Assembly (NCBI GenBank): GCA_021734595.1
Contig: JAIPIO010000001.1
Location: forward strand, 1 to 60,726
Source of the DNA: Kiritimatiellales bacterium
Lineage (GTDB): Bacteria; Verrucomicrobiota; Kiritimatiellia; Kiritimatiellales; Pontiellaceae
Length of the DNA stretch: 60,726 bases
Reading direction: 5' to 3'
Within the stretch, counting starts at the first letter, position 1. Each line of letters starts with the position of its first letter. Positions 1 through 60,726 of this stretch are shown piece after piece. The position numbers and the translations under genes were made by a program. A model generated the notes under the pieces. It did not search any database. It worked only from the letters and a program-made list of their open reading frames with translations, and had not been told where the DNA came from.

Positions 1-126
1 GCGATTGCGGATGCGCTTGAAGTGAAAAAGGCCGAGGTGTTCGAGTGGACGATTGAAAACAAGAACACCCTGGTGCTTTCCAGAAAGAAAACAACCAGCC
101 CTCGCAAGCTGAAATCCTTAGGTTGA
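1..126 (+). CDS. C-terminal end of a small AbrB/SpoVT-type (MazE-like antitoxin) DNA-binding protein; 5' end outside window
   Basis: Frame is open from base 1 to TGA 124-126: AIADALEVKKAEVFEWTIENKNTLVLSRKKTTSPRKLKSLG. The pattern resembles the strand pair of AbrB-fold antitoxins. Recognised by eye only. Confidence 0.3.
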   Translation, partial: AIADALEVKKAEVFEWTIENKNTLVLSRKKTTSPRKLKSLG

Positions 127-173
127 CGCGCATGCGCATGTGCGGGGCGCCACTTGGCTCCCAACGTGCCGTT

Positions 174-460
174 TCATAAAGGTTCGTAGCGCTCCACTTC
201 CGCCGCACCCATCTCTTGCGGATGTTTTTTGTAGTCGTAGAATTTTAGATACCGTTTGATCCACCCGCCCTTGGAGCGAAGCGGAAAGATAATTTGTGAA
301 GCCCGAAGCGCAGCGCAGATAATTTTCTAAAAGAAAATACCGACCAAAGGGAGAGGTTCAATAAGACCGAAGGGAATGGTTCATTCGTTTTCTCCGTTCG
401 GATCGAATAATGCCGCCGGCGCATCACATCTCGTGCTTCATCAAGTATTTTACTTGCCAT
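174..460 (-). pseudogene. Decayed tyrosine-recombinase gene (integron-integrase-like N-terminal SAM-like domain), split by an insertion of about 110 nt and truncated after about 60 codons
   Basis: ATG 458-460 gives MASKILDEARDVMRRRHYSIRTEKT (386-460). Homology resumes in another frame from 263 downwards: WIKRYLKFYDYKKHPQEMGAAEVERY, then EPL-stop (TGA at 174-176). Together these match the LDxxRxxxRxxHYSxRTExxYxxWIxRFIxFHxxxHPxxMGxxEVExF opening of IntI/Xer-type recombinases. No catalytic domain follows. Confidence 0.6.
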
Positions 461-520
461 AAATACCCTTACTGCTCAGCATGTGTTTTCAACAACGACA
501 TGAATATTGGATATTGTAAA

Positions 521-581
521 CAGGCAATTCTGCCCGATTACCCTTTCAATATTCACTTATCAGGCAGATTTGCCTGATAAG
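521..581. promoter_or_regulatory. Two operator-like inverted repeats (CAGGCA-N4-TGCC) upstream of the small exported-protein gene
   Basis: CAGGCAattcTGCCcg at 521-536. A perfect palindrome with 11-bp arms, CTTATCAGGCAgattTGCCTGATAAG, at 556-581, about 20 nt upstream of ATG 603. Confidence 0.35.
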
Positions 582-602
582 TAATAGTTGGGCTGAGATA
601 AG

Positions 603-870
603 ATGAAAAAAAACGATCATACTCCTGTTTTTCAGTGTCATGTGTGTTTCCTGCATATCCCACAAACCTGAAAAGGAATCACGAGATCCCGCGCGTCCTT
701 ACGCAGATATTGAAGCTAAAGGGCTCCCTCTGGAGTGGCGAGACCTCTCTGAAATAATAGAGTCCTTTGCAGAAGCAGGGTATGTCGACGTTGATATCAA
801 TGGCTTTAAGTGGACGTACCATTGCGTGGTTCCAGCACAAGACGAACAGGATGCCTTAGTTATGTCCTAA
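603..870 (+). CDS. Small exported (signal-peptide/lipoprotein-like) protein gene, out of frame at an A8 tract; the ORF track only sees 640..870
   Basis: ATG 603 followed by A8 (606-613). With A7 the reading would be MKKTIILLFFSVMCVSCISHKPEKE..., continuous with the 640..870 ORF. With the observed A8 the ATG-603 frame stops after 22 codons. AT-rich region. Confidence 0.4.
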
Positions 871-876
871 TCAGAG

Positions 877-1077
877 ATGTCCTCTGATTCAATCAAACGA
901 TGGTGCCATCGAAATCGAGGAAAGTATGCTGCAGTGACCTTTGGTGAAAAGGTTCGTTTCCCAACTATAAAAGAAGTGGGGGCTCTTCTCGATGAGTCTG
1001 GGATAAAATTCAGTGTTTTGCGTAAATATGAAGATGATCCTACGGGGGTCAGAATAGATATTGATAGACGAAACTAG
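877..1077 (+). CDS. Hypothetical small protein (66 aa)
   Basis: ORF starts 7 nt after the previous stop, on the same strand, in the AT-rich islet. No recognisable motif. Confidence 0.35.
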   Translation: MSSDSIKRWCHRNRGKYAAVTFGEKVRFPTIKEVGALLDESGIKFSVLRKYEDDPTGVRIDIDRRN

Positions 1078-1138
1078 CCCAACCACCGCTTTCACTCTAT
1101 CGCTGGCTCCGCCCGCTCAGAGTGACGCGTAACGTTCT

Positions 1139-1215
1139 TTCCAACCATTGGAAAAAGCGGTTGTCATATTTCCAGACGCTGGAAAATCATGAGAGCGATT
1201 CTCCAACCATTGGAA
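1139..1215. repeat. Three phased TTCCA-N5-TGGAA palindromes (function unknown; candidate protein-binding sites)
   Basis: TTCCAaccatTGGAA at 1139, TTCCAgacgcTGGAA at 1170, cTCCAaccatTGGAA at 1201. The spacing is exactly 31 bp. Confidence 0.85.
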
Positions 1216-1446
1216 GGCTGCTGCCAATCCTCCTTCGTAAAACTACGGCACGACATGTGGTTGGAAACCCGTGATTAGGTGGTATATTCAAGTCGTCATG
1301 AACTGGAGATTCAATATGCTGCCTAGTCCCTTGCATTCTATCTTGTCATCATTTGAACCACTCGCCCTTCTCGTTATTTTCTTTAAGAATATTATTTCCG
1401 CGGCGTTCCAAAACACCCCGTTTTTAATCCGTTCAGGAGGAATATT

Positions 1447-3759
1447 TTGACCACGAAATACACAAAAGCATTTCACCGGATTGTTATTGGTTTGTTTTCG
1501 TGTGGTTCGTGTATTTCGTGGTTCAGATCTCTACTGCGAAGCAGCGTTAGAACCGCCGTTTGTTCACTCTGCGTCGTTGCATTTGCGGCGACCTTCCAAC
1601 CCGCCGCCACAGCCACCGAAAAAATCATGCCGGCCGAATGGAAATTCCAGTCGTGGCAGGATGCCGAGGGGTGGCGGGACGGTAGCATATCCCGCTCCGG
1701 CGGCGAGAGCCTGGGCCTGCGGGGCATCAATGGCGGGTGGTCCACGACTGTTCCGACAAAACCAGGGGCGGTGCACACGGTCCGCTTTGTCTACCGCAGC
1801 GAAAAAGCAAAGGGACGGATTGTTCTTTATGTCCGTGATCCCTCGGCCGCGAGGAAAGTGGAAACGATTCTCTACAAACCCCTGCCAATCATCGACAGCA
1901 ACCAGACAGGACAGTTTGTGGATGGCGTATATACCGGCGGTGCCGACGCGGACGGATGGATTGCATTTGAGGGCGGCGCATTCATTCCAGAGGCCAGAAC
2001 CACATCCGTCAACCTGCTGATCAAGCTGCGCGGGGCAGACCACGACGCCAAGGTCTGGCTGGATGATGTTGTGGTAACGGTCGAGGAGCCCCGTCCTATC
2101 CCGGATACGGCCAAACTGCTTTTTTCCGATGCTTCCGGGAAAGTCTGGGCCGAAAACGAAAACCGAAAGGTGCTCCCCTCGCAAAAACCGCCAACTGGAG
2201 CCCCAGCGAAGGAGATCGGGATTTCGGCGGCAAAGGGGGAGTATGAATCGTTCCAGCTTGTGGTCACGCCCAACCGCGAATGGAAGGATGTCAAATGGAC
2301 ATGGAGCGGATTCACCGGGCCGGCGGAACTGGATGCCTCGGTATTGCGGTGCCGACGGGTGGAGCTGATCCCCATTGAAGAGACGTACGGCCCCTACGGC
2401 TACAAGGGCTTGAATCCGGACCCGCTGACAGACCCGCTTCCCTGCACGGTTCCGGCAGGCACCAACCAAGCGTTCTGGTTTACCCTTCAGGTACCGTCGG
2501 AGCAGCAGACCGGAATCTACCGGACTGAACTTGCCTTGGTTCCGGATGCCCAGACCGTTTTGAAAATACCCGTCCAGTTGCACGTCCGGAACTTTTCGGT
2601 TTCCATGGCCCCTTCCATTGCAGTTACCTCGCACTTCCGCGCCCCGCTTGCGCTAGCAAGGGAATCCGGACCGGAGGACGAGGTGCTGCAGCGGTATTAC
2701 CGGAACTGTTTCGACCACCGCTCCACCTGCTCCCCCGGAGTGCAGGTCGGGATTCGGCGGCGTGGCGATACCGTGACAGTGGATGCGGAGCGCTACATCG
2801 AACATCTGCGTTTTATGCGCGATGAATTGGGCTCCGATCACATCAATGTTCCCTCGCTGTGGATCGGCCATGCAGAAGGCCATCTCATGCCTGCCGATGC
2901 CCAATGGAAGGGACGAACCATATTTTCCAACCCGGAGCTCACCGTACTTAATCCGGAGTTCGAAAAACCGTTCCGCGATTATATGGGCCAGCTGTGTGAG
3001 AGGCTGAAAAACGAAAAACTGTTTGTGAATCCGACGGTAAGGTTTTTCGATGAACCGCGCTTTGAGGATCAGGCAACGGTCAACGGGCTGCGCACCCTTT
3101 CGAAACTGCTGCTGGATATTGACCCCGAACTGACGGTCAGTATTGCGGCCAGCTACCCCCACCCCGGCCTGATCGATGTGATCCGGCTGTGGATTCTCCA
3201 TACCGACGCATGGGACCGCAACCTCCACTGGATAGAGGCCGCCAGAAAAGCCGGATGCTATATTTCCGTCTACAACAACGGCATAAACTATCCCGAACAC
3301 CGCCCGATCCGCATCCGGCTCTGGCCGTGGCTGTTGTGGAAGTACGGCGTCGACGGCACCCACTCCTGGTGGGGCATGGTCTGTTGGCGGAACGAAATGG
3401 CCGATCCGTGGACTGCCGGAAGAGGCAGCTCCGGCGTGATGCTCTATCCCCCCCGGTCCGCCGATGAAAAGGGCCCCATTGATTCAATCCGCTGGGAACT
3501 GTTCCGGGAGGGTTTGGAGGATTATGAATACATGCGCCTTGCAAACGACCTGGCAGATAGACTAACCGCACAAAGCAAGTTGAAGTCGGTACAGATCGGC
3601 AGGGACGCCCTTGCCGAGGCCGTCGGCCTGGTTGAAAAATGGCCGAACGTGAAAGCGGCCAACGACGAGCCCTACACCCTTGATGCGGGCGCGGTGGCCC
3701 TGGCGCGGAACCGGTTGGCGGAGGCGATTGAAACCATGCAACAGGAACTGGATAATTAG
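1447..3759 (+). CDS. Exported glycoside-hydrolase-like protein with DUF4091/GH123-type C-terminal region
   Basis: TTG start 7 nt after GGAGG (1436-1440). N-terminal hydrophobic signal. The C-terminal WWGMVCW...GSSGVMLYPP...GPIDSIRWELFREGLEDYEYMRL matches the DUF4091 signature as I remember it. Confidence 0.75.
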   Translation: MTTKYTKAFHRIVIGLFSCGSCISWFRSLLRSSVRTAVCSLCVVAFAATFQPAATATEKIMPAEWKFQSWQDAEGWRDGSISRSGGESLGLRGINGGWSTTVPTKPGAVHTVRFVYRSEKAKGRIVLYVRDPSAARKVETILYKPLPIIDSNQTGQFVDGVYTGGADADGWIAFEGGAFIPEARTTSVNLLIKLRGADHDAKVWLDDVVVTVEEPRPIPDTAKLLFSDASGKVWAENENRKVLPSQKPPTGAPAKEIGISAAKGEYESFQLVVTPNREWKDVKWTWSGFTGPAELDASVLRCRRVELIPIEETYGPYGYKGLNPDPLTDPLPCTVPAGTNQAFWFTLQVPSEQQTGIYRTELALVPDAQTVLKIPVQLHVRNFSVSMAPSIAVTSHFRAPLALARESGPEDEVLQRYYRNCFDHRSTCSPGVQVGIRRRGDTVTVDAERYIEHLRFMRDELGSDHINVPSLWIGHAEGHLMPADAQWKGRTIFSNPELTVLNPEFEKPFRDYMGQLCERLKNEKLFVNPTVRFFDEPRFEDQATVNGLRTLSKLLLDIDPELTVSIAASYPHPGLIDVIRLWILHTDAWDRNLHWIEAARKAGCYISVYNNGINYPEHRPIRIRLWPWLLWKYGVDGTHSWWGMVCWRNEMADPWTAGRGSSGVMLYPPRSADEKGPIDSIRWELFREGLEDYEYMRLANDLADRLTAQSKLKSVQIGRDALAEAVGLVEKWPNVKAANDEPYTLDAGAVALARNRLAEAIETMQQELDN

Positions 3760-3762
3760 CCG

Positions 3763-4401
3763 ATGATACGATCATTTTTCATAGCCACATTCTATGACGC
3801 CTTCATGCGGGGCTGCGAGCGGCGGTGCCTCGGTGAATGGCGCCGGGAGCTGCTGGCGGAAGTCAGCGGCGATGTGCTGGAGATCGGCGGCGGGACGGGC
3901 GTCAATCTGCAGTATTACCCCAAAACGCTCCGCAGGCTTGTTCTGACGGAACCGGATCCGAACATGCGGCAGCAGCTACAGAAAAGCGGCATGACGGTTG
4001 CCGACTTCCGTGCCGAAAAGATCGACCTGCCCGACGAGTCCTTCGACTGCATCGTATCAACGCTGGTGCTGTGTTCCGTTGACAGCCAGGCCGCCGCACT
4101 TAACGAGGCCTTCCGTCTGATTCGTCCGGGCGGGTCGCTCTATTTTATTGAGCATGTGGTTGCGCCGAATAACGAGAAACTGGCCCGCTGGCAGAAACGG
4201 CTTGAACCCATTTGGCTATGGGTCAGCAGAAACTGCCATCTGTCTATGGACACCGCCCGGGCAATCAGAGAGGCGGGCTTTGAATTCATCCGGTTTGACG
4301 CAGTCTCCATGATCGGCGCACCGTCAATCGTCCGGTCGGTCATAAAGGGGGTGGCCCGCAAACCCAACTGCCGACAATCCCTGCTTGAGGGCAACAGCTA
4401 A
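3763..4401 (+). CDS. Class I SAM-dependent methyltransferase
   Basis: Motif [12 protein letters not shown] and post-[16 protein letters not shown]. Starts 4 nt after the upstream stop. Confidence 0.85.
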
Positions 4402-4442
4402 ATACAGTACGTTTCAACCTCATTTTAAGGACGGATGGAATA

Positions 4443-7400
4443 ATGAACTGGATTTTAAAGAGAATTATCGGCTCCAAGAACGAGCGAGACCTGAAGAAAC
4501 TGCAGCCGCTCGTCACCCGGATCAATGCGCTGGACGAGGTATACAAGGCGCTGAGCGATGCACAGCTACAGGCGAAAACCGGCGAGTTCAAGCAACGGCT
4601 GGAAAACGGCGAAACGCTGGCTGATATCGAACTTGAGGCGTTTGCCGTGGTTAAGAACGCCTGTCGCCGCCTGTGCGGAACACAGGTGGAGGTGTGTGGG
4701 CATATGCTCGACTGGGACATGGTTCCGTTTGACGTGCAGCTCATCGGCGGAATTGTGATCCACCAGGGGAAGATTGCGGAAATGGCCACGGGGGAAGGCA
4801 AAACGCTGGTCGCCACCATGCCGGTCTACCTCAATGCACTGACCGGAAAGGGCGCGCATGTCATCACTACGTCGGACTACCACTCCCAGCGCGACTCGGA
4901 ATGGATGGGGCACGTCTATAAATGGCTCGGCCTGACGGTCGGTTGCCTGAGAAACCAGATGCCGCCGCCGGAACGCCGCGAAATGTATCGCCGCGATATC
5001 ACTTACGGAACCAACAGCGAATTCGGCTTTGACTATCTGCGGGACAATATGGCCTACCGCCCGGAGGATATGGTGCAACGCGGTCATAACTTCGGCATCG
5101 TTGACGAAATAGACTCGATCCTGATCGACGAGGCGCGCACGCCGCTAATCATTTCCGGCCCGGCCCCCTACTCCTCCACGCAGTACCGCGAGCTGCAGCC
5201 GGCAGCCAGCCGCCTCGTCAGGCGCCAGCGCGACCTCTGCAACCGGCTGCTTCAGGAGGCCAAGGAACTGCTGGAACAAGGCGAGGAAGATGAGGCCCAG
5301 CTCCGGCTCTACCAGGTGCATCAGGGTATGCCGAAAAACAAGCAGCTCATGCACATGATTGAAGATGTCAAGATCCGCAAGCTGCTCGAAAAAATCGAAC
5401 TGCAGATGCTGGGCGACACGCGCAAGGAACAGGCGCGCGAACTGCGGCAGGAGCTTTACTTTACCATCGACGAAAAAGGCCACGATGCCGGACTGACGGA
5501 AAAAGGCTGCGAAGAGCTGAACCCGAACGAGCCGGAGATGTATGTTCTGCCGGACATGGTCTCGGCCATGTCCGAACTGGACGGCGACACCACCCTTTCG
5601 CCGGAAGAGAACATGGAGAAACGGCGTAAAATCCAGGAGGAATATTCGCTGCGCAACGAGAGCATTCACGCGGTCGACCAGCTTATCCGCGCCTACTCTG
5701 TTTATGAAAAAGATATCGACTATGTGGTACAAAACAACCAAGTGGTCATTGTCGACGAACACACCGGGCGCCTGATGGTCGGGCGCCGCTGGAGCGACGG
5801 GCTCCACCAGGCAGTAGAGGCCAAGGAGGGCGTGACGATCGAGCGCGAAACCCAGACGCTGGCCACCATCACCATCCAGAACTATTTCCGCATGTATGAA
5901 AAACTGGCCGGCATGACCGGTACGGCCGAAACCGAAGCAGATGAATTCCATCAGATCTACAAGCTCGATGTGGTAGTGATTCCCACCAACCGCCCCGTGC
6001 GCCGTGTGGACCTGAACGACCAGATCTACAAAACCCAGCGCGAAAAATTCAAGGCGGTCATCGACGAAATCAAAAAGTCGCATATTCGCAAACAACCCGT
6101 ACTGGTGGGCACCGTAGCCGTCGAAACCTCGGAAGTGCTCAGCCGCATGCTGCGCCGCGAAAACATCCCGCACAACGTGCTCAACGCGAAAAACCACGCG
6201 CGGGAGGCCGAGATCGTCGCCAACGCGGGCCAGCCCGGCGCCGTAACGATCGCCACCAACATGGCCGGCCGCGGCACCGACATCAAACTCGGGCCGGGCG
6301 TGGTTTATATCGACCGGGAAAAAATCCTATCCCAGATGAGTCTCGCAGACAAGATCGATGGCACCCCGCTGCAAAAGCTTCTCACCGAAAAGCCGTGCGG
6401 CCTGTATGTGATCGCCTCCGAGCGCCATGAATCGCGCCGCATCGACCGTCAGTTGCGCGGGCGTTCCGCCCGCCAGGGCGACCCCGGCGTATCGCGTTTC
6501 TACGTCTCGCTCGAAGACAACCTCATGCGCCTCTTCGGCTCCGATCGCATCTCCAACATCATGGAGAAACTCGGAATCGAGGAAGGAGAGGTGCTGGAGC
6601 ATCCGTGGCTGAACAAATCGATCGAAACCGCCCAACGACGCGTCGAGCAGCAAAACTTCATGATGCGCAAGCGCACGCTTGAGTACGACGATGTCATGAA
6701 CCTACAGCGCGAACAGATTTACGGTTTCCGCTCCGAAGTACTGGTGAGCGAAAATCCGCGCGAGCTGCTGTATGATGTGGTGGCCGAGGTTATTGGTATC
6801 CGGGCGGAAGGCGCCGTCGAGGCCGACAACGATGTCGGATACAAGGATTTTGTGTCCTGGGTCAACACCTCCTTCCCGATCGGGCTGCGCTCGGCCGATC
6901 TGCCGGACGAAAAGACCGTCGACAGCCTGGCCGACCTGGTTTTTGAGCGCGTGAAGCAGGCCTACGAACTGAAGGCGCACCATGAAGACACCGAATTGCT
7001 CAAGAATCTTGAGCAACAGATTATCCTGCAGTCGGTCGATGAGCACTGGCAGGAATATCTGCGCAACATGGACAGCCTGCGCGAGGGCATCAGCCTGCGC
7101 GCCTACGGCCAGCGCGACCCGCTGGTTGAATACAAACGCGAGGCCTTTGACCTGTTTGTCGACCTGATGGACCGGATCTACGATGAAATCGCCACCGCCA
7201 TGTTCCGTTCCGCCACCTCCGTCGATGCGATGGAGGATTTTTTCCGGTCGCTTTCCGGCATGCAGGTGCATCATGAAGCCTCCGCCCTTGCGGCCGCGGC
7301 CGCCGGCGCCCCCGTAGGCGCACCGCCCCCCGGCATGGAGATCCCGCGCGCACCCGCTGCGCCGCAACCGATCCACCGCGACGCCCCGAAGGTTGGCCGG

Positions 7401-7463
7401 AACGATCCGTGCCCCTGCGGCAGCGGTCGCAAATACAAGAAATGCTGCGGCAGCAACGTGTAG
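4443..7463 (+). CDS. secA: Preprotein translocase ATPase SecA
   Basis: 1006 aa. N-terminus [20 protein letters not shown], Walker [14 protein letters not shown]-terminal zinc motif [19 protein letters not shown]. Confidence 0.98.
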
Positions 7464-7468
7464 TCCCG

Positions 7469-8788
7469 ATGAACTTTGTTGAACAGGTCGGCAACGCACT
7501 CAAAGCCGGCGGTCACCAACCCGGTACGGCCCTCGTCGCCGGGGTTTCCGGCGGCGCGGATTCGGTGGCGCTGCTGCGCTCTTTCCATGCACTGGGAATT
7601 CCCGTCACGGTTGCCCACCTCAACCACCAGCTGCGCGGCGCGGACTCCGACGCCGACGAGCAATTCGTCCGCGCGCTCGCCGATGAATTGAAATTTCCAA
7701 TGGTTGGAAGATCCTGCAATGTCAAAAAGCTGGCGGCGGATAACGGCTGGTCGCTGGAGATGGCGGCACGGCAGGCGCGGCACGGGGTTTTCGGGGCGGT
7801 TGCCGATGGCGGCATGGTTGCGCTGGCGCACAACGCGGACGACCAGGCGGAAACCTTCCTGCTCAAGCTCGCCCGCGGTGCGGGACCGGACGGCTTGAGC
7901 GGAATGCCGGCGTTCCAACCTCTGGACAACTTTTCGGTGATTCGTCCCATGCTTGGAATTTACCGGACGGAAATCATCCAATGGCTGGAAGCAACCGGCT
8001 TCGGCTGGCGCGAGGACGCCAGCAACCGGGACGATGCCTTCCTGCGCAACCGCGTCCGCCACGAAATTCTTCCAATGCTTGGAACCCGCCTCAACCCGGA
8101 TATCAAGAACACCATCCTGCGCACCATGGACGTTCTGCGGGCGGAGAACGAGTGGATGGATGGGATGCTGGACGGCTTTACGCTGGACACGGATCAACCC
8201 ATGGCTCTCCAGCGGAGATTATTACGGAAGTGGCTGTTCGAACAAGGCGCGGACAACGTCACTTTCGGCGCGATCGATAAAATCCTGTCCCTGATCGCTT
8301 CCGGCAACGGGACAACCACCTTTGAGTTGAACGACCGGCAACGCGTGGTGGTGGAATACGGCACGCCGCGCTTTGAACATGTGGAGCAGACTTTCCAGTC
8401 TGCTCGGGGCAGACAGGAATGTCTGCCCCACAATCCTGCATGGAAACTGCACTTTGAATTTGGAGCCGGATGGAAAAAGGATCATGGCCGCGGTGCGGGG
8501 ATTTTGCCGGCGGAAGCATCGTTCAACGCAGACAAAGTCGGCGACGCCCCCATCAAGGCCCGCTGTTTCCGTCCGGGCGACCGCATGAACCCGCTGGGCA
8601 TGGAGGGCAGCCGCAAGCTGCAGGATATTTTTACGGACCAGAAAATCCCGCGCGCGCAGCGGGTGGAAATTCCGGTGGTGGAGTGCCGGGGCGAAATCAT
8701 CTGGATTCCGGGCTACCGCACCGCGCGGAGCTGGGAAGTGCGCGGAACGGACGGTAAAGCAGTGCATGTACGCATTGAACACATTTGA
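7469..8788 (+). CDS. tilS: tRNA(Ile)-lysidine synthase TilS
   Basis: PP-loop VAGVSGGADSVALL and conserved RPML/LPML segments. ATG 7469 lies 6 nt after the secA stop; the longer track ORF from 7409 overlaps secA. The tilS-ftsH neighbourhood is widely conserved. Confidence 0.92.
   Translation: MNFVEQVGNALKAGGHQPGTALVAGVSGGADSVALLRSFHALGIPVTVAHLNHQLRGADSDADEQFVRALADELKFPMVGRSCNVKKLAADNGWSLEMAARQARHGVFGAVADGGMVALAHNADDQAETFLLKLARGAGPDGLSGMPAFQPLDNFSVIRPMLGIYRTEIIQWLEATGFGWREDASNRDDAFLRNRVRHEILPMLGTRLNPDIKNTILRTMDVLRAENEWMDGMLDGFTLDTDQPMALQRRLLRKWLFEQGADNVTFGAIDKILSLIASGNGTTTFELNDRQRVVVEYGTPRFEHVEQTFQSARGRQECLPHNPAWKLHFEFGAGWKKDHGRGAGILPAEASFNADKVGDAPIKARCFRPGDRMNPLGMEGSRKLQDIFTDQKIPRAQRVEIPVVECRGEIIWIPGYRTARSWEVRGTDGKAVHVRIEHI
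8406..8429. repeat. GC-rich perfect hairpin (REP-like) embedded in frame in tilS
   Basis: GGGGCAGACA ggaa TGTCTGCCCC: 10-bp perfect stem with a 4-nt loop, translated as RGRQECLPH. Confidence 0.8.
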
Positions 8789-8878
8789 AGGCGTGGACTC
8801 CAACTTTGTGTCCTTATCGTTGCATTTCCGCAAAAGCGGTGGTAATGATTACCGTGATTTTCAAGGAAAGTGAGCATT

Positions 8879-10906
8879 ATGCCTGATAAAAACCCATTCA
8901 ATAAAGAGAGCAACCAGAATAAGCCGGAGAAAAAGGGACCGCCGCAGATGCCGTTCCGCGGCATGGCGATTTCGTTTCTGATGATTGCAATCTTCATGAC
9001 GGTTCTGCACCTGTTTTCAAATTCGACGCAAAAGCGTGATGAGAAAGACTATACCGAATTCGTTACCATGGTTCAGCAGGGCCGTGTTTCCAAATGCGAC
9101 ATCGCACACGATGGTGCCGGCAACCATTATATTACCGGGGAATCGAAGGACCTCAACGCGGCGGGCACGACGCAGTTCCGGGTGGAGATTATCCTGACGG
9201 ACAAGCTGATGGACCTGCTGGAGGAACACGGCGTACAGGTTAAGGTGAAACGTCCCCGAACCATGCTGCTGCAGGTGCTGGCAAATGTAATTCCGTTCAT
9301 CCTGATTTTCGGCATCATCTATTTCCTGTTTGTCCGGCAGATGAAAAGCGCGGGGCGCGGGGCGATGAGCTTCGGGAAGAGCCGGGCAAAACTGCTTACG
9401 CAGGACAAGAACAAGATCACCTTCAACGATGTGGCCGGCGTGGCGGAGGCCAAGGAGGAGTTGCTGGAAGTGGTCGATTTCCTGAAGGATCCGAAGCAAT
9501 TCCAGAAACTCGGCGGCAAGATGCCCAAAGGGGTTCTGCTGTCCGGTCGGCCCGGCACGGGCAAGACCCTGCTGGCGAAAGCCGTTGCCGGCGAAGCCGA
9601 TGTCCCCTTCTTCACGATCAGCGGCTCGGATTTCGTGGAAATGTTTGTCGGGATCGGCGCGTCGCGCGTGCGGGATATGTTTGAGCAGGGCAAGAAAAAC
9701 GCGCCGTGCATTATCTTTATCGACGAAATCGATGCCGTAGGCCGGAGCCGTTTCAGCGGCATCGGCGGCGGGCACGACGAACGCGAACAGACCCTGAATG
9801 CCCTGCTGGTGGAAATGGACGGTTTCGACACGCAGGAAGGAATCATTATCGTGGCCGCCACCAACCGCCCCGATGTGCTGGATCCCGCTCTGCTTCGCCC
9901 GGGCCGTTTCGACCGACAGGTGGTGGTGGATCTTCCGACGCTGGAAGGACGCGAGGCCATTCTTAAAATCCATGTCCGCAATGTCCGTCTGTCAGAAGAG
10001 GTGGATCTGAAAAAAGGCGCCCGCGGAACGCCGGGCTTTTCCGGGGCAGACCTGGCCAATCTGGTGAACGAGGCCGCCCTGATGGCCTCGCGCCGCGGCG
10101 CCGATTTCGTGGAACAGACGGATATGGAGGAGGCGCGCGACAAGGTGATGTGGGGACGTGAACGCCGTAGCCATGTGCTGGATGCAGAGGAGAAAAAACT
10201 GACGGCCTATCATGAGGCCGGCCACGCCGTCGCCATGTATTGTACACCGGACTGCGAACCGATCCACAAGGTCACGATCATTCCACGGGGGCAAGCGCTC
10301 GGGGCAACGATGCAGCTACCGGAAAAGGACCGCTATACACAATCACAGAAACGGATTGAAGCCGACCTGATTTCGTTTATGGGCGGTCGCGCGGCGGAAG
10401 AGCTTATTTTCGGCGAGGTGACCACCGGCGCCCACAACGATATTGAGCGCTCCACCTTGATTGCCCGGGCCATGGTCTGTGAATACGGTATGAGCAAACT
10501 TCTGGGACCCCAGAACCTGGGAAGCCACAACAAACCGGTATTCCTGGGACAGGGCATCAGCGGCGCGCATGAACACAGCGAGGAAACTGCGCAAAAGATC
10601 GATCAGGAAGTGCAACGTATCCTTACAGAAGCCTATGATGCATGCATGAAAATCCTCGTCGACAACAAGGACAAGCTCATCACCCTCTCCGAGCTGCTGA
10701 TCGAGTGCGAAATGCTGACCTTTGACGACGTCGACGCCATCATGAAGACCGGGAAGCTACCGGAGCCCGTTGACTCCGAGAAAATTCCGCCCGTCGCGCC
10801 GGAGTCGCAGGAACCGAAAGCGGTTGTCTCTGATCAAGCAGATGCGGATGGCCGCACGGACGAGGATGCGCCCCCCGCCGCCGAGGTAGAGCCCGGGAGT
10901 ATTTAA
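8879..10906 (+). CDS. ftsH: ATP-dependent zinc metalloprotease FtsH
   Basis: Walker [12 protein letters not shown] region, zinc motif HEAGHAV. Start is ATG 8879 (alternative GTG 8870), preceded by AAGGAAAG. Confidence 0.97.
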
Positions 10907-10944
10907 TAATTTACTTCTGTTTTTTTCGGCGTTACTGTCTGCTC

Positions 10945-11292
10945 ATGAAAATGATGAAATACATATCAATAGTGGTTGCCTTGATTCTCATCGCCGGATG
11001 CGCAACATCTTTCCGTCCCTGGAATTTAAGCAAGATTGAGCCGGGAATGGATAAAGGGCAGGTGGTTGATATTCTAGGAAATCCATCGTCCGCAAAGCAG
11101 GACGGTACTGTTGAATATCTGCATTACACCTATTCCGACGAACCGATCATCACCCCCATCGACGGATCCACCCAGAACTTCGACCAGCAATACCCGTTCT
11201 TTGAGGAACGGGCGGAAAAACAGATGAAGTCATACCATTATGTGGTTAAGCTTCAGGACGGGAAAGTGGTCTCCTACGAAGAAATGAACTGA
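10945..11292 (+). CDS. Small lipoprotein, BamE/SmpA-OmlA-like
   Basis: Signal plus lipobox MKMMKYISIVVALILIAGC. IEPGMDKGQVVDILGNPS resembles the BamE core. Confidence 0.55.
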   Translation: MKMMKYISIVVALILIAGCATSFRPWNLSKIEPGMDKGQVVDILGNPSSAKQDGTVEYLHYTYSDEPIITPIDGSTQNFDQQYPFFEERAEKQMKSYHYVVKLQDGKVVSYEEMN

Positions 11293-11302
11293 CCGTCGCC
11301 GG

Positions 11303-12268
11303 TTACCTGTTGTTGTTTATCTTCGGCATCACTCCATCGATGAACGAGTTGTCCTTCATCGGATCCTCAGCGGAGGATTTTTTCCACTGCTCGTACGGAC
11401 TCACCCGCTTATACTCTTCTTGCTTGCGGCGGTCCTCTCCCGGACTCGGCAAAGGTTGATACGGCTGACGCACGGTATCTTTTTGATAAATCCGGTACTT
11501 GGGTTCACGGCGCACAGCGTTGCCGGACCCCAACGGCAGGGGATCTGTTGCGGCAATGCCGGCCGCTGACGATTTATAGCTGCTCCCCGATCTGTAGGAA
11601 CTGCCGTAGGCCGGCTGCTCCTGCAACTCCTTGCCATTATAGTAAACCGGTCGACCGTCATCCTTGCGACTGGTTCGCCCGGAACTGAATGAAAACGCCG
11701 ATTCGGGCCGTGTGTACCCTTTTTTTTGTCCCTGTTGCTGAGTGCCGTAATCAAGGGCCCGCGGATCCTTGATCACCTCAAGCCGCTCCGTTTCACGCTC
11801 ACTGGCAGAACGGGAAAAGTCATAGCCCGTCTTCGGCTGCCCGAAATCTTCATACTGTTTGCCCTGCTGTTGCTGTAGCTCATTGGCAAACCAGTCGTAC
11901 GGATTTTGATCCGCCCGCGCGCCCTCTTCAACCTCCGGCTCCGGTTCCAGCAACCAGCTCATATCTTCTTTCTTAGCCGGCGGGCGCCGCACCAGCTGCG
12001 GCGGCGGAAGGGTTGCAGATTGCACTTTCGTAATCTCTTTCAGCTTCATCGCAGATTTGGCATTCAGCGCTTCATCGATTTCGGCGCTTTCCATCGGCAC
12101 CTCCGCCACGCTGCCGGCAATGGCTCCGTGCTCGCGCAGATACCGGCGGGCAATCCGTTTCTTGCGCTCTTCCGGCGTCTCCTCCCGCGCGGACGCCCAG
12201 CAGGCCATACTGGCCAGCACCAGCATCAAACGCACAAATTTGAAGACGTTGTACAAATTCCTGTTCAT
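11303..12268 (-). CDS. Hypothetical secreted low-complexity protein (Q/K/E/S/Y-rich)
   Basis: 321-aa ORF with N-terminal signal (LMLVLASMACWASA). No catalytic motif. Confidence 0.6.
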   Translation of the reverse strand: MNRNLYNVFKFVRLMLVLASMACWASAREETPEERKKRIARRYLREHGAIAGSVAEVPMESAEIDEALNAKSAMKLKEITKVQSATLPPPQLVRRPPAKKEDMSWLLEPEPEVEEGARADQNPYDWFANELQQQQGKQYEDFGQPKTGYDFSRSASERETERLEVIKDPRALDYGTQQQGQKKGYTRPESAFSFSSGRTSRKDDGRPVYYNGKELQEQPAYGSSYRSGSSYKSSAAGIAATDPLPLGSGNAVRREPKYRIYQKDTVRQPYQPLPSPGEDRRKQEEYKRVSPYEQWKKSSAEDPMKDNSFIDGVMPKINNNR

Positions 12269-12372
12269 CGCGGATAAACTACTTTCCCGTGAATAGACGC
12301 GTCAACGCCCGACTTTGTTTAAAAACCGGTCGCACTTTCGGCAAGGCATTTTATTTTCGCTATTAAGCGGGC

Positions 12373-12418
12373 TTCCAACCGTTGGAACTTTTCTGCATAA
12401 TTCTTCCAGCCTTTGGAA
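12373..12418. repeat. Two phased TTCCA-N5-TGGAA palindromes in a divergent intergenic region
   Basis: TTCCAaccgtTGGAA at 12373 and TTCCAgccttTGGAA at 12404 (31 bp apart). The second ends 14 nt before ATG 12433. Confidence 0.85.
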
Positions 12419-12432
12419 AGAGGGTGCATGCG

Positions 12433-13350
12433 ATGAATGAAACCATTATACAGGCCGAAGCGTTGACCAAAACATTCCGCGATTTCTGGATGCGGCCGAA
12501 AATCACGGCCGTCGACAACATCCGCTTTGAAATACAGCGGGGGGAGATATTCGGACTGCTGGGACCCAACGGCTCCGGCAAAAGCACCACCCTGAAAATG
12601 ATTCTGGGACTGCTCCACCCCTCCGCCGGGCGGATTACGGTCTTCGGCCAGGCTCCGCAGGACGTAAAGACCAAACAGCGGATCGGCTACCTGCCCGAAG
12701 AATCCTGCCTGTACGACTATCTGACACCGGAAGAGACGCTGCACTTCTACGGACGGCTTTTCGATCTGGATGCCGCCTCCCGCACGGAACGGGTCGACCA
12801 GCTGCTGGATATGATCGGGCTTGGGCACGCGCGGCGGCGGCCGGTCGGCGAATTTTCAAAAGGCATGGCGCGGCGGGTCGGTCTGGCGCAGGCGCTGATC
12901 AACGATCCCGACCTGATCATACTGGACGAACCCACCGCCGGGCTCGACCCGGTCGGCTGCCGTCAGATAAAAGATCTGATCCTGAACCTCGCGCAACGCG
13001 GAAAAACCGTGCTGCTCTCCTCGCATCTGCTGGCCGATGTGGAAGATGTCTGCGACCGGGTGGCCATTTTGTACAGCGGGAGCATTCGTGCCATGGGCTC
13101 CATCCATGAACTGCTCGAAGAGCAAACCCGCTATCAGTTTGATCTCCCCGAGCTGCCGCCCGAACGAATCCAGGCCGTTCTCAGCAGCCTGAAAGAACTC
13201 GTGGGCGAGGATCTGGACATCCGGCACCCGCGAATTAATCTTGAACGCTTTTTCATCCGCATCGTGGAGGAAGCGCAGCAAGACTCCGCCACCCGGTCCG
13301 GTGCGGTTCCCGTCACCAAAGTGGCCGATTACCTGACGCAATCGGATTAA
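12433..13350 (+). CDS. ABC transporter ATP-binding protein (ABC-2/NosF-like)
   Basis: Walker A GPNGSGKST, signature-like FSKGMARRV, Walker B LIILDEPTAGLD. Start is ATG 12433 (alternative GTG 12424). Confidence 0.93.
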   Translation: MNETIIQAEALTKTFRDFWMRPKITAVDNIRFEIQRGEIFGLLGPNGSGKSTTLKMILGLLHPSAGRITVFGQAPQDVKTKQRIGYLPEESCLYDYLTPEETLHFYGRLFDLDAASRTERVDQLLDMIGLGHARRRPVGEFSKGMARRVGLAQALINDPDLIILDEPTAGLDPVGCRQIKDLILNLAQRGKTVLLSSHLLADVEDVCDRVAILYSGSIRAMGSIHELLEEQTRYQFDLPELPPERIQAVLSSLKELVGEDLDIRHPRINLERFFIRIVEEAQQDSATRSGAVPVTKVADYLTQSD

Positions 13351-13352
13351 CC

Positions 13353-14558
13353 ATGGACAGAATTATTGCCATAGCCGGGCTCGCCGTTCGCAGCGCCATC
13401 CGCTCGCGTGTGGTGGCCGTGCTGGCCGGTTCCGTGCTGGTGCTGGTTGTCCTGCTGCCGCTGACACTGAAAGGCGACGGTACTGTTGAAGGTTATATCC
13501 ATATTCTGCTTTCCTATACCCTCGGTGCCCTCTCCTTTCTGCTCTCGCTGGCCACCCTTTGGGCAGGCTGCGCCGCCGTTTCTACGGACGTGCGTGGCCG
13601 GCAGATCCACCTGATTGCCGTAAAACCGGTCCGGCCCGTCGAAATCTGGCTCGGGAAATGGCTTGGATTGCTGGCGCTCAACGCCGTACTGCTGGCCGCC
13701 GCCGGCACACTGATCTACGGCATGCTGCGCTGGAACACCCGGCCCGCCGCTTTGGATCCGGCCGACCGCGCAACCATTCAATCCCAACTGCTGACCGCCC
13801 GGAAAGCGGTTCCCGCAATCACCGACGGCAAGGTTTTCGGCATCACCTCCGGGGCTTCCAGGCATTGGAAATTTCAGGCTCCGGTTTTCCAAACATTGGA
13901 AACGGGCACCCCGCTGTTTCTCCGCTACCGGATTTCGGCCACCGACATCACCGCGCTGCGCGTGAAGGGACGCTGGAGAACCGCCGGTTTCGAGGCGGAA
14001 ACTGTTTTTATGCCCAACACATTCCAGACCTTGGAACTCCCGTTTCCAGGCATTGGAAAAGACGGAGCACTCGATCTTGAATTCATCAACAGCCACGACC
14101 GGCCACTGACATTGGTTTTCGACCCGCAGCACCCGCCCGCAATCCTCTACCGCTCCGGCAGTTTCGAGATGAACTATGCCCGCTGTCTGCTGATCATTTT
14201 CTGCCAGCTTGCGCTGCTCGCCGCCGTCGGGGTAAGCGCCGGAAGCGTTTTTACCATGCCAGTGGCCGCCTTTGTTTCGGTCTGGGTGCTCATTATGATC
14301 GCATCCAGCGGATTTATTGAACACATGACCGCCAGCGAAAACGCATTGGCCCGGCTCTGGTTTCATTTCCTGAACCTGGTTCTGCTTCCTTTCCGAAACG
14401 AAAATCCACTGGAACCGCTGGCAACCGGCCGTGCGGTTTCATGGGCGGCCGTGGGCCTGGCCGTGCTGCTCAAGGCGGTCCTGTTTTCGGGGTTGCTGGC
14501 ATGGGGAAGTGTCGCCCTCTTTAAACGCGGCGAGATCGCGGGAGGCGGGCGATCATGA
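13353..14558 (+). CDS. ABC-2 type (NosY-like) permease with a large extracytoplasmic insert
   Basis: Starts 2 nt after the ATPase stop. Multiple hydrophobic helices at both ends, with a soluble insert of about 150 aa between them. Confidence 0.7.
   Translation: MDRIIAIAGLAVRSAIRSRVVAVLAGSVLVLVVLLPLTLKGDGTVEGYIHILLSYTLGALSFLLSLATLWAGCAAVSTDVRGRQIHLIAVKPVRPVEIWLGKWLGLLALNAVLLAAAGTLIYGMLRWNTRPAALDPADRATIQSQLLTARKAVPAITDGKVFGITSGASRHWKFQAPVFQTLETGTPLFLRYRISATDITALRVKGRWRTAGFEAETVFMPNTFQTLELPFPGIGKDGALDLEFINSHDRPLTLVFDPQHPPAILYRSGSFEMNYARCLLIIFCQLALLAAVGVSAGSVFTMPVAAFVSVWVLIMIASSGFIEHMTASENALARLWFHFLNLVLLPFRNENPLEPLATGRAVSWAAVGLAVLLKAVLFSGLLAWGSVALFKRGEIAGGGRS
13856..14058. repeat. Four perfect TTCCA-N5-TGGAA palindromes inside the permease CDS (two phased pairs)
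   Basis: Starts at 13856 and 13887 (31 bp apart) and at 14022 and 14044 (22 bp apart). Translated as ..HWKFQ.., ..FQTLET.., ..FQTLEL.., ..FPGIGK.. Confidence 0.85.
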
Positions 14559-15487
14559 AAAAAAAGGCCGCCATCTGGTTGCTGCTGGCCGCCGTTGCGC
14601 TGATGGGCGCCGGACAGGTGCAGACCGGCCTGCTCCGAATGCGCACGGCCCATCAACCCGCCGTATTGGAACCGGCAGATGATATGCCGCCGGTAATTGC
14701 TTTCACGACCGTCGCGCTCGGCGGCTTTCGCGGTTTTTTTGCGGATATGCTCTGGATGCGCGCGGCACGCCTGCAAAGGGAGGGTCGCTACTTCGAGATT
14801 GTCCAGCTCGCGGACTGGATTACCAAGCTCGAGCCGCGCTTCCCCGCCGTGTGGACCTATCACGCCTGGAACATGGCCTACAACATCAGCATACTTTTCG
14901 ATGCGCCGAAGGAGCGCTGGCGATGGGTTGAAAACGGCATCCAGCTGCTGCGCAACGACGCGCTGCGCTACAACCCGTCGTCCGCGCAGCTTTACCGGGA
15001 GCTTGGCTGGCTGTTTCAGCACAAGATCGGCAGCGACGACGACAGCGCCCATCTCTACTACAAGCAGCGGTGGGCTGAAAAAATGGAAAGCGCGCTTAGC
15101 CGTCCAAACGAACTCGAGGCGCTCAAGCTTGATCCCGAAACGATGCAGATGCTGGACAAAACGTATGGTGCATTCGACTGGCGCCTACCACAGGCGCACG
15201 CCGTATACTGGGCATGGCACAGCCGCAGCTGCGCGCGTTCCGGTTTTGACAAGGCCGCCGCCAGCCGCATGATTAACCAAAGCATCCTGGATGCCTGCCG
15301 CGCAGGGCGGCTGGTTAGGGACGATTCAACCGGATCGTTCACGTTGCGACCCAATCTTAATCTGCTGCCCTACGCGGAGAAGCTCTTTGAGCAGGCCGCG
15401 AATGAAGGACCGGATGGGGAGACATACCGGGAGGCCAAACAGCAGTTTATACGTTCTTTACTTGCGGACGAGAAGCAGAAGGAGTAG
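14555..15487 (+). CDS. Hypothetical membrane-anchored/exported protein, translationally coupled to the permease
   Basis: ATGA overlap at 14555-14558. N-terminus MKKKAAIWLLLAAVALMGAG. Helical repeat-like body; no family recognised. Confidence 0.65.
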   Translation: MKKKAAIWLLLAAVALMGAGQVQTGLLRMRTAHQPAVLEPADDMPPVIAFTTVALGGFRGFFADMLWMRAARLQREGRYFEIVQLADWITKLEPRFPAVWTYHAWNMAYNISILFDAPKERWRWVENGIQLLRNDALRYNPSSAQLYRELGWLFQHKIGSDDDSAHLYYKQRWAEKMESALSRPNELEALKLDPETMQMLDKTYGAFDWRLPQAHAVYWAWHSRSCARSGFDKAAASRMINQSILDACRAGRLVRDDSTGSFTLRPNLNLLPYAEKLFEQAANEGPDGETYREAKQQFIRSLLADEKQKE

Positions 15488-15524
15488 ACGGTACGTTTCA
15501 CAATTTAAATGAGGAGAGCCAATT

Positions 15525-16337
15525 ATGAACCTGATCAGCGTACTGCGCAACGAATGTGTCAAGGCCGGGGCCGACTGCTCATCAAAGGATGATGTGCTGG
15601 CGGAAATTGCGAAACTGGCCAAGCACTCCCCCATCCTCGACAACACGGACGAATCGGTCATCCTTCAGGGGCTGAAGGACCGGGAAGAACTCAGCACCAC
15701 CGGGTTCGGCAACGGGATCGCCATTCCCCACTGCCGGCTCGACGGCGTTACTGATTTTGTGGTCGGTATTCTGGCGGTTCCCGCCGGAGCGGAGTTTTCC
15801 GCAATGGATGAACAGCCGGTCAGGCTCTTTGTGTTCATCATTGCTCCGGCCACGGGATCCAATGAACACATCAAGATTCTCTCGGCCATCTCACAGGCGC
15901 TCAACGTGCCGGGAAATGTTGATGAGATGGTGAAGGCTCCCAATGCGGAGGTGCTGCGGGAAAGCTTCCTGCGCCACATTCGCGACGAAGCGGAGGCTAC
16001 ATCGCACGATAATAAAAACCTGTTCCGCGTCCAGATTCAGGATGAGGACCTTTTTCACGACGTCCTTAAAATTTTCGCAAGTTTCATCTCTACCACCGTC
16101 ATGGTTTCCGAAGCCGAGCCGTCCGCGAACTACCTCCAGAAAATGCCATTGTTTGCCGGCTTCTGGAGCGACAAGCGCACCGAGTTCTGCAAGGTGATCC
16201 TCGCCACCGTGGATAAACAGGACACCAACGAAACCATCCGGCGCATCGAAGCAAGCACCGGTTCGCTGGATGAACGCGACGATATTCTGCTGACGGTGCA
16301 GGAACTGTTCTACTGCGCCGGCGGTCTCAACATTTAA
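15525..16337 (+). CDS. PTS EIIA-type-2 (PtsN/EIIA-Ntr-like) domain protein with an unknown C-terminal domain of about 120 aa
   Basis: GFGNGIAIPHCRL active-site His context. SD GAGGAG lies upstream of ATG 15525. Confidence 0.8.
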   Translation: MNLISVLRNECVKAGADCSSKDDVLAEIAKLAKHSPILDNTDESVILQGLKDREELSTTGFGNGIAIPHCRLDGVTDFVVGILAVPAGAEFSAMDEQPVRLFVFIIAPATGSNEHIKILSAISQALNVPGNVDEMVKAPNAEVLRESFLRHIRDEAEATSHDNKNLFRVQIQDEDLFHDVLKIFASFISTTVMVSEAEPSANYLQKMPLFAGFWSDKRTEFCKVILATVDKQDTNETIRRIEASTGSLDERDDILLTVQELFYCAGGLNI

Positions 16338-16339
16338 CT

Positions 16340-16354
16340 TTCCAACCCTTGGAA
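16340..16354. repeat. Single TTCCA-N5-TGGAA palindrome between the EIIA-like gene and the antiporter gene
   Basis: TTCCAacccTTGGAA, 14 nt before ATG 16369. Confidence 0.8.
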
Positions 16355-16368
16355 GAGAATTAACGATT

Positions 16369-17664
16369 ATGTCTGCTCCTGGAATTGAACACGCCGTGGA
16401 AGCGTCCGCCGGACTGCCACAACTCTTCACCCTCGTCGGCGCCATGATGCTCATCTGCTTCTATGCCGGCAAACTGGTCAAAAAGACCTCCCTGCCGTCG
16501 CTCATAGGCTATATGCTTGTTGGCGCGCTTTTCGGCTCTTCGTTCAAGCATTTTGGCATGGAGCTGTTTACCGAGCCCGTCCGCCACAGCCTGTCGTTCG
16601 TTACCCAGGTGGCACTCGGATTCGTGGCCTTCAGCATCGGCTCCGAGCTTAGCATGAAGTCGCTCAAGCGCCTCGGTTCCGGCATTGTCTGGATTATCTT
16701 TGCCGAATCGTTTGCCGCCTTCCTGGTGGTAGCCACGCTCATCTACGCCATCACGCGCGACCTGCCATTGGCGCTTATATTCGGTTCCATGGCTCCTGCC
16801 AGCGCACCGGCCGGCACCGTTGCCGTCATTCAGGAATACAAAGCCAAGGGCAGCCTCACGCAGGCGCTCTACGCCGTGGTCGGCTTCGACGACGGACTCG
16901 CCATCTTTATCTTCGGCTTCGCCGCCGCCATCGCCAAAAGCCTGCTCCTGGCGGAATCCCCCGGCCATGTTTCGGAAGGTTTCTTCCAAATGCTCAAGGC
17001 GCCCACGCTCGAAATCATTTTCAGTATTGTGGTCGGAACCGTCCTCGGCTTTGTGCTCTGCCAGCTTGTAAGAAGCATCAAGAACTCGCGCGATATGCTG
17101 ATCATCGTATTTGGCGTCGTAACACTGGCCAGCGGACTTTCCATGATGTGGCACCTGTCCCTCATTCTTACCAACATGGTTGTCGGCTTCATGTTGGTGA
17201 ACACCCGCCGCGAGGCACTCGTCCACCGCGTCACGGCACCACTGCTGGAAATCATGCCGCTCACCTTTGTGCTCTTCTTCTGCCTGGCGGGTGCGCACCT
17301 GCAGCTCGCATCCCTGCCCGCCCTCGGGCTCATCGGCTTGGTCTACATCCTTGGACGCTCGGCTGGCTTGATTGGCGGCGCGCGTCTTGGTGCCACCTTC
17401 GGACACGTCGAAGAGAAGATTAAGAAATATGTCGGTCTTGGCATTCTTTCCCAGGCCGGGGTGGCCATCGGCCTCGCGCTGATCGTCAACGCCGAGTTTT
17501 CGGGGCTTGGTGCCGTTACCGAAGGCGTGACGCATGGCGCGGCCATCGGCACCAAGGTGATCACCACCATCACCGCCACCTGCATCGTCTTTGAAATCAT
17601 CGGCCCCATCCTAACCAAATACGCCCTTGGCAAGGCCGGCGAACTCAATCAGGCGACCCGATAA
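16369..17664 (+). CDS. Cation:proton antiporter (CPA family, Na+/H+ or K+/H+ exchanger membrane domain)
   Basis: 431 aa, about 12 hydrophobic helices, Gly-rich Na_H_Exchanger-like segments. No KTN/RCK domain. Confidence 0.85.
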   Translation: MSAPGIEHAVEASAGLPQLFTLVGAMMLICFYAGKLVKKTSLPSLIGYMLVGALFGSSFKHFGMELFTEPVRHSLSFVTQVALGFVAFSIGSELSMKSLKRLGSGIVWIIFAESFAAFLVVATLIYAITRDLPLALIFGSMAPASAPAGTVAVIQEYKAKGSLTQALYAVVGFDDGLAIFIFGFAAAIAKSLLLAESPGHVSEGFFQMLKAPTLEIIFSIVVGTVLGFVLCQLVRSIKNSRDMLIIVFGVVTLASGLSMMWHLSLILTNMVVGFMLVNTRREALVHRVTAPLLEIMPLTFVLFFCLAGAHLQLASLPALGLIGLVYILGRSAGLIGGARLGATFGHVEEKIKKYVGLGILSQAGVAIGLALIVNAEFSGLGAVTEGVTHGAAIGTKVITTITATCIVFEIIGPILTKYALGKAGELNQATR

Positions 17665-17696
17665 AAAAAACCGGCGACACGCTGCGCGCCGCCGGC
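17663..17696 (-). terminator. Rho-independent terminator candidate for the fadL-like gene
   Basis: On the minus strand, GC stem CCGGCG/CGCCGG (17671-76 / 17690-95) is followed by U8 (A-run 17663-17670 on plus). Lies 28 nt after the stop at 17724. Confidence 0.6.
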
Positions 17697-17723
17697 TCCT
17701 GAACCTCGGTGATTTCTTTCAAC

Positions 17724-19010
17724 TTAGAAGGCGAAACCCGCCGACAGCGAAACCAGATGCGTGACGGTTTCATATTCACCGGCCAGCGAGGGAAGTTTAG
17801 CAACCACTTCACTGCCCGTGTCGGCTTTCTTTGCCCACAGGTAGGAGTAGGCCAGATCAATGCCTACACCTTTCCATTTACAACCCAAACCGGCCATGAC
17901 CATCTGCCGGTCGGAATCAGGCAGCTCAGGTGAACGGGTATCGCCGTTCATCGGCGACTCATCCCACACATAACCGCAGCGCAGCGCCAGGTTGTCCGTC
18001 AGTTGGTAGTCGGCTCCGACGCGGATGCTCCATACGTTCTTCCAACGCTTGGATACCCTATCGTTTGTCCCTCCCGCCGGAGTGCCGTCCGCCGGGGTGC
18101 CGGTGCCGGTAATCAACGGCGGTACCGCGCTGTCAAACTGTGGATTCATTTCGTCATAGGTGCTCCATTCCGTCCAAACAAAATCGAGGCCCAGAGAAAG
18201 TTTGTTGATGGAAGTGTTGGCGACACCGAGATTGACCGTGGCCGGGAGCTCCAGATCCGCTTTCGTATCGGTTTTCATGATTCCATCATAGGTCACATCC
18301 CCTTCCAAGGTCATATCGACACGGGACTGGAACCGCCCACCGACCGCCCAGCCGTCCAGCACATCGCAATGGACGGAAGCGGTATATCCGTAGCCAATAT
18401 CGTCGCCCTCAATTTCGCGCTTCGTGAAATCACCGTATGCACCCGTAACGCCGTTGACGGAACCTGGTTTGACGCTGCGGAGATTGGCCTCGGCACTTAC
18501 CACATTCATGCCTGCCGACACCGAAAACCTCTCATGAACCGCCCACGCAACCGAAGGGGTGACATACATGGTGGAGAGATCGGTACGTGTAGCGGCCAGG
18601 CTCCCAGCCGTCCATCCGTCCGGCCATTCGGTAATCAACCCGTAGGGTGCATTGATCGCAAGCGTTCCGGTCAATCGATCACTCAGCGGCTGCACATAGT
18701 ACAGGTGCGGAATATTGCGCCAATGATCTTCCATTTCTGAATCAAGTGCCGAGGAGAGGGCGCTGTTGAATTCGGTATCAATCAGGGCAAAGGTATTTCC
18801 CACCATGATCTGCGCACGGTCGGTTCCAGCCAATCCCGATGGATTGTACCATGCGAGTGAGGTCAGATTAGTGCGACCGCTGATGGCCCCCGCCTGTCCC
18901 AGAGCCTCTGCGGACCCTTCCGTGTACAACTGGAACCCCGCCCCGAAAACCGATGCGCCGGCAATTAACAGGCACACCACCGCTGTCATTAATACTTTTC
19001 TTTTTCTCAT
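17724..19010 (-). CDS. fadL: Outer-membrane long-chain fatty acid/hydrophobic compound channel (FadL/OMPP1/TodX family)
   Basis: Signal peptide followed by GAGFQLYTEGSAEALGQAGA. Beta-barrel-like alternating pattern. C-terminal aromatic residue (..SAGFAF). Confidence 0.8.
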   Translation of the reverse strand: MRKRKVLMTAVVCLLIAGASVFGAGFQLYTEGSAEALGQAGAISGRTNLTSLAWYNPSGLAGTDRAQIMVGNTFALIDTEFNSALSSALDSEMEDHWRNIPHLYYVQPLSDRLTGTLAINAPYGLITEWPDGWTAGSLAATRTDLSTMYVTPSVAWAVHERFSVSAGMNVVSAEANLRSVKPGSVNGVTGAYGDFTKREIEGDDIGYGYTASVHCDVLDGWAVGGRFQSRVDMTLEGDVTYDGIMKTDTKADLELPATVNLGVANTSINKLSLGLDFVWTEWSTYDEMNPQFDSAVPPLITGTGTPADGTPAGGTNDRVSKRWKNVWSIRVGADYQLTDNLALRCGYVWDESPMNGDTRSPELPDSDRQMVMAGLGCKWKGVGIDLAYSYLWAKKADTGSEVVAKLPSLAGEYETVTHLVSLSAGFAF

Positions 19011-19077
19011 CTATCAGCACCCTTCCCTTTCTGTTTATGTTCATATCCGCATCGCTCCCCGGCAATGCAGACGTTTC

Positions 19078-20811
19078 CTACATCGCCGAGGTATCAATCG
19101 CATAAAGATAGCGTTTGATCTTAGCCGTTGTGGTCTTCTCCAACTCTTCGAAACGGATCTGGATGCAGCGTGGTCGCTTATACTCTGATATTTCCCGCGA
19201 CAACCGCTTGATCTCCGCCCGCACGAAGTCTTCTATTTCCTTCTCTGAAAACCGTTTGTTTTCCTCATTCTCCAGGGCATCAAAAGCCTCCTGGTCCGGC
19301 ACGGCAATCAATCCTACCCGTTCCCCCGTCGTTTCACCGGGTTCGCGGTAGCCCAATGACAGGCATTCCAGAATATAGGGGCTCTTGGTCATCTGCTGCT
19401 CCACCTCTTCCGGATAGATGTTCTTGCCTTCCCGGTTGACAATCAGGCTTTTTTTCCGACCGTTGATGACCAGATAGCCGGCCTCGTCAAAATATCCGAT
19501 ATCGCCTGAATAAAACCATCCATCCTCGAGGCATTCCGCCGTGGCCTCCGGATTGTTATAATATCCCTGCATCACATTCGGCCCTTTGGCGGCAATTTCG
19601 CCGACACCATTAACATCCGCGTTGATGATTTTAATCTCCACATCCGGCAGGGCGAGACCGACCGTGCCGATGCGTGGCTTATCTGGTGGATTCAGCGAAA
19701 GCACCGGACCGGTTTCCGTGATGCCGTATCCTTCCACAATACTGAACCCCAGTTTATTCCATGCCCGCAGGGTATCTGGATCGATCGGAGCGCCACCCGA
19801 CACAATCAGGCGCAGCGATCCGCCCAGCTCCCGGTGGATTTTTTTACCGATCACGCGGGCCAACCCCACCTTGTACAGTACATGCGCGGCCTTTTTCTTG
19901 CGGACATTCTCCATGATGCGGGCCAGCATTTTTTCGAGCAGTAGCGGCACCGCCAGCAGCACGGTCGGTGAAGTGTCCTGCATGTTGGCTTTTATGGTCT
20001 TTAGATTCTCCACCATGCTGATTTCGCACTGCACAAATATCGGAAGCAGCATCGCGGTGGTAAACGCAAAGGAATGGTGCAACGGCAGCACCAGCAGAAA
20101 ATTATCCGTCTGGTGGATATCGATCGCCTTCTGGCAACTCGCAACATTGGATGCAAAGTTGCCGTGCGTTAAAACAGCGCCTTTCTGCCGCCCGGTCGTG
20201 CCAGAGGTGTAAATGAAAGGGGCGGGATCGTCCGGCCCGGGATCATGGCGGCGATACGCTCCCGCCACCGACAACGCCAAGGTGGATACCTGCGTCAACA
20301 TTTCCCCCTATGCGGCATATTGAATTTTCCCGGACTCCGGAAGCGTTTGGGGCAACGCGTCCAGCAGCACCGCCGCCCGCAAATCCGGAAGCATGGTTTT
20401 AAGTTCTTCCAGAACCTCCGCGTTTCTGGCGGACGTAAACACGACGGACACACCGCAGTCGTGGAATATGTGGCCCACCTCCTGTTCCCGCAGTTTTACA
20501 TCCACCGGCACAGCGATCGCTCCCAAAGCCACGATACCAAAATAGATTTCTAGCCACTCCGGGGAGTTTTCCCGGTACAGCGCCACGCGGTCGCCCGGTT
20601 CAACCCCCAGCGTTGCACAGATCTCCGACACGTGCCATGCCCGCTCCCTCAGCTCCTTGTAGGTATAGGTGCACCATACCGCGTTTTTCTTAAAGCGCAA
20701 AACGGTCCGGTCGGCACTTTCGACTGCCGCGCGGTTCAATATGTCCTTGATCGTCAATGAGACCACCCCCCCAGCTTCAAACATTTTCGCAAAATATTTG
20801 TTAGTATGCAA
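19078..20811 (-). pseudogene. fadD: Long-chain-fatty-acid-CoA ligase (AMP-dependent synthetase) interrupted by one in-frame TAG
   Basis: ORFs 20308..20811 (N-terminal 167 aa) and 19078..20301 (YTSGTTGRQKG AMP-binding motif) are in the same frame. They are separated only by TAG (20308-20310) plus two codons: ..IQYAA*GEMLTQV.. The combined length of about 576 aa is typical for the family. Confidence 0.8.
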
Positions 20812-20998
20812 ACTATTTCAAACACACCTGACTGCGTTTCCGCGGCTACCGAGCATCAAATCGTTCGCGCGGGCTATTCAAAAGAAGGCCCGAAAACCGC
20901 AGGACGGCATCAACCGACTGGTTCTTCAGCGCGAAAAAGACGGAACCACAAAGCGCCTCATCACCACCTGGTTGCCCGATCCTGCATAATCATCCTGT

Positions 20999-21076
20999 TT
21001 CCAATCCCTGGAAAAGAGAAAGGCCGGAACTTCCAATCCCTGGAAATTCCGGCCGTGCTTATTCCAACCGTTGGAA
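20999..21076. repeat. Three phased TTCCA-N5-TGGAA palindromes
   Basis: Starts at 20999, 21031 and 21062 (32 and 31 bp apart), between the Gfo/Idh/MocA stop and the fadD start. Confidence 0.85.
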
Positions 21077-21079
21077 CGC

Positions 21080-22504
21080 TTAGAGCGAATAGCCCTTGCG
21101 GTACTCGTGGTTAACGTACCGGTTGGCGACATCGTTGTTCGTCGTCATTTTCTTGCTGTTCCACTTCAGCTTGGTGCCGGAACCGCAGCGCGCGGCCACA
21201 CAACCCAGCAACATGATTTCGGTAAGCGGACCGGAATAATCGAAGTTGGACATCGCCATCGAAGGATCATTCGCCTTAACGGCTGCCAGCCACTCGTCAT
21301 AGTGCTTATCCTGGCCACCGGCACGCTTGATGGTCTTCGGCGGCAGCTTACCGCTGCGAGCCACTTCCTGCATATCCGCTTCCGGGAAGATCCGTATGGA
21401 TTGCCCATAAATGGTCTGCATCATGTTGTATTTGCTGCCGTAATAGAAGATGCCGCCGCCTTTATCCAATTTGGCATCCTTCAGTGCATCGGGAATCGGC
21501 GGCCTGTTCTGTCCATCGAACCACTTCAGCGTAACCGGCGGAAGCTTCCCTCGCGCACCGAACGTATAGGTTACAATGGTCGAGACCGGGAAGGTGTCGG
21601 CGGCACTGGCCGGGTTTTCCCGCTCAAATTCAACCTCAACGCTCTCGGGCGCACCGAGTCCCAGCGCCCACACCGGCTGGTCCATGATATGCGCCGCCAT
21701 GTCGCCCAATGCGCCGCAGCCGTAATCCCAGTAGCCACGCCATTTGAAAGGAGCAATCTGGCTGCTGTAGGGCTTTTTCGGGGCCGGGCCGAGCCACAGA
21801 TCCCAATCCATGGTGGAAGGCACGGGTTCCGCCGGCGGTCGAACGATGCCCTGCGGCCAGATCGGCCGGTTGGTATAGCAATGCACTTCGCGGACTTCAC
21901 CAAGTACGCCAGCCTGAATCCATTCCACACCCATGCGGGTGCCATCATTGGAGTGGCCCTGGTTGCCCATTTGGGTAACCACACCGTACTTCTTCGCAGC
22001 GGCAGTAATGATGCGAGCCTCGGAAATCGTGCGGGTCAGCGGCTTTTGGCAATACACGCCCAATCCGCGCTGCATGGCCGCCATGGTGGCCACGGCATGG
22101 CTGTGGTCGGGTATCGAGACAACAACGGCATCAAGGTTTTTGTATTCCTTGTCGAGCATCACCCGCCAGTCGCGGTAGAGCTTGGCTTCGGGACAGCCTT
22201 TGATGGTCGGCGCGGCGCGGTCCAGATCGACATCGCACAGCGCGACTATGTTGTGGGCGGAACATCCTTTTATATCCGACGAGCCTTTGCCGCCGGCACC
22301 GATAAAGGCAATATTGAGCCGTTCGTTCGGTGGAAGCTTCTCTATCTGCGAAAACGTTTTCGGTTTTTTTGTTTTCGGCTTCTTTGTACCTTTTTTCTTG
22401 TCGCCCTTGGCGGCAAAACTGCCCGAAGGTAAAATATTGAATGCTGTTACAGCTGCGCCAGCAGCCAAAACACTTCGGCGGGATGGTTTTCCTGCTTTAC
22501 TCAT
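21080..22504 (-). CDS. Gfo/Idh/MocA family oxidoreductase with twin-arginine signal
   Basis: SRRSVLAAGAAV Tat-like N-terminus, Lys-rich linker, Rossmann motif NIAFIGAGGKGSSD. Confidence 0.88.
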   Translation of the reverse strand: MSKAGKPSRRSVLAAGAAVTAFNILPSGSFAAKGDKKKGTKKPKTKKPKTFSQIEKLPPNERLNIAFIGAGGKGSSDIKGCSAHNIVALCDVDLDRAAPTIKGCPEAKLYRDWRVMLDKEYKNLDAVVVSIPDHSHAVATMAAMQRGLGVYCQKPLTRTISEARIITAAAKKYGVVTQMGNQGHSNDGTRMGVEWIQAGVLGEVREVHCYTNRPIWPQGIVRPPAEPVPSTMDWDLWLGPAPKKPYSSQIAPFKWRGYWDYGCGALGDMAAHIMDQPVWALGLGAPESVEVEFERENPASAADTFPVSTIVTYTFGARGKLPPVTLKWFDGQNRPPIPDALKDAKLDKGGGIFYYGSKYNMMQTIYGQSIRIFPEADMQEVARSGKLPPKTIKRAGGQDKHYDEWLAAVKANDPSMAMSNFDYSGPLTEIMLLGCVAARCGSGTKLKWNSKKMTTNNDVANRYVNHEYRKGYSL

Positions 22505-22600
22505 AGTCTCTCTCCTTAATTAACCCAATGAAATACGTTACACAAACAGACGACGCTCAGGCAAAGAATAAGACAGAAAAATCTCTCTCTTTTCACCCCG

Positions 22601-25135
22601 CTAGCGCCACTCATGTTTGGGATAGCGCCCTTTTAGCTCCTTTTTCAGCAATGGATAGGTCTCCCGCCAGAAGCTCTGCATATCCTGCGTCTTTTGCTGC
22701 GGGCGCTGGTTCGGGGCCAGCGCCTCAACCACAACCGGAATCCGGCCGAATCCAATGGTTGGACTTTTTTCGAGGCCATAGAGTTTTTGGATCGTTGCCG
22801 ATACCACCGGCGGCTGCCCCGCTTCGTAGCGGACGCGGGCATTGATCCCGCTCGGAAGCTTGATCCGCTCCGGGGCCTGCTTTTCAACGATTTCGAGTTG
22901 CGCAGGTGTCAGCCACGACTTGACCACCTTCCAAACCGAGCGATCCTTCAGGTCTCTGCGGCAGACCGCGCCAAGGCAGATCTCCTGCACCATCGCCTGC
23001 CGCGCCTCCTCATCGATAGCCGGGATCCCGTAGTCCGGGCAGCCCGCCGCCAGGCAATTGACACGCGCAATCCACTTTTCCACCTGATCGTCCCACTTCG
23101 AAAGTTCCAGCCGCCCAGCCAGCACCTCGTCGGCTATGATTTCCGCCGCCTGCTGCGGATCGACTTCATGCACCAACCGGGAATGTAGCTCCAATCCCCG
23201 GAACGCTTTCCAATGCCTGGAAACCACACGCTTCAGTACCGGATCGAAAACCGCCTCGCACCTCTCCTCCATGTCCTCGGGAAACAGCTCGTCGAGCCAG
23301 CCCTCGGAAACAGCCGTGCAGAGGTTGAGCCGTACGTTCAGGTTGCGGCTACCTTCAATCTCGGCGATTTCGGCGGCGACAATCAGCGCGCTGTCGCGCA
23401 CCACGCTGTCACGGTCGAGATCGCCCGCACGGTTATGCACCACTTCGCAGTGCAGCGTGCCGCCGTCGCGGCGCCTGGCCACGTGGTCGGAAAAGGCGAG
23501 CAGAATGCATTTCTGCAGCTGCTCGTCGCATGGCGCGTGGTTGTTGATCTTCAGTCCCTCCTGTTCCGCAATTTTCAGGAAGCGTTCATAGAGCGGCTTC
23601 ACCTGCCGCGCCGCGCCGGCGTGAACGCCAAGCTTGCGGCAGGTATCGGCATGGTAGTTGTTCCTGTCGGCAAAAAGCCACGCACGCATCAGCCGCTTGA
23701 AGTCAGAAACATCATCCTCGCCCAGCACATCGTTCCGGTTACCGCGCGTTTCCTTGCCGGAGTTGCGTTCCAGGATGCCGCGCCCCTGCGTCAACGCGGC
23801 GATCAAGCACGCCTGCCGAACGCAGTGGTATTGCTCGCCCGCCAGCAGCATGCGCGCATAGCGCGGATGCATCGGAAACTGCACCATCTTCTTTCCGATG
23901 GCGGCAAGCTTGCCGGCATGGTCGATGGCTCCCAGGTCCGTGAGCAGCATCAGTGTCTGCTCAAGCGACTTGGCATTCGGCTTTTCCAACCAGTGGAAGT
24001 TTTCAATATCGTCAATGCCGCCCGCCTTGAGCGTCAGCACCACCTCCGCCAGATCGTGCCGCAGAATTTCGGGAAGCTCCTGCATGGGGCGGGCCACGTG
24101 TTCCTGCTCCGTCCAGAGACGGTGGCAGATGCCCGGCGCGATACGCCCGGCGCGCCCCGTCCGCTGATCGGCCGACGCGCGGCTGATGCGTTCGACCAGC
24201 AGGGTATCGATGCCGCGGTTCGGGTCGTAGCACGCGATACGGGCCAGCCCGCTGTCGATCACCATGCGGATGCCGTCAATGGTGATCGAGGTTTCCGCCA
24301 CATTGGTGGCCACCACGACTTTCCGTTGGTTGCACTCCCCCACGGCGGCATCCTGATCGCGGGCGGAGAGCTCGCCGTGCAACGGCATCACGGCAAAGGT
24401 GCGGGCGCATTTCCGGGCGCGGATCGCCTCGACCGTGCGGGAAATCTCGTAACCGCCGGGCATGAAGACCAGCACATCGCCCTCCGAGCCGGATTCAATG
24501 GCACTTTCAAAGGCATCGGCGGCGGCCTCCCAAACAGGATGGTGGCGAAAATCAATCCGTTTTGGAGCATAAGAGATCTCCACCGGAAACATCCGGCCTT
24601 CGCTCTTCAGCTCTTTGCAGGGCGCGAGGTATTCACGCAACGGCCCGGCGTCGAGCGTCGCCGACATCACAATGATCTTCAAATCCGGACGCGTCTGCTG
24701 CAATCGCAACGCGCGGGCGAGCGTGATGTCGCCATAGATGTGCCGCTCGTGGAACTCGTCAAAGATAATGGTCGAAACACCGCGCAGCTCGGGGTCGGAA
24801 AGGAACTGGCGCAACAGGATGCCTTCGGTCACATAGCGGATCTGCGTCTTTCCGGAAACATGGCTTTCAAAACGCACCTGATAGCCCACTTCATCACCCA
24901 GCCTGCCGCCGCGCTCAAATGCCACGCGCCGGGCCAGCAGTCGCGCCGCCAGCCGGCGCGGCTGAAGCACAACGATTTCGCCCGGACCTACCGCGCCACA
25001 ATCCAGTACCATCTGCGGCACCTGGGTCGATTTTCCCGAACCAGTCGGCGCCTCGATAATCAACCGAGCTTCCGATGCGAGTGCCTGCGCGAGCCCATCG
25101 CGCAGTTCATAGATTGGCAGTTCCCGGGGATTCAT
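22601..25135 (-). CDS. hrpB: ATP-dependent RNA helicase HrpB (DEAH-box)
   Basis: Walker A APTGSGKST, motif II IFDEFHERH, HA2/OB and HrpB C-terminal region. ATG 25135 is preferred over GTG 25156. Confidence 0.92.
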   Translation of the reverse strand: MNPRELPIYELRDGLAQALASEARLIIEAPTGSGKSTQVPQMVLDCGAVGPGEIVVLQPRRLAARLLARRVAFERGGRLGDEVGYQVRFESHVSGKTQIRYVTEGILLRQFLSDPELRGVSTIIFDEFHERHIYGDITLARALRLQQTRPDLKIIVMSATLDAGPLREYLAPCKELKSEGRMFPVEISYAPKRIDFRHHPVWEAAADAFESAIESGSEGDVLVFMPGGYEISRTVEAIRARKCARTFAVMPLHGELSARDQDAAVGECNQRKVVVATNVAETSITIDGIRMVIDSGLARIACYDPNRGIDTLLVERISRASADQRTGRAGRIAPGICHRLWTEQEHVARPMQELPEILRHDLAEVVLTLKAGGIDDIENFHWLEKPNAKSLEQTLMLLTDLGAIDHAGKLAAIGKKMVQFPMHPRYARMLLAGEQYHCVRQACLIAALTQGRGILERNSGKETRGNRNDVLGEDDVSDFKRLMRAWLFADRNNYHADTCRKLGVHAGAARQVKPLYERFLKIAEQEGLKINNHAPCDEQLQKCILLAFSDHVARRRDGGTLHCEVVHNRAGDLDRDSVVRDSALIVAAEIAEIEGSRNLNVRLNLCTAVSEGWLDELFPEDMEERCEAVFDPVLKRVVSRHWKAFRGLELHSRLVHEVDPQQAAEIIADEVLAGRLELSKWDDQVEKWIARVNCLAAGCPDYGIPAIDEEARQAMVQEICLGAVCRRDLKDRSVWKVVKSWLTPAQLEIVEKQAPERIKLPSGINARVRYEAGQPPVVSATIQKLYGLEKSPTIGFGRIPVVVEALAPNQRPQQKTQDMQSFWRETYPLLKKELKGRYPKHEWR

Positions 25136-25157
25136 AGGTGCACCGTTATAGCGCACT

Positions 25158-25204
25158 TTCCCAATGGTTGGAAAAACGATCTGTATTTTTTCCAGCCGTT
25201 GGAA
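25158..25204. repeat. Two phased TTCCA-N5-TGGAA palindromes upstream of hrpB
   Basis: TTCcCAATGGTTGGAA at 25158 (one extra C) and TTCCAgccgtTGGAA at 25190. Confidence 0.8.
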
Positions 25205-25210
25205 GCCGGA

Positions 25211-26137
25211 TCAGCCCTTGCGTTCCAGCACCCGGATCACGTTTTTGCCGGGATCAAGCATGTAGACCCTGGATCCGTCCTTGCTTACGTCAACCGTTAC
25301 ACGGACGCAGCCGCGGATGCCTTCAACCATCCCTACCCGCCCGAGAAACGTGCCGTCGGGACTGAAGCGATGGATGCTGGGCTGGTCGGATTCGGACACA
25401 TACAGGCTCCCGTCGGCACCAAAACAGACATTCTTCGGCTCGCAGCAGCCCACAAAGTAATCGTCTTTGCCCCGGCCTTTCTTGCCGAACTTGCCGATCA
25501 TTTTTCCGTCCCGGTCAAACTTGCGCACTTCAAAGCGGCAGTTGGCGGCGACATAGATGGTTCCGTCCTTCGCCGTCAGATCCATCTGTCCGCAGCAGCC
25601 GCGCAACCCGGTAATGATCGGCTTAGCCGCTTTCAGGTCCTTGTCCAGCCGATATGCGGTGTAGCCGGTGTTGGCGCGCGCGCAGACAAAGATGTCGTCG
25701 CCGGACCACGCCACGGCGGTTGAGGCATAATTCTTCTTGTTTTGCAGGCTTTTGGGCAGCTGCCAGCGGGACCGGGACGCTTCCTCTTTCAGGCCGCCCG
25801 ATGCAATCGTCTTTCCCTGTTTGTCAAGCAGGGCCACAATATCCGGGCCGGCAACGATTGTCACCCCGTCGTCGCGCTGCTCAATCGCCTGCGGCGCAAA
25901 GTCCAGTTTCCAGAGCGCCAGCAGCTTGTTATCCGGCGATATCACGCGGATGCACGAAGATTTTTCGTCGCAGGCCAGAATATTGCCATCCAAATCGAGA
26001 CAGAAACTGCTCAACCGCACGGCCTGGGTCTCCTTTGTATCGCCCAATATGCCATTCTGGACATGCGAGCTTTCAAGCGCACCCTTCGCAAACGATGCTA
26101 CCGTACCAACCAATATAATCAGCCATATTTTTTTCAT
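25211..26137 (-). CDS. Exported NHL-repeat / six-bladed beta-propeller protein
   Basis: Signal MKKIWLIILVGTVASFA. Repeated ..G.IYVA/..GSLYVS.. blade motifs. Start taken at ATG 26137. Confidence 0.7.
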   Translation of the reverse strand: MKKIWLIILVGTVASFAKGALESSHVQNGILGDTKETQAVRLSSFCLDLDGNILACDEKSSCIRVISPDNKLLALWKLDFAPQAIEQRDDGVTIVAGPDIVALLDKQGKTIASGGLKEEASRSRWQLPKSLQNKKNYASTAVAWSGDDIFVCARANTGYTAYRLDKDLKAAKPIITGLRGCCGQMDLTAKDGTIYVAANCRFEVRKFDRDGKMIGKFGKKGRGKDDYFVGCCEPKNVCFGADGSLYVSESDQPSIHRFSPDGTFLGRVGMVEGIRGCVRVTVDVSKDGSRVYMLDPGKNVIRVLERKG

Positions 26138-26268
26138 AGTGTGTCCAGCCCCAACGGGTTCCATAAATTATCCGATACGTATACCACCTCAGATTCCGGC
26201 CTGTCGATTACAAACCGGACTTGTCTCGGCGGTGCTCTTTCTCCACTATAGACGGAAGGAGGACGATT

Positions 26269-26577
26269 ATGTTGATTGTTCATGTGCACATTCATGTAAA
26301 ACCGGAATGCGTTGGAGACTTTAAAGCCGCCTGCATTGAGAATGCCCAAAAGAGCATTCAGGAACCGGGGATCGCGCGGTTCGATTTAATTGAACGGCAG
26401 GACGACCCCAACCGTTTCATGCTGGTTGAAATCTACCGCACCCCCGAAGACGCCCTGAAGCACAAGGAAACCGCCCACTACGCCAAGTGGCGCGACACCG
26501 TCGCCGACATGATGGCCGAACCGCGCCAGGGAATCAAATACACGAATATCCATCCCGGCGAAGAGGGTTGGGATTAA
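26269..26577 (+). CDS. Antibiotic-biosynthesis-monooxygenase (ABM) domain protein
   Basis: [13 protein letters not shown]...[19 protein letters not shown]...HKETAHY is a typical ABM ferredoxin-like fold. GGAGG lies 7 nt upstream. Confidence 0.85.
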
Positions 26578-26580
26578 CAT

Positions 26581-26616
26581 TTCCAATGATTGGAAATCTT
26601 CTTCCAATGTCTGGAG
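26581..26616. repeat. Two phased TTCCA-N5-TGGAr palindromes between convergent genes
   Basis: Starts at 26581 and 26602 (21 bp apart). A further perfect copy at 26696-26710 lies in the 3' end of the next CDS. Confidence 0.85.
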
Positions 26617-26624
26617 ATCAGGTC

Positions 26625-28205
26625 TCAGCGCACTACTTCAACCATGTGCAGCAGCAGAGGCGACTTCCCGGCGGATAGGGTGATTTTTGGACTTTTTCCA
26701 ACCATTGGAAACTCCGCCGTCTGCCAGCGTTTGCTTCCGCCCATCTTGACGGCAGACTCCTTTGTTCCAGCGTCGAGCTGGAATGCGCCATTTCCGTCGT
26801 CATAGAAGGTGACCCGGATTTTCGCGCCACCCTTGAGGCTGGCGGCAAAATTCCTGTTGAGTGCCAGCTTGATTTCCTTGCCGGCGGGCAGCTTGCGCGC
26901 CCACGCGCCGAAGCGCTGGCCGTCGGGGCCGATGTTGGTGATCCCCTGCCCGACCGACCGGTCGCCCGGCAGGCGTTCCATCAGGAAGGTGTAGTCGGTG
27001 TTGAAAAATTTCAACTTTCGGCGCTCCGCCGAAACTCCGTTGGCAGCCAGGACGGTATCGTTTTCGCGAAAGGCGATCCATGCGCCGGGCGAGTCTTCCG
27101 GCGAAGCGTGATAGCCGGCATACGTTGCGGCAAACTCCAGCGCCTGGGTAAACTCCTCCTGATACGTTCCATCCTTCCCGTCGGAATAATTCACCCCGGT
27201 GCTGCGGTAGGTTCCGTCCATCGCGACCTGCACATTGTTGGCATAGACAGCTATGAAAGAAACCCCGCAGTGCAGGTCGTTGAGCAGCCGCCAATACATC
27301 CATTGCGGCGGAGTGCACCAGCGGTCGTCGGTCTTGCCGCCGTGGTGGCCCCAGGCCGAGGCCCACGGTTCGGCATAGGCGGTGGTCATGCCGCTGCGGC
27401 AATCGTCAAAGAAGCGACGGTACTTTTCTTCGGCAAACGAGGCACGCGGTTCGGCCTCGCTTGAGGTGTGGAACCAGCTCAGCGTACCATCCTCGAACAT
27501 CGACCGGTACGGTCCGATGACCTCCTCCTTCACCCCGTTTCGAACAAATACGCGTATCTTGCCTTTGAAGTTGGAGACGTAGGTGTCGACCACACTGCGC
27601 AGATATTCCTCCACCACTTTTTTGTCGTATCGAGTAACAGTCTTATGATCCACGCCTTTGGGAACAATCCATTTGCCGACCGACATATCCGGATTGCCCT
27701 TTGCCGTGTGATGCTCCGTGCCAAATGGGTTGAAGTTAAGCCGAATGCCCAGAACACTGTCTTGGTAGTCCGACTTATCCAAATGCGCCGCCAACGCCTT
27801 GATCACATTCAGGTAGGCGTCGCGATGCACCGGATGCCAGAACATCAGGCTGCCCTTATCATCGCCGATCTGATGGGAAAGTTTCTCCGGGTGGTACGGA
27901 ACCTTGTCGAACAGCCACAACGGCTTTTTGTTCCCGTTTATCTGTAGCGTCGCCTTCTGCCCACGCTTGTTGAACCACTCCATGCTCCGGTCGATGTCCG
28001 AAAAATCATATTTGCCTTGGGACGGCTCAACATCGCGCCACTGCACCACCGTCTGCCCGCCGGTGATATATGGAAGCGAATAAACCCTATCCGTATCCCT
28101 CGAGTTCACCCAAATGGCGTACAGCCCGGCGTTTTGAACCCGTTCAGCGAACACCATGCCGGCCAATAAAACACAGCCAACCAGTACAATATATGATCTT
28201 TTCAA
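26625..28205 (-). CDS. Exported TIM-barrel glycoside-hydrolase-like protein (clan GH-A/GH42-like opening)
   Basis: TTG start 28205, 6 nt after AAGGAGG. Signal LKRSYIVLVGCVLLAGMVFA. VVQWRDVEPSQGKYDFSDID resembles the GH-A strand-1 region. The function call is weak. Confidence 0.6.
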   Translation of the reverse strand: MKRSYIVLVGCVLLAGMVFAERVQNAGLYAIWVNSRDTDRVYSLPYITGGQTVVQWRDVEPSQGKYDFSDIDRSMEWFNKRGQKATLQINGNKKPLWLFDKVPYHPEKLSHQIGDDKGSLMFWHPVHRDAYLNVIKALAAHLDKSDYQDSVLGIRLNFNPFGTEHHTAKGNPDMSVGKWIVPKGVDHKTVTRYDKKVVEEYLRSVVDTYVSNFKGKIRVFVRNGVKEEVIGPYRSMFEDGTLSWFHTSSEAEPRASFAEEKYRRFFDDCRSGMTTAYAEPWASAWGHHGGKTDDRWCTPPQWMYWRLLNDLHCGVSFIAVYANNVQVAMDGTYRSTGVNYSDGKDGTYQEEFTQALEFAATYAGYHASPEDSPGAWIAFRENDTVLAANGVSAERRKLKFFNTDYTFLMERLPGDRSVGQGITNIGPDGQRFGAWARKLPAGKEIKLALNRNFAASLKGGAKIRVTFYDDGNGAFQLDAGTKESAVKMGGSKRWQTAEFPMVGKSPKITLSAGKSPLLLHMVEVVR

Positions 28206-28218
28206 CGAATGCCTCCTT

Positions 28219-31200
28219 CTACGGTTCAATAATTTTAAGCTGCATAAACCTCTTGGGTTGATCGGCCAACATGCCCACCCGCAGATTGCGGGTGCCGTTG
28301 CCATGGTCGGTTTCGGTCACGTCGTCCACGCTGTCCGAGGCGGAATCCCACAGGTTGGTAAAGCCGTCCATCAGGTCGGTCGTCTCGTCCACCTCGTAGC
28401 CGACGCTGCCCGGCGCATCGCGGAAGGGGAAGCGGTAGACCGCCTCGCCGCCTTCAACCGCAAAGGAGATGGCGTTGGTGAGCTCCGGGCTGGCCACCAG
28501 CGGGTTGCCGAGCAGTGCAAACTCCCGGAAATTGTTCCATCCATCGCCATCCGGGTCGGCGCCGTCCGCCGCATCGCCGGCGTTGGTTGATCGCCCCCAA
28601 TAGCCATGCCGCCAGCTTCCAATGCTCCATTGCCGTTCGTTCGGGAAGGTTCCTTCCTCCACCGCAATATCGAGAATATTGAACATGTCCGCCTGTTCCG
28701 CGGCATAGGCCGGATTCCCGATCAGGTTGTGGTATTCGTCGGGGTCGGCATCATGGTCGTAAAGCTCGGCGTCGCTGCTATCGCCTTTGTAGCGGATCAA
28801 TTTGAACCGATCCATGGCAATCATGTTGCTGTTGGTGTAGTCATCGGTGCACAGGCTGGGTATATTCCACGGTGTACGGGGATCGGCAAGCAAGGGGGCC
28901 AGATCGTGACCGGTGATGCGCGGATCCGGCAGGGGCAGACCCACCCTCGCGCAAACGGTAGGATAGATGTCGCTCAGGTTGACGGGGCGCTGGCACTTGA
29001 TGCCAAAACCCTGTGGATATTTAGGATCCTTAATGATGAAATGTACGCCCGCGCTGTCTTCCCACAGGGCAAACTTGGTTACATGCATCTTTTCGCCAAG
29101 GTGGTACCCGTGATCGCTCCAAAGGATCACGATCGTGTTGTCGGCATAGGGACTGTTGGCCAGTCCCTCCAGCAGCCGCCCGACCGCACGGTCCGCCAGG
29201 GCCGAGCAGGCGAAGTAGTACTTCAACATATCCTTCCAGCCATTCAGATCCCCGTCGACGGGATTGATGTCAAGGCCGTTTTGAAGAATGGTGACGAAGC
29301 GATCGCTGCCGAGCACCACATCGTCGCCCGCAATCGCCCCGCCCGATTCAACGAGTCCCGTGGGCGGCAGATCGCCGCAATCGTTTAGAAATTCATCGTG
29401 CAGCTCACGCGTGACTCCGGTCATTTGCTGCGTCGGGAAAAGGTCGGCCAGATCCTTGGTGGCATAGTACGGTAAATGCGGCTTCTGGATTCCGCAGGCA
29501 AGGAAGAACGGTTTGCCGGCCGGGAGGCTGATGGATCCGCTAGAACCCGTTTCAAGTGCCTTGGCAATAAATTCAGCGCGGCGGTAGTCCAGCATATTGG
29601 TATAGCTGGCGCTGTCCGGCCCCTCCTGTCCCCAGCCGATCGGGCTGCCGCCGTTCGCGTAGACCGTGTTGCTTGTCGATCCCGCATTGCCGGTAACGAT
29701 TTCCCAGTCCTCCCACGACTTGTTTCCGTCGGTGGCATAAAACGATGTCCCGTGGTATATTTTACCCGTCCCGGCGGCATAGTATCCGTTGGCCATCAGG
29801 TGCTCGGTCAGTGTCACAGCATCGGCTAGCGGCTGCACACCTCCAAAGGTCCAGTCGCGGAAAAAAATACCCCCCTTGTTGTTGGTCAATCCTGTTTTGT
29901 GCGCCCGGATTCCGGTCATGAGCGCGGCGCGCGACGGATTGCACGCCGGTGACGCGCAGTAGGCGCGCATGAACGAGACGCCTTCCGCCGCCAGCTGGTC
30001 CATGTTCGGGGTGAGGTGGTTGATGATTTGGGCGCGCACGGCGGGATCGGGATAGACGCGCGGGATGAAGTTGCCGGGATCGTCCGCAAAATAGCCGCCG
30101 ATCCGCTTCAGGTCGTCGATGGCGATAAATAGGATATTGGGCGGCATCTGATCGGCGAAATAGGTGAACACTTTTTTAAAGACACTACCCTCCGGGCGGG
30201 TGGCGGTCAGCGTGTAGACGGTATTGGAGGCAGGGCTCACCGATTCATTGCCGCTGAGCGCCACCGAACCGACCCCCTGATCAATAGAAGCGCTGACCGC
30301 TCCGCTCACCGTCCAAGACAACTGCACCGACTCGCCCGAATTGGTGATCACGTTCTGAGCGGCGGAAAAATCAATGTTCACCACGGCCACAGAAACGGTC
30401 TGCGTCACTGCGCCGCTGACATTATCCGCAATCAGTTCATAGACGGTATCCACAGACGGAGTGACCTCGTCGCTGCCGGATAGACCAAGGCCGCTGCCCA
30501 CGGAAGGGGTGATGGAAATATTGGCCGCATCTTCAACCTCCCACGTCAATTCCACCGGTTCCCCGCCAAGAACGAGTGTTTTGTCCGCCGTAAAGGAAGT
30601 GATGACCGGCACAGGTGGCGTTACGCCCACCAACACATCAGAAAAGGCTTCGCCTATGCGGATCTCGTCAAACCTGCCGTCGGTAGCCGCCCCATCGGAG
30701 TTTATCGATACATTCGTCAGGCTACTTCCTAATTCCAGCGAAACTGAAACCAGTGCCGTACCGTCTGACGGTGCTGAACCAAGGGCTGGATCACGCCATA
30801 GCTTAATGGTTTCCGCTCCGGAATCGCTGAACACGATTTTACCAACCAGAAAGAAATCCGTATTGACCATCGGTGATACCGGAGGGGAATCCACAGTGCC
30901 CACCCGAATCGTTGCGGTATCATCATCGTTCACCGGATCAGACTCCAGTTCCACCAACAGACTACCTCCATTAAAATCGAAGATTGCACCGCCGCTTTGC
31001 CTGTCCGTTCTTTCCATTCGCAGGCGAAAGCTAAACCAAAGAGTATCACCATCGCTGAAATTGTTGGCTGTGGAAGCGGCCACAGGACGTTCTACCGGAC
31101 CGGTGTTGCCGTTGAGCAGTCCCGCTTCGCCCGATTCCGCCAGATTGAGCGTACCGTCTGAATAGGGTTGGCTGAACGCCTCAAATAACACACTGGCACT

Positions 31201-31365
31201 GGTGCCGTCACCCGTCAGCACCCATGGCCCGTTCCAGCCTGTGCCACCGGTGGAGCCGATAAAAGTTGTACCCGGCGTGCCCTCAAACGGTTCGTGGACG
31301 ACCAGCGCGCCCATTGCCGATCCAGCCAATGCACATAGAAGAATAGTCAGTATCATTGTTCTCAT
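28219..31365 (-). CDS. Multidomain exported formylglycine-dependent sulfatase (N-terminal lectin-like domain, two Ig-like repeats, sulfatase domain, C-terminal Ca-binding-like/beta-sandwich domain)
   Basis: PNILFIAIDDLK and CASPACNPSRAALMTG (C-x-P-x-R). Tandem repeats of about 85 aa (ITSFTADKTLV.. / NIDFSAAQNVI..). DPDGDGWNNFRE. Start ATG 31365 followed by a signal peptide. Confidence 0.9.
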   Translation of the reverse strand: MRTMILTILLCALAGSAMGALVVHEPFEGTPGTTFIGSTGGTGWNGPWVLTGDGTSASVLFEAFSQPYSDGTLNLAESGEAGLLNGNTGPVERPVAASTANNFSDGDTLWFSFRLRMERTDRQSGGAIFDFNGGSLLVELESDPVNDDDTATIRVGTVDSPPVSPMVNTDFFLVGKIVFSDSGAETIKLWRDPALGSAPSDGTALVSVSLELGSSLTNVSINSDGAATDGRFDEIRIGEAFSDVLVGVTPPVPVITSFTADKTLVLGGEPVELTWEVEDAANISITPSVGSGLGLSGSDEVTPSVDTVYELIADNVSGAVTQTVSVAVVNIDFSAAQNVITNSGESVQLSWTVSGAVSASIDQGVGSVALSGNESVSPASNTVYTLTATRPEGSVFKKVFTYFADQMPPNILFIAIDDLKRIGGYFADDPGNFIPRVYPDPAVRAQIINHLTPNMDQLAAEGVSFMRAYCASPACNPSRAALMTGIRAHKTGLTNNKGGIFFRDWTFGGVQPLADAVTLTEHLMANGYYAAGTGKIYHGTSFYATDGNKSWEDWEIVTGNAGSTSNTVYANGGSPIGWGQEGPDSASYTNMLDYRRAEFIAKALETGSSGSISLPAGKPFFLACGIQKPHLPYYATKDLADLFPTQQMTGVTRELHDEFLNDCGDLPPTGLVESGGAIAGDDVVLGSDRFVTILQNGLDINPVDGDLNGWKDMLKYYFACSALADRAVGRLLEGLANSPYADNTIVILWSDHGYHLGEKMHVTKFALWEDSAGVHFIIKDPKYPQGFGIKCQRPVNLSDIYPTVCARVGLPLPDPRITGHDLAPLLADPRTPWNIPSLCTDDYTNSNMIAMDRFKLIRYKGDSSDAELYDHDADPDEYHNLIGNPAYAAEQADMFNILDIAVEEGTFPNERQWSIGSWRHGYWGRSTNAGDAADGADPDGDGWNNFREFALLGNPLVASPELTNAISFAVEGGEAVYRFPFRDAPGSVGYEVDETTDLMDGFTNLWDSASDSVDDVTETDHGNGTRNLRVGMLADQPKRFMQLKIIEP

Positions 31366-31440
31366 CACAGTATGTCCCCGTTTCCTTGCAACCGCATTTT
31401 GTAACCTATACAGGCCAAGCACGGAAGTTTTTTCGGGAGG

Positions 31441-31539
31441 TTCCAACCATTGGAGAAAAAGTTCCAATGGTTGAAAAAAGCCGGTTCTAGTTTTCCAGGC
31501 GCTGGAAGATTCATGCAACAGGTATTCCAGACACTGGAA
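31441..31539. repeat. Four phased TTCCA-N5-TGGAA-type palindromes upstream of the sulfatase gene
   Basis: Starts at 31441, 31462, 31493 and 31525 (21, 31 and 32 bp apart). The first two are joined by the linker AAAAAG, as in the 42.0-kb and 43.2-kb modules. Confidence 0.85.
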
Positions 31540-31545
31540 GGGATA

Positions 31546-31571
31546 TAGGCCTGGCCGGGTATCCGGCCTAC
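31546..31571 (-). repeat. REP-like GTAG-headed hairpin
   Basis: The minus strand reads GTAGGCCGGATACCCGGCCAGGCCTA. Perfect stem GGCCGG/CCGGCC (31553-58 / 31563-68) with a 4-nt loop. Confidence 0.5.
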
Positions 31572-31833
31572 AACATTTCTATTCGAAACAGGTCTGCCCT
31601 ATCACGGATATTTTCCCCTCGCAGAGACGTCTCGAAGCACAGCGTAGATCATTTTATGAAGTTAAATAGTGAGCAACGCGAATGATTCACGCCGCGGAGT
31701 TGGATACTGAAACCAGCAAGGGGAGTCTCCTGTTACCGGCAGAGATGGATTGTTGACCGGCTCCGCCAATACTTAAATCCGAGGATCCCTGGTCCCTTTT
31801 TCCCAACCCGTTTTCGCCGGTTTATAAAAACCC

Positions 31834-33951
31834 TTATTTTGAGGCCTCGCCGCCGCCAGATGAAAGATATTCGTAGTTGTCCGTCCGAAATGGTTCTGCG
31901 GGCAGACCTTCACTGTTAAAGAGGTTGCAGCGCGGATAACTTTGCCACGCATAACGCAGGGCCACCGGCTGCGGCACATCGACCACATTGGAAACCCGCA
32001 CCTGATTAGAGCTGACAATCTCAGCATCGGTCGCCCAGTAAAAACCCCGATCGCTGCCGCACAGGGCAAAACCAGCCAATTCGTCGGCGGAAACCGACAC
32101 CGGCGGCATGCCTTCGGCGATTTCCTCATCATCCGGCTGGGCATCCACCGCGCGCGTTTCGAGTCCGCCAGCAACATGATCAAAAGTGATGACCACATCA
32201 GAGCCCTCGAACCGGACATTCGAAACGTTCGGCCCGCGATACACGGTATCAATGCCATAGGTTTTGGCAGCCATGATTCGCGCCACCCGCTGCCCGACAC
32301 GATCCTTGCCCGGCGCATGTGCGTGCCCCTGAAATCCAATGTCAATAATACAGGCCATTTCGGTATTCGGAACCGCCCGACACGCGGTCTGCGACTCACG
32401 AATCCAGGCTAAGTTGGCATATCGGGCACTGGGGTCATCATCTTTGGGTATCGGGCTATATTTCATATGGGTTGATAATTGCACGTAGTACATCGGGAAA
32501 TTAATTCCCCACTGTTCGCGCCACGACTCAACCAATGTCCTCCAAACCACCGGATACTGCTCACTGCGCTCAATCGTGCGGGCATTGCCGGAACCCTGAT
32601 ACCACAGCATGCCCTTGATGGCGTAGTTCTGCAGCGGCGCAATCATCCCGTTGTAAAAACCCGAGGCCGGCTTACCCTCGTCCGCAATCAGAGGCTCATC
32701 CATGGCGGCCAACGATTCGGCAGACATCCACTGCTCCGCCGCAGTGGCGCCCCGACACACCCGAATAAAGCCCAACGGAATGTTTTCCTGGCCATTTGTA
32801 TCCAGCATGTCATTCAGCTGCCGGGCAATAAAATAGCCGAGCGTGGACATGGACTGAAGCTTATCGGCCTGCCAACGGCTCCACGGCTGCTTCACCGTAA
32901 TATCCTTCGCTGGAGCAGGCGCCTCAACAGTATCCACCAGCATAAACCGCATATCATCGAAATCATCCTGGGCGTTTGGAATTTCCGGATAATAATCGGC
33001 AAATGATTTGAGATGCGATTTCAGCGCAAGAAACATATTGGACTGCCCGGTCAACAGCCAGACATCGCCGAAATACACATCCGACAGCACAACCGCCGTA
33101 CTTCGCTCACCTGAAATCGTCATGGCGAAGGGACCGGAAGCGGGTTCCGCATCGAGCACCACCCGCCAATTCCCGGCATCATCGGCAACGCAGCTCTTCA
33201 CCTGCTCATGAACCGTAACACATATCGCTTCACCGGGCTCGCAGGTTCCCCACACCGGCACGGTATGATCCCGCTGCAACACACATCCGCTGGAAAAAAT
33301 ATTCGCCAGCTGAATCGGAGTTTCATAAACATCTTTCATCCCGAAATCAAACGTCAGACTGCCCCATCCGCCTGCATTGCCCGAGACCGCCCGGTATTCA
33401 AAGAAATCCGTGCCGCCGCCGGAAAGAACCGGAGAAAATCCTGCAAGCTGAGACTGTCCCGGCGCGCCGACCGCCTCGATTCCTGATGAATCCCTCAACC
33501 CGATGGTGTAATCAGAAGACGAGTTGAGAATTTCAACCGACGTCAGGCGAACCGTCAGATTGGAAGAGAGTTGAGACAGATCTGCCGTAATCCGAGCCAC
33601 GGACTCGGGATCTTTGAAACGCCATCCGGCGATCCCCATTCGCCCCAGATGGATCGAATTATGCGTTGAAAAATTCTGCCCGTTAACCGATAAAATGTTG
33701 AGGGAAAAGGTTTTGCCATAAAGCGCCGGAATGCCGACCGTTCCGGAAACCGCGAATGCAATCGTTGGCGGAACATTTTCGACCGAACTCAGAGAACAGA
33801 GTCCCGCAGAGTCCACATTGACATTCAACGTAAAATTCGTACCGACTTTCGTCTTGTCCGTCACGGTCCAATCCACCGTCAGTGAGGCATCGGCCCACAT
33901 CGCACCCGTTGACAATATCCATAAAAGCACCGGTAAAAATTTCTGTCTCAT
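31834..33951 (-). CDS. Exported sialate O-acetylesterase-like (SGNH/SASA) carbohydrate esterase with an extra N-terminal domain
   Basis: GDVWLLTGQSNM catalytic Ser block. Start ATG 33951 followed by signal LPVLLWILSTGAMWA. Confidence 0.8.
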   Translation of the reverse strand: MRQKFLPVLLWILSTGAMWADASLTVDWTVTDKTKVGTNFTLNVNVDSAGLCSLSSVENVPPTIAFAVSGTVGIPALYGKTFSLNILSVNGQNFSTHNSIHLGRMGIAGWRFKDPESVARITADLSQLSSNLTVRLTSVEILNSSSDYTIGLRDSSGIEAVGAPGQSQLAGFSPVLSGGGTDFFEYRAVSGNAGGWGSLTFDFGMKDVYETPIQLANIFSSGCVLQRDHTVPVWGTCEPGEAICVTVHEQVKSCVADDAGNWRVVLDAEPASGPFAMTISGERSTAVVLSDVYFGDVWLLTGQSNMFLALKSHLKSFADYYPEIPNAQDDFDDMRFMLVDTVEAPAPAKDITVKQPWSRWQADKLQSMSTLGYFIARQLNDMLDTNGQENIPLGFIRVCRGATAAEQWMSAESLAAMDEPLIADEGKPASGFYNGMIAPLQNYAIKGMLWYQGSGNARTIERSEQYPVVWRTLVESWREQWGINFPMYYVQLSTHMKYSPIPKDDDPSARYANLAWIRESQTACRAVPNTEMACIIDIGFQGHAHAPGKDRVGQRVARIMAAKTYGIDTVYRGPNVSNVRFEGSDVVITFDHVAGGLETRAVDAQPDDEEIAEGMPPVSVSADELAGFALCGSDRGFYWATDAEIVSSNQVRVSNVVDVPQPVALRYAWQSYPRCNLFNSEGLPAEPFRTDNYEYLSSGGGEASK

Positions 33952-34027
33952 TTGTCTTCTTTTCGTTTGGGAAAAAGGATCTCCGTAATCTAGTAGTTTT
34001 TTCAGTGGCCCCTTCCCGCTCAATTCG

Positions 34028-35293
34028 TCACCCCAGCTTCTTTATGCCACCCATGTAGGGCCAGAGCACTTCCGGCAGGTCGATGGAACCGTCGGCGTTC
34101 TGATTGTTTTCCATGATGGCGATGACGAGGCGCGGGAGCGCGACGCCGGAGCCGTTGATGGTGTGCACGAAGGCGGGCTTGCCGTCTTCATTGCGGTAGC
34201 GGATGTTGGCGCGGCGGGCCTGGTAGTCCTTAAAATTGGAGCAGGAGGAGACCTCCAGCCACTTGTCCTGCGCAGGAGCCCACAGCTCGATGTCGTAGCA
34301 CTTGGCGGCGCTAAAGCCCAGGTCGCCGGTACACAGCTCGATGACACGGTAGTGCAGACCGAGCTTTTGCAGGACCTTCTCGGCATCGAGCGTCAGCTTT
34401 TCGTGTTCCTCTTCGGAGGTTTCGGGTGTGGTGAACTTGACCATCTCGACTTTGTCGAACTGGTGCACGCGCAACAGGCCGCGCGTATCCTTGCCAGCGG
34501 AACCGGCCTCGCGGCGGAAGCAGGGAGTGTAGGCCGTGTGCAGGATCGGCAGTTCACAATCAAGAATTTCGTTGCCGTAGATATTGGTTACCGGCACTTC
34601 GGCGGTCGGAATCGGGTAGAGGCCGTCGATCGGCACATTGTACATGTCCTCCGCAAACTTGGGCAGCTGGCCGGTACCGGTCATGGCGGTTGCGTTGCAC
34701 ATAAACGGCGGAGCGATTTCCGTGTAGCCGTGCTCTTCCGTGTGGAGGTCGAGCATAAACTGAATCAGCGCACGCTCCAGCTTGGCGCCCTTGCCCTTGA
34801 ACAGCGGGAAGCCGGAGCCGGCCACCTTGGCGCCGCGCTCAAAATCAAACATACCCAGTGCATCGCCCAGATCCCAGTGCGGCACCGGCTCAAAATCAAA
34901 TTCTTTCCTTTCTCCCCAGGAGCGGATGACGGGGTTGTCGTTTTCGTCTTTCCCTATCGGCGTGGAATCCGACGGCATGTTGGCAATGTAGAGCATCCCT
35001 TCACGCAGCCAGGTCTCCACTTCGCGCAGCTCGTCGTCCATGGCGGTGATCTTGTCGCCCATCTCGCGCACCTGCGCCTTGATCGCCTCGGGGTCCTTGC
35101 CCTCCTTGATCATCAGGCCGATGCTTTTGGAGATTTTGTTGCGTTCGGCCTTCAGCTCCTCGACTTCGGCGACGATCGCACGACGGCGGCCATCCAGCTC
35201 CACAACGGCGTCGACATCCACGTCCACGTTGCGGTTCTGCATCGCCGCCTTCACGGCTTCCGTATTTTCCCTGATAAATTTTATATCCAGCAT
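34028..35293 (-). CDS. serS: Seryl-tRNA synthetase
   Basis: MLDIKFIRENTEAV start, coiled-coil arm, class II motifs (FRREAGSAGKDTRGLLRVHQFDKVE; GSGVALPR). Confidence 0.97.
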   Translation of the reverse strand: MLDIKFIRENTEAVKAAMQNRNVDVDVDAVVELDGRRRAIVAEVEELKAERNKISKSIGLMIKEGKDPEAIKAQVREMGDKITAMDDELREVETWLREGMLYIANMPSDSTPIGKDENDNPVIRSWGERKEFDFEPVPHWDLGDALGMFDFERGAKVAGSGFPLFKGKGAKLERALIQFMLDLHTEEHGYTEIAPPFMCNATAMTGTGQLPKFAEDMYNVPIDGLYPIPTAEVPVTNIYGNEILDCELPILHTAYTPCFRREAGSAGKDTRGLLRVHQFDKVEMVKFTTPETSEEEHEKLTLDAEKVLQKLGLHYRVIELCTGDLGFSAAKCYDIELWAPAQDKWLEVSSCSNFKDYQARRANIRYRNEDGKPAFVHTINGSGVALPRLVIAIMENNQNADGSIDLPEVLWPYMGGIKKLG

Positions 35294-35318
35294 GATTGCA
35301 CCCGTTTTCTGTTTTGAT

Positions 35319-35365
35319 TTCCAAAGTGTGGAAAAAATATCTACCTGTTTTTCCAATGATTGGAA
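35319..35365. repeat. Two phased TTCCA-N5-TGGAA palindromes upstream of serS
   Basis: Starts at 35319 and 35351 (32 bp apart). The proximal copy is 25 nt from the serS ATG. Confidence 0.85.
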
Positions 35366-35371
35366 AGCGCT

Positions 35372-36910
35372 TTATCTGCCCGCAACAAGCGTAATGATCG
35401 AGCGAGCGGGAACCGCCACCGTTCCCTTTGAAAGGGTAAACCACTCCATATTGCGGGTTTCATCCGTAATGAATCCCTCGGTGCGGGAGAGCGTGCGGCC
35501 ACCGAGGCTGACTTTCGGATCGAGCGTATATGATTCCTTTGCCCGGTTCACAATCACCATCACCACCCGGCTGGTCTTTAGATCGGCATAGGCGGAAACC
35601 ATCAATCCTTCGGCAGACTCCTCATCCGTTGCTTTGTCGGAACGCTGCACATCCACGCGCACCATGCCGGGACGGACAAACCGGCTGTAGTGCCCCAGCG
35701 CCCACAGCATTTTGGTTACGGTGATTTCCCCATCGGTCTCCTCTTCGTTGAAATCGATGCGCACCAAATGGAAGCGCGGAACACGTGACACGTGTTTTCC
35801 ACCGGTGGAGGTCCAGAACTGCCAGGCCGCAGCCTGCGCCACGGAGAGGTCGAGATGGAGCTGCTTCGCCAGCACCAGCGCGCAGTCCAGCTCGGCGGGT
35901 TTGCCATCCAGTCCATGCAGGTAGCCCTCTTCTAGCAGGCTGTATTCCGTCTGCCAGAACCGCAGTTCGGCATCTTTAACGGCCTCGGCCAGTTTTTGGC
36001 GGATCCGCACATATTTCCGGGGATCGCCGTCCGCGAAATAGCTATGCCCCGCGACCGCTTGCGCAACGGAGCGAAGGTCGCCAACATAATTGTCGCTCCT
36101 TTTGTTCCAAAAGGCGTCGATCTGGTTGGCGGATTCCGATTTCCCCTGAAAGAGGGCGGAAAGGCTGGCCGCTTCGGGGATCAGGATTTTTGTTTCCAAC
36201 TTCCGTTGGCGAAATTCGGTATCCACCTCGCGGACCAGAGTTGCAATCTCTGCATTCGTCCAAGGCGAACCTTCCTGCTTGGCTTTTCCCCGCTCGAACG
36301 CCCAGTCCCACTGCGGCTCGTTCACGGGGCTGATGTAGTCGAAACCAAACCGCGCCGCGATGGTTGCAAGAAATCCCGCGTAGTCGCCGTAATGCTCCGG
36401 CTTAAGGTTGGAGCGATGCGCCTTGCCGGTTTTATAGCCCAGTCCGTTTTCGGTCCAGTAGACCGGCGGAGAATTGGCGTAACCGATCAAGCACGGGAGC
36501 TGGTACTCTTTCGCCTTTTTTATCCAGTAGACCGCTCCCGCGCACCGCGACCAGTCGTACGATCCATCCGGTCGCAGAAAGCACTCGGTACGGCGGAACG
36601 GCTGCACGATCCCGCAGTTTTCCTGCTCGTCCGTGCCCGCGCCGATCTGTATGCGGAACGACGAAAGCCCGATTCCTTTCAGCTTCCGGTTGCTGTCAAT
36701 CTCCGTACTGAAAAACAGTTCCGCCAACTGATCGAGCTTTCCCCGCGGGAAGCGGCGCCCAATGTACGCCCCGTGCATACCGGTCGAAGATCCGATGTTT
36801 TCAATGGTCTGGAACTGCTTGCGGCAGTCCACCGTAACCGACAGCTCTTCACCGCCCGAAACAGCACAAGCCACCACCACCACCAAAAAGAATACAAAAA
36901 ATCGCTTCAT
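35372..36910 (-). CDS. Exported glycoside hydrolase, GH30-like
   Basis: Signal MKRFFVFFLVVVVACAVSG. FQTIENIGSS and FDYISPVNEPQWDW are typical of GH30/clan A. A degenerate TTCCcgataTTGGAA (36919-36933) lies 8 nt upstream of the ATG. Confidence 0.75.
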   Translation of the reverse strand: MKRFFVFFLVVVVACAVSGGEELSVTVDCRKQFQTIENIGSSTGMHGAYIGRRFPRGKLDQLAELFFSTEIDSNRKLKGIGLSSFRIQIGAGTDEQENCGIVQPFRRTECFLRPDGSYDWSRCAGAVYWIKKAKEYQLPCLIGYANSPPVYWTENGLGYKTGKAHRSNLKPEHYGDYAGFLATIAARFGFDYISPVNEPQWDWAFERGKAKQEGSPWTNAEIATLVREVDTEFRQRKLETKILIPEAASLSALFQGKSESANQIDAFWNKRSDNYVGDLRSVAQAVAGHSYFADGDPRKYVRIRQKLAEAVKDAELRFWQTEYSLLEEGYLHGLDGKPAELDCALVLAKQLHLDLSVAQAAAWQFWTSTGGKHVSRVPRFHLVRIDFNEEETDGEITVTKMLWALGHYSRFVRPGMVRVDVQRSDKATDEESAEGLMVSAYADLKTSRVVMVIVNRAKESYTLDPKVSLGGRTLSRTEGFITDETRNMEWFTLSKGTVAVPARSIITLVAGR

Positions 36911-36938
36911 TACACGGTTTCCCGATATTGGAAAATGT

Positions 36939-37646
36939 TTATTCCGCCCGCTGCGCGACAAGCACAACATTTTTCCCGATGCAGGGAGCACAGACCGTTT
37001 CCATCCGACTCATGGGAGGGACTACGAAACGGTCGTAAAGCAATACACCGGACGGTTCCAGCGGACGCTTCAACCATTTAAACACGACAAGCCAGGGCAG
37101 AACACCGGCGATATCAAAGTAGCGGCAGAACTTCAGCGTAAATCCGGCATCCAGCACCTTGTTTTTCAACTCCTTCCGTCCGTAGCGCCGGAAATGCCCA
37201 ATATCACGGTCGTGTTCGCTGTAGAGGAACATGAGCGCGGGAACGAGGATGCAGACGTGGCCGCCCGGCTTCAGGGAGTCATGGATCAGTTTCAATTCCT
37301 GCCGGTCATCCTCCAGATGCTCGAGAACGTTGTTATAGACTATGGCGTCGTATTTATCCTCACCATCGGCAGCGGTGAAAACGGATGGGTGGATTTCAAC
37401 CAGAGGATTATCCCCCACCTGCTTGCGCAGCAACGGGAGCAGGTTGGATGCGGGTTCAAAAACATCCAGCTGTTCGAACTCCGCCCGGTCGACAATCTGT
37501 TCCGTGAAGATCCCGGTGCCCGCGCCCACCTCGGCCACGCAGCCGCACAGGTATGGCTTGAACTGTGAAAAAATCCACGCGGCGTAGTTCGGACCGCTCC
37601 GCATGGCCTCGAGATTTTCGCCATCATACACAAACGGTTCGGCCAT
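36939..37646 (-). CDS. Class I SAM-dependent methyltransferase
   Basis: Motif I VAEVGAGTGIFT. LKPGGHVCILVP. Confidence 0.85.
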   Translation of the reverse strand: MAEPFVYDGENLEAMRSGPNYAAWIFSQFKPYLCGCVAEVGAGTGIFTEQIVDRAEFEQLDVFEPASNLLPLLRKQVGDNPLVEIHPSVFTAADGEDKYDAIVYNNVLEHLEDDRQELKLIHDSLKPGGHVCILVPALMFLYSEHDRDIGHFRRYGRKELKNKVLDAGFTLKFCRYFDIAGVLPWLVVFKWLKRPLEPSGVLLYDRFVVPPMSRMETVCAPCIGKNVVLVAQRAE

Positions 37647-37649
37647 GGA

Positions 37650-38594
37650 TCACCCTTTTTTCTGAGCGAGAATATGGAGGAAAAAGATGCGCTTGTTGGT
37701 ATTCATGACACCATCAAGAATCAGCCCCGCGGAAAACACAAGCAGCGCGGAAATAACCAATCCGCTGGCGAGGATGGCCAACGGGATGTGGACCACGTCT
37801 TTATAAAGAATATAGTCCGCGACAGGTGCCACCCCGGACAAAAGACCGAACAGAACCAGAACGAAGCCGATGAAGGAAAAGAACGGCAGCGGACGGAACA
37901 ACCGGTAGATGTTGAGGACCGTGCCCACCACTCGGATCCCGTCGGCCAGGGTGTTGAGCTTCGATTCCGAACCCGACGGGCGATTGGAATAGGAGACAGG
38001 AACTTCCAGCATTCGGTATCCTTTATCCAGCGTATGCAACGTCATCTCGGTTTCCAGCGTAAAACCGCTGCCAATGATCGGAAAGGTTTTCACGAACGTC
38101 CGACTGAATACCCGATATCCACTTAGGATGTCCTGCACGGATGATTTGAATAACATGTTGATCAGCCGTTTCACCATGGTGTTTCCAAACGAATGGAACC
38201 GGCGTTCGTTGGTGGCCTGATAGTCGCCCCTACCGAACCGGTTGCCAACCACTACGTCCGCTTCGTTTTCGAGCACGGGACGAAGCAGCTCAGGCAAATC
38301 AGATGCGTGGTAGGTCGAATCCGCATCAACCATAACGTAGACATCCGCATCAACATGCTGGAACGCAAACCGGATTGCTTCGGATTTCCCCTGCCTTTTT
38401 TCGTGTAGCAGGACAAGTCCGGGATTGTTCTGAACGATGGACTCCACCAGCTCGGCGGTTTTATCCGACGAATTGTTATCGATCACATAAACCGTGGCTT
38501 GCGGCACTGCCACACGAAAATCGCCGACGACTTGGAGAATCGTCTGTGCTTCGTTGTACGCGGGAATGATTACGGCAATCTTTTTGTCATTCAT
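37650..38594 (-). CDS. GT2 polyprenyl-phosphate glycosyltransferase (GtrB/ArnC/DPM1-like) with C-terminal TM helices
   Basis: AVIIPAYNE, DxD VDADS, two C-terminal hydrophobic helices. Confidence 0.9.
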   Translation of the reverse strand: MNDKKIAVIIPAYNEAQTILQVVGDFRVAVPQATVYVIDNNSSDKTAELVESIVQNNPGLVLLHEKRQGKSEAIRFAFQHVDADVYVMVDADSTYHASDLPELLRPVLENEADVVVGNRFGRGDYQATNERRFHSFGNTMVKRLINMLFKSSVQDILSGYRVFSRTFVKTFPIIGSGFTLETEMTLHTLDKGYRMLEVPVSYSNRPSGSESKLNTLADGIRVVGTVLNIYRLFRPLPFFSFIGFVLVLFGLLSGVAPVADYILYKDVVHIPLAILASGLVISALLVFSAGLILDGVMNTNKRIFFLHILAQKKG

Positions 38595-40416
38595 GGGATT
38601 TTTCTTTCAGTATTGCAGGCCAGTCGATGCCCTCTCCCGTCCCCCCGATGTCGCCCGGCGGAACCTTGTCGGCGTCCTTGAATTCGTCCAAAGCCACACA
38701 ATAGGCTTCGTTTTTGAACCAGACAAGCAGATAGCCGCGATGGTTGGGAAAGAACAGTTCCATCAGTTTCCTGTCATCTTCGAGTGTCAAGTGGTTGACC
38801 CACAGGACAGGGTTGCCGAAATCGGGATCATTGCTTGGAGGGAAATAGACATACCCCTGCCTTAACTTGTGCCAGGTCTGAATATAGGGGCGCGGAGTAA
38901 ACACCACCGCCGGAGTCTGGATTTGCTCCGCGGCCCTGACCGGTTTACTGATTTGCGAAGCCAGTTCCTCGATGGCTTTGAGCCGAACCGGGATATAGCC
39001 CAACCACGCAGTAATCACCAGTGCGCAGCAAGCGGCTACGGGCAGCAGTCCGACGGGAATCTTGCGCCACTTAAGCATTGCATGTTGCAACAGGGAAAGC
39101 CGCTTTATTCCAGCCACCGACAGGAAAACTACCGGAAGCGCAATTTCTGAAAAATGGACGGGGCCATAGGTATCTATTCCCGGATCGGGAAGAAACATAA
39201 AGCCCAGGATAAAGGAAAAAGCTGTCAGCCAAAGCGCCAACAGCCTTTTGCGGATGGGAGCAAACAGGATGAAGAGGAAAGAGCAGGGCCAGCCGAACAG
39301 GGCGATATTCATCCGGGTCAGGGCAGAGACCAGCACCTTCAGCGCCGTAGTCGGACTCAATTGCAAAAGCGTAAAGGATTCCGCCATCCCGACCGAAGAG
39401 AACAGGCTGAACCGGCACCCGTTTTCGATGATATAATTGATGTAGTTTCGGTACGGAGTCAGCAATGCATTCCCGGTCTGCCCATAGATCAGCGCAAAGA
39501 AACCCGCGAGAAAGCAAGCCCCGACCGCGGCGGCAAGGAATCCGTTTCTTCGCCGGATTCGGTTTGAGTTCCTGACGCAGAAAAACAGCCACCATGCAAG
39601 CAAAGGCACTCCGAAGGAAATCGCGGTGTAGGGCCGTACGAAAAATGCTCCGGCAAAGGTTGAAATAAAGGCAACGTGCCAACCGGCGCGTTCCGTTGTG
39701 CGCAGTTTTAGAAAACTCAGCAGCATCCAGCCCAAAAACATGATCTCTGCCGTATGGGAAAGTTTCGTCGCCGCACCAATGAGCAACAGGGGTGATGCGG
39801 CAAAAAGCAACACACACAGGCGAGCCCAGCGCTCTTTGAACAGCACTCTGCCGATTCCATAAACCGCAGGAACCGTGAGCGCCGCATAGACGGCATTGAT
39901 ATATCCATTCCACCCAAAAAGCGCATCCGGCAGCAGCATAATCGGCCAGCCCAGAAAATACTGCGAATAATAGGCGCCGTCGTTGACCATGAATACCCGA
40001 TCAAAAAACAGCCGGGCCGGATGCGACACCGCCGCAAGCTTACCGCTGAAGAGCACCTTGCTCATGAACGTATAGCAGGTTTCATCGTCCGTTATCGGCG
40101 TGTTGTGCAGTGCAAACAACCGGATGCACGCACTGGCCAGAAATACAAAACCCATGGAGATGGCAATGAAACGGTTTGCGGGAACGGCCAGAAAACCGGA
40201 TACCCACCGGTGGTTGCGCGAAATGGGAAGCAATGACTTCCACAGGAAAAAGGCCGCAACAAATCCGAATAGCCCCCATATCAGCATGGCATATGCATGC
40301 CCAGGAACATGATCTTCCAAGCTGCCCAGCGGCATCCCCACAATAGCAACCGCCCCATGGAACAACGCCAAAAACAGCACCGTAATCAACAAGTAGAAAC
40401 CCGACTGTCTTTTCAT
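38587..40416 (-). CDS. Polytopic membrane glycosyltransferase, ArnT/PMT (GT39/GT83)-like, with a soluble C-terminal domain
   Basis: More than 10 TM segments. 8-nt overlap with the GT2 start. Start ATG 40416 (MKRQSGFYLL, preceded by GGGAAGG); the alternative is ATG 40458. The family call rests on topology and context only. Confidence 0.65.
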   Translation of the reverse strand: MKRQSGFYLLITVLFLALFHGAVAIVGMPLGSLEDHVPGHAYAMLIWGLFGFVAAFFLWKSLLPISRNHRWVSGFLAVPANRFIAISMGFVFLASACIRLFALHNTPITDDETCYTFMSKVLFSGKLAAVSHPARLFFDRVFMVNDGAYYSQYFLGWPIMLLPDALFGWNGYINAVYAALTVPAVYGIGRVLFKERWARLCVLLFAASPLLLIGAATKLSHTAEIMFLGWMLLSFLKLRTTERAGWHVAFISTFAGAFFVRPYTAISFGVPLLAWWLFFCVRNSNRIRRRNGFLAAAVGACFLAGFFALIYGQTGNALLTPYRNYINYIIENGCRFSLFSSVGMAESFTLLQLSPTTALKVLVSALTRMNIALFGWPCSFLFILFAPIRKRLLALWLTAFSFILGFMFLPDPGIDTYGPVHFSEIALPVVFLSVAGIKRLSLLQHAMLKWRKIPVGLLPVAACCALVITAWLGYIPVRLKAIEELASQISKPVRAAEQIQTPAVVFTPRPYIQTWHKLRQGYVYFPPSNDPDFGNPVLWVNHLTLEDDRKLMELFFPNHRGYLLVWFKNEAYCVALDEFKDADKVPPGDIGGTGEGIDWPAILKEKSHE

Positions 40417-40468
40417 AAACCAGCGCCTTCCCAACGGGGTTCCATAAATTGCCCGCATCGATTTTCAA

Positions 40469-41851
40469 TCATCCAAACTTCAACATCGCCCGGAATGCAT
40501 CAACGTTCATTTTCAGCTCTTCCAGGTTTTTGATCTTCAACAACCTGCGGATAAAATAGGCGGGGCGGAAGTAGAATTTTGTATAGGCCTTTTTGTAATA
40601 GGCCTTGATGGTTTCCGGCGGCAAATCGGGAAGATTCATCAACGGCTTCGACAAATCAAAGTCCGACCAGCCTTCGGCCAGCAGCCAGCCCTTTTCGTTG
40701 GCCTCACGGTACATGGCCGTGCCCGGATAAGGGGTGGCAATATTAAAGATTGCGATATCCGGTTTCACTTTAATGGCATACCGGATGGTTTTCTGCAGAT
40801 CGGACTCGGTTTCTCCGGGATTGCCGACCATAAATGCCGCCCGGACGTTCATTCCCGCCCTTTGCGCCACCCCAATCGCCTCCTCGTTTTTTGCTGGATC
40901 CGTTCGCTTGTTCAGCGATTGGAGTATCCGGGCGCTGCCCGACTCGATTCCATAGCTAATCTGATGACACCCCGCTTTTTTCATCAGTTTCAGCAGTTCC
41001 TCATTCACCGTGTCCGTGCGGGCAAAACAGCTCCAGGTAAGGTCGACCTTTTCATCGATCAGAATCCGGCAGAATTCTTCCACCACCCGTTTGATTGCCG
41101 TAAACGTGTCGTCGTAGAAACTGATTTCGCGGATTCCGTATTTTTCCTTCAGATGCAGGATTTCGTCGGCAATGCGCCGAGCCGTCAGCACCCGCACCTT
41201 CCGACCCAGCATTTCCGGGTAGCAGAACGTGCAGCGCCCGGGACAGCCCCTTGATGCAATAAACCCGATGGCCGGCTTGCGGCGGTAGCTTCCCAGGGCG
41301 GAAAAATACCTGTCCATCGGCAGCTTGTGGTAGGCCAGCATCGGCTGCGTGGTCACATCGTACAGATCCGGCGACTGCGCAGTATGCAGCGCCTTTCCGC
41401 CCTCTTTGTACGACAAATTAAATATTTCCGACGGCAGAATTCCGGTTACAAGATCAAGCAGCGGTTTTTCGCCTTCGTTGCGTATGATATAATCAACGTA
41501 TGGTTTCTGAATCAGCTCCTCATGAAAAACTGTCGGATGCACCCCTCCGAGAATGATTGGTTTTTCAGGAAACGCCGCTTTGATGCTCCGCGCAATTTCC
41601 AGCGCATTGTCAATTGCCACCGTAGTTGATGTAATCCCGACCCACTGGTAATCATCCGTCACGCGCACCACAATGCTGTCCAAAGAGAGGTGCTCGGCCT
41701 CGGCATCCAGCACATCGCACTCGACCCCGTTCTTCTCCAGCACGGCGGCCAGCAAAGCGAGGCCGAAAGGCGGCGTGCAGCTGCCGATCTTCCCCCATAT
41801 ATTGTCGTCAGCCAGCAGCGTGCGGGGAGGATTAATAAGTAAAACCGCCAT
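40469..41851 (-). CDS. B12-binding-domain radical SAM protein
   Basis: MAVLLINPP start (ATG 41851 with GGGAAGG upstream; the track ORF extends to 41893). Cobalamin-binding-like N-terminal domain. CxxxCxxC in ASRGCPGRCTFCY. Confidence 0.9.
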   Translation of the reverse strand: MAVLLINPPRTLLADDNIWGKIGSCTPPFGLALLAAVLEKNGVECDVLDAEAEHLSLDSIVVRVTDDYQWVGITSTTVAIDNALEIARSIKAAFPEKPIILGGVHPTVFHEELIQKPYVDYIIRNEGEKPLLDLVTGILPSEIFNLSYKEGGKALHTAQSPDLYDVTTQPMLAYHKLPMDRYFSALGSYRRKPAIGFIASRGCPGRCTFCYPEMLGRKVRVLTARRIADEILHLKEKYGIREISFYDDTFTAIKRVVEEFCRILIDEKVDLTWSCFARTDTVNEELLKLMKKAGCHQISYGIESGSARILQSLNKRTDPAKNEEAIGVAQRAGMNVRAAFMVGNPGETESDLQKTIRYAIKVKPDIAIFNIATPYPGTAMYREANEKGWLLAEGWSDFDLSKPLMNLPDLPPETIKAYYKKAYTKFYFRPAYFIRRLLKIKNLEELKMNVDAFRAMLKFG

Positions 41852-41955
41852 CCAGCACCTTCCCATCCCTTTGGGATAATCAATTGGATTCAAGAATGGC
41901 AGTTCCCTTCAACATACGCAAGCCGCCGGTTCAACAACGCCGCAGGTCTTCGCCC

Positions 41956-42022
41956 TTCCAATGATTGGAAAATCAATCGATGTTTTTTCCAAGGACCGGA
42001 AAAAAAGTTCCAATGGCTGGAA
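41956..42022. repeat. Three-site TTCCA-N5-TGGAA module (31 + 21 bp spacing)
   Basis: TTCCAatgatTGGAA at 41956, TTCCAaggacCGGAA at 41987, then AAAAAG, then TTCCAatggcTGGAA at 42008. Confidence 0.85.
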
Positions 42023-42025
42023 CTT

Positions 42026-43117
42026 TCAAGGGCTAGGTTGCGCCCGGTGAATTCGCGCTATCAAATCCAGTCGCTTATCCACCGTCAATGGCGGTACCGA
42101 CTGGAAAAAAAGTTCGTGATATTCCCCGGATTCGGAATTTTCCAAGCGAACCTCAACAAAAGACCTTTTGTTGTCTACCGTCCATAGCCCAAACATCATG
42201 TCGAATTCTTCCTGCGAACAAAATCCCACCTGCGAATAATTTCGATCTGCAAATCTTATTAGGTTCGAAGATAATGTGAATCTGTGCTCGAAACGAAATC
42301 TGTAATCCTCCTCCAGATTCGAGATTCCAAATGCGGACGAGAACATGCGATAGATCGGTTCTCCTTGTTGCATAAGCGTGTTTCGGTAAATTTTTTCGTT
42401 CTTCCGTTCCATGAAGTCGCACCATACCGTTCCATCTTTAAATGTATGAAGATTATTTGTGCTGAGAGTGGGTACAGGGATGACATATCCATAGATCTCG
42501 GCCTCTCTCCATCCCTCAGGCATCTCAACCTGCAATCGTGTCGCGGGCACATCAATGATCATAATCTGGTGGTCTGTCACAGTGTGACTCCAATAAGCTA
42601 CAGACCCAATTATCCCGACAATCGCAACAACATATGTTGCCAGACTGATCCAGAACCAGGTTTTCCCTCCCGGGCGGTTCATGTAACGGCTGAAAGGGCG
42701 ACTCAGACAGATTGCCAGAAGAAGCACCGTTGCAGTTAAGGATCCTGCTACACTTTCTGCGCTGTTTTTCGGCGAATAAGGTCCCCAGGTCCAATAAGAA
42801 ACAAGCGGCTTGAACAATCCAACAATCAGAAGTATCAACCAAAGCTTTCGTGCCCAGTTTCGGCGCAAAAACAAACCTACTGACAGAGGCAATTGTCCCA
42901 AAAGACAAACTGCTGCCACATAGGCAAATATTACCGCCGTCAGCCAGACCGGAAAAATAATTTGAGTTTGCGGCAGGAATCGAAGCATTTTCACAATGCT
43001 CCACAGCGCAATGCCGGCGATTGAGACCGCCAGCAATTTTACCAGCAATCCGCCAATGCGCCCCCAGCCCGATCTTTCTTTTTTATCGTCCCTCATATTT
43101 TTACGGTAACCATGCAA
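42026..43117 (-). CDS. Hypothetical integral membrane protein with a soluble C-terminal domain (visibly AT-richer gene)
   Basis: 363-aa ORF with 5-6 N-terminal hydrophobic helices. No family recognised. An alternative start is ATG 43096. Confidence 0.6.
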   Translation of the reverse strand: MHGYRKNMRDDKKERSGWGRIGGLLVKLLAVSIAGIALWSIVKMLRFLPQTQIIFPVWLTAVIFAYVAAVCLLGQLPLSVGLFLRRNWARKLWLILLIVGLFKPLVSYWTWGPYSPKNSAESVAGSLTATVLLLAICLSRPFSRYMNRPGGKTWFWISLATYVVAIVGIIGSVAYWSHTVTDHQIMIIDVPATRLQVEMPEGWREAEIYGYVIPVPTLSTNNLHTFKDGTVWCDFMERKNEKIYRNTLMQQGEPIYRMFSSAFGISNLEEDYRFRFEHRFTLSSNLIRFADRNYSQVGFCSQEEFDMMFGLWTVDNKRSFVEVRLENSESGEYHELFFQSVPPLTVDKRLDLIARIHRAQPSP

Positions 43118-43137
43118 TCAGGATTGTCGGAACAGCG

Positions 43138-43203
43138 TTCAATGGTTGGAAGTCCCGATTCCCCTTTTTCCAAGGATTGGAAAAAAAGTTCCAAGGGTTG
43201 GAA
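43138..43203. repeat. Three-site TTCCA-N5-TGGAA module, near-duplicate of 41956-42022
   Basis: TTC-AatggtTGGAA at 43138, TTCCAaggatTGGAA at 43168, then AAAAAG, then TTCCAagggtTGGAA at 43189. Same order, spacing and linker. Confidence 0.85.
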
Positions 43204-43214
43204 CCCGCGCCGCC

Positions 43215-43904
43215 CTATTTCTTTTTGCGCTTCTTTTTTCCTTTCTTAGGAGATTCCCGCAGCGGCGCGTTGCGGAAGCCTTCGAGCTTTTCGATGTAGA
43301 CTTCAGGCGTCCATTCCTTGTCACACCCACCGATGCGGCCAAGGTTCTTGCCGTCGGGCGAAATCAGAAAGGCGCAGGGATAGCCCGAACAGGGAAACCC
43401 CTTTTTGAGTTCGGGATATTTCTTTGCCCAATGCTCCCCATCGCTTTTCTTGGAAAAGTCGGCCATGAAAAGCACGAGATTCCCCTTGGCATAATCCCTG
43501 AACTCACTTTTGTTGAGGATATTATCTTCCAGTATCACGCAGTAGCCACACCATGCAGGAGCGGTGTAAAGCAACAGGATCGGCAGATCATATTCTTTGG
43601 CCTCGGCCTGTACTTTTTCATAGTCCGTCAGCCACCTCGAACTGCGTTCTTTCAACCGCTGCGCCTTGAGTCGCTCTTCCATATTCCGCAGGTGCTGAGC
43701 TATGTACTCTTGGTCGGCCTCGGAAAGCTTATCAATCTCAAACGGGTGGATTTTCCGAGTGCGGGCAATCTTCAGGAAAACGATATCGTCCTTCACCCGT
43801 TGTAGCTCCGCCTCCACCGTCTTGCCCTCGGCATTCGTCCAGACCCGCGCCTGGACACCAACGGCAAAACAAAACAGTAAGGCTGCTATGGAAATTTCCC
43901 TCAT
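43215..43904 (-). CDS. Exported thioredoxin-fold protein with N-terminal SHD1-like domain and Lys-rich tail
   Basis: ATG 43904 after GGGAGGG. Signal MREISIAALLFCFAVGVQA. WTNAEGKTVEAEL..IHPFEIDKLSEADQEYI (SHD1-like). CxxC in APAWCGYC. C-terminal PKKGKKKRKKK. Confidence 0.8.
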   Translation of the reverse strand: MREISIAALLFCFAVGVQARVWTNAEGKTVEAELQRVKDDIVFLKIARTRKIHPFEIDKLSEADQEYIAQHLRNMEERLKAQRLKERSSRWLTDYEKVQAEAKEYDLPILLLYTAPAWCGYCVILEDNILNKSEFRDYAKGNLVLFMADFSKKSDGEHWAKKYPELKKGFPCSGYPCAFLISPDGKNLGRIGGCDKEWTPEVYIEKLEGFRNAPLRESPKKGKKKRKKK

Positions 43905-43920
43905 GACCTTCCCTCCCAAA

Positions 43921-44661
43921 TCAGATGTTTACGACCCCATTGCACTCGGGATAGCCCGAACAACCCCAAAACTGCTTTCCGGCGTTTTCACCGTTGCGCG
44001 CGGTGCGCAGCACCATCGCTTTTCCGCACTTTGGACATGGCGGGATTTGCTCCGCCGAACCACCGGCCTTCTTGCGGCTGCGCTCGGCCAATCGTGCGGT
44101 GGCGAGCTGCTCGCTATAGCCGCCCTCTTCGACAAACTGCGCCTCCAACGCGGCAATCTGCTGGTCGAGCAGATAGTTGGTCTGGTTGATCAGGCAGATA
44201 AGCGCATTTGCCCGAATCACCGGCTTCTCGTGATCCAGCCATTTTGCATAAAGAGTGTAGCGCTGCTGATCCGACAAACCAGTCAGATCCGACGGATTGG
44301 ACGGATCGTTCCTGAATTGCCGCGGAACGTTCCGCACTTCCATCGATTCGGGGTCGTCGGGCTCCCATTTTCGAAGGTGGCGGTGGCGCAGATAGTCTTC
44401 ATAATCGAGCAGGAGTTCCTCCAGGCTGGAACGGGCAACGTTGACGAGTCGCAACTCGGTCTGGCTTGAAGTGGCAGAGGCACGGCTACCTTCCGCTATG
44501 TTCTGCCGCCCGCTTCTCGCGGCCTGCACCATTTGGTCGACCGTGCGGGAGCGGGAATCGACGAACTTTTCACAAAACCAGACCGTTGCATCATAGATGA
44601 TCGTCGCGGTTTGGAATGTAGCCAACTTCCTGTACCCACCGCTTGGCCGCAGCTTGCCCAT
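43921..44661 (-). CDS. Four-helix-bundle (23S rRNA IVS / Avd-like) protein fused to a topoisomerase-type C4 zinc ribbon
   Basis: QNIAEGSRASATSSQTELRLVNVARSSLEELLLDYEDYL matches the four-helix-bundle family. C-terminal CPKCGKAMVLRTARNGENAGKQFWGCSGYPEC. Confidence 0.75.
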   Translation of the reverse strand: MGKLRPSGGYRKLATFQTATIIYDATVWFCEKFVDSRSRTVDQMVQAARSGRQNIAEGSRASATSSQTELRLVNVARSSLEELLLDYEDYLRHRHLRKWEPDDPESMEVRNVPRQFRNDPSNPSDLTGLSDQQRYTLYAKWLDHEKPVIRANALICLINQTNYLLDQQIAALEAQFVEEGGYSEQLATARLAERSRKKAGGSAEQIPPCPKCGKAMVLRTARNGENAGKQFWGCSGYPECNGVVNI

Positions 44662-44715
44662 TGGCCCTCCTTAAAGATGATCAGACGGATCCGACCGATC
44701 CGTCCGATCTGACTG

Positions 44716-46413
44716 TCACTTCCTCTTCTTCAATTGCTGCGCCCCGCCGAGCTCGGCAAAGCCGGTTTTTTCGAGGTCGGTCCAAAGCGTGCCGTCGCCG
44801 GCGTGGATGATGTTGACTTTCATCCCTGGATTGAGCGTATCGGCAAAGATCCAGCGCGCATAGGCGACGGGATCGCCGAAGGCGGCGGTCTTGAGCTGCA
44901 GGCCGTTGGCTTTTTCGCCCTCGACCTTTTCAAGAGCCGAGGCCGTGGCCTGTCCAAGTACGCGCACCTTGTCGGCTTCAATTGCGGCCGTCAGCTTTTT
45001 GATTTCCGCTGCCTTCTTGAGCGTTTCGGCCTGGATCTGCGCAACCTGTTTATCGAGATCGGCTTCAATCTCGGCCTTGAGCTTTTCGGTCTCCTGCATC
45101 ACCTGCTCTCCGCTCTGCTCAATCAGCGCAAGTTGGGTATTCAGTTCGGCCTCTTTGCGGGCAGTGTTCTGCCGTTCCTTATTGGTGAGATCCTGCTCCA
45201 CCGCGATGCTCGACATCTGAATCGGCGCGCGGATCTCGTCGGGCACTTCGACGTGCCGGATGAGTGCGTTGTATACCTTGATGTCCTTGCCGCCGAGCGT
45301 CTGCTCAAGCGACGCGGTAAGGTCATCCTGGAACTGTTCGCGGCCTTCGCCGACGATAAAGTCCTTGGCGCGGTATTCCGAACCCTTGTTGCGCGAAATA
45401 GAGGTGATCTGCGGCATGATAATCTTGTCGACCACCTTGGGCAGGTCGCCGTAGCGCAGGAATATTCCAGCAATACTCTCGGGCTCGAATTCAAATTCAA
45501 CCGTCATATCGAGGCTAATCGGAAATCCATCGCGTGACGGGAAACTGACCAGCTCCATCAGGTTCATTTCGCCATCCGAGAGCGGCGCAGGAGCCATATC
45601 GGCCAGCGGTTTTCCGTCATCGAACTCGGCAAGTTGTCCGCGCTTTAATTTGGGCCTGATGGATGACGCCCGTTTGCTGAAATAGTCGGCGCGTTGCGCC
45701 TCCTGTTTCTGAAGTGTATTCGCCTGCAAGGCCTGCAGCGCCTCGTTCTGGCCGAGCTGCCGCGCCTTGGTCACCACTTTACTGCCTTCCTGCCCCACCA
45801 AAGAAACTTGATTAATACCAATTTCGAGCACATCGACTTGATACTCCTTTGGGTTAACATAGTAGAGCCCCGGCTGGAGAACGTCCTTGCGAACCCCCTT
45901 CTGCTTCGCATTGGCAAACTGCCCGCTGGGTGCCTGCTCACCTGAGAGCGAGGTGATCACCCCGGCATAGCCGATCGGAATACTGATCGCATCGACGATC
46001 TCGACATTATAGCCGTAGGGATTCATCCGGTATTTCCCTGGGCCCAGCACACTCCGCCAAATGCCCTTCTGTCCTCGTTCGGCAATAAATTCGCCCTCAG
46101 GCAGTTTTCCCCCAACCTTGGAAGTTACGATGCCAACCTTGCCCGGCTCAATGATCGTCACATCGACAACCTCGTGGTCGTAGAAGATCGGGTTTAGGAA
46201 GTGGCGCCCTTCACCGAGGGTCTCCTCCCAAATCCCTTTCTGTCCTTTCCGGGCGAGAATCTGCTCCGGTTCGAGCGGATCGCCGTTCTTGGCGGTGATG
46301 ATGGCCATCTTATTCAGGCCGACATAGAAGCGGCAGAAGCCCCATTGCCAGAACAGCTGAAGGAGAACTATGACGAGAACGATTGCGGCTATGAATTTAA
46401 TGATGTTCTTCAT
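44716..46413 (-). CDS. Large SPFH/band-7 (prohibitin/flotillin-like) membrane protein with three N-terminal beta-repeats of about 55 aa and a coiled-coil tail
   Basis: N-terminal TM helix. Repeats GQKGIWEETLGEGRHFLNP.. / GQKGIWRSVLGPGKYRMNP.. / KQKGVRKDVLQPGLYYVNP.. SPFH core, then a long A/E/K/Q-rich helix. ATGA overlap with the upstream paralog. Confidence 0.85.
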   Translation of the reverse strand: MKNIIKFIAAIVLVIVLLQLFWQWGFCRFYVGLNKMAIITAKNGDPLEPEQILARKGQKGIWEETLGEGRHFLNPIFYDHEVVDVTIIEPGKVGIVTSKVGGKLPEGEFIAERGQKGIWRSVLGPGKYRMNPYGYNVEIVDAISIPIGYAGVITSLSGEQAPSGQFANAKQKGVRKDVLQPGLYYVNPKEYQVDVLEIGINQVSLVGQEGSKVVTKARQLGQNEALQALQANTLQKQEAQRADYFSKRASSIRPKLKRGQLAEFDDGKPLADMAPAPLSDGEMNLMELVSFPSRDGFPISLDMTVEFEFEPESIAGIFLRYGDLPKVVDKIIMPQITSISRNKGSEYRAKDFIVGEGREQFQDDLTASLEQTLGGKDIKVYNALIRHVEVPDEIRAPIQMSSIAVEQDLTNKERQNTARKEAELNTQLALIEQSGEQVMQETEKLKAEIEADLDKQVAQIQAETLKKAAEIKKLTAAIEADKVRVLGQATASALEKVEGEKANGLQLKTAAFGDPVAYARWIFADTLNPGMKVNIIHAGDGTLWTDLEKTGFAELGGAQQLKKRK

Positions 46414-47927
46414 TTGGCACCTCCTTTCGCGGGAGCAAACGTGTTGAAGATTTCGCCCACCCCATCCTTATCGGAGCTGAGTACAGAGTTAACTTGCGGG
46501 GCGATTTTTTCATAGAGCGTGTAGCGGGCAAAGTTGTCGGCACCTCCCAGCGCCTTCACGCGGTTTTCAAGCACGACGGCCTCGGCCTCGTTTTGCGCCT
46601 TGATGGCATCCTTCTCCCCGTCGGCGGTAAGCACGATGGCTTCCGACTGGAAGAGTGCGGCCTCGTATTCCACCTTGGCCACATCCAGTTCTTTCTGAGC
46701 GGAAATAAGCCGTACAGCCTGGTCCTGCTCCGCATCGATCACGGCGCGGATACGCTTGGTGTCGGCCTCGACCTTTTCGCGGTTCTGGACGGCAAGCATC
46801 TCCTGCTTGGTCAGTTCGGCCTGCGATATGGCCTGCACAATCTGCTGCTCGTATTTCGCGGCATCCTGCACGGCCAGCTCGCGGTCGCGATTGATGCTGG
46901 CGATTTCGTCGGGAACAATGATTTTGCTCACCATCACTGCCTTGATATCGATGCCCCATCCCTTCGACTTGGCGCGCAGGTGGGCTTCCAGATCGCTCTG
47001 GAACTTCTGGCGCGTCTCCCCGACGATAAAGTTGACTGCCGGATGCTTGCTGCCCTCAATGCGGCTGAATCCGCGGGCACGCGGCAGGATCAACTTTTTA
47101 ATGACGTCGCCCATATCGCCAACGCGGTGTGTCAGGAAGGCCGCTTCGTCACGTTCAATGCCATATTCGATCCGGCCCTCGACCGTGACGGTAAAACCGT
47201 CCATGGTCAGGAAATTGATCACATCCTTGCCGGACATCTTGAAGAGCTGGCTCTGAATGTTCACCTCGACGACGTTGTTCATGTAGGGGTTGAGGTAGTG
47301 CGTGCCGGGATCGAGCAGCCAACTGGATACCCCCTTGAGGCCTTCGCCCACCATGAAGGTGTTGCGTACCTCGGGGGGCAACTCGTTGTTGAGCACATCT
47401 TGGCCGGTCAGGGCCGTCACGACGCCGACGTGGCCGGGCGTAATGTTGATGGCGGCAAATAGTGCGACGTGGAAGGCATAGGGATTGATGCGGTATTTAC
47501 CAGGCCGCAGAATTTCCTGCATGATGCCGCGCTGGCCATCCTCTGCAATAATTTTTCCAGGAGGAAGCTCGTCGCCGTAAAGGCGGGTCATCACACCGAG
47601 CTTACCGGCGGGCACATCGAGAATGCGCTCCATCCGCCAACTCCACGTGTAGGGATTGCGGAAATAACGGCCTTCGGAAAGCACATCGAGCTGGATGCCC
47701 TTCTGTCCCTCCTCCAGCGCGATCACTTGGCCGGGCGGCAGGTTGTCGCCCGTTTTGCGGATCAGCACCGCAATCTCGCCCGCGCCCGGTTCAATCCGGC
47801 AGAAAAACCAGAAAAAGACAACCAGCGCGATGATCGGGCCGATAACCAGCACCGGAATAAACGGCAAGGCGGAAATGTTTGGTATTCTTCTCCGCTCCGG
47901 CGGCCTGAATTCAATTGGATCACTCAT
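46410..47927 (-). CDS. Large SPFH/band-7 membrane protein, paralog of 44716..46413
   Basis: Same architecture: TM helix, three repeats (GQKGIQLDVLSEGRYFRNP.. / GQRGIMQEILRPGKYRINP.. / GLKGVSSWLLDPGTHYLNP..), SPFH core, coiled coil. Confidence 0.85.
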   Translation of the reverse strand: MSDPIEFRPPERRRIPNISALPFIPVLVIGPIIALVVFFWFFCRIEPGAGEIAVLIRKTGDNLPPGQVIALEEGQKGIQLDVLSEGRYFRNPYTWSWRMERILDVPAGKLGVMTRLYGDELPPGKIIAEDGQRGIMQEILRPGKYRINPYAFHVALFAAINITPGHVGVVTALTGQDVLNNELPPEVRNTFMVGEGLKGVSSWLLDPGTHYLNPYMNNVVEVNIQSQLFKMSGKDVINFLTMDGFTVTVEGRIEYGIERDEAAFLTHRVGDMGDVIKKLILPRARGFSRIEGSKHPAVNFIVGETRQKFQSDLEAHLRAKSKGWGIDIKAVMVSKIIVPDEIASINRDRELAVQDAAKYEQQIVQAISQAELTKQEMLAVQNREKVEADTKRIRAVIDAEQDQAVRLISAQKELDVAKVEYEAALFQSEAIVLTADGEKDAIKAQNEAEAVVLENRVKALGGADNFARYTLYEKIAPQVNSVLSSDKDGVGEIFNTFAPAKGGAK

Positions 47928-48095
47928 TGATGTACCCCTTTCTATGTGTAGAAACTAGCTTAGCAAGCGGTTAGTCAAACAACTACAAAAAACACCTCAT
48001 TTTATAATAAGGACACAGGAATATTTTATGTAGAAACCGTTGTGCAACCCCGCCCACTCTGTTAAGCAGTAGCAGTTTTCGATAAGGAATTTATT

Positions 48096-49736
48096 ATGGC
48101 CATTCATCCAGACGCAGGGAAACCCGTTGCAAAGAAAAACCTGACCGACATCGCCGAGCTCGTCAGCCTCTACTACGAGACGCAGCCCAACGTGACCAAC
48201 CCCGACCAGAAGGTCGCCTTCGGCACCTCCGGCCACCGCGGCACCGCGCTGAACACCAGTTTCACCGAAGACCACATCATGGCGATCTCGCAGGCCATCT
48301 GCGAATACCGCGCCGGGCAGGGCATCACCGGCCCTATGTTCATCGGCAAGGATACCCACGCGCTTTCCACTCCGGCCGAAAAAACGGCGCTGCAGGTCTT
48401 CGCCGCCAATGGCGTAACGGTGATGATCGACAAGGACGGCGGCTACACCCCCACCCCCCTCATCTCGCACGCCATCCTCGCATATAACAGAGGAAAGACC
48501 GAAGGGCTGGCCGACGGCGTGGTTATCACCCCGTCGCACAACCCCCCCGATAACGGCGGCATCAAGTACAACCCGCCCAACGGCGGCCCGGCCGACACCG
48601 ATATCACCAGTTGGATTGCCGACCGCGCCAACGGTCTGCTGACCGATGACCTCCTCGAAGTAGAGAGCCTCTACTACCAAGATGCGCTCGATGCCGACAC
48701 CACCGTGGCCTACGACTTCATCTCGCCCTACGTTGAAGACCTCTGCAACGTCATCGACATGGAAGCCATCGCCAAATCCGGCCTCAAGATCTGCGCCGAC
48801 GCCATGGGCGGAGCAGGCATCCGCTACTGGAAGCCGATTGCCGAGAAATACGGTATCGGCCTCACCATCCGCAACGACATCGTCGACCCCACCTTCAGCT
48901 TCATGACCGTCGATCGCGACGGCAAGGTGCGAATGGACTGCTCCTCGCCCTACGCCATGGCCAGCCTGGTCGCCCTCAAAGACGAGTTCGACATCGCCTT
49001 CGGCAACGACCCCGACTACGACCGCCACGGCATTGTCACCAAATCCGCCGGATTGATGAACCCAAACCACTATCTCGCCGTAGCCATCAACTATTTGTTT
49101 ACCCATCGTACCGGCTGGCGCGCAGATGCCGCCGTCGGCAAAACACTGGTGAGCTCGTCAATGATCGACCGCGTTGCCACCGATCTCGGCCGTACGTTGC
49201 AGGAGGTTCCGGTCGGCTTCAAATGGTTCGTCGACGGGCTCGTCGATGGCTCCTACGGTTTCGGCGGCGAAGAATCCGCCGGGGCATCGTTCCTGCGCAA
49301 GGACGGCACGGTTTGGACCACCGACAAGGACGGTATCATCCTTTGCCTGCTGGCCTGCGAAATTCTGGCCGTCACCGGCAAGGATCCGGGCGAGCACTAC
49401 CAGGAGCTCGTCGCCAAGTTCGGCAACCCGGTCTATGATCGCGTCGACGCCCCGGCCACCCGCGAAGAAAAAGCCAAGCTGGCCGCCCTTTCGCCCGATC
49501 AGGTGAAAGCTGAAACGCTCGCTGGCGAAGCCATCATCGCCAAGCTCACCCACGCGCCCGCCAACGGCGCGGCCATCGGCGGCCTCAAAGTGTGCACCGA
49601 AAACGGCTGGTTCGCCGCCCGCCCCTCCGGCACCGAAGACATCTACAAAATCTACGCCGAAAGCTTCAAAGGCGAGGAGCACCTTCGCCTCATTCAAAGT
49701 GAAGCGAGAGAGATAGTGAATCAGGCGCTCGCCTAA
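48096..49736 (+). CDS. pgm: Phosphoglucomutase (alpha-D-glucose-phosphate specific)
   Basis: 546 aa. Phosphoserine loop [16 protein letters not shown]. Mg-binding and sugar-binding loops are as in Pgm. Confidence 0.95.
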
Positions 49737-49828
49737 TTCGCGACGATTGAAACGTGAGGCGTGATTAGTCCAGTCACGTTTCACGGCTCACTTTAATGTA
49801 GACGATGCTTCCAGCTTCGTTGTGCCGG

Positions 49829-49920
49829 GTAGGAATGGCTCGCCGAGCCGTCCGCACACATGGACGGAAGGCCATCCTGCGAGGCGGCGCTTTCGGCGAA
49901 CACGCCCCACCTATTCCTAC
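49829..49920. repeat. 92-bp GTAG-headed miniature element (REP/BIME- or MITE-like)
   Basis: Termini GTAGGAATGG (49829..) and, on the opposite strand, GTAGGAATAGG (..49920). An internal hairpin CCGTCC gcacacat GGACGG. Confidence 0.55.
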
Positions 49921-50060
49921 AGCTTGATCCGATAGAAATGCACCGCGTTGGTAGCGTCGCGGCTCACCAGCTTGAAGGTCAGAGTGTTGGTGGTGACCGC
50001 ATGTTCTTCCAGCTAAACAATGTCGCCCATCAAAACCCCCTGCCTCGCAACATAGCTCTC

Positions 50061-52877
50061 TCATTTTCTCCGACGCTGACTTTCCGCGAAGGCATGAATG
50101 TCCTTCTCGCCAGAACGGAGGAAATCCAAAAAATCCACCCCCATGTATTTGCAGGTTTGGCAGATACTCAGTAACGTTAGATATTCTTTCACCCCCTTTT
50201 CAGTAGAACTTCCAGCAATTACAACTCGGAGTCTCGCAAATGCCTTAATAGCATGCTCGGCAGCGTTATTATGCCAAGGAATCCCGTCATGGCTAAGGAA
50301 TGTAAAGAGTTCATTCCGATTTCGCTCAAACCGTTCTTTGCATTTATTGGCAACCTCACTATGACAATCGGCCTCTCTAATCATTCTATAGAACCGCTCA
50401 ACGCCAGTTAAGTGCTTCTTTAGGTAATATTTCTTGAGTCCAAAGCGATCCACAGTTTCTACTATTTCTTTGAGGAGTTCTGCAAATGCCGTGACCACCT
50501 GTCTTAATTCCGTATCAAATGGATTATTCAGAACGTCGTCATTCAAATCCCGCATCAGGTGAATAAGGCACCGTTGATGAGGGCAATCGATTGAGTTATA
50601 CGCAGTGTAAAAATCGGACACCAAGACTCCACCGAATCCCTCTAAAAGCAGTTGGATCATCTCCCCTTCCCGGCTATCCGCAAAAATGTATACGACCTCA
50701 CTATTACTGGTCAGTACCCAGACAAACCCAGACTGCCCCTGTATGTTTGCCCTAGTTTCATCTGCATGGACAAGCCCTCCTTGAACAATATGATTGAGTA
50801 TCTTCTGCACTGTCTCTGAGTAATATTCCACAACTTTTACTTTCATATTATTAAAAGTACTCGTGCTTAGATCAAAATCGAAAAGCCTGTTAAATTGGCG
50901 AACCACAGTGCGTTGTGGAATATTCAACTCGATAAGCTGGAAGAAGAGATGCACTACCAGATTCCAGCCATACTGCCGGAACAGTCGGAACCTATTTGGC
51001 ATGCCAAAATAAATTCGACATTGTCGGCAGTGGTAAATGCGAAATACGTGCTTGACCACTCTTCGCTTGAGACTGTGCCGCCCGAAAACGATATCATGAA
51101 CCGTTTTAAATTTTTGCGTGGCTTTGGAACGAACCTTCCGTTGGCAATTTGGACAATAGGGTGACGCAGGCCAGACGACAACCAGTTGCGCCTGCTCGGG
51201 CGTTATCTTCCTAGAGCGGTGAGGTGAAACTTTCTTAGGCGGCTTACCAAATCGAGCGTAAACGCGGTCCCTATAATAGTCCCAATGCGCGACGGCATTT
51301 ATTTCCTCAAATCCGTCTATCGGACTGGCAAAGGCTTTCCATTTTGATCTTTGTTGGTTTTGTTCAGCATCCGCATGTACAACATCTGAATCTCCTAATT
51401 GAGCCGAACTCTCCACGCCCAACTGCATAACCAACAATCCGACTCTGTCCGTTAGCAAACTTAGAGCCTCGCAATCCTCTGCATTATAAGAAACCAACTT
51501 CATCTGCTCGGACTGCTTCATGCTGTTCTCCCACACTGCCCTCCATGCTACGGTTTGCACTCCGGAGGGCGAATCGGATGCCCAGTTGAAGCCAAGGTAT
51601 GTGGCAATTTCCTTCAGCCCGTTTGAATAAGTTGGGAAATAGATTTTTGCAAATATCACCGAGACGAGATTACATGCAGAGGCTATTGCTTTCTCTGCAA
51701 CAGATTCGGATGGGGGATTCCCGTAACGCTCGGACATTCGTTTGAAGAAAATAGTTTCGTAGTTGCCATAGTGTATAAGGATGGGATTCTCAACGTTTTC
51801 AAGCACGCCGAGGAATTCCTGCCAAATCTTTCCTTCATCTTCGACTGTGTCCGCCCAAAGGCTGTGATGGACTGCGGATTCACCGTCACCGACTCGCAGG
51901 CCGATGAGGTAGTAGAAATCGCGATCAGGCAACCCTTCGACATCCAGATAGACGGGGGTACCTTCTATTTTTAGTTCCGGACTTCCCACGATGTGGATTT
52001 TATTTTCGCGAATCGCGAGTGCCTTGAGGGAATGGTGGTATCTCTCCGGTTTGTCACGCATCTTCTTGGGTCTTCGACGGGGTCGAAACGTGTAGGAAAG
52101 TTGCGTGACGGTAAAGATACCTTTGCTATTAAGCTTCTTGCGCTCCTTCCCATTCATGCGCGCAAGTAGACTGAGGTCATCTTTTTCCTCCGCGATACGG
52201 CGGCACCTGCTTTGAAACTCGCACTCAGCACAATGCCGATTCAACACAAGATCGGGCGGCGAGGAACTGGAGAGGATTTCGGAGATTCTCGTGAGGCTCC
52301 TTTGCACCTCGGTCGCCAAAGGCGGGAGCTTTATCCGTCGAGTTGCGTGCTTGTCACCGTGAATGATTTTGCCGAGGCCGATAGATCTCTTCAAGGATTT
52401 CGAGAGTGCATGGGCATCAAACGCCAGCATCAGCTTGTCGTCTTTGCCCAGTTTGTTGATGAAGATGAATCGAATGGGAATACATTGCACCGCCTTACCT
52501 TTGTCGTCTGGCGGCACACGCTCGATGGCATGTATATGAGATTCGACCATGCATTTCTGCTGCGGTTTATCCTCCGCCTCATTACCGCCCTCTTCCTCTG
52601 TGTGTACTGGAGGATGGCATTCCGGCTCCTGTGCCGCAACCTTCACAGCCAACCGCCACTTACCACCCTTCATCTCTTTCACCGATGGGGAAACTAAACA
52701 CTCGCCTTCGAGTGTTTCCAGCAGTAATCGCTTAACCTGTGCCTCGCGATAAGACTCGCCTTGGGTCTGAACCCATTCAGCATACGTATTGCCAGAAGGT
52801 GATTCACCAGAGGCTCGCAACCAACACTTGGTTTCGCATTTAAGAAATGCTTCAAAAAGATTAGGCGTAATTCTCAT
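50061..52877 (-). CDS. Fusion protein: TM0106-type RecB/Cas4-like nuclease plus RNase-H-like exonuclease module (N-terminal, about 470 aa) joined to an IS66-family DDE transposase (C-terminal, about 400 aa)
   Basis: One uninterrupted 938-aa ORF with SD GGAGGATTAATCC before the ATG. N-terminal: LKCETKCW .. CAECEFQSRC (Cas4-like Cys set), HhH-like KGIFTVTQL, VYLDVEGLP..YYLIGL..IHYGNYE..YNAEDC. C-terminal: CPNCQRK..HCRQC (zf-IS66-like), VHADETRANIQG..FVWVL..LVSDFYTAYN..HQRCLIHLMRDL, WHNNAAEHAIKAF. Confidence 0.85.
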   Translation of the reverse strand: MRITPNLFEAFLKCETKCWLRASGESPSGNTYAEWVQTQGESYREAQVKRLLLETLEGECLVSPSVKEMKGGKWRLAVKVAAQEPECHPPVHTEEEGGNEAEDKPQQKCMVESHIHAIERVPPDDKGKAVQCIPIRFIFINKLGKDDKLMLAFDAHALSKSLKRSIGLGKIIHGDKHATRRIKLPPLATEVQRSLTRISEILSSSSPPDLVLNRHCAECEFQSRCRRIAEEKDDLSLLARMNGKERKKLNSKGIFTVTQLSYTFRPRRRPKKMRDKPERYHHSLKALAIRENKIHIVGSPELKIEGTPVYLDVEGLPDRDFYYLIGLRVGDGESAVHHSLWADTVEDEGKIWQEFLGVLENVENPILIHYGNYETIFFKRMSERYGNPPSESVAEKAIASACNLVSVIFAKIYFPTYSNGLKEIATYLGFNWASDSPSGVQTVAWRAVWENSMKQSEQMKLVSYNAEDCEALSLLTDRVGLLVMQLGVESSAQLGDSDVVHADAEQNQQRSKWKAFASPIDGFEEINAVAHWDYYRDRVYARFGKPPKKVSPHRSRKITPEQAQLVVVWPASPYCPNCQRKVRSKATQKFKTVHDIVFGRHSLKRRVVKHVFRIYHCRQCRIYFGMPNRFRLFRQYGWNLVVHLFFQLIELNIPQRTVVRQFNRLFDFDLSTSTFNNMKVKVVEYYSETVQKILNHIVQGGLVHADETRANIQGQSGFVWVLTSNSEVVYIFADSREGEMIQLLLEGFGGVLVSDFYTAYNSIDCPHQRCLIHLMRDLNDDVLNNPFDTELRQVVTAFAELLKEIVETVDRFGLKKYYLKKHLTGVERFYRMIREADCHSEVANKCKERFERNRNELFTFLSHDGIPWHNNAAEHAIKAFARLRVVIAGSSTEKGVKEYLTLLSICQTCKYMGVDFLDFLRSGEKDIHAFAESQRRRK

Positions 52878-53005
52878 GGATTAATCCTCCATAAAACCAA
52901 AATGCTTTTCTAATATTCACCTACTTCACTCAGTACCCCAGCGCTCTATCCCAACCACAACCATATGATTCGTTTTAACCAGAAACGATGGTTGAACTGG
53001 TCATT

Positions 53006-54079
53006 CTATCTTCCTGTGTCATGGCCACCCTTTTGAGGAGCAGATTTGATTTGCTGGATCATTCGATCAAAGTCGCTTTCGAAGAGGCGGTCCTGAGTGA
53101 TGCGGTATTTTTCAAACTCGCTTTCGGCATGGGCTTTGGCCAGCTCTGCCGTCACCTTCCCCGCATCCTGAAGGATTTCCCGATCTGTCACCTCGATAAA
53201 CCGATTCAAGCGAGTTTCCCAATCCTGCATGGTCATAGGAATCTTGCGTAACGCCATATCTTCCGCCACATCCAAATAGGCCGAAACCAGTCGTTGTAAT
53301 TGAGCCATTTCGCCTTCTGACAAATAGTTTTTGGCGACACCCACATCGAACACTTGAATTTTCCCCTGTGGAGCATCTTTCCATGAAGTCAGGCCCATAT
53401 GTTGTTTTTGATGATCCGCCCGGTCAACGATCACTTCGGCTGCGGTCTGCGCATGAATGGCCCAATGCAGCTTGTTCTGTACGGTTGCGAAAAACCGTTT
53501 AGTGGCCTGCGCCGAAACATCGTAGTCAATGGATGTCGCATAGATGTCCGTGATTTTTTGGTAGAATTTTCGCTCGGAAAGACGTATTTCGCGAATCCGC
53601 TGCAAGTGTTCTTCAAAATATTGTTCCGATAGGATGGAGCCGCCGTTCTTGATACGCTCATCATCCATCACATAGGCTTTGATGGTAAATTCCTTGATAA
53701 CGTCCGTGGCCCACTTGCGGAACTGCACGGCGCGTTCTGAATTGACCTTGTATCCAACCGCAATTACCGCCGAAAGATTATAGTGCTTGGTGTCGTAGCT
53801 CTTGCCGTCGGCAGCAGTTATTCGAAAATTTCGAATAACTGAAGTTTCCTCCAGCTCACTATCGGAAAACACCTTTTTCAGGTGATAATTGATGGTATGT
53901 GTTTCGACATCATAGAGAACCCCCATCATCTTTTGCGTCAGCCAGATGTTTTCATCCTCATAGCGCATTTCCACGCTGGACTCCGACCCTCCTCCGGCGG
54001 CGAAAAACGTGAGATATTCCGCCGCAGATGAGCGGATCATTGACATCTCTTTTTTATCTGCCCTTTTTTTATCCGCCAT
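53006..54079 (-). CDS. rhuM: RhuM-family (virulence-associated, Fic/DOC-context) protein
   Basis: EMRYEDENIWLTQKMMGVLYDV..INYHLKKVF..RNFRITAADGKSYDTKHYNLSAVIAVGYKVNSERAVQFRKWAT is the canonical RhuM N-terminal region. Start taken at ATG 54079. Confidence 0.88.
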   Translation of the reverse strand: MADKKRADKKEMSMIRSSAAEYLTFFAAGGGSESSVEMRYEDENIWLTQKMMGVLYDVETHTINYHLKKVFSDSELEETSVIRNFRITAADGKSYDTKHYNLSAVIAVGYKVNSERAVQFRKWATDVIKEFTIKAYVMDDERIKNGGSILSEQYFEEHLQRIREIRLSERKFYQKITDIYATSIDYDVSAQATKRFFATVQNKLHWAIHAQTAAEVIVDRADHQKQHMGLTSWKDAPQGKIQVFDVGVAKNYLSEGEMAQLQRLVSAYLDVAEDMALRKIPMTMQDWETRLNRFIEVTDREILQDAGKVTAELAKAHAESEFEKYRITQDRLFESDFDRMIQQIKSAPQKGGHDTGR

Positions 54080-54395
54080 ATCAACGTTCCTTTTTGAACC
54101 ATAGAATGTACCGAATGGAACTTCCGTGTTTTCAGTGTATTCCGTGGTCAACCCTTCTTCTTGCCTGAATGTGTTCCAACAAAACCGCCGCTCGGTCTCG
54201 CTGTCACCCAACTACCTTCCCCATTATCAAAAACCTGAAAGAGCATAGAAAGGAATGCACTTGCCAGCAAGGAGAACCGGAACGTGAAACGTGACGATTG
54301 AAGCGTGGTTTCCTTCTGATCACGCCTCACTCTTCACGAATCATGGCCACCCGCAACTCGACTTTTGAACCCGGTTATGGCTGGATACGGAAATT

Positions 54396-54827
54396 ATGCC
54401 CCGAAAACGATCCAATCATGCACAACGCGGCAGCGCCGGGCAGAACCGGGCCGAGTCGGAGGCCTTTCTGAAAAAGAACGGGTCGAAGCCGGATGTGATT
54501 ACTACCGCGAGCGGACTTCAGTATACCATCAAGGATCCAGGCATTGGAAAAACACCGGACGAGTGGAGCACGGTCGAAGTGAACCAGCGCATCCTGCTCG
54601 TCGACGGCACCATCATCAAGGATACCTACCACGGCACCGAAACGGATACCTTCACGATCAAAGAAGCCATTGACGGCTTGAAGGAAGGGCTCCAGCTCAT
54701 GAAAGAAGGCGGCAAGTTCCGCTTCGTTGTCCCGCCCAACCTGGCATGGGGCAAGCGCGGCGCCGGTGAAAAGATCGGCCCCTACGTCGCTCTCATCTTT
54801 GACATCCGTCTTGAAAAGGTGCTTTGA
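54396..54827 (+). CDS. FKBP-type peptidyl-prolyl isomerase (FkpA/FklB-like), apparently lacking its 5' signal/dimerisation part
   Basis: ..AESEAFLKKNGSKPDVITTASGLQYTIKDPGIGKTP.. followed by an FKBP-like domain ending IFDIRLEKVL. The frame opens only at 54369, just right of the island repeat. No signal peptide. Confidence 0.65.
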   Translation: MPRKRSNHAQRGSAGQNRAESEAFLKKNGSKPDVITTASGLQYTIKDPGIGKTPDEWSTVEVNQRILLVDGTIIKDTYHGTETDTFTIKEAIDGLKEGLQLMKEGGKFRFVVPPNLAWGKRGAGEKIGPYVALIFDIRLEKVL

Positions 54828-54844
54828 GACAGGACACTGGTTAA

Positions 54845-57800
54845 TCAATCCACTCCTAAGCGGTAGAACATGTTCGTCGCCGAAAATACCTTGGAAGTCT
54901 CACTATTGAATACCGCCCCAGGTATCCCATACTGGAAAATGCTCCACGAGTCTGATGCGAGATCCATATTTGTAAGAATATAATACTCGGCACCTTTTAC
55001 ACCGTCCCACTCGATGACCGCCTCTTTCGGCGAAAGAATCTTGAAGTTTTTGATATGTGGGCGGGGCGCACCGCTCTGTCCCGTCACCTGACAGGCCGTT
55101 CCATAAGCCCCGGAAAAGACGAGATCGTTCGTAAACACGCCTATGGATCCCGCGGAAAAACGAACAAGGAAATCCTGCGTTTGGCTATGGACCAGATTAA
55201 ACGCAGTACTCGAAAGAATGCTGAGAGGCGACGAAACGGATGCGTTACCCGTGAGCGTGCCGCCGCCATCGTTCCTTATGGTGAAAACCGTATTCGAACT
55301 TTGCCCAGCCTCCAGCCTTCCAAAATCGAAGCTACCGGGAGAAACATCTATGATGGGCTTTGAGTCAACCCAGACATTGTTCCAGATGAGATTGTAGCTG
55401 TTGCCGGCATGCTCGCCCCAGACCTTTAGGAAATAATTGCCCGGCGCGGGACAGACAACATCAATGAGCTCCATATCGTGAGTCCCAACCGATGTCGCAA
55501 CTAGATTCGTCTGGTCGTCGTACAGGTCGAGCATGATATCGCCTTCCACCCGAACGAAGGCCGCCGTGACGGTCAAGTGCTCGTAGCCGATCGGTTGGAG
55601 AACAAGGCGGTACCAGTCATCGTCGGCTTGGATTCCCGCTCCGGAAAAATCGGACAAGGGGATTCCCGGCCAGGGCGATCCTGGATACCAAGCCGTATTG
55701 AGCGAGTTGTTCTTTTCGTAGGCATCATCTGTGGCAATGGCGGCCCCGGCACGGGCGCTCACCATCTCCGAAAATTCACTCTCGCCATTTGCGTTATATG
55801 CCTTGACGGCAAGGTGGTAGAACTGCTCGGGAGAGAGGTGCGTAATGACCCCGTTTGTGACACCCCCGACGTCCGATCCGGACGCTGGCGTTCCGTCGTC
55901 GGCCGGATTAAACGGAGGACAGATATAGCCATCATCGTAATGGATCGTGTAGCCCGTCGCACCGGCACAGGAGTCCCAGCTCAGATCAATCGTGCCCGGC
56001 GCGCTGCCCGTTTGCGCAACGACATTGGTCGGGGCGAAGGGCCATGGCGGGCGATTGGTGAAGCTGAGGTCGTATGCCATCCCGGCGTTCGGGCCGTGAA
56101 CCTTCAGATAATACCAGCCGTTTGTCGGGGTATTCACCATCAGATGTTCACCCTCTAAGCACTCCGCCGACACGGCTATGAGCGCGCCGGTCGTGTCATA
56201 AGCCGACACGCCGAGGCTCCCCTCCGCTCGAACGAAGGAACAGGTGACGACCAGTTGCCCGCCAAAGGCTGTGTCCACATGGCAGGAGTACCAGTCGTCG
56301 TCGTACTGTAGCCCCTGTCCGTCAATGGTACTTAGAACCCCGCCGAGACAGTTTGAAGGCCAGGCGTATGCGAGGCCTATATTGTCGTTGGGTTCATAGA
56401 AGTCGTCATAGCAAAATTGAAGTAGCTGGCTTATTGAATCATGCCCATTATTGCCGGGTCGATCATAGTCAATGTGCACGTAAAACAGGCTGAGCGGCGA
56501 ATAAACCGGCATTGAGGCGGGAACGGGGACGGATAATGAAAAGAGGTTCGTCTGGCCCGGACCAAGCGGTCCCTGGACGCATGAGGATCCAAACTCGGGC
56601 ACCGGGATAATCCAATTGCCCGCAAAGTATACGCTGACCGTGTACTCCGGGCAGGTTCCGCCTGACACATGGGCAATCTCACAATCCAATTCTAGGACGC
56701 CCCCGACGGCGACGGGCAGCCCCGAGGTCGTTACCTGGGCAATCTCAAGTTCCAGCCGTGGAAGAACGGTGATTCGAGGACTCGCATCATAGGCCGTGTT
56801 ATCGGCGGGAACCAGCTCGTCAGCGTATTCGATATAGCCCCCCAGGTAATAGTCTCCTGGAGGAACATTCGAAGGCACGGTGACGATATTCACACCGGAG
56901 GTTGTTGATCCCGCTGATAGCGGTGTCCATATTTCTGACCAACTCAGTCTGATATCGGTGTCTGTAATTAGTGTATCGGAAGAGAGGTAGAAATACTGCC
57001 GATAAAAAAGACAGTCGAGTGGGCCGTTGTTGTGAAATCGGTATCCAAACAGTAGGTCGTTGCCGGGGATCACCTCCACATCCGGTGCCATGATCTCTTC
57101 TAGAACCAAGTCTGTTAGCCGCGAAAAATTCACTGGATCCGGATCGTTTCCTGTATCGTTATCGTCGGTGTGGTCTCCCGGACCGGACACTATTGCAATG
57201 ATGTAGTAATCGCCCGATGGCACTCCTCCCCATGTGACCGTCTCGCTGTAGTACGGACCGGGTACGCAAACGGTTGCATAGAAAGCATCTTCCTCCCCCG
57301 ACAAAATAGCAGGGCGGTTGGTTTGGCCAATCAGTTGGTCGGAGGATCCTCCGAGCCCAGGGTCGCTGGACGCATAGAACCTGACATCGTATGCCGACGT
57401 ATCACCCGGCCCGAGGTTTTCGACGCGGACAAAAACCTGGAAAGGTTCCGTCTGGTGGAACGGCCCATCCGTCGAATCCACTTCGAGAATGTTCAGATCA
57501 CAGGGATCCGTGAAACAGACGGGCGTCGGGTCAAAACCGGTGTTGTTCAAAGGTGCCGGATCATCCGTACATTCCGAGCGTGCTCCGATAAAATAGCACT
57601 CCTCTGCCAAACTCTCGGGAATATCCAAGGACAGGGAAATCGTGTCGATTTGCCCCGGCCCGATCCATTGACTCTCATCGTCCCTGACTCGTGTTTCCAG
57701 CAGCGGATCGGTAGAGGTGATCATGGAATCGGTGGAGGCGTGTACATAGAGCGTCCAGCTGCTGCACCAGTTTGGGCCGTTGTTGATAACCCTGACATCA

Positions 57801-57973
57801 AGGCTAATATTTTCATCTCTGTAATAGCTATTCGTGGCACACGAAACGCTGAGTATTTCCAGATCGGCTTCATTCGCTTCTCCGGAGACGATTGATGCCA
57901 GAAGCAGAACCACAACACTGAAGAGTCGGACAACCGCATGAGAAGCGATGTCGGTGTATGATTTTGCATTCAT
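54845..57973 (-). CDS. Giant exported adhesin-like protein (CARDB-like repeats, two pre-peptidase C-terminal PPC domains, Fn3, HYDIN/ASH-like domain, C-terminal beta-sandwich)
   Basis: Signal peptide. Two DD(F/A)YE(P/K)N..DDDWY..YYLKV/YFLKV PPC signatures. An Fn3-like segment TNVVAQTGSAPGTIDLSWD. IDVSPGSFDFGRLEAGQS... Ends ..MFYRLGVD. Confidence 0.8.
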   Translation of the reverse strand: MNAKSYTDIASHAVVRLFSVVVLLLASIVSGEANEADLEILSVSCATNSYYRDENISLDVRVINNGPNWCSSWTLYVHASTDSMITSTDPLLETRVRDDESQWIGPGQIDTISLSLDIPESLAEECYFIGARSECTDDPAPLNNTGFDPTPVCFTDPCDLNILEVDSTDGPFHQTEPFQVFVRVENLGPGDTSAYDVRFYASSDPGLGGSSDQLIGQTNRPAILSGEEDAFYATVCVPGPYYSETVTWGGVPSGDYYIIAIVSGPGDHTDDNDTGNDPDPVNFSRLTDLVLEEIMAPDVEVIPGNDLLFGYRFHNNGPLDCLFYRQYFYLSSDTLITDTDIRLSWSEIWTPLSAGSTTSGVNIVTVPSNVPPGDYYLGGYIEYADELVPADNTAYDASPRITVLPRLELEIAQVTTSGLPVAVGGVLELDCEIAHVSGGTCPEYTVSVYFAGNWIIPVPEFGSSCVQGPLGPGQTNLFSLSVPVPASMPVYSPLSLFYVHIDYDRPGNNGHDSISQLLQFCYDDFYEPNDNIGLAYAWPSNCLGGVLSTIDGQGLQYDDDWYSCHVDTAFGGQLVVTCSFVRAEGSLGVSAYDTTGALIAVSAECLEGEHLMVNTPTNGWYYLKVHGPNAGMAYDLSFTNRPPWPFAPTNVVAQTGSAPGTIDLSWDSCAGATGYTIHYDDGYICPPFNPADDGTPASGSDVGGVTNGVITHLSPEQFYHLAVKAYNANGESEFSEMVSARAGAAIATDDAYEKNNSLNTAWYPGSPWPGIPLSDFSGAGIQADDDWYRLVLQPIGYEHLTVTAAFVRVEGDIMLDLYDDQTNLVATSVGTHDMELIDVVCPAPGNYFLKVWGEHAGNSYNLIWNNVWVDSKPIIDVSPGSFDFGRLEAGQSSNTVFTIRNDGGGTLTGNASVSSPLSILSSTAFNLVHSQTQDFLVRFSAGSIGVFTNDLVFSGAYGTACQVTGQSGAPRPHIKNFKILSPKEAVIEWDGVKGAEYYILTNMDLASDSWSIFQYGIPGAVFNSETSKVFSATNMFYRLGVD

Positions 57974-58067
57974 GACATATCCTATTTATCAACCGGAACC
58001 TAGCTTTCCCCTACACCCGGATCAACGAGCCGTCAATCCAGATATAAGCTTAAAATACGCTGAAAAT

Positions 58068-58448
58068 ATGACTGTTCCAATAAGGAATCCCTGTTTCTCC
58101 CATAGCCAAAGAATCAATGTGGAACACAAAAAGAAGAACAACGCCGACAAGATACCCGGTGCAGGGAAAAGCCCCGACGAGTGGAGCACGGTCGAAGTGA
58201 ACCAGCGCATCCTGCTCGTCGACGGCACCGTCATCAAAGACACCCACCACGGCACCGAAACGGATACCTTCACGATCAAAGAAGCCATTGACGGCTTGAA
58301 GGAAGGGCTCCAGCTCATGAAAGAAGGCGGCAAGTTCCGCTTCGTTGTCCCGCCCAACCTGGCGTGGGGCAAACGCGGTGCCGGTGAAAAGATCGGCCCC
58401 TACGTCGCTCTCATCTTCGACATCCGTCTTGAAAAGTTACTCGACTAA
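58068..58448 (+). pseudogene. Second, more truncated copy of the FKBP gene 3' part (FKBP domain only)
   Basis: 58176-58436 matches 54558-54818 with 8 mismatches in 261 nt. Upstream sequence is unrelated. The first in-frame ATG is at 58068. May still be expressed. Confidence 0.5.
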
Positions 58449-59116
58449 TCGGCGGAAGCCTTAACCGACGCGTACACCGGAACGACCAGCATCCGGGTGT
58501 TGTTGTAGGCGGGAATGATAATCGAAGCGGTATGGGTTCCTGCCGGCAGGTCTTCGGGCAATACAACGGTTAGGATATATTCGTCTTTTTTGGCACCGGG
58601 CGTCAGTGAGCATTGAACCCTCTTTGAGGAGCTTCGGGGCATTCCCAAACCCAAATCCCCCTTCAGTCCGCGCAGCACCACCGTGCCGCTGTGTTCTTCT
58701 CCCGCAGGAACGTTGCGGAACATTAGCATGCGGGGGGTTATTTCGGTGCGGATCGCTGAATCCCCCTCCAGGGTCAGAGCCACAGGATCCCGGGGGGAAT
58801 CCTCGGTAAATACATAAAAGTCGCGGAACTGTTTGCCGGTACGCCCCATCAAGTCGAGGGATGCCGTGATGATCGCGCTGGCGCCCGGCGCAACAGAGTT
58901 GGTGGATGGTTCCCCCACCGAACAACCGCAATCCGTCTCCACCCGGTCAATCACCACCGTCTTTTTGCCCGTGTTCCTGAGGATAAACGCATGGGTCACC
59001 ACATCGCCCTCGGTGCGCTCGCCAAAGTTGAAGCTCGCCCGGTCGCAAACCAATTCCGCGGACGCTTCCGTCAGCAGGAGCATTCCCACCAAACAGACTG
59101 TATAAATTCTATTCAT
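58445..59116 (-). CDS. Exported DUF1573 domain protein
   Basis: Signal peptide, then FNFGERTEGDVVTHAFILRNTGKKTVVIDRVETDCGCSVGE, the characteristic DUF1573 block. Confidence 0.85.
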   Translation of the reverse strand: MNRIYTVCLVGMLLLTEASAELVCDRASFNFGERTEGDVVTHAFILRNTGKKTVVIDRVETDCGCSVGEPSTNSVAPGASAIITASLDLMGRTGKQFRDFYVFTEDSPRDPVALTLEGDSAIRTEITPRMLMFRNVPAGEEHSGTVVLRGLKGDLGLGMPRSSSKRVQCSLTPGAKKDEYILTVVLPEDLPAGTHTASIIIPAYNNTRMLVVPVYASVKASAD

Positions 59117-59738
59117 TCAACCGATCCTGCGCCCAATTTACTGGATTGTCTCTGATGTATTCCCGTATCCGATCCCATTCGTTTTCACGAACAATGCGTT
59201 CCCAATAGTTACGCTGCCACAAACGATTGTCGAACCGCAACCAGCCGTGTTGTTTCACCCCGTGTATATATTCATTGGTCGGCATCGTTTTGAACCATTG
59301 CACAACCGTTGATAATGAATGTCCTTCTCTACCCACCTGTACGGGCGGACCCATGTGTCCGCCCGGCGTTGGACTTTTCTTTGCCAGGCCCGTATTCCCG
59401 GCATGTTCGCCCTGTGCCTTACCCATTGTGTTTATCACAATAAAATGAACATGATTTGGCATCACGATCATCTCATCGCAATGCATCCCCGGAAATTTAT
59501 CCGGGATTTTATTCCACCATTTTTTGACCATTTCTCCCGCGGCAGATAATTGCACATATATATTGGGGTAATCCGGACGAACACATGGGTTCGCCCCTAC
59601 GGAATCATTTTCCCTAACCACACACCCGAAAAAATGCCTGCGACCTTGTGTGCACATGGTGACGTAATACCCACCTGACCCGGAATAATCATATCCGGGC
59701 AGGCGGATTGATTTGCGATTGGGAATCTCCTTTCCCAT
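59109..59738 (-). CDS. IS200/Y1-type HUH transposase of the REP-associated (RayT-like) class
   Basis: SIRLPGYDYSGSGGYYVTMCT, HUH motif MPNHVHFIV, catalytic Tyr block WQRNYWERIVRNE. Contains a GC-rich hairpin at 59342-59365. Confidence 0.88.
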   Translation of the reverse strand: MGKEIPNRKSIRLPGYDYSGSGGYYVTMCTQGRRHFFGCVVRENDSVGANPCVRPDYPNIYVQLSAAGEMVKKWWNKIPDKFPGMHCDEMIVMPNHVHFIVINTMGKAQGEHAGNTGLAKKSPTPGGHMGPPVQVGREGHSLSTVVQWFKTMPTNEYIHGVKQHGWLRFDNRLWQRNYWERIVRENEWDRIREYIRDNPVNWAQDRLNE

Positions 59739-59746
59739 TGAAACGT

Positions 59747-60451
59747 TTACCTGCGGCTCAGGCGCATCACGATGCGCAGGACGTACCAGAACAGCAGCGC
59801 CACCGAGGCGAACAGCTCAAGCGCGGCGCCCACATGCTGGTCAGGCGAATAATGGAGCATGATTTTCGATGTGTCGTAAAGGATCGCTCCGCTGGCGAAC
59901 ACAACCATGGCGAACGAAAAGGCCAGCCCGAGGTTAAAACCGAAAATTGCACCGCAAATGATGAGTCCCATGGCAATGAAAAAGCCGATGGTCAGAATAC
60001 CGCGCAGGAACGAAAAATCCTTGCGGGTAGTGAATACCACGGCGGTCAGTCCGGCAAACATCAGTAGCGTCAGGATTCCAGCCGTTGGAAGAACCGTCGG
60101 CGAGGAATAGTGCACCGCGATATAGAGCATCGGCACAAAGATGACTGCTTCGGCGATAACATAGAGCGTCAGTCCGGCATACTGCATCGACTGGGAGGCG
60201 GAACCGGCGGCCAATCCGCGCGCCATCCACCCGCACGGCATAAACGCGCCAAGAAACATCAACCAGCCATACTGGTTTCCATTGATAAAATTGAGCATGG
60301 CACCGGCCAGCGGCGAATTGACCAGGTATATTTCAAGACCGACGAACGCCAATATTGCCCCGGCCAGATGGGCGTAGGTACGGCGGATAAATCCGGCGCG
60401 GACGTCGGGGTCCGACTGGGCCACGGACAGGGCCTGTGCATACTGGTTCAT
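59747..60451 (-). CDS. BAX inhibitor-1/YccA family membrane protein
   Basis: FIRRTYAHLAGAILAF.., seven hydrophobic helices, ..ILYDTSKIM.. motif. Confidence 0.9.
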   Translation of the reverse strand: MNQYAQALSVAQSDPDVRAGFIRRTYAHLAGAILAFVGLEIYLVNSPLAGAMLNFINGNQYGWLMFLGAFMPCGWMARGLAAGSASQSMQYAGLTLYVIAEAVIFVPMLYIAVHYSSPTVLPTAGILTLLMFAGLTAVVFTTRKDFSFLRGILTIGFFIAMGLIICGAIFGFNLGLAFSFAMVVFASGAILYDTSKIMLHYSPDQHVGAALELFASVALLFWYVLRIVMRLSRR

Positions 60452-60512
60452 GATTTTCTCCCTTGGTGGTTCGCCCTATACCTAGCATTGTAAAAAAGTA
60501 TTTCAAGCAGAT

Positions 60513-60579
60513 TTCCGAAGATTGAAAGCTGACCGTCCGTTTTTTCCAGGGCCTGGAAACCTTTTTCCAGCCAGTGGAA
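60513..60579. repeat. Three phased TTCCA-N5-TGGAA-type palindromes in a divergent intergenic region
   Basis: Degenerate TTCCgaagatTGAAA at 60513, TTCCAgggccTGGAA at 60544, TTCCAgccagTGGAA at 60565 (31 and 21 bp apart). Confidence 0.8.
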
Positions 60580-60614
60580 AATACCGCTTGACGATTCATC
60601 GCAATAAAGATAGG

Positions 60615-60649
60615 GATTCAAACGTATATTTAAAACGGGTGTTTGAATC
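60615..60649. promoter_or_regulatory. Operator-like inverted repeat overlapping the start of the TetR-like gene
   Basis: GATTCAAAC - 17 nt - GTTTGAATC, with perfect 9-bp arms. Confidence 0.4.
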
Positions 60650-60726
60650 ATCGCTGAAAAACCCAAATCCACAAAGCAACGACTGCTGGAAACAGCCTGC
60701 AGCACCTTTGCCGAAAAAGGCTATCA
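60647..60726 (+). CDS. 5' end of a TetR/AcrR-family regulator (runs off the window)
   Basis: ..AEKPKSTKQRLLETACSTFAEKGY is a typical TetR helix-1 opening. The frame opens right after TGA 60644-46, and no ATG/GTG/TTG start lies in frame. Confidence 0.45.
   Translation, partial: MIAEKPKSTKQRLLETACSTFAEKGY

Follow-up and report, generated by a model that had tools for sequence, protein, structure and literature searches.

Helically phased TTCCA-N5-TGGAA palindromes in Kiritimatiellia and their phages: putative sites of an oligomerising dimeric DNA-binding protein

The window studied here, a stretch of 60,726 nucleotides from a bacterium of the Pontiellaceae (Kiritimatiellales), carries about one copy per 2 kb (~0.5/kb) of a 15-19 bp palindrome of the form TTCCA-N5-TGGAA, chiefly in intergenic DNA and in helically phased arrays, of which we found no earlier description in the literature searched. 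With a probability that we put at roughly one half, these units are sites on double-stranded DNA for an abundant and highly specific symmetric dimer that oligomerises, i.e. a nucleoid-type protein or a global regulator; binding, oligomerisation and the effect of binding are what we infer from the properties of the sites themselves.

Occurrence of the palindrome in the window

Exact matches to TTCCANNNNNTGGAA number 30 in the window, where 0.07 would be expected by chance, and none of 100 shuffles reaches this number; with up to one mismatch allowed, a scan proposed in an earlier note on this DNA and made here for the window, 45 matches to TTCCA-N5-TGGAA are found against 2.45 expected. The family is far beyond chance, as that note had claimed. 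After subtraction of background there remain ~30 sites without a mismatch, 12 with one and 8 with two, i.e. perfect sites dominate. Non-coding DNA, which makes up 7.9% of the window by curated CDS coordinates, holds 20 of the 30 exact copies (4.19/kb versus 0.18/kb in CDS, a 23-fold enrichment). The density within CDS is still more than 100 times chance, and the third of the exact copies found there occur partly as phased pairs. Hence, the placement of the copies in intergenic gaps holds as a preference but not as a confinement. Among the start positions given previously (31 by our count), 20 are exact, nine have one mismatch (those named being 1201, 25159, given as 25158, 26602, 31441, 31462, 36919 and 41987) and two have two mismatches (43137, given as 43138, and 60513). 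One of them, 26696, had been assigned to a gap but lies at the 3' end of a GH42-like CDS, and the list lacked nine further exact copies in genes: 7695 and 8070 in tilS, 13856, 13887, 14022 and 14044 in an ABC-2 permease gene, 23208 and 23984 in hrpB, and 60076 in BI-1 (Table 1). As had been observed, no copies are found in the window upstream of secA, ftsH, pgm and the SPFH operon. The region from 43.2 to 60.0 kb, which includes an IS66-like/RhuM low-GC island, has zero exact copies.

Table 1. Units and arrays of the palindrome in the window, with their genic context
Feature	Coordinates	Strand	Units and spacing	Context
3-unit array	1139..1215	.	1139, 1170 exact, 1201 1 mismatch; 31/31 bp	232 bp upstream of GH123-like gene (1447-3759 +)
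CDS copies	7583..8084	.	7695, 8070 exact; 7583, 7913, 7976 1 mismatch; 7944 2 mismatches	tilS CDS
Pair	12373..12418	.	31 bp	divergent gap, gene 11303-12268 (-) / ABC ATPase gene
Exact pair	13856..13901	.	31 bp	ABC-2 permease CDS; encodes SRHWK / FQTLE
Exact pair	14022..14058	.	22 bp	same ABC-2 permease CDS; encodes FQTLE / FPGIGK
Single exact unit	16340..16354	.		fills 31-bp gap, PTS-EIIA-like gene / Na/H antiporter gene
3 exact units	20999..21076	.	32/31 bp	between GFO/IDH/MocA oxidoreductase stop codon and fadD-like gene
Exact unit	23208..23222	.		hrpB CDS, encodes VSRHWK
Exact unit	23984..23998	.		hrpB CDS, encodes FHWLE
Pair	25159..25204	.	31 bp	upstream of hrpB
Pair	26581..26616	.	21 bp	fills 47-bp convergent gap, ABM monooxygenase-like (+) / GH42-like (-)
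Exact unit	26696..26710	.	94 bp from 26602	3' end of GH42-like CDS
4-unit array	31441..31539	.	31441, 31462 1 mismatch, 31493, 31525 exact; 21/31/32 bp	upstream of sulfatase gene
Exact pair	35319..35365	.	32 bp	between GH30 stop codon and serS start (about 35293)
Single unit	36919..36933	.	1 mismatch	upstream of GH30 gene
3-unit array	41956..42022	.	41956, 42008 exact, 41987 1 mismatch; 31/21 bp	upstream of B12-binding radical SAM gene
3-unit array	43137..43203	.	43137 2 mismatches, 43168, 43189 exact; 31/21 bp	same layout as 41956..42022
Exact unit	60076..60090	.		within BI-1 (Bax1-I) CDS
3-unit array	60513..60579	.	60513 2 mismatches, 60544, 60565 exact; 31/21 bp	between BI-1 and divergent TetR-like gene

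Symmetry, spacing and read-out of the units

The refined consensus, ttTTCCAR-n-S-n-YTGGAAaa, is dyad-symmetric, with half-site centres 10 bp apart and short T and A runs as flanks; the dyad itself is a G:C pair, 92% of sites having S in this place. Examination of the flanks out to 80 nt revealed no conservation past 2 nt on each side, so that the reading of the units as parts of a larger mobile element is a poor fit, and the spacers between units likewise have no conserved sequence. The spacing is quantised: inside the window arrays it is 21, 22, 31 or 32 bp, and in ~98 independent metagenome contigs the start-to-start distances peak at 22 bp (41 pairs), 30-32 bp (108 pairs) and 41-43 bp (15 pairs), whereas the remaining distances from 17 to 47 bp have fewer than 10 pairs. 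This confirms the previously noted phasing at 21-22 and 30-32 bp. Positions 6 and 10 face each other across the dyad as two independent half-site read-outs and not as one base pair: R-type sites have AA, AG and GG in 208, 52 and 7 cases versus 205/58/4 expected under independence, and Y-type sites show 27/33/8 versus 28/31/9. Such independent variation fits read-out by protein and not base pairing.

These observations bear directly on an RNA-level explanation, in which transcribed hairpins of the form UUUUCCAA-nSn-UUGGAAAA would terminate transcription, stabilise mRNA or serve as protein-binding stem-loops, and which we regard as very unlikely and a poor fit. Every unit is foldable, the folding of array regions is somewhat more stable than that of shuffles (z -0.3 to -3.4), many units lie directly 3' of stop codons, and the middle unit of the array at 20999..21076 forms the tip of a hairpin (21054-21022, - strand; z -4.4) that is a genuine intrinsic terminator. 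However, the arm sequence is invariant without covarying pairs, no selection for complementarity is evident between positions 6 and 10, and the central C or G has no consistent relation to transcription direction among the window sites, as judged by inspection. Moreover, the hairpin is followed by an A-run and not by a U-tail, the spacing matches the helical repeat of DNA, and there are zero Rfam matches.

A symmetric dimer binding cooperatively on one helix face, as the earlier note had suggested, stays the best reading of the units with their independent half-sites. Each monomer would read one TTCCAR half-site, and adjacent dimers would contact each other, or share an oligomeric scaffold, but solely at sites that face the same side of the helix; this restriction to same-face contact would result in arrays at two, three or four turns (21-22, 30-32 and 41-43 bp), the spacer sequence being free. 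In lineages where the family has expanded, that of the window among them, arrays of 1-4 units take up about half of the intergenic gaps that are usable, in each orientation class, together with permissive CDS. The protein would then behave like a sequence-specific nucleoid-associated protein or a global regulator, occluding a promoter where a unit lies over the -35 position and serving elsewhere as an architectural element or as a transcription barrier between units.

The sites recall those of several characterized systems. ARG boxes bound by ArgR, NrdR boxes, the 15-bp sites of Lrp/FFRP proteins and lambda OR1-3 are likewise dyad-symmetric sites of 15-19 bp with half-sites one turn apart, arranged in sets of 2-4 at whole helical turns with free spacers; however, they belong to a defined regulon, lie at promoters and are degenerate, whereas the present sites are near-perfect, occur at ~0.5/kb in gaps of every orientation and are also found in genes. 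Noc (NBS), SlmA (SBS), MatP (matS) and ParB (parS) similarly employ short palindromes read by dimers across the chromosome, genes included, and SeqA needs two GATC sites that face the same side of the helix at a separation of no more than ~31 bp. These systems differ in that each genome has tens of sites, mostly single ones and regionally biased in their distribution, in contrast to the order of a thousand or more per genome that extrapolation from the window density would give here, in phased multi-unit arrays with strong intergenic enrichment and a very patchy distribution among close relatives.

Copies inside genes

The coding copies appear to have been accommodated through permissive residues. 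In tilS, the copies at 7913, 7944 and 7976 are phased at 31/32 bp, and the copies in this gene use all three reading frames (FPMVG, FQPLD, IQWLE, LPMLG). The pair at 13856..13901 apparently falls in a loop between membrane segments of the ABC-2 permease. At hrpB 23208, the motif-bearing relatives L001, L002 and L005 have SKHWK with fitting codons, whereas motif-free relatives have non-fitting TKHWK or TKHSK. At 23984, FQWLE is encoded with fitting codons in motif-bearing L005, L012 and L032 (exact) and L001 and L006 (one mismatch), the exception being motif-bearing L002 with a non-fitting FNWLE, while motif-free relatives have FNWLE, FRWLE or FEWLE with non-fitting codons. Two genomes also possess a phased pair, 30 bp apart, inside a CDS that reads as gltX-like.

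Distribution, dialects and positional conservation

The family extends across the class Kiritimatiellia, where at least two dialects can be told apart; its distribution is patchy, and phages of these hosts carry it too. It was not found in 1.13 Mb of other genomes. The suggestion of a lineage-specific regulator needs correction in that the family is not private to the regulon of one lineage. Each contig keeps to one of the two dialects, TTCCAR or TTCCAY, which would be expected of a protein co-evolving with its site. Among relatives with SerS or HrpB 77-90% identical, motif density varies from 0 to 0.7/kb, and such swings would be unusual for a core nucleoid protein. Where arrays are shared, the sites are kept while their surroundings change: the ftsH-folP gap contains an array in four genomes with FtsH ~80-84% identical to that of the query contig, in which the sites are retained but spacers and unit number differ, and L124/L140 and the phages L218/L219 follow this pattern too. 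In a low-density Y-type lineage, the sole array in 22 kb sits at one orthologous gap in four genomes.

Relation to promoters

The conventional alternative, in which the arrays are promoter-linked operators through which a single repressor or activator controls a very large regulon, is improbable in our estimate. The geometry is that of typical HTH sites such as ARG boxes, NrdR boxes and lambda operators (15 bp, half-sites 10 bp apart, cooperative spacing), and the 31+21 layout is repeated upstream of three genes. In several cases a -10-like hexamer is found 16-18 bp downstream of a TTCCAA half; units occupy the -35 position of a good -10 hexamer at hrpB, where the TTCCAA half of the proximal unit of 25159..25204 is 17 bp upstream of a TATAAC hexamer conserved across relatives, at the ABC ATPase gene, where the left half-site of the distal unit of 12373..12418 is 17 bp upstream of CATAAT, and in L027 and L185. 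However, a -10 element at a fixed distance from the units is not enriched (14 observed vs 9.6 expected, P=0.11), and tandem, divergent and convergent gaps are occupied about equally, at ~17% each by rough gene calls. The earlier proposal of an unusual promoter element does not survive these two results, and a fixed promoter element was rejected as a poor fit, there being neither a fixed promoter geometry nor a preference for promoter-containing gaps. Further, a pair fills a 47-bp gap between convergent genes, as already noted, phased pairs lie deep within CDS, the flanking genes are without shared function, again in agreement with the earlier note, and the sites are much less degenerate than expected of a regulon.

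Some of these points also weigh against the preferred reading of a nucleoid-type protein or global regulator, namely the dominance of perfect sites, the patchy density among relatives and the lack of both a preference for promoter gaps and a fixed promoter geometry. Likewise counting against it, no binding protein was identified; the array-adjacent genes have diverse functions, without a gene family that is found repeatedly next to arrays.

Phage arrays and the possibility of a transfer signal

Each site holds ~24 bits of information at ~0.5/kb, which is far beyond the need of a regulator and looks more like uptake sequences or driven elements than a regulon. A possible though rather unlikely explanation is a transfer signal spread by molecular drive, with the palindrome read by a DNA-uptake receptor or by a pac-like small terminase of a phage or GTA. 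DNA bearing it would be preferentially taken up or packaged and recombined into relatives, so that copies would pile up wherever tolerated, in gaps and permissive codons. Neisseria DUS and Pasteurellaceae USS are similar in their density of ~1 per kb, dominance of perfect copies, coding copies via permissive residues, lineage dialects and the lack of copies in recently acquired DNA; the patchiness among close relatives and the lack of exact copies at 43.2-60.0 kb also fit a transfer signal. But DUS and USS are asymmetric single motifs not known from helically phased arrays.

The phages offer a second parallel. The longest arrays found, of 9-11 units, are located in L218/L219 0.3-0.6 kb upstream of a DUF5681 small-terminase-like gene, which is followed by large terminase and portal genes, and L254 has a 4-unit array ~1.7 kb upstream of its large terminase gene. 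These long phased non-coding arrays just upstream of packaging genes are reminiscent of the cos/pac repeats bound by small terminases (the cosB R sites, the SPP1 pacL/pacR boxes), and ring-shaped small terminases wrapping phased sites would account for the quantised spacing. However, cos/pac repeats are phage-private and confined to a single locus, whereas the present palindrome is found throughout the host chromosome and, in phages, outside the packaging module as well, for example downstream of a major head gene (L243) and at position 14358 (L254). The retention of the Y-type array at one orthologous gap in four genomes also argues for local function and not neutral drive. The reading as sites of an oligomerising dimer takes in the phages as well, which carry the same arrays as their hosts, the longest just upstream of packaging genes.

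Selfish palindromes and DNA modification

REP/BIME/REPIN elements are also short, extragenic, clustered, lineage-variable palindromes, and the window encodes a RayT-like protein (59109-59738, -) 0.8 kb from the array at 60513-60579, in which an HUH motif as well as a Tyr region at the C-terminus can be recognised (Pfam Y1_Tnp, 26.4 bits; NCBIfam best match REP_Tyr_transpos, 41.5 bits, under the cut-off of 80). That the units are REP-like elements moved as single-stranded hairpins by such a domesticated Y1 (RAYT) transposase is nevertheless a poor fit and highly unlikely. The units lack GTAG and have perfectly symmetric arms, independent half-sites and unconserved spacers, one third of them lie in CDS, and the 10.3-bp quantised spacing indicates duplex DNA; we concur with the earlier note that they are unlike REP or attC. 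RayT orthologues also occur in motif-free relatives: the syntenic loci L278 and L279, which have the TatD/PLDc/RayT neighbourhood in common (L278 also BI-1), contain no exact copy in 14.9 kb, and in L279 the RayT gene has on its flanks GC-rich REP hairpins of the classical GTAG type, which are unrelated in sequence; this REP type is at chance level in the window.

Scarcely credible, finally, is a by-product of DNA modification or repair, with the palindrome as the target of a Type I-like bipartite methyltransferase and enriched by biased repair. The symmetric 5-N5-5 form is similar to some Type I/IIB specificities, recognition is apparently all-or-none, and copies in CDS and a patchy distribution would fit. 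Cyanobacterial HIP1 is comparable as a lineage-specific exact palindrome at ~1 per kb in coding and non-coding DNA, but it is a contiguous 8-bp palindrome for which neither phased arrays nor strong intergenic enrichment is known. Modification leaves the phased arrays, the 23-fold intergenic enrichment and the T/A-run flanks unexplained, and no methyltransferase or R-M gene was linked to the motif.

As a separate observation, the TetR-like gene next to the array at 60513..60579 has its own, different palindrome.

Copy number and placement of the palindrome

The palindrome TTCCA-N5-TGGAA occurs in 30 exact copies (TTCCANNNNNTGGAA) in the 60.7-kb window, a density of 0.49/kb, against 0.07 copies expected from dinucleotide-preserving shuffles; allowing up to one mismatch raises the count to 45, against 2.45 expected. 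Perfect sites prevail: above background, the palindromes of the window number about 30 exact, 12 with one mismatch and 8 with two. By curated CDS coordinates, non-coding DNA makes up 7.9% of the window and contains 20 of the 30 exact copies (4.19/kb as opposed to 0.18/kb in CDS, a 23-fold difference); at 48-49.8 kb the curated set lists ORFs on the minus strand although the gene there is really pgm (+), which does not materially alter these figures. The intergenic concentration noticed earlier from the sequence is thus upheld, but exact in-gene copies had been overlooked, and 10 of the 30 lie inside Pfam-supported CDS (see table). Among the 31 positions listed in that earlier note 20 are exact, the remaining 11 depart from the motif at one or two bases, and a one-base shift affects two of the coordinates. 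No exact palindrome was found between 43.2 and 60.0 kb of the window, a segment containing the SPFH operon, pgm, a low-GC island and a large CARDB/fn3 gene.

Coordinates of palindromes, arrays and other features in the window and in comparison loci (L numbers)
Locus	Feature	Position	Remarks
Window	tilS CDS (Pfam-supported ORF)	7695, 8070	exact copies; also three one-mismatch copies
Window	ABC-2 permease CDS (Pfam-supported ORF)	13856/13887, 14022/14044	exact pairs
Window	AMP-binding gene	19078-20811 (-)	ORFs 19078-20301 and 20308-20811
Window	intrinsic terminator	21022-21054	palindrome unit at apex
Window	hrpB CDS (Pfam-supported ORF)	23208, 23984	exact copies
Window	hexamer before hrpB	25139-25160	
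Window	GH42-like CDS (Pfam-supported ORF)	26696	exact copy
Window	low-GC island	50061-54211	GC 0.46-0.49
Window	direct repeat	54546-54823 / 58164-58441	278 nt, 95% identical
Window	CARDB/fn3 gene	54845-57973 (-)	1042 aa
Window	RayT-like gene	59109-59738 (-)	
Window	BI-1 CDS (Pfam-supported ORF)	60076	exact copy
Window	inverted repeat	60615-60649	GATTCAAAC-N17-GTTTGAATC
L218 (phage)	array	3034-3361	11 units; TerL at about 3959
L219 (phage)	array	2786-3030	9 units; ~290 bp upstream of DUF5681 ORF (3320); TerL 3562, portal 6936
L254 (phage)	array	650-767	4 units; ~1.7 kb upstream of TerL (2484); distant terminase
L218 / L219	region of non-coding block	2650-4000 / 2400-3600	block ~300 bp
L124 / L140	GC-rich element	1-230 / 880-1110	230 bp, ~98% identical
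L274	TTACG-N5-CGTAA palindromes	11932-12070	four copies
L279	GTAG-type hairpins	6670-6750	two
L058	ACCTG-N6-CAGGT	19379-22155	8 copies

Unit anatomy and helical phasing

A scan of metagenome contigs for pairs of copies, allowing every gap length from 2 to 32 bp between them, matched at least 120 loci. Satellite-type tandem repeats with conserved spacers were dropped, leaving 98 contigs among the matches listed (GC 0.40-0.71); low-GC metagenome and viral matches (L151, L162, L190 and others) were unrelated repeats of this type and were taken out of the histogram. Among the 98 contigs retained from the matches listed, pair spacings peak at 22 bp (41 pairs), 30-32 bp (108) and 41-43 bp (15), corresponding to two, three and four helical turns, and all other spacings together account for fewer than 10 pairs in the range sampled without bias. 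Start-to-start distances in the window arrays are 21, 22, 31 or 32 bp, and the helical spacing first reported there accordingly holds well beyond the window. Arrays of cellular contigs mostly comprise 1-4 units, with a maximum of 7 under the array-chaining rule among the matches listed.

Over 392 sites the consensus is dyad-symmetric, ttTTCCA[A>G]-n-[C/G]-n-[T>C]TGGAAaa, and 92% of them have C or G at the centre. At positions 6 and 10 A or G is chosen independently by each half-site (208/52/7 observed versus 205/58/4 expected), and these positions are not under selection for pairing. A second dialect, TTCCAY...RTGGAA (Y, as distinct from the R dialect with TTCCAR half-sites), is found in about 25 contigs; it is uniform within each contig and its half-sites are likewise independent. 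One such contig, L090, represents another Kiritimatiellia lineage, with 'Kiritimatiellia bacterium' MAGs as its closest named relatives and an FtsH 57% identical to that of the window. The central C/G shows no consistent orientation relative to transcription among the window sites. The symmetry, half-site independence, unoriented centre and 10.3-bp periodicity point to a unit that would be recognized as duplex DNA by a symmetric dimer rather than as a hairpin. Readings in which the unit acts as an RNA hairpin, or is linked to methylation, explain little of this anatomy.

In 347 array-outer flanks followed up to 80 nt away, position-specific composition is flat past +2 nt. This shows that the units are not pieces of a larger repeat and rules out a larger mobile element with conserved flanks, the dispersed element that the earlier note had set against independent sites. 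In L274, a locus with a ftsH-folP gap array, four TTACG-N5-CGTAA palindromes with T/A-run flanks lie exactly 31 bp apart in that gap, in register with one canonical TTCCAC...GTGGAA unit. They were seen at this locus only and may be a third dialect or the site of a second protein.

Gene context of the arrays

Tandem gaps are the commonest setting of the window arrays, with a single divergent gap (12373) and a single convergent case, in which the 26581/26602 pair takes up the entire 47-bp gap. The unit at 16340 sits in a 31-bp gap inside an operon-like gene string, and another forms the apex of a genuine intrinsic terminator. Across all contigs, by rough ORF calls, tandem, divergent and convergent gaps are about equally occupied by arrays, at ~17% each. 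At hrpB and the ABC ATPase gene a TTCCAA half-site lies 17 bp upstream of a -10-like hexamer. Over clean array edges as a whole, -10-like hexamers at a fixed distance are not significantly enriched (14 observed versus 9.6 expected, P=0.11), and a sigma-70 consensus scan gave no excess over shuffles. A hump of -10-like hexamers 7-11 nt past the unit proved to be partly an artefact of adjacent units, and a fixed promoter geometry was rejected. The equal occupancy of convergent gaps and the lack of -10 enrichment speak against the unusual promoter element that had been offered as one option. Separately, a CTATAAC/TATAAA-type hexamer ~15-20 nt before the hrpB ATG is kept across Pontiellaceae (the window and relatives L002, L003, L004 and L056), which suggests a very short leader and a recognizable -10 element in this family.

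The genes adjacent to the arrays are functionally diverse and without a recurring family, in agreement with the earlier remark that the sites precede functionally unrelated genes. An autoregulated binding protein encoded beside the arrays was sought among 201 adjacent ORFs, and the clusters recovered were artefacts, namely translated arrays. Translation of the arrays yields long false ORFs with FSNHWK, FFQSLE and FPIIGK peptides (e.g. in the comparison loci L084, L170, L195, L090 and L091), which group into spurious protein families. The arrays are thus a gene-calling hazard, creating recurring FQxLE, SxHWK and FPxxGK peptides, false ORFs and false protein 'families', and Kiritimatiellota annotations may mislabel them as repeat arrays or terminators.

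Conservation of sites and arrays

Comparison of orthologous arrays at hrpB and serS is hampered by poor synteny and by nearest relatives that are motif-free. Within the hrpB coding sequence, the FxWLE position reads FQWLE with codons matching the motif exactly in L005, L012 and L032, and FQWLE one mismatch from the motif in L001 and L006, all of them motif-bearing relatives. L002 is an exception, with FNWLE and unfit codons though it bears the motif; motif-free genomes have FNWLE, FRWLE or FEWLE, again with unfit codons. The second hrpB position is SKHWK with fitting codons in L001, L002 and L005, and TKHWK or TKHSK in motif-free genomes. Two contigs with 82% DNA identity both keep a pair of FQxLEK units, spaced at 30 bp, in an apparent gltX-like CDS.

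In the Y-type lineage an array occupies the same ftsH-folP gap in four genomes, its canonical units numbering 5, 4, at least 2 and 1; the FtsH proteins of the three database relatives are 80-84% identical to that of the query contig. It is the sole array in each 22-kb locus, and its spacers have diverged. The contigs L124 and L140, as well as the phages L218 and L219, similarly keep the units while the spacers are scrambled and whole units are gained or lost. L124 and L140 also share a GC-rich element that is nearly identical though the adjacent arrays differ, and which has no Rfam match.

Arrays in phage contigs

A scan of IMG/VR recovered genuine arrays in phage contigs, together with more chance matches than the metagenome scan. 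The longest arrays found anywhere are those of L218 and L219, whose large terminases are 82% identical. Both share the order of an array in a long non-coding region, a well conserved ~300-bp stretch, and then ORFs for a DUF5681 small-terminase-like protein, the large terminase and the portal. Other phage arrays lie away from packaging genes, e.g. after the major head gene in L243, and no small protein conserved upstream of the arrays was found across the three phages with terminase-adjacent arrays. The ~300-bp block between array and DUF5681 ORF is better conserved than its surroundings and contains runs rich in G as well as a CCAATAACAAATAACCAATAACGAATAAC tract directly preceding the start codon. 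The block lacks an Rfam match and is a candidate cos/pac or regulatory region.

Arrays of repeats beside terS/terL are typical of phage cos/pac sites, and such a placement is seen in L218, L219 and L254. However, cos/pac repeats are private to their phage and are bound or cut by its terminase, whereas the same TTCCA-N5-TGGAA unit saturates host chromosomes and recurs at other phage loci.

Distribution among relatives and the RayT-like gene

The window HrpB finds its best matches, at 86% identity, in Kiritimatiellales/Pontiellaceae MAGs, and the window SerS is 85-90% identical to those of Pontiella species and Pontiellaceae MAGs. In a survey of 80 species-representative loci the motif was present in seven of Kiritimatiellales type, at 0.3-0.7/kb in L002, L005, L006 (Tichowtungia sp.), L027 and L032 and weakly in L001 and L012; the density of the MAG L006 is 0.69/kb. 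It was absent from four Pontiella-type loci (L003, L004, L007 and L056), and 1.13 Mb of other Verrucomicrobiota, Planctomycetota and unrelated genomes gave 0 exact copies, with one-mismatch copies at a background of 0.04/kb. Among SerS relatives, L201 (90% identical), L275 and L276 (88%) have no exact copy, and P. sulfatireligans, strain S94 and L277 have 1-3 per 21 kb. A search for another phased palindrome in motif-free relatives (L003, L004, L007, L056 and L201-203) found none. Since near relatives are motif-free or nearly so and carry no substitute palindrome, the family expands and collapses quickly between sister lineages. The repeated ACCTG-N6-CAGGT of L058, a Verrucomicrobiae MAG, was considered as another dialect and rejected, being a 276-bp tandem coding repeat.

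The window encodes a RayT-like Y1 (HUH) transposase with a YDYS N-terminus, an HVH motif and a C-terminal Tyr region, scoring 41.5 bits against NCBIfam REP_Tyr_transpos, under the model cut-off. Its presence raises the possibility that the units are REP elements served by a RAYT. Syntenic orthologues occur in L278 and L279 (TatD, PLDc and RayT are common to both, and BI-1 to L278 and the window), yet neither locus has an exact palindrome copy. Downstream of the RayT gene of L279, two GC-rich hairpins of GTAG type, GTAGGGGCAGAC...GTCTGCCC and GGGCGGAC...TCCGCCCCTAC, stand in inverted arrangement; they form a classical REPIN that has no relation to the TTCCA palindrome, and this GTAG-type REP occurs in the window at chance level only. 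With orthologue loci free of the motif and these unrelated REPs at chance in the window, the REP/RAYT reading is weak. The units also differ in form from REP/BIME elements, which are imperfect 20-40 nt palindromes with a 5' GTAG/GTGG, whereas the 392 sites have a symmetric consensus without GTAG. Further, REPs are strictly extragenic, while here a third of the exact copies are in CDS and phased pairs occur in the ABC-2 permease CDS and the apparent gltX-like CDS. BIMEs and REPINs have conserved linkers, in contrast to spacers that are unrelated within arrays, between arrays and among orthologous arrays, spacing alone being kept. Finally, the co-occurrence with a cognate RAYT expected of REP/BIME was not seen in the two orthologue loci sampled.

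Comparison with other known element classes

The geometry of the arrays is that of cooperative operator arrays. Operators of a transcription factor regulon are dyads with half-sites about one turn apart and cooperative phasing, as in the 5-N5-5 unit with its two-, three- and four-turn peaks and independent half-sites; but regulon operators are positioned at promoters of a coherent gene set, whereas gap classes are about equally occupied here, no -10 lies at a fixed distance and the neighbours are diverse. The genome-wide spread, in turn, is shared with nucleoid-protein sites: like those of Noc, SlmA, MatP, ParB and SeqA, which are palindromes spread chromosome-wide whatever the gene function and also within genes, the units are so distributed in the 60-kb window.

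The resemblance to uptake sequences (DUS/USS) lies in an exact short motif at ~1/kb in CDS and gaps, with dialects, comparable to the 0.49/kb, the excess of exact over one-mismatch copies and the R/Y dialects observed here. Uptake sequences are, however, asymmetric and single-acting with no need for phased arrays, unlike dyad-symmetric units in pairs quantized at 22/31/42 bp. HIP1 is short and contiguous, fairly evenly distributed over CDS and gaps and not known to form arrays, as opposed to a bipartite, 23-fold intergenic unit in phased arrays. In CRISPRs, direct repeats 23-50 bp long alternate with unique spacers of about the same size, next to cas genes, while the window arrays have 1-4 palindromic units of 15-19 bp with spacers of 6-27 bp, and Pfam scans of the window genes found no cas operon beside them. 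For each of REP/BIME, DUS/USS, HIP1, promoter-linked regulon operators, CRISPR and private cos/pac, the family lacks one or more of the tested features that define the class. Rfam and tRNA scans of the window and array-rich loci returned nothing, and a full-text literature search found no description of the motif. We rate phased arrays of protein-binding sites as a known kind and the genome-saturating density as apparently new here, with a real chance of greater novelty.

Functional interpretation

The most economical reading is that the units are putative binding sites of an abundant and very specific dimeric DNA-binding protein, whose dimers would interact solely when on one helical face. 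In expanded lineages this protein might be used genome-wide, like a sequence-specific nucleoid protein or a global regulator, and phages might co-opt its sites. Caution is called for: a cognate protein was not found among the array-adjacent ORFs, perfect sites prevail, the information content of the palindrome is far above a regulator's need, and close relatives range in density from 0 to 0.7/kb. The excess of perfect sites, the high information content, the density swings and the phage arrays beside terminase genes together keep alive the alternative of an uptake-like or pac-like transfer signal spread by drive.

Returning to a dimeric binding protein, we consider it possible, though unlikely at about one chance in four, that some Kiritimatiellia run an undescribed sequence-specific 'chromatin' system. 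Near-perfect 19-bp palindromes, separated by integral numbers of helical turns, would serve as docking sites for one oligomerizing protein, both in permissive coding stretches and in roughly half of all intergenic gaps. The protein would split the chromosome into insulated transcription units. From one sister lineage to the next the system would grow or collapse fast, with its sites drifting into dialects; phages would place copies beside their packaging site, and these sites might then influence which DNA is packaged and transferred. If one protein does read the sites, they would offer an unusually tractable case of sequence-programmed nucleoid organization or genome-wide insulation in bacteria, given near-perfect predictable sites, a strict spacing rule and natural 'knock-out' sister lineages. 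The contrasts of R with Y dialects and of rich with poor lineages provide a direct comparative handle on the binding protein, and the terminase-adjacent phage arrays suggest that the architecture of the host chromosome may be connected with the packaging or transfer of DNA.

Other features of the window

The AMP-binding (acyl-CoA synthetase-like) gene is split into two ORFs matching consecutive parts of the Pfam model, indicating a frameshift, a pseudogene or a sequencing error. The low-GC island encodes a 938-aa fusion of Cas4-like, RNase H-like and IS66 transposase regions and a RhuM-family gene, and has no palindrome copy. Two FKBP-type isomerase genes, within which the direct repeat lies, bracket the CARDB/fn3 gene. 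Directly upstream of the partial TetR-like gene at the window end is an inverted repeat that differs from the TTCCA family.

Follow-up and report, generated by a model that had tools for sequence, protein, structure and literature searches.

Canonical members of the IS66/IS679 group carry tnpA and tnpB (IS66 Orf2) immediately upstream of tnpC, end in terminal inverted repeats of about 15-30 bp that typically start with GTAAGCG, and produce an 8-bp target-site duplication. The ISBst12-type group consists of a single ORF without tnpA or tnpB. We compared these elements with a protein encoded in a 60,726-nt stretch of DNA from a Kiritimatiellales bacterium (the window, meaning the whole stretch analysed here) and with its homologs, together referred to as the fusion family. 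Like the TnpC proteins of IS66, especially those of the ISBst12 subgroup (ISKpn15, ISAs21), the fusion proteins match DDE_Tnp_IS66 and NF033517, have a zinc finger ahead of the DDE core and retain an intact triad, and they too are encoded without tnpA or tnpB. However, they are 24-26% identical to bona fide IS66 elements, carry an extra N-terminal TM0106 module of about 550 aa, and occur once per record, whereas ISKpn15 occurs 4-40 times.

The N-terminal module has its own relatives. The canonical plasmid-borne members of the TM0106 family (TIGR03491/COG2251) that we retrieved are Dna2-like nuclease-exonuclease-SF1 helicase proteins encoded beside WYL regulators. They share the N-terminal layout of the fusion, namely a four-cysteine Cas4-like domain, an HhH-like segment and an RNase_H_2 domain with DxE, YxxYE and YNxxD motifs. 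In contrast, the fusion has an IS66 recombinase in place of the C-terminal helicase, has lost the RecB motif, contains a family-specific basic stretch (TFRPRRRPK..) and has no WYL neighbour.

In the ORF listing of the window, the fusion gene appeared as one complete minus-strand ORF of 938 aa at 50061-52877 with an ATG start (Table 1). This agrees with the first-pass annotation of this DNA, which had described a single ORF joining a RecB/Cas4-like nuclease and exonuclease module to an IS66-type DDE transposase, and all the motifs quoted there were located in the protein (CAECEFQSRC, VYLDVEGLP, HYGNYE, YNAEDC, CPNC..CRQC, HADETR, SDFYTAY, HQRCLIHLMRDL and WHNNAAEH). Profile searches placed both the nuclease-family and the IS66 assignments above curated NCBIfam cutoffs: TIGR03491 (TM0106 family) matched residues 6-475 with 158.4 bits against a cutoff of 97.45, covering profile positions 4-458 of 462, and NF033517 (IS66 transposase) matched residues 552-921 with 195 bits against an equivalog cutoff of 180. 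Pfam assigned residues 309-478 to RNase_H_2 (8.7e-18) and residues 636-897 to DDE_Tnp_IS66 (PF03050, 1e-32). When the AlphaFold model (pLDDT 79.5) was compared with the PDB by Foldseek, its N-terminus matched Cas4 (8d3l, TM 0.63-0.66) and Dna2, its middle matched the PolB exonuclease, and its C-terminus matched the ISCth4 and Hermes DDE transposases. The domain make-up proposed earlier was thus borne out, with a TM0106-type module (Cas4-like Fe-S, HhH-like and RNase-H-like exonuclease parts) and, C-terminal to it, a zinc finger and a DDE core of IS66 type.

Table 1. Features of the fusion gene and its surroundings in the window (residue numbers refer to the 938-aa protein)
Feature	Coordinates	Strand	Evidence
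Complete ORF: TM0106-type N-terminal module plus IS66-type (TnpC-like) DDE recombinase	50061..52877	-	ORF listing, Pfam, NCBIfam, AlphaFold/Foldseek, homologs
Cas4/RecB-fold domain, residues 1-235	52173..52877	-	Alignment, Foldseek, residue census; pLDDT ~90
HhH-like segment (GIFTVTQLS), then nearly invariant basic stretch (TFRPRRRPKK..YHH), residues 236-305	51963..52172	-	Alignments, structure model
RNase-H-fold (PolB/DnaQ-like) 3'-5' exonuclease domain, residues 306-487	51417..51962	-	Pfam, Foldseek, alignment, census
IS66-type transposase region, residues 552-921	50115..51224	-	Pfam, NCBIfam, Foldseek, census
RhuM-family gene, co-oriented with the fusion gene, inside the repeat-bounded island, same low GC	53006..54211	-	Pfam 3.9e-107; PADLOC candidate defence family PDC-S05
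Left boundary repeat, hairpin-like, begins 2 nt past the pgm stop codon (49736)	49738..49790		Repeat alignment, motif search, folding
Right boundary repeat of the island	54289..54343		Repeat alignment, motif search, folding

We also assessed the relationship to Cas4 itself. The Cas_Cas4 profile (PF01930) aligned with residues 167-225 at 7e-4, scoring 20.1 bits against a cutoff of 22.7, while TIGR00372 (Cas4) gave 14 bits against a cutoff of 65. A PDB sequence search with the N-terminal half or its profile returned a marginal Cas4 match alone, covering the non-catalytic part, and no CRISPR array, cas genes or Cas2 were found near the fusion gene. With a sub-threshold profile match and no CRISPR-cas context, the protein does not qualify as a CRISPR-associated Cas4, and the similarity is structural only. 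An assembly chimera was ruled out by full-length homologs and by an independent assembly (Logan SRR12088349, locus L100) that is 100% identical across window positions 48746-53128, in which the domain junction is intact; the read-through at the junction, which the first-pass annotation had asked to see confirmed, is therefore genuine. The same two-domain read-through is found in more than 200 full-length homologs among the matches listed, and thousands of full-length homologs from many phyla share the architecture.

To define which sites are retained, residues were counted in 112 family members. The exonuclease residues D312, E314, E374, Y464 and D468, which are common to canonical TM0106 proteins, were present in 112/112, as were the DDE triad (D706, D755, E874) and the zinc-finger cysteines (C575, C578, C617, C620); the predicted DEDD-type 3'-5' exonuclease site, the DDE triad and the zinc finger are strictly conserved in the family. 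In the N-terminal domain, the cysteines are C14 and C18, then C216-x2-C219-x5-C225 (CAECEFQSRC), and the Fe-S cysteines C14, C216, C219 and C225 are kept in 111-112 of the 112 members and also in canonical TM0106 proteins. Conservation within the family peaks in residues 236-305, a region that the structure model predicts with low confidence. The RecB catalytic positions were defined by alignment with four canonical TM0106 proteins (motifs sDFL, yEViDTK and QLxxY). The canonical D, E, D-x-K and Q-x-x-x-Y correspond to H116, I133, R136, I138, L150 and D154 in the 938-aa protein, and the same substitutions, by non-catalytic residues, occur in 97-106 of the 112 homologs (87-95%), indicating that the PD-(D/E)xK site of the fusion family is, as judged from the alignment, lost or radically remodelled.

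These data bear on the mechanism put forward in the first-pass annotation, in which the PD-(D/E)xK domain cuts the second (5') strand as TnsA does for TnsB, giving a cut-and-paste IS66-type element. Tn7 and the fusion are alike in combining a restriction-endonuclease-fold domain with a DDE enzyme, here as an N-terminal Cas4/RecB fold fused to it, and E119, N141, K142, D147 and D154, all conserved in the census, might in principle make up an active site at a shifted position. However, TnsA is a catalytically active, separate protein, whereas the fold in the fusion is covalently joined and appears to lack the catalytic residues, and the ends of Tn7 are defined and its duplications are 5 bp long. 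Substitutions affect all six canonical RecB motif positions in the great majority of members, and the sequence-level Cas4 alignment covers only the part downstream of the catalytic motif. With the RecB catalytic positions replaced across the 112 homologs and the other sites kept, a TnsA-like second-strand nuclease role for the N-terminal domain is unlikely, and we consider the complete cut-and-paste model highly improbable.

The fusion architecture is widespread. A database search returned 3520 matches, a separate search gave 852 clusters at 50% identity (E<=1e-30), and at least 563 loci were present among GTDB species representatives. Complete genomes that carry a member include Candidatus Solibacter usitatus Ellin6076, Acaryochloris marina MBIC10699 (pREC4), Calothrix PCC 7716 (p4) and long-read Verrucomicrobia. 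The members number in the thousands and span many phyla, including those of soil and freshwater. The proteins are named 'IS66 family transposase' or 'TM0106 family RecB-like putative nuclease' at NCBI; since the family lacks the nuclease motif, the names 'RecB family nuclease' and 'Cas4' mislead. A 2012 paper lists the fusion for Solibacter usitatus in a table but does not comment on it, with four copies reported (PMC3469429), and full-text searches found no dedicated description of a nuclease-IS66 fusion in the searchable literature. The family is therefore very large and essentially unstudied: the rarity implied by the first-pass annotation is contradicted by these counts, while its impression that the fusion had not been described stands for the literature searched.

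We next considered how the gene is distributed within genomes. The ORF was intact in about 90% of 80 GTDB loci, with a few broken copies (L019, L021, L058 and L074; loci are designated by L numbers), and diverged paralogs were found in 3 MAGs. Many clusters lie on 3-6 kb contigs and contain large numbers of near-identical members (152 in P0236, for instance), and no viral carriage was found in IMG/VR. The GC content of the gene was 5.1 +/- 3.4 points under that of its flanks at 55 loci and was lower in 52/55. There was no synteny between species, the gene being found at different places in different species, and MAGs of Betaproteobacteria and Acidiferrobacterales share DNA at 88-89% identity that is limited to the ORF plus <60 nt. 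On these observations, we read the ORF as intact and as belonging to a large family of single-gene elements that spreads horizontally; this view goes together with the integrative-recombinase reading given below, and we regard the two as close to an even call.

The hallmarks of insertion sequences were then sought. Neither tnpA, tnpB nor any other conserved neighbour family was found in 81-91 loci, with ORFs of >=80 aa or >=30 aa, and the upstream gene in the window encodes RhuM. Terminal inverted repeats sought within +/-400 nt, a range that took in the outermost 60 nt of the coding sequence on either side, gave best scores equal to the null at 70 loci (mean 20.4 vs 19.0); in 62-70 loci none exceeded the null within either +/-400 nt or +/-5 kb, and none was found just inside the flanking direct repeats described below. 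Upstream flanks and reverse-complemented downstream flanks had no common k-mer and no GTAAGCG pair. Two loci with apparent inverted repeats (L008, L012) were set aside as REP-like palindromes or hairpins of Verrucomicrobia. On the 5' side, homology between relatives stops 4-80 nt upstream of the ATG, and on the 3' side it does not continue beyond the stop codon, which leaves little room for element ends. Nine exact proteins, from nine lineages, were traced on 50 contigs from many samples; each was found in one genomic context, and this set contained neither a second insertion site nor a transposition event. An exact-protein look-up of two flanking genes returned no contigs on record.

A conventional IS66 insertion sequence of the single-ORF, ISBst12-like kind (tnpC only), extended at its N-terminus and of low activity, would account for the NF033517 score above the equivalog cutoff, the NCBI name, the short contigs with near-identical members, as expected for repeats in metagenome assemblies, the four Solibacter usitatus copies (PMC3469429), a GC content under that of the host and the existence of decayed copies, provided that short or degenerate inverted repeats and 8-bp duplications were missed by the scans. 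However, the inverted-repeat signal never rose above the null in either search range, the flanks lacked a common k-mer or GTAAGCG, homology ends almost at the ORF, and an exact protein was never seen in two contexts, so that this explanation is improbable. The idea of an ordinary IS66 element, taken from the first-pass annotation, did not hold up: no IS66-type terminal inverted repeats were detected and each exact protein traced has one context. Unlike IS66 elements, some fusion loci instead have long direct repeats and not 8-bp duplications.

At about 10-12 loci, the fusion gene lies in a 3.1-5.5 kb segment bounded by direct repeats of 25-154 nt. Flanking direct repeats exceeded the mismatched-locus null (maximum 28 bits) in 12/80 loci, and about 85% of loci were without any flanking repeat. 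With a same-locus (same-side) control, the counts were 6/51 straddling the gene and 3/80 in the control, an enrichment that was not significant (Fisher p=0.15), and the direct-repeat model is therefore offered as a hypothesis and not as a finding. In a subset of loci, the segment holds the fusion gene as its sole gene or sole recombinase-like gene, and the repeat is the 3' end of a neighbouring tRNA, tmRNA or protein gene or a terminator. Such target-3'-end repeats are present in L076, L049, L120/L030, L039 and L024, and three loci show the order full RNA gene, element, 3' fragment: L076 (tRNA-Glu), L120/L030 (tmRNA) and L024 (tRNA-Asn). T-arm-like motifs were enriched 4x within 600 nt of the fusion gene. 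Hairpin formation was rejected as a universal trait of the repeats: those of L054 and L076 form strong hairpins, that of the window a modest one and others none. Some repeats have a different origin: the L004 repeat is a partial gene duplication, those of L008 and L012 are REP-like hairpins, and the L068 repeat may stem from paralogous flanking genes.

The contents of the repeat-bounded units were also determined. In L054, L068 and L076, the fusion gene is the sole ORF of >=60 aa; L049, L120 and L003 hold, besides it, only unannotated ORFs of 60-77 aa; and L038 has a few extra ORFs of 61-98 aa, the largest without a Pfam match. No tyrosine integrase was found inside the segment in any examined unit, and L027 is the only unit that carries a resolvase (serine recombinase). 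The arrangement at several loci, with a full gene, the element and a 3' fragment forming a direct repeat, resembles tRNA/tmRNA genomic islands and their integrase-less (CIME-like) derivatives. Unlike those islands, the fusion segments are just 3.1-5.5 kb long, may hold this gene alone and lack a tyrosine integrase, the L027 resolvase being the sole serine recombinase.

In the window, the boundary repeats (Table 1) enclose the fusion gene and the RhuM gene immediately after pgm. The left and right repeats (~53 nt) scored 34 in direct orientation (shuffle maximum 30) and 40 in inverted orientation (shuffle maximum 33), and the two core motifs of the repeat occur nowhere else in the 60.7-kb window. 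The GC content was 47.7% for the fusion gene and 48.0% for RhuM, against 55.9% for the rest of the window, confirming the AT-richer island next to a RhuM gene seen in the first-pass annotation. No tRNA gene was found in the window, Rfam and tandem-repeat scans of the island gave no matches, and exact-pattern scans of metagenome contigs yielded no match for an empty site of the island.

Cargo carriage has to be weighed against these results. The tRNA-type repeats, running from the T-arm to the 3' end, resemble ordinary tyrosine-integrase att sites, so the gene could be cargo of integrase-less island remnants. More broadly, the fusion may be a domesticated or cargo protein, a host-beneficial or addictive gene acting in DNA-end processing, repair or anti-phage defence with the DDE domain as a nuclease, carried passively in defence or mobilome islands that are moved by other integrases, horizontal transfer or recombination. 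The single copy and fixed site in every lineage examined, the failure to detect terminal inverted repeats, the helicase fusions beside WYL regulators among canonical TM0106 proteins and the low identity of the DDE half to multi-copy IS66 elements all fit this explanation, as do neighbours of defence-island type: RhuM/PDC-S05 in the window and, elsewhere, type I and type II restriction-modification, ParDE, AEP-helicase, a Schlafen-like protein and LexA. However, the full transposase apparatus of zinc finger and DDE triad is invariant, PADLOC defence models gave no match to the fusion gene beyond weak Cas4 matches, and no conserved partner gene exists. Several repeat-bounded units hold this gene alone, synteny between species is lacking, gene-only segments are shared across bacterial classes at 88-89% identity, and pseudogenised copies are frequent. 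We consider the domesticated or cargo explanation possible and rather unlikely.

We tentatively favour the reading that the fusion protein is a recombinase derived from IS66 and assisted by an exonuclease, and that it serves a compact integrative element. The DDE domain would carry out DNA breakage and joining. The N-terminal module would not serve as a second-strand endonuclease; its Fe-S domain, HhH-like segment and basic stretch may bind DNA ends or structured DNA, and the exonuclease domain, judging from its conservation, may trim 3' ends. This module would functionally replace the TnpA/TnpB accessory proteins. Integration would take place beside gene 3' ends and be accompanied by an att-like repeat or a long duplication, instead of IS66 transposition with 8-bp duplications, and mobility would be rare on population time scales. 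The unit in the window would then be 49738-54343, comprising the fusion gene and a RhuM passenger inserted directly after pgm.

The fusion can also be compared with CRISPR adaptation, in which Cas4 or a DnaQ-like exonuclease works with Cas1. In both systems an integrase is accompanied by an Fe-S domain of Cas4 fold and by a 3'-5' exonuclease, which could serve to trim 3' ends before integration, and in CRISPR adaptation integration at both repeat borders duplicates a long (~30 bp) target segment. However, the integrase of the fusion is a DDE enzyme and not Cas1, and the fusion has no Cas2, CRISPR array or nearby tandem repeats, so the analogy is functional only. A more specific and doubtful proposal is that the family constitutes a new class of mobile element of compact size. 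One DDE protein derived from IS66 would integrate the element site-specifically at gene 3' ends (tRNA, tmRNA and terminator hairpins), aided by a Cas4-like Fe-S domain that is dead and a 3'-5' exonuclease that is live, and the element would lack terminal inverted repeats. The joints would be either widely staggered, duplicating a 25-150 bp target as Cas1 does the CRISPR repeat, or made through homology, exposed by the exonuclease, of the chromosome with a copy of the target end that the element carries.

To our knowledge, IS66 is among the least understood of the large IS families, and we know of no account of the roles of TnpA and TnpB or of its transposition chemistry. The fusion family appears to swap TnpA/TnpB for a defined, foldable module, predicted to consist of an Fe-S DNA-binding domain and a 3'-5' exonuclease, and with thousands of members it therefore provides a one-protein system in which the requirements of an IS66-type DDE enzyme can be studied. 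If the protein is domesticated, it would be a rare bacterial case in which a transposase and a repair-type exonuclease were exapted together. If the protein turns out to generate the long repeats at gene 3' ends, the family would represent DDE-based, integrase-like insertion and a possible compact tool for site-directed integration.

The fusion gene proved to be one open reading frame of 938 aa with an ATG start, and every motif quoted in the first-pass annotation was found in it. The proposed division into a TM0106-type N-terminal half and an IS66 C-terminal half was borne out by Pfam, NCBIfam and Foldseek alike. Pfam placed RNase_H_2 at residues 309-478 (8.7e-18) and DDE_Tnp_IS66 at residues 636-897 (1e-32), with a Cas_Cas4 match below threshold at residues 167-225. 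NCBIfam assigned residues 6-475 to TIGR03491 (TM0106 family RecB-like putative nuclease; 158 bits, cutoff 97) and residues 552-921 to NF033517 (IS66 family transposase; 195 bits, cutoff 180). An AlphaFold2 model of the window protein, built with 112 homologs, had a mean pLDDT of 79.5, with values near 90 for the N-terminal domain and the DDE domain. When this model was compared with the PDB by Foldseek, its N-terminus resembled Cas4 (8d3l, TM 0.63-0.66; 7mi4; 4ic1) and the Dna2 nuclease, its middle the exonuclease domains of family-B polymerases, and its C-terminus the DDE transposases ISCth4 (IS256-family) and Hermes. A degenerate insertion of low pLDDT was observed at residues ~86-108, in the same loop as the REP-derived insertions of relatives.

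A word-indexed protein search returned 3520 matches at E<=1e-5, of which the best 120 were all 830-1130 aa long, carried PF03050 and PF13482, and showed 52-70% identity; with an acidobacterial member as second query, another 120 listed matches showed the identical architecture. The database search for this architecture suggested in the first-pass annotation found it widely, with at least 563 loci in a scan of one genome per GTDB species. Among the phyla represented are Verrucomicrobiota, Acidobacteriota, Nitrospirota, Planctomycetota, Hydrogenedentota, Bacteroidota and all proteobacterial classes, and divergent members were present on two cyanobacterial plasmids. Searched exhaustively with HMMER, the N-terminal 480 aa matched 3708 clusters (50% identity) at E<=1e-3, and 852 at the stricter threshold of E<=1e-30. 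An assembly chimera was ruled out by the many full-length homologs and by an independent Logan assembly, 100% identical over 48746-53128. The architecture is common and already annotated, being named "IS66 family transposase" or "TM0106 family RecB-like putative nuclease" at NCBI and "predicted RecB family nuclease" at JGI. Our full-text literature search found no paper discussing a nuclease-IS66 fusion beyond one table row from 2012 (PMC3469429), which lists four Solibacter usitatus genes, without comment, as "transposase IS66: pfam03050 + COG2251 predicted nuclease". COG2251 has been described in surveys of the RNase-H and PD-(D/E)xK superfamilies, and the IS66 fusion is absent from both. 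As far as the literature was searchable, the fusion is catalogued in sequence databases and uncharacterised.

To assess the active sites, the fusion proteins were aligned with four plasmid-encoded TM0106 proteins of the canonical kind (L096-L099), which are ~1100 aa long and join the same N-terminal module to an SF1 (Dna2/MkoA-like) helicase. The RecB motifs of the canonical proteins (sDFL, yEViDTK, QLxxY) align with H116, I133, R136, I138, M150 and D154 of the window protein. Among 112 family members, these positions hold H116 in 97, I or V at 133 in 104, R136 in 104, I or V at 138 in 98, L at 150 in 99 and D154 in 106. The profile-to-PDB alignment with Cas4 spans only the segment past the catalytic strand; by predicted strand order, R136 and I138 occupy the place of the Cas4 E-x-K. 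The four Fe-S cysteines are kept in 111-112 of the 112 members. Because the RecB positions are replaced and these cysteines retained, the "nuclease" domain is, by its residues, a predicted DNA-binding Fe-S fold that lacks the RecB active site. The first-pass annotation had proposed that this nuclease cuts the second strand as TnsA does; with the RecB motif positions substituted across the family, that idea loses its main support and is now very improbable. A relocated active site could in principle be formed from E119, K142 and D154. The exonuclease residues D312, E314, E374, Y464 and D468, also common to the canonical proteins, the zinc-finger cysteines and the DDE residues D706, D755 and E874 are invariant (112/112), and both enzymatic domains, exonuclease and DDE recombinase, appear to be active. 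Conservation was highest in the HhH-like segment and the adjoining basic run (TFRPRRRPK..YHH), the latter being specific to the fusion.

The canonical proteins themselves appear Dna2-like, combining a putatively active RecB motif with an exonuclease and an SF1 helicase matching Mokosh MkoA models. Each of their genes (plasmids of Aminobacter, Pseudomonas luteola, Rhizobium and Sphingobium) adjoins a divergent WYL-domain regulator, and in two of the four plasmids a DNA repair exonuclease/AAA ATPase pair is adjacent as well; the set resembles a defence or repair module not yet characterised.

We then examined the loci for hallmarks of IS66 elements. No neighbour gene family recurred across 81-91 loci, and hence there is no tnpA or tnpB. 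In 70 loci, the best inverted repeats between the two flanks scored no better than the null (mean 20.4 vs 19.0), and widening the search to +/-5 kb brought nothing above it. The upstream flanks and the reverse complements of the downstream flanks had no k-mer in common, and GTAAGCG was absent from the flanks of the loci searched. Apparent inverted repeats at two loci (L008, L012) were in fact REP-like palindromes. Homology between relatives with different flanks began 4-80 nt upstream of the ATG and ended at the stop codon or slightly before. Each of nine exact proteins traced (P0062, P0018, P0107, P0002, P0149, P0227, P0279, P0451 and the window protein) occupied one genomic context, over 50 contigs in total, many from different samples; bona fide IS66 elements of the ISKpn15 and ISAs21 type, which share only 24-26% identity with the DDE half, occupied up to 40 places per record. 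The fusion gene does not behave as an IS66 element, and an ordinary IS of IS66 type whose ends escaped detection is an unlikely explanation. The window protein fails the defining features of both families as functional systems: a member of each by profile, it has neither the inverted repeats and tnpAB expected of IS66 nor the RecB motif and helicase typical of TM0106.

The fusion gene is clearly part of the flexible genome. Its GC content lay 5.1 +/- 3.4 points under that of its flanks (55 loci), synteny between species was absent, and a gene-only segment was common to different bacterial classes at 88-89% DNA identity. It was broken in ~10% of loci and in many cluster members, and was often carried on 3-6 kb contigs. 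Comparison of L005 (3690-10911) with L067 (5997-12833) showed an inversion of the fusion gene and ~2 kb of a LexA-like operon with respect to an AEP/DEAD helicase gene; one of its breakpoints lies only 4 nt upstream of the fusion-gene ATG. A strain polymorphism was seen between L122 (1-460) and L120 (1-128): one sample has an ISAs1-like transposase gene 206 nt upstream of the fusion gene, where the other has a tmRNA-like 3' end, and every assembly of this lineage breaks just upstream of the fusion gene. The contigs encoding P0227 join into a loop, since L116 (5621-5838) ends in sequence that matches the start of L114 (1-8682); this points to a circular molecule or repeat unit of ~9 kb. On it lie a restriction-modification system with a cytosine methylase, a PvuII-like endonuclease, a controller protein and Vsr, as well as the fusion gene and an IS91-type Y2 transposase.

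Features of the window island and direct repeats flanking the fusion gene at other loci
Feature	Position	Strand	Length	Description
Left boundary repeat	49738-49790			begins 2 nt past the pgm stop codon
Non-coding stretch	49737-50060		324 nt	host-like GC (~0.58), between left repeat and fusion-gene 3' end
Fusion gene	50061-52877	-	938 aa	one ORF, ATG start (ORF listing)
RhuM-family gene	53006-54211	-		PADLOC candidate defence family PDC-S05, 1e-149
Right boundary repeat	54289-54343			
L004 repeat			154 nt	partial gene duplication the better explanation
L054 repeat			133 nt	
L038 repeat			81 nt	last 78 nt of upstream gene + stop codon
L120/L030 repeat			76 nt	tmRNA 3' end
L076 repeat			47-85 nt	last 5 nt of tRNA-Glu + its terminator
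L049 repeat			at least 44 nt	tRNA-Glu 3' end
L027 repeat			40 nt	
L068 repeat			37 nt	may be paralogous flanks
L039 repeat			28 nt	tRNA 3' end
L024 repeat			25 nt	tRNA-Asn, T-loop to 3' end
L003 repeat			25 nt	
L074 repeat			560 nt (95%)	both sides of truncated fusion gene; possibly flanking IS copies

In the window, the AT-richer island reported beside RhuM was confirmed (fusion gene 47.7% GC, RhuM 48.0%, remaining window 55.9%). The two boundary repeats enclose 4.6 kb comprising exactly these two genes. Since each copy is an imperfect hairpin, they align in both orientations, scoring 34 in direct (shuffle maximum 30) and 40 in inverted orientation (shuffle maximum 33); their two core motifs did not recur in the 60.7-kb window. 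The non-coding stretch yielded no RNA family, terminator or recognisable function. Several other loci are flanked by a palindromic, REP-like repeat of Verrucomicrobia, GTAGCAGCCGACGTSAGGAGGCTC (L012, 3380-3420 and 6425-6540; L069, 2465-2560). It also occurs in frame within surface loops of many family members, translated as ..QSLLTSAAT.. (protein alignment A1, columns ~140-200 and ~300-400).

In 12 of 80 loci, flanking direct repeats scored well in excess of what mismatched loci gave as a null (maximum 28 bits), and ~85% of loci had no flanking repeat. The identity of the RNA genes was backed by Rfam and ARAGORN, and the order in L076, L120 and L024 (full RNA gene, element, 3' fragment) is the classical one. 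The segments between repeats measured 3.1-5.5 kb. Besides the fusion gene, those of L054, L068 and L076 had no further ORF of at least 60 aa, those of L049, L120 and L003 only unannotated ORFs of 60-77 aa, and that of L038 a few ORFs of 61-98 aa; the L027 segment carries a resolvase. None of the repeat-bounded segments examined contained a tyrosine integrase, and no inverted repeats were found just inside the direct repeats. T-arm-like motifs were 4 times denser within 600 nt of the fusion gene than further off. The excess of direct repeats over a same-side, same-spacing control was not significant (6/51 vs 3/80, p=0.15). In one MAG (SDWK01), two diverged paralogs adjoin copies of a single tRNA-Glu 3' end and terminator (L049, 1-44 and 3506-3549; L076, 1-93 and 3193-3239), and the 3.5-kb contig L049 starts and ends with the same 44-mer, an arrangement that points to tandem copies at a single tRNA site or, alternatively, to a circular form.

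The tRNA-type repeats are shaped like ordinary tyrosine-integrase att sites and could stem from lost integrases. This, together with the single copy at a fixed site and the defence-type neighbours, favours the main rival reading, a domesticated protein or passive cargo of defence islands, to which we give roughly a three-in-ten chance. Tentatively, and at a little short of an even chance, we prefer an exonuclease-assisted, IS66-derived recombinase that is rarely mobile and inserts at gene 3' ends with a long repeat. In such a recombinase, the N-terminal module would stand in for TnpA/TnpB: the Fe-S domain, HhH and basic stretch may hold DNA ends or structured DNA, the exonuclease would trim 3' ends, and the DDE domain would break and join DNA. 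The element would seldom move, inserting beside gene 3' ends and leaving a long repeat behind. The nearest functional analogy is CRISPR adaptation, where an integrase is coupled to Cas4-fold and DnaQ-like end-processing domains; the fusion gene, in contrast, has no CRISPR context. The significance of the fusion lies in a huge family that is missing every IS66 hallmark and presents an unexplained combination of an apparently dead nuclease with an exonuclease and a DDE domain that both appear live.
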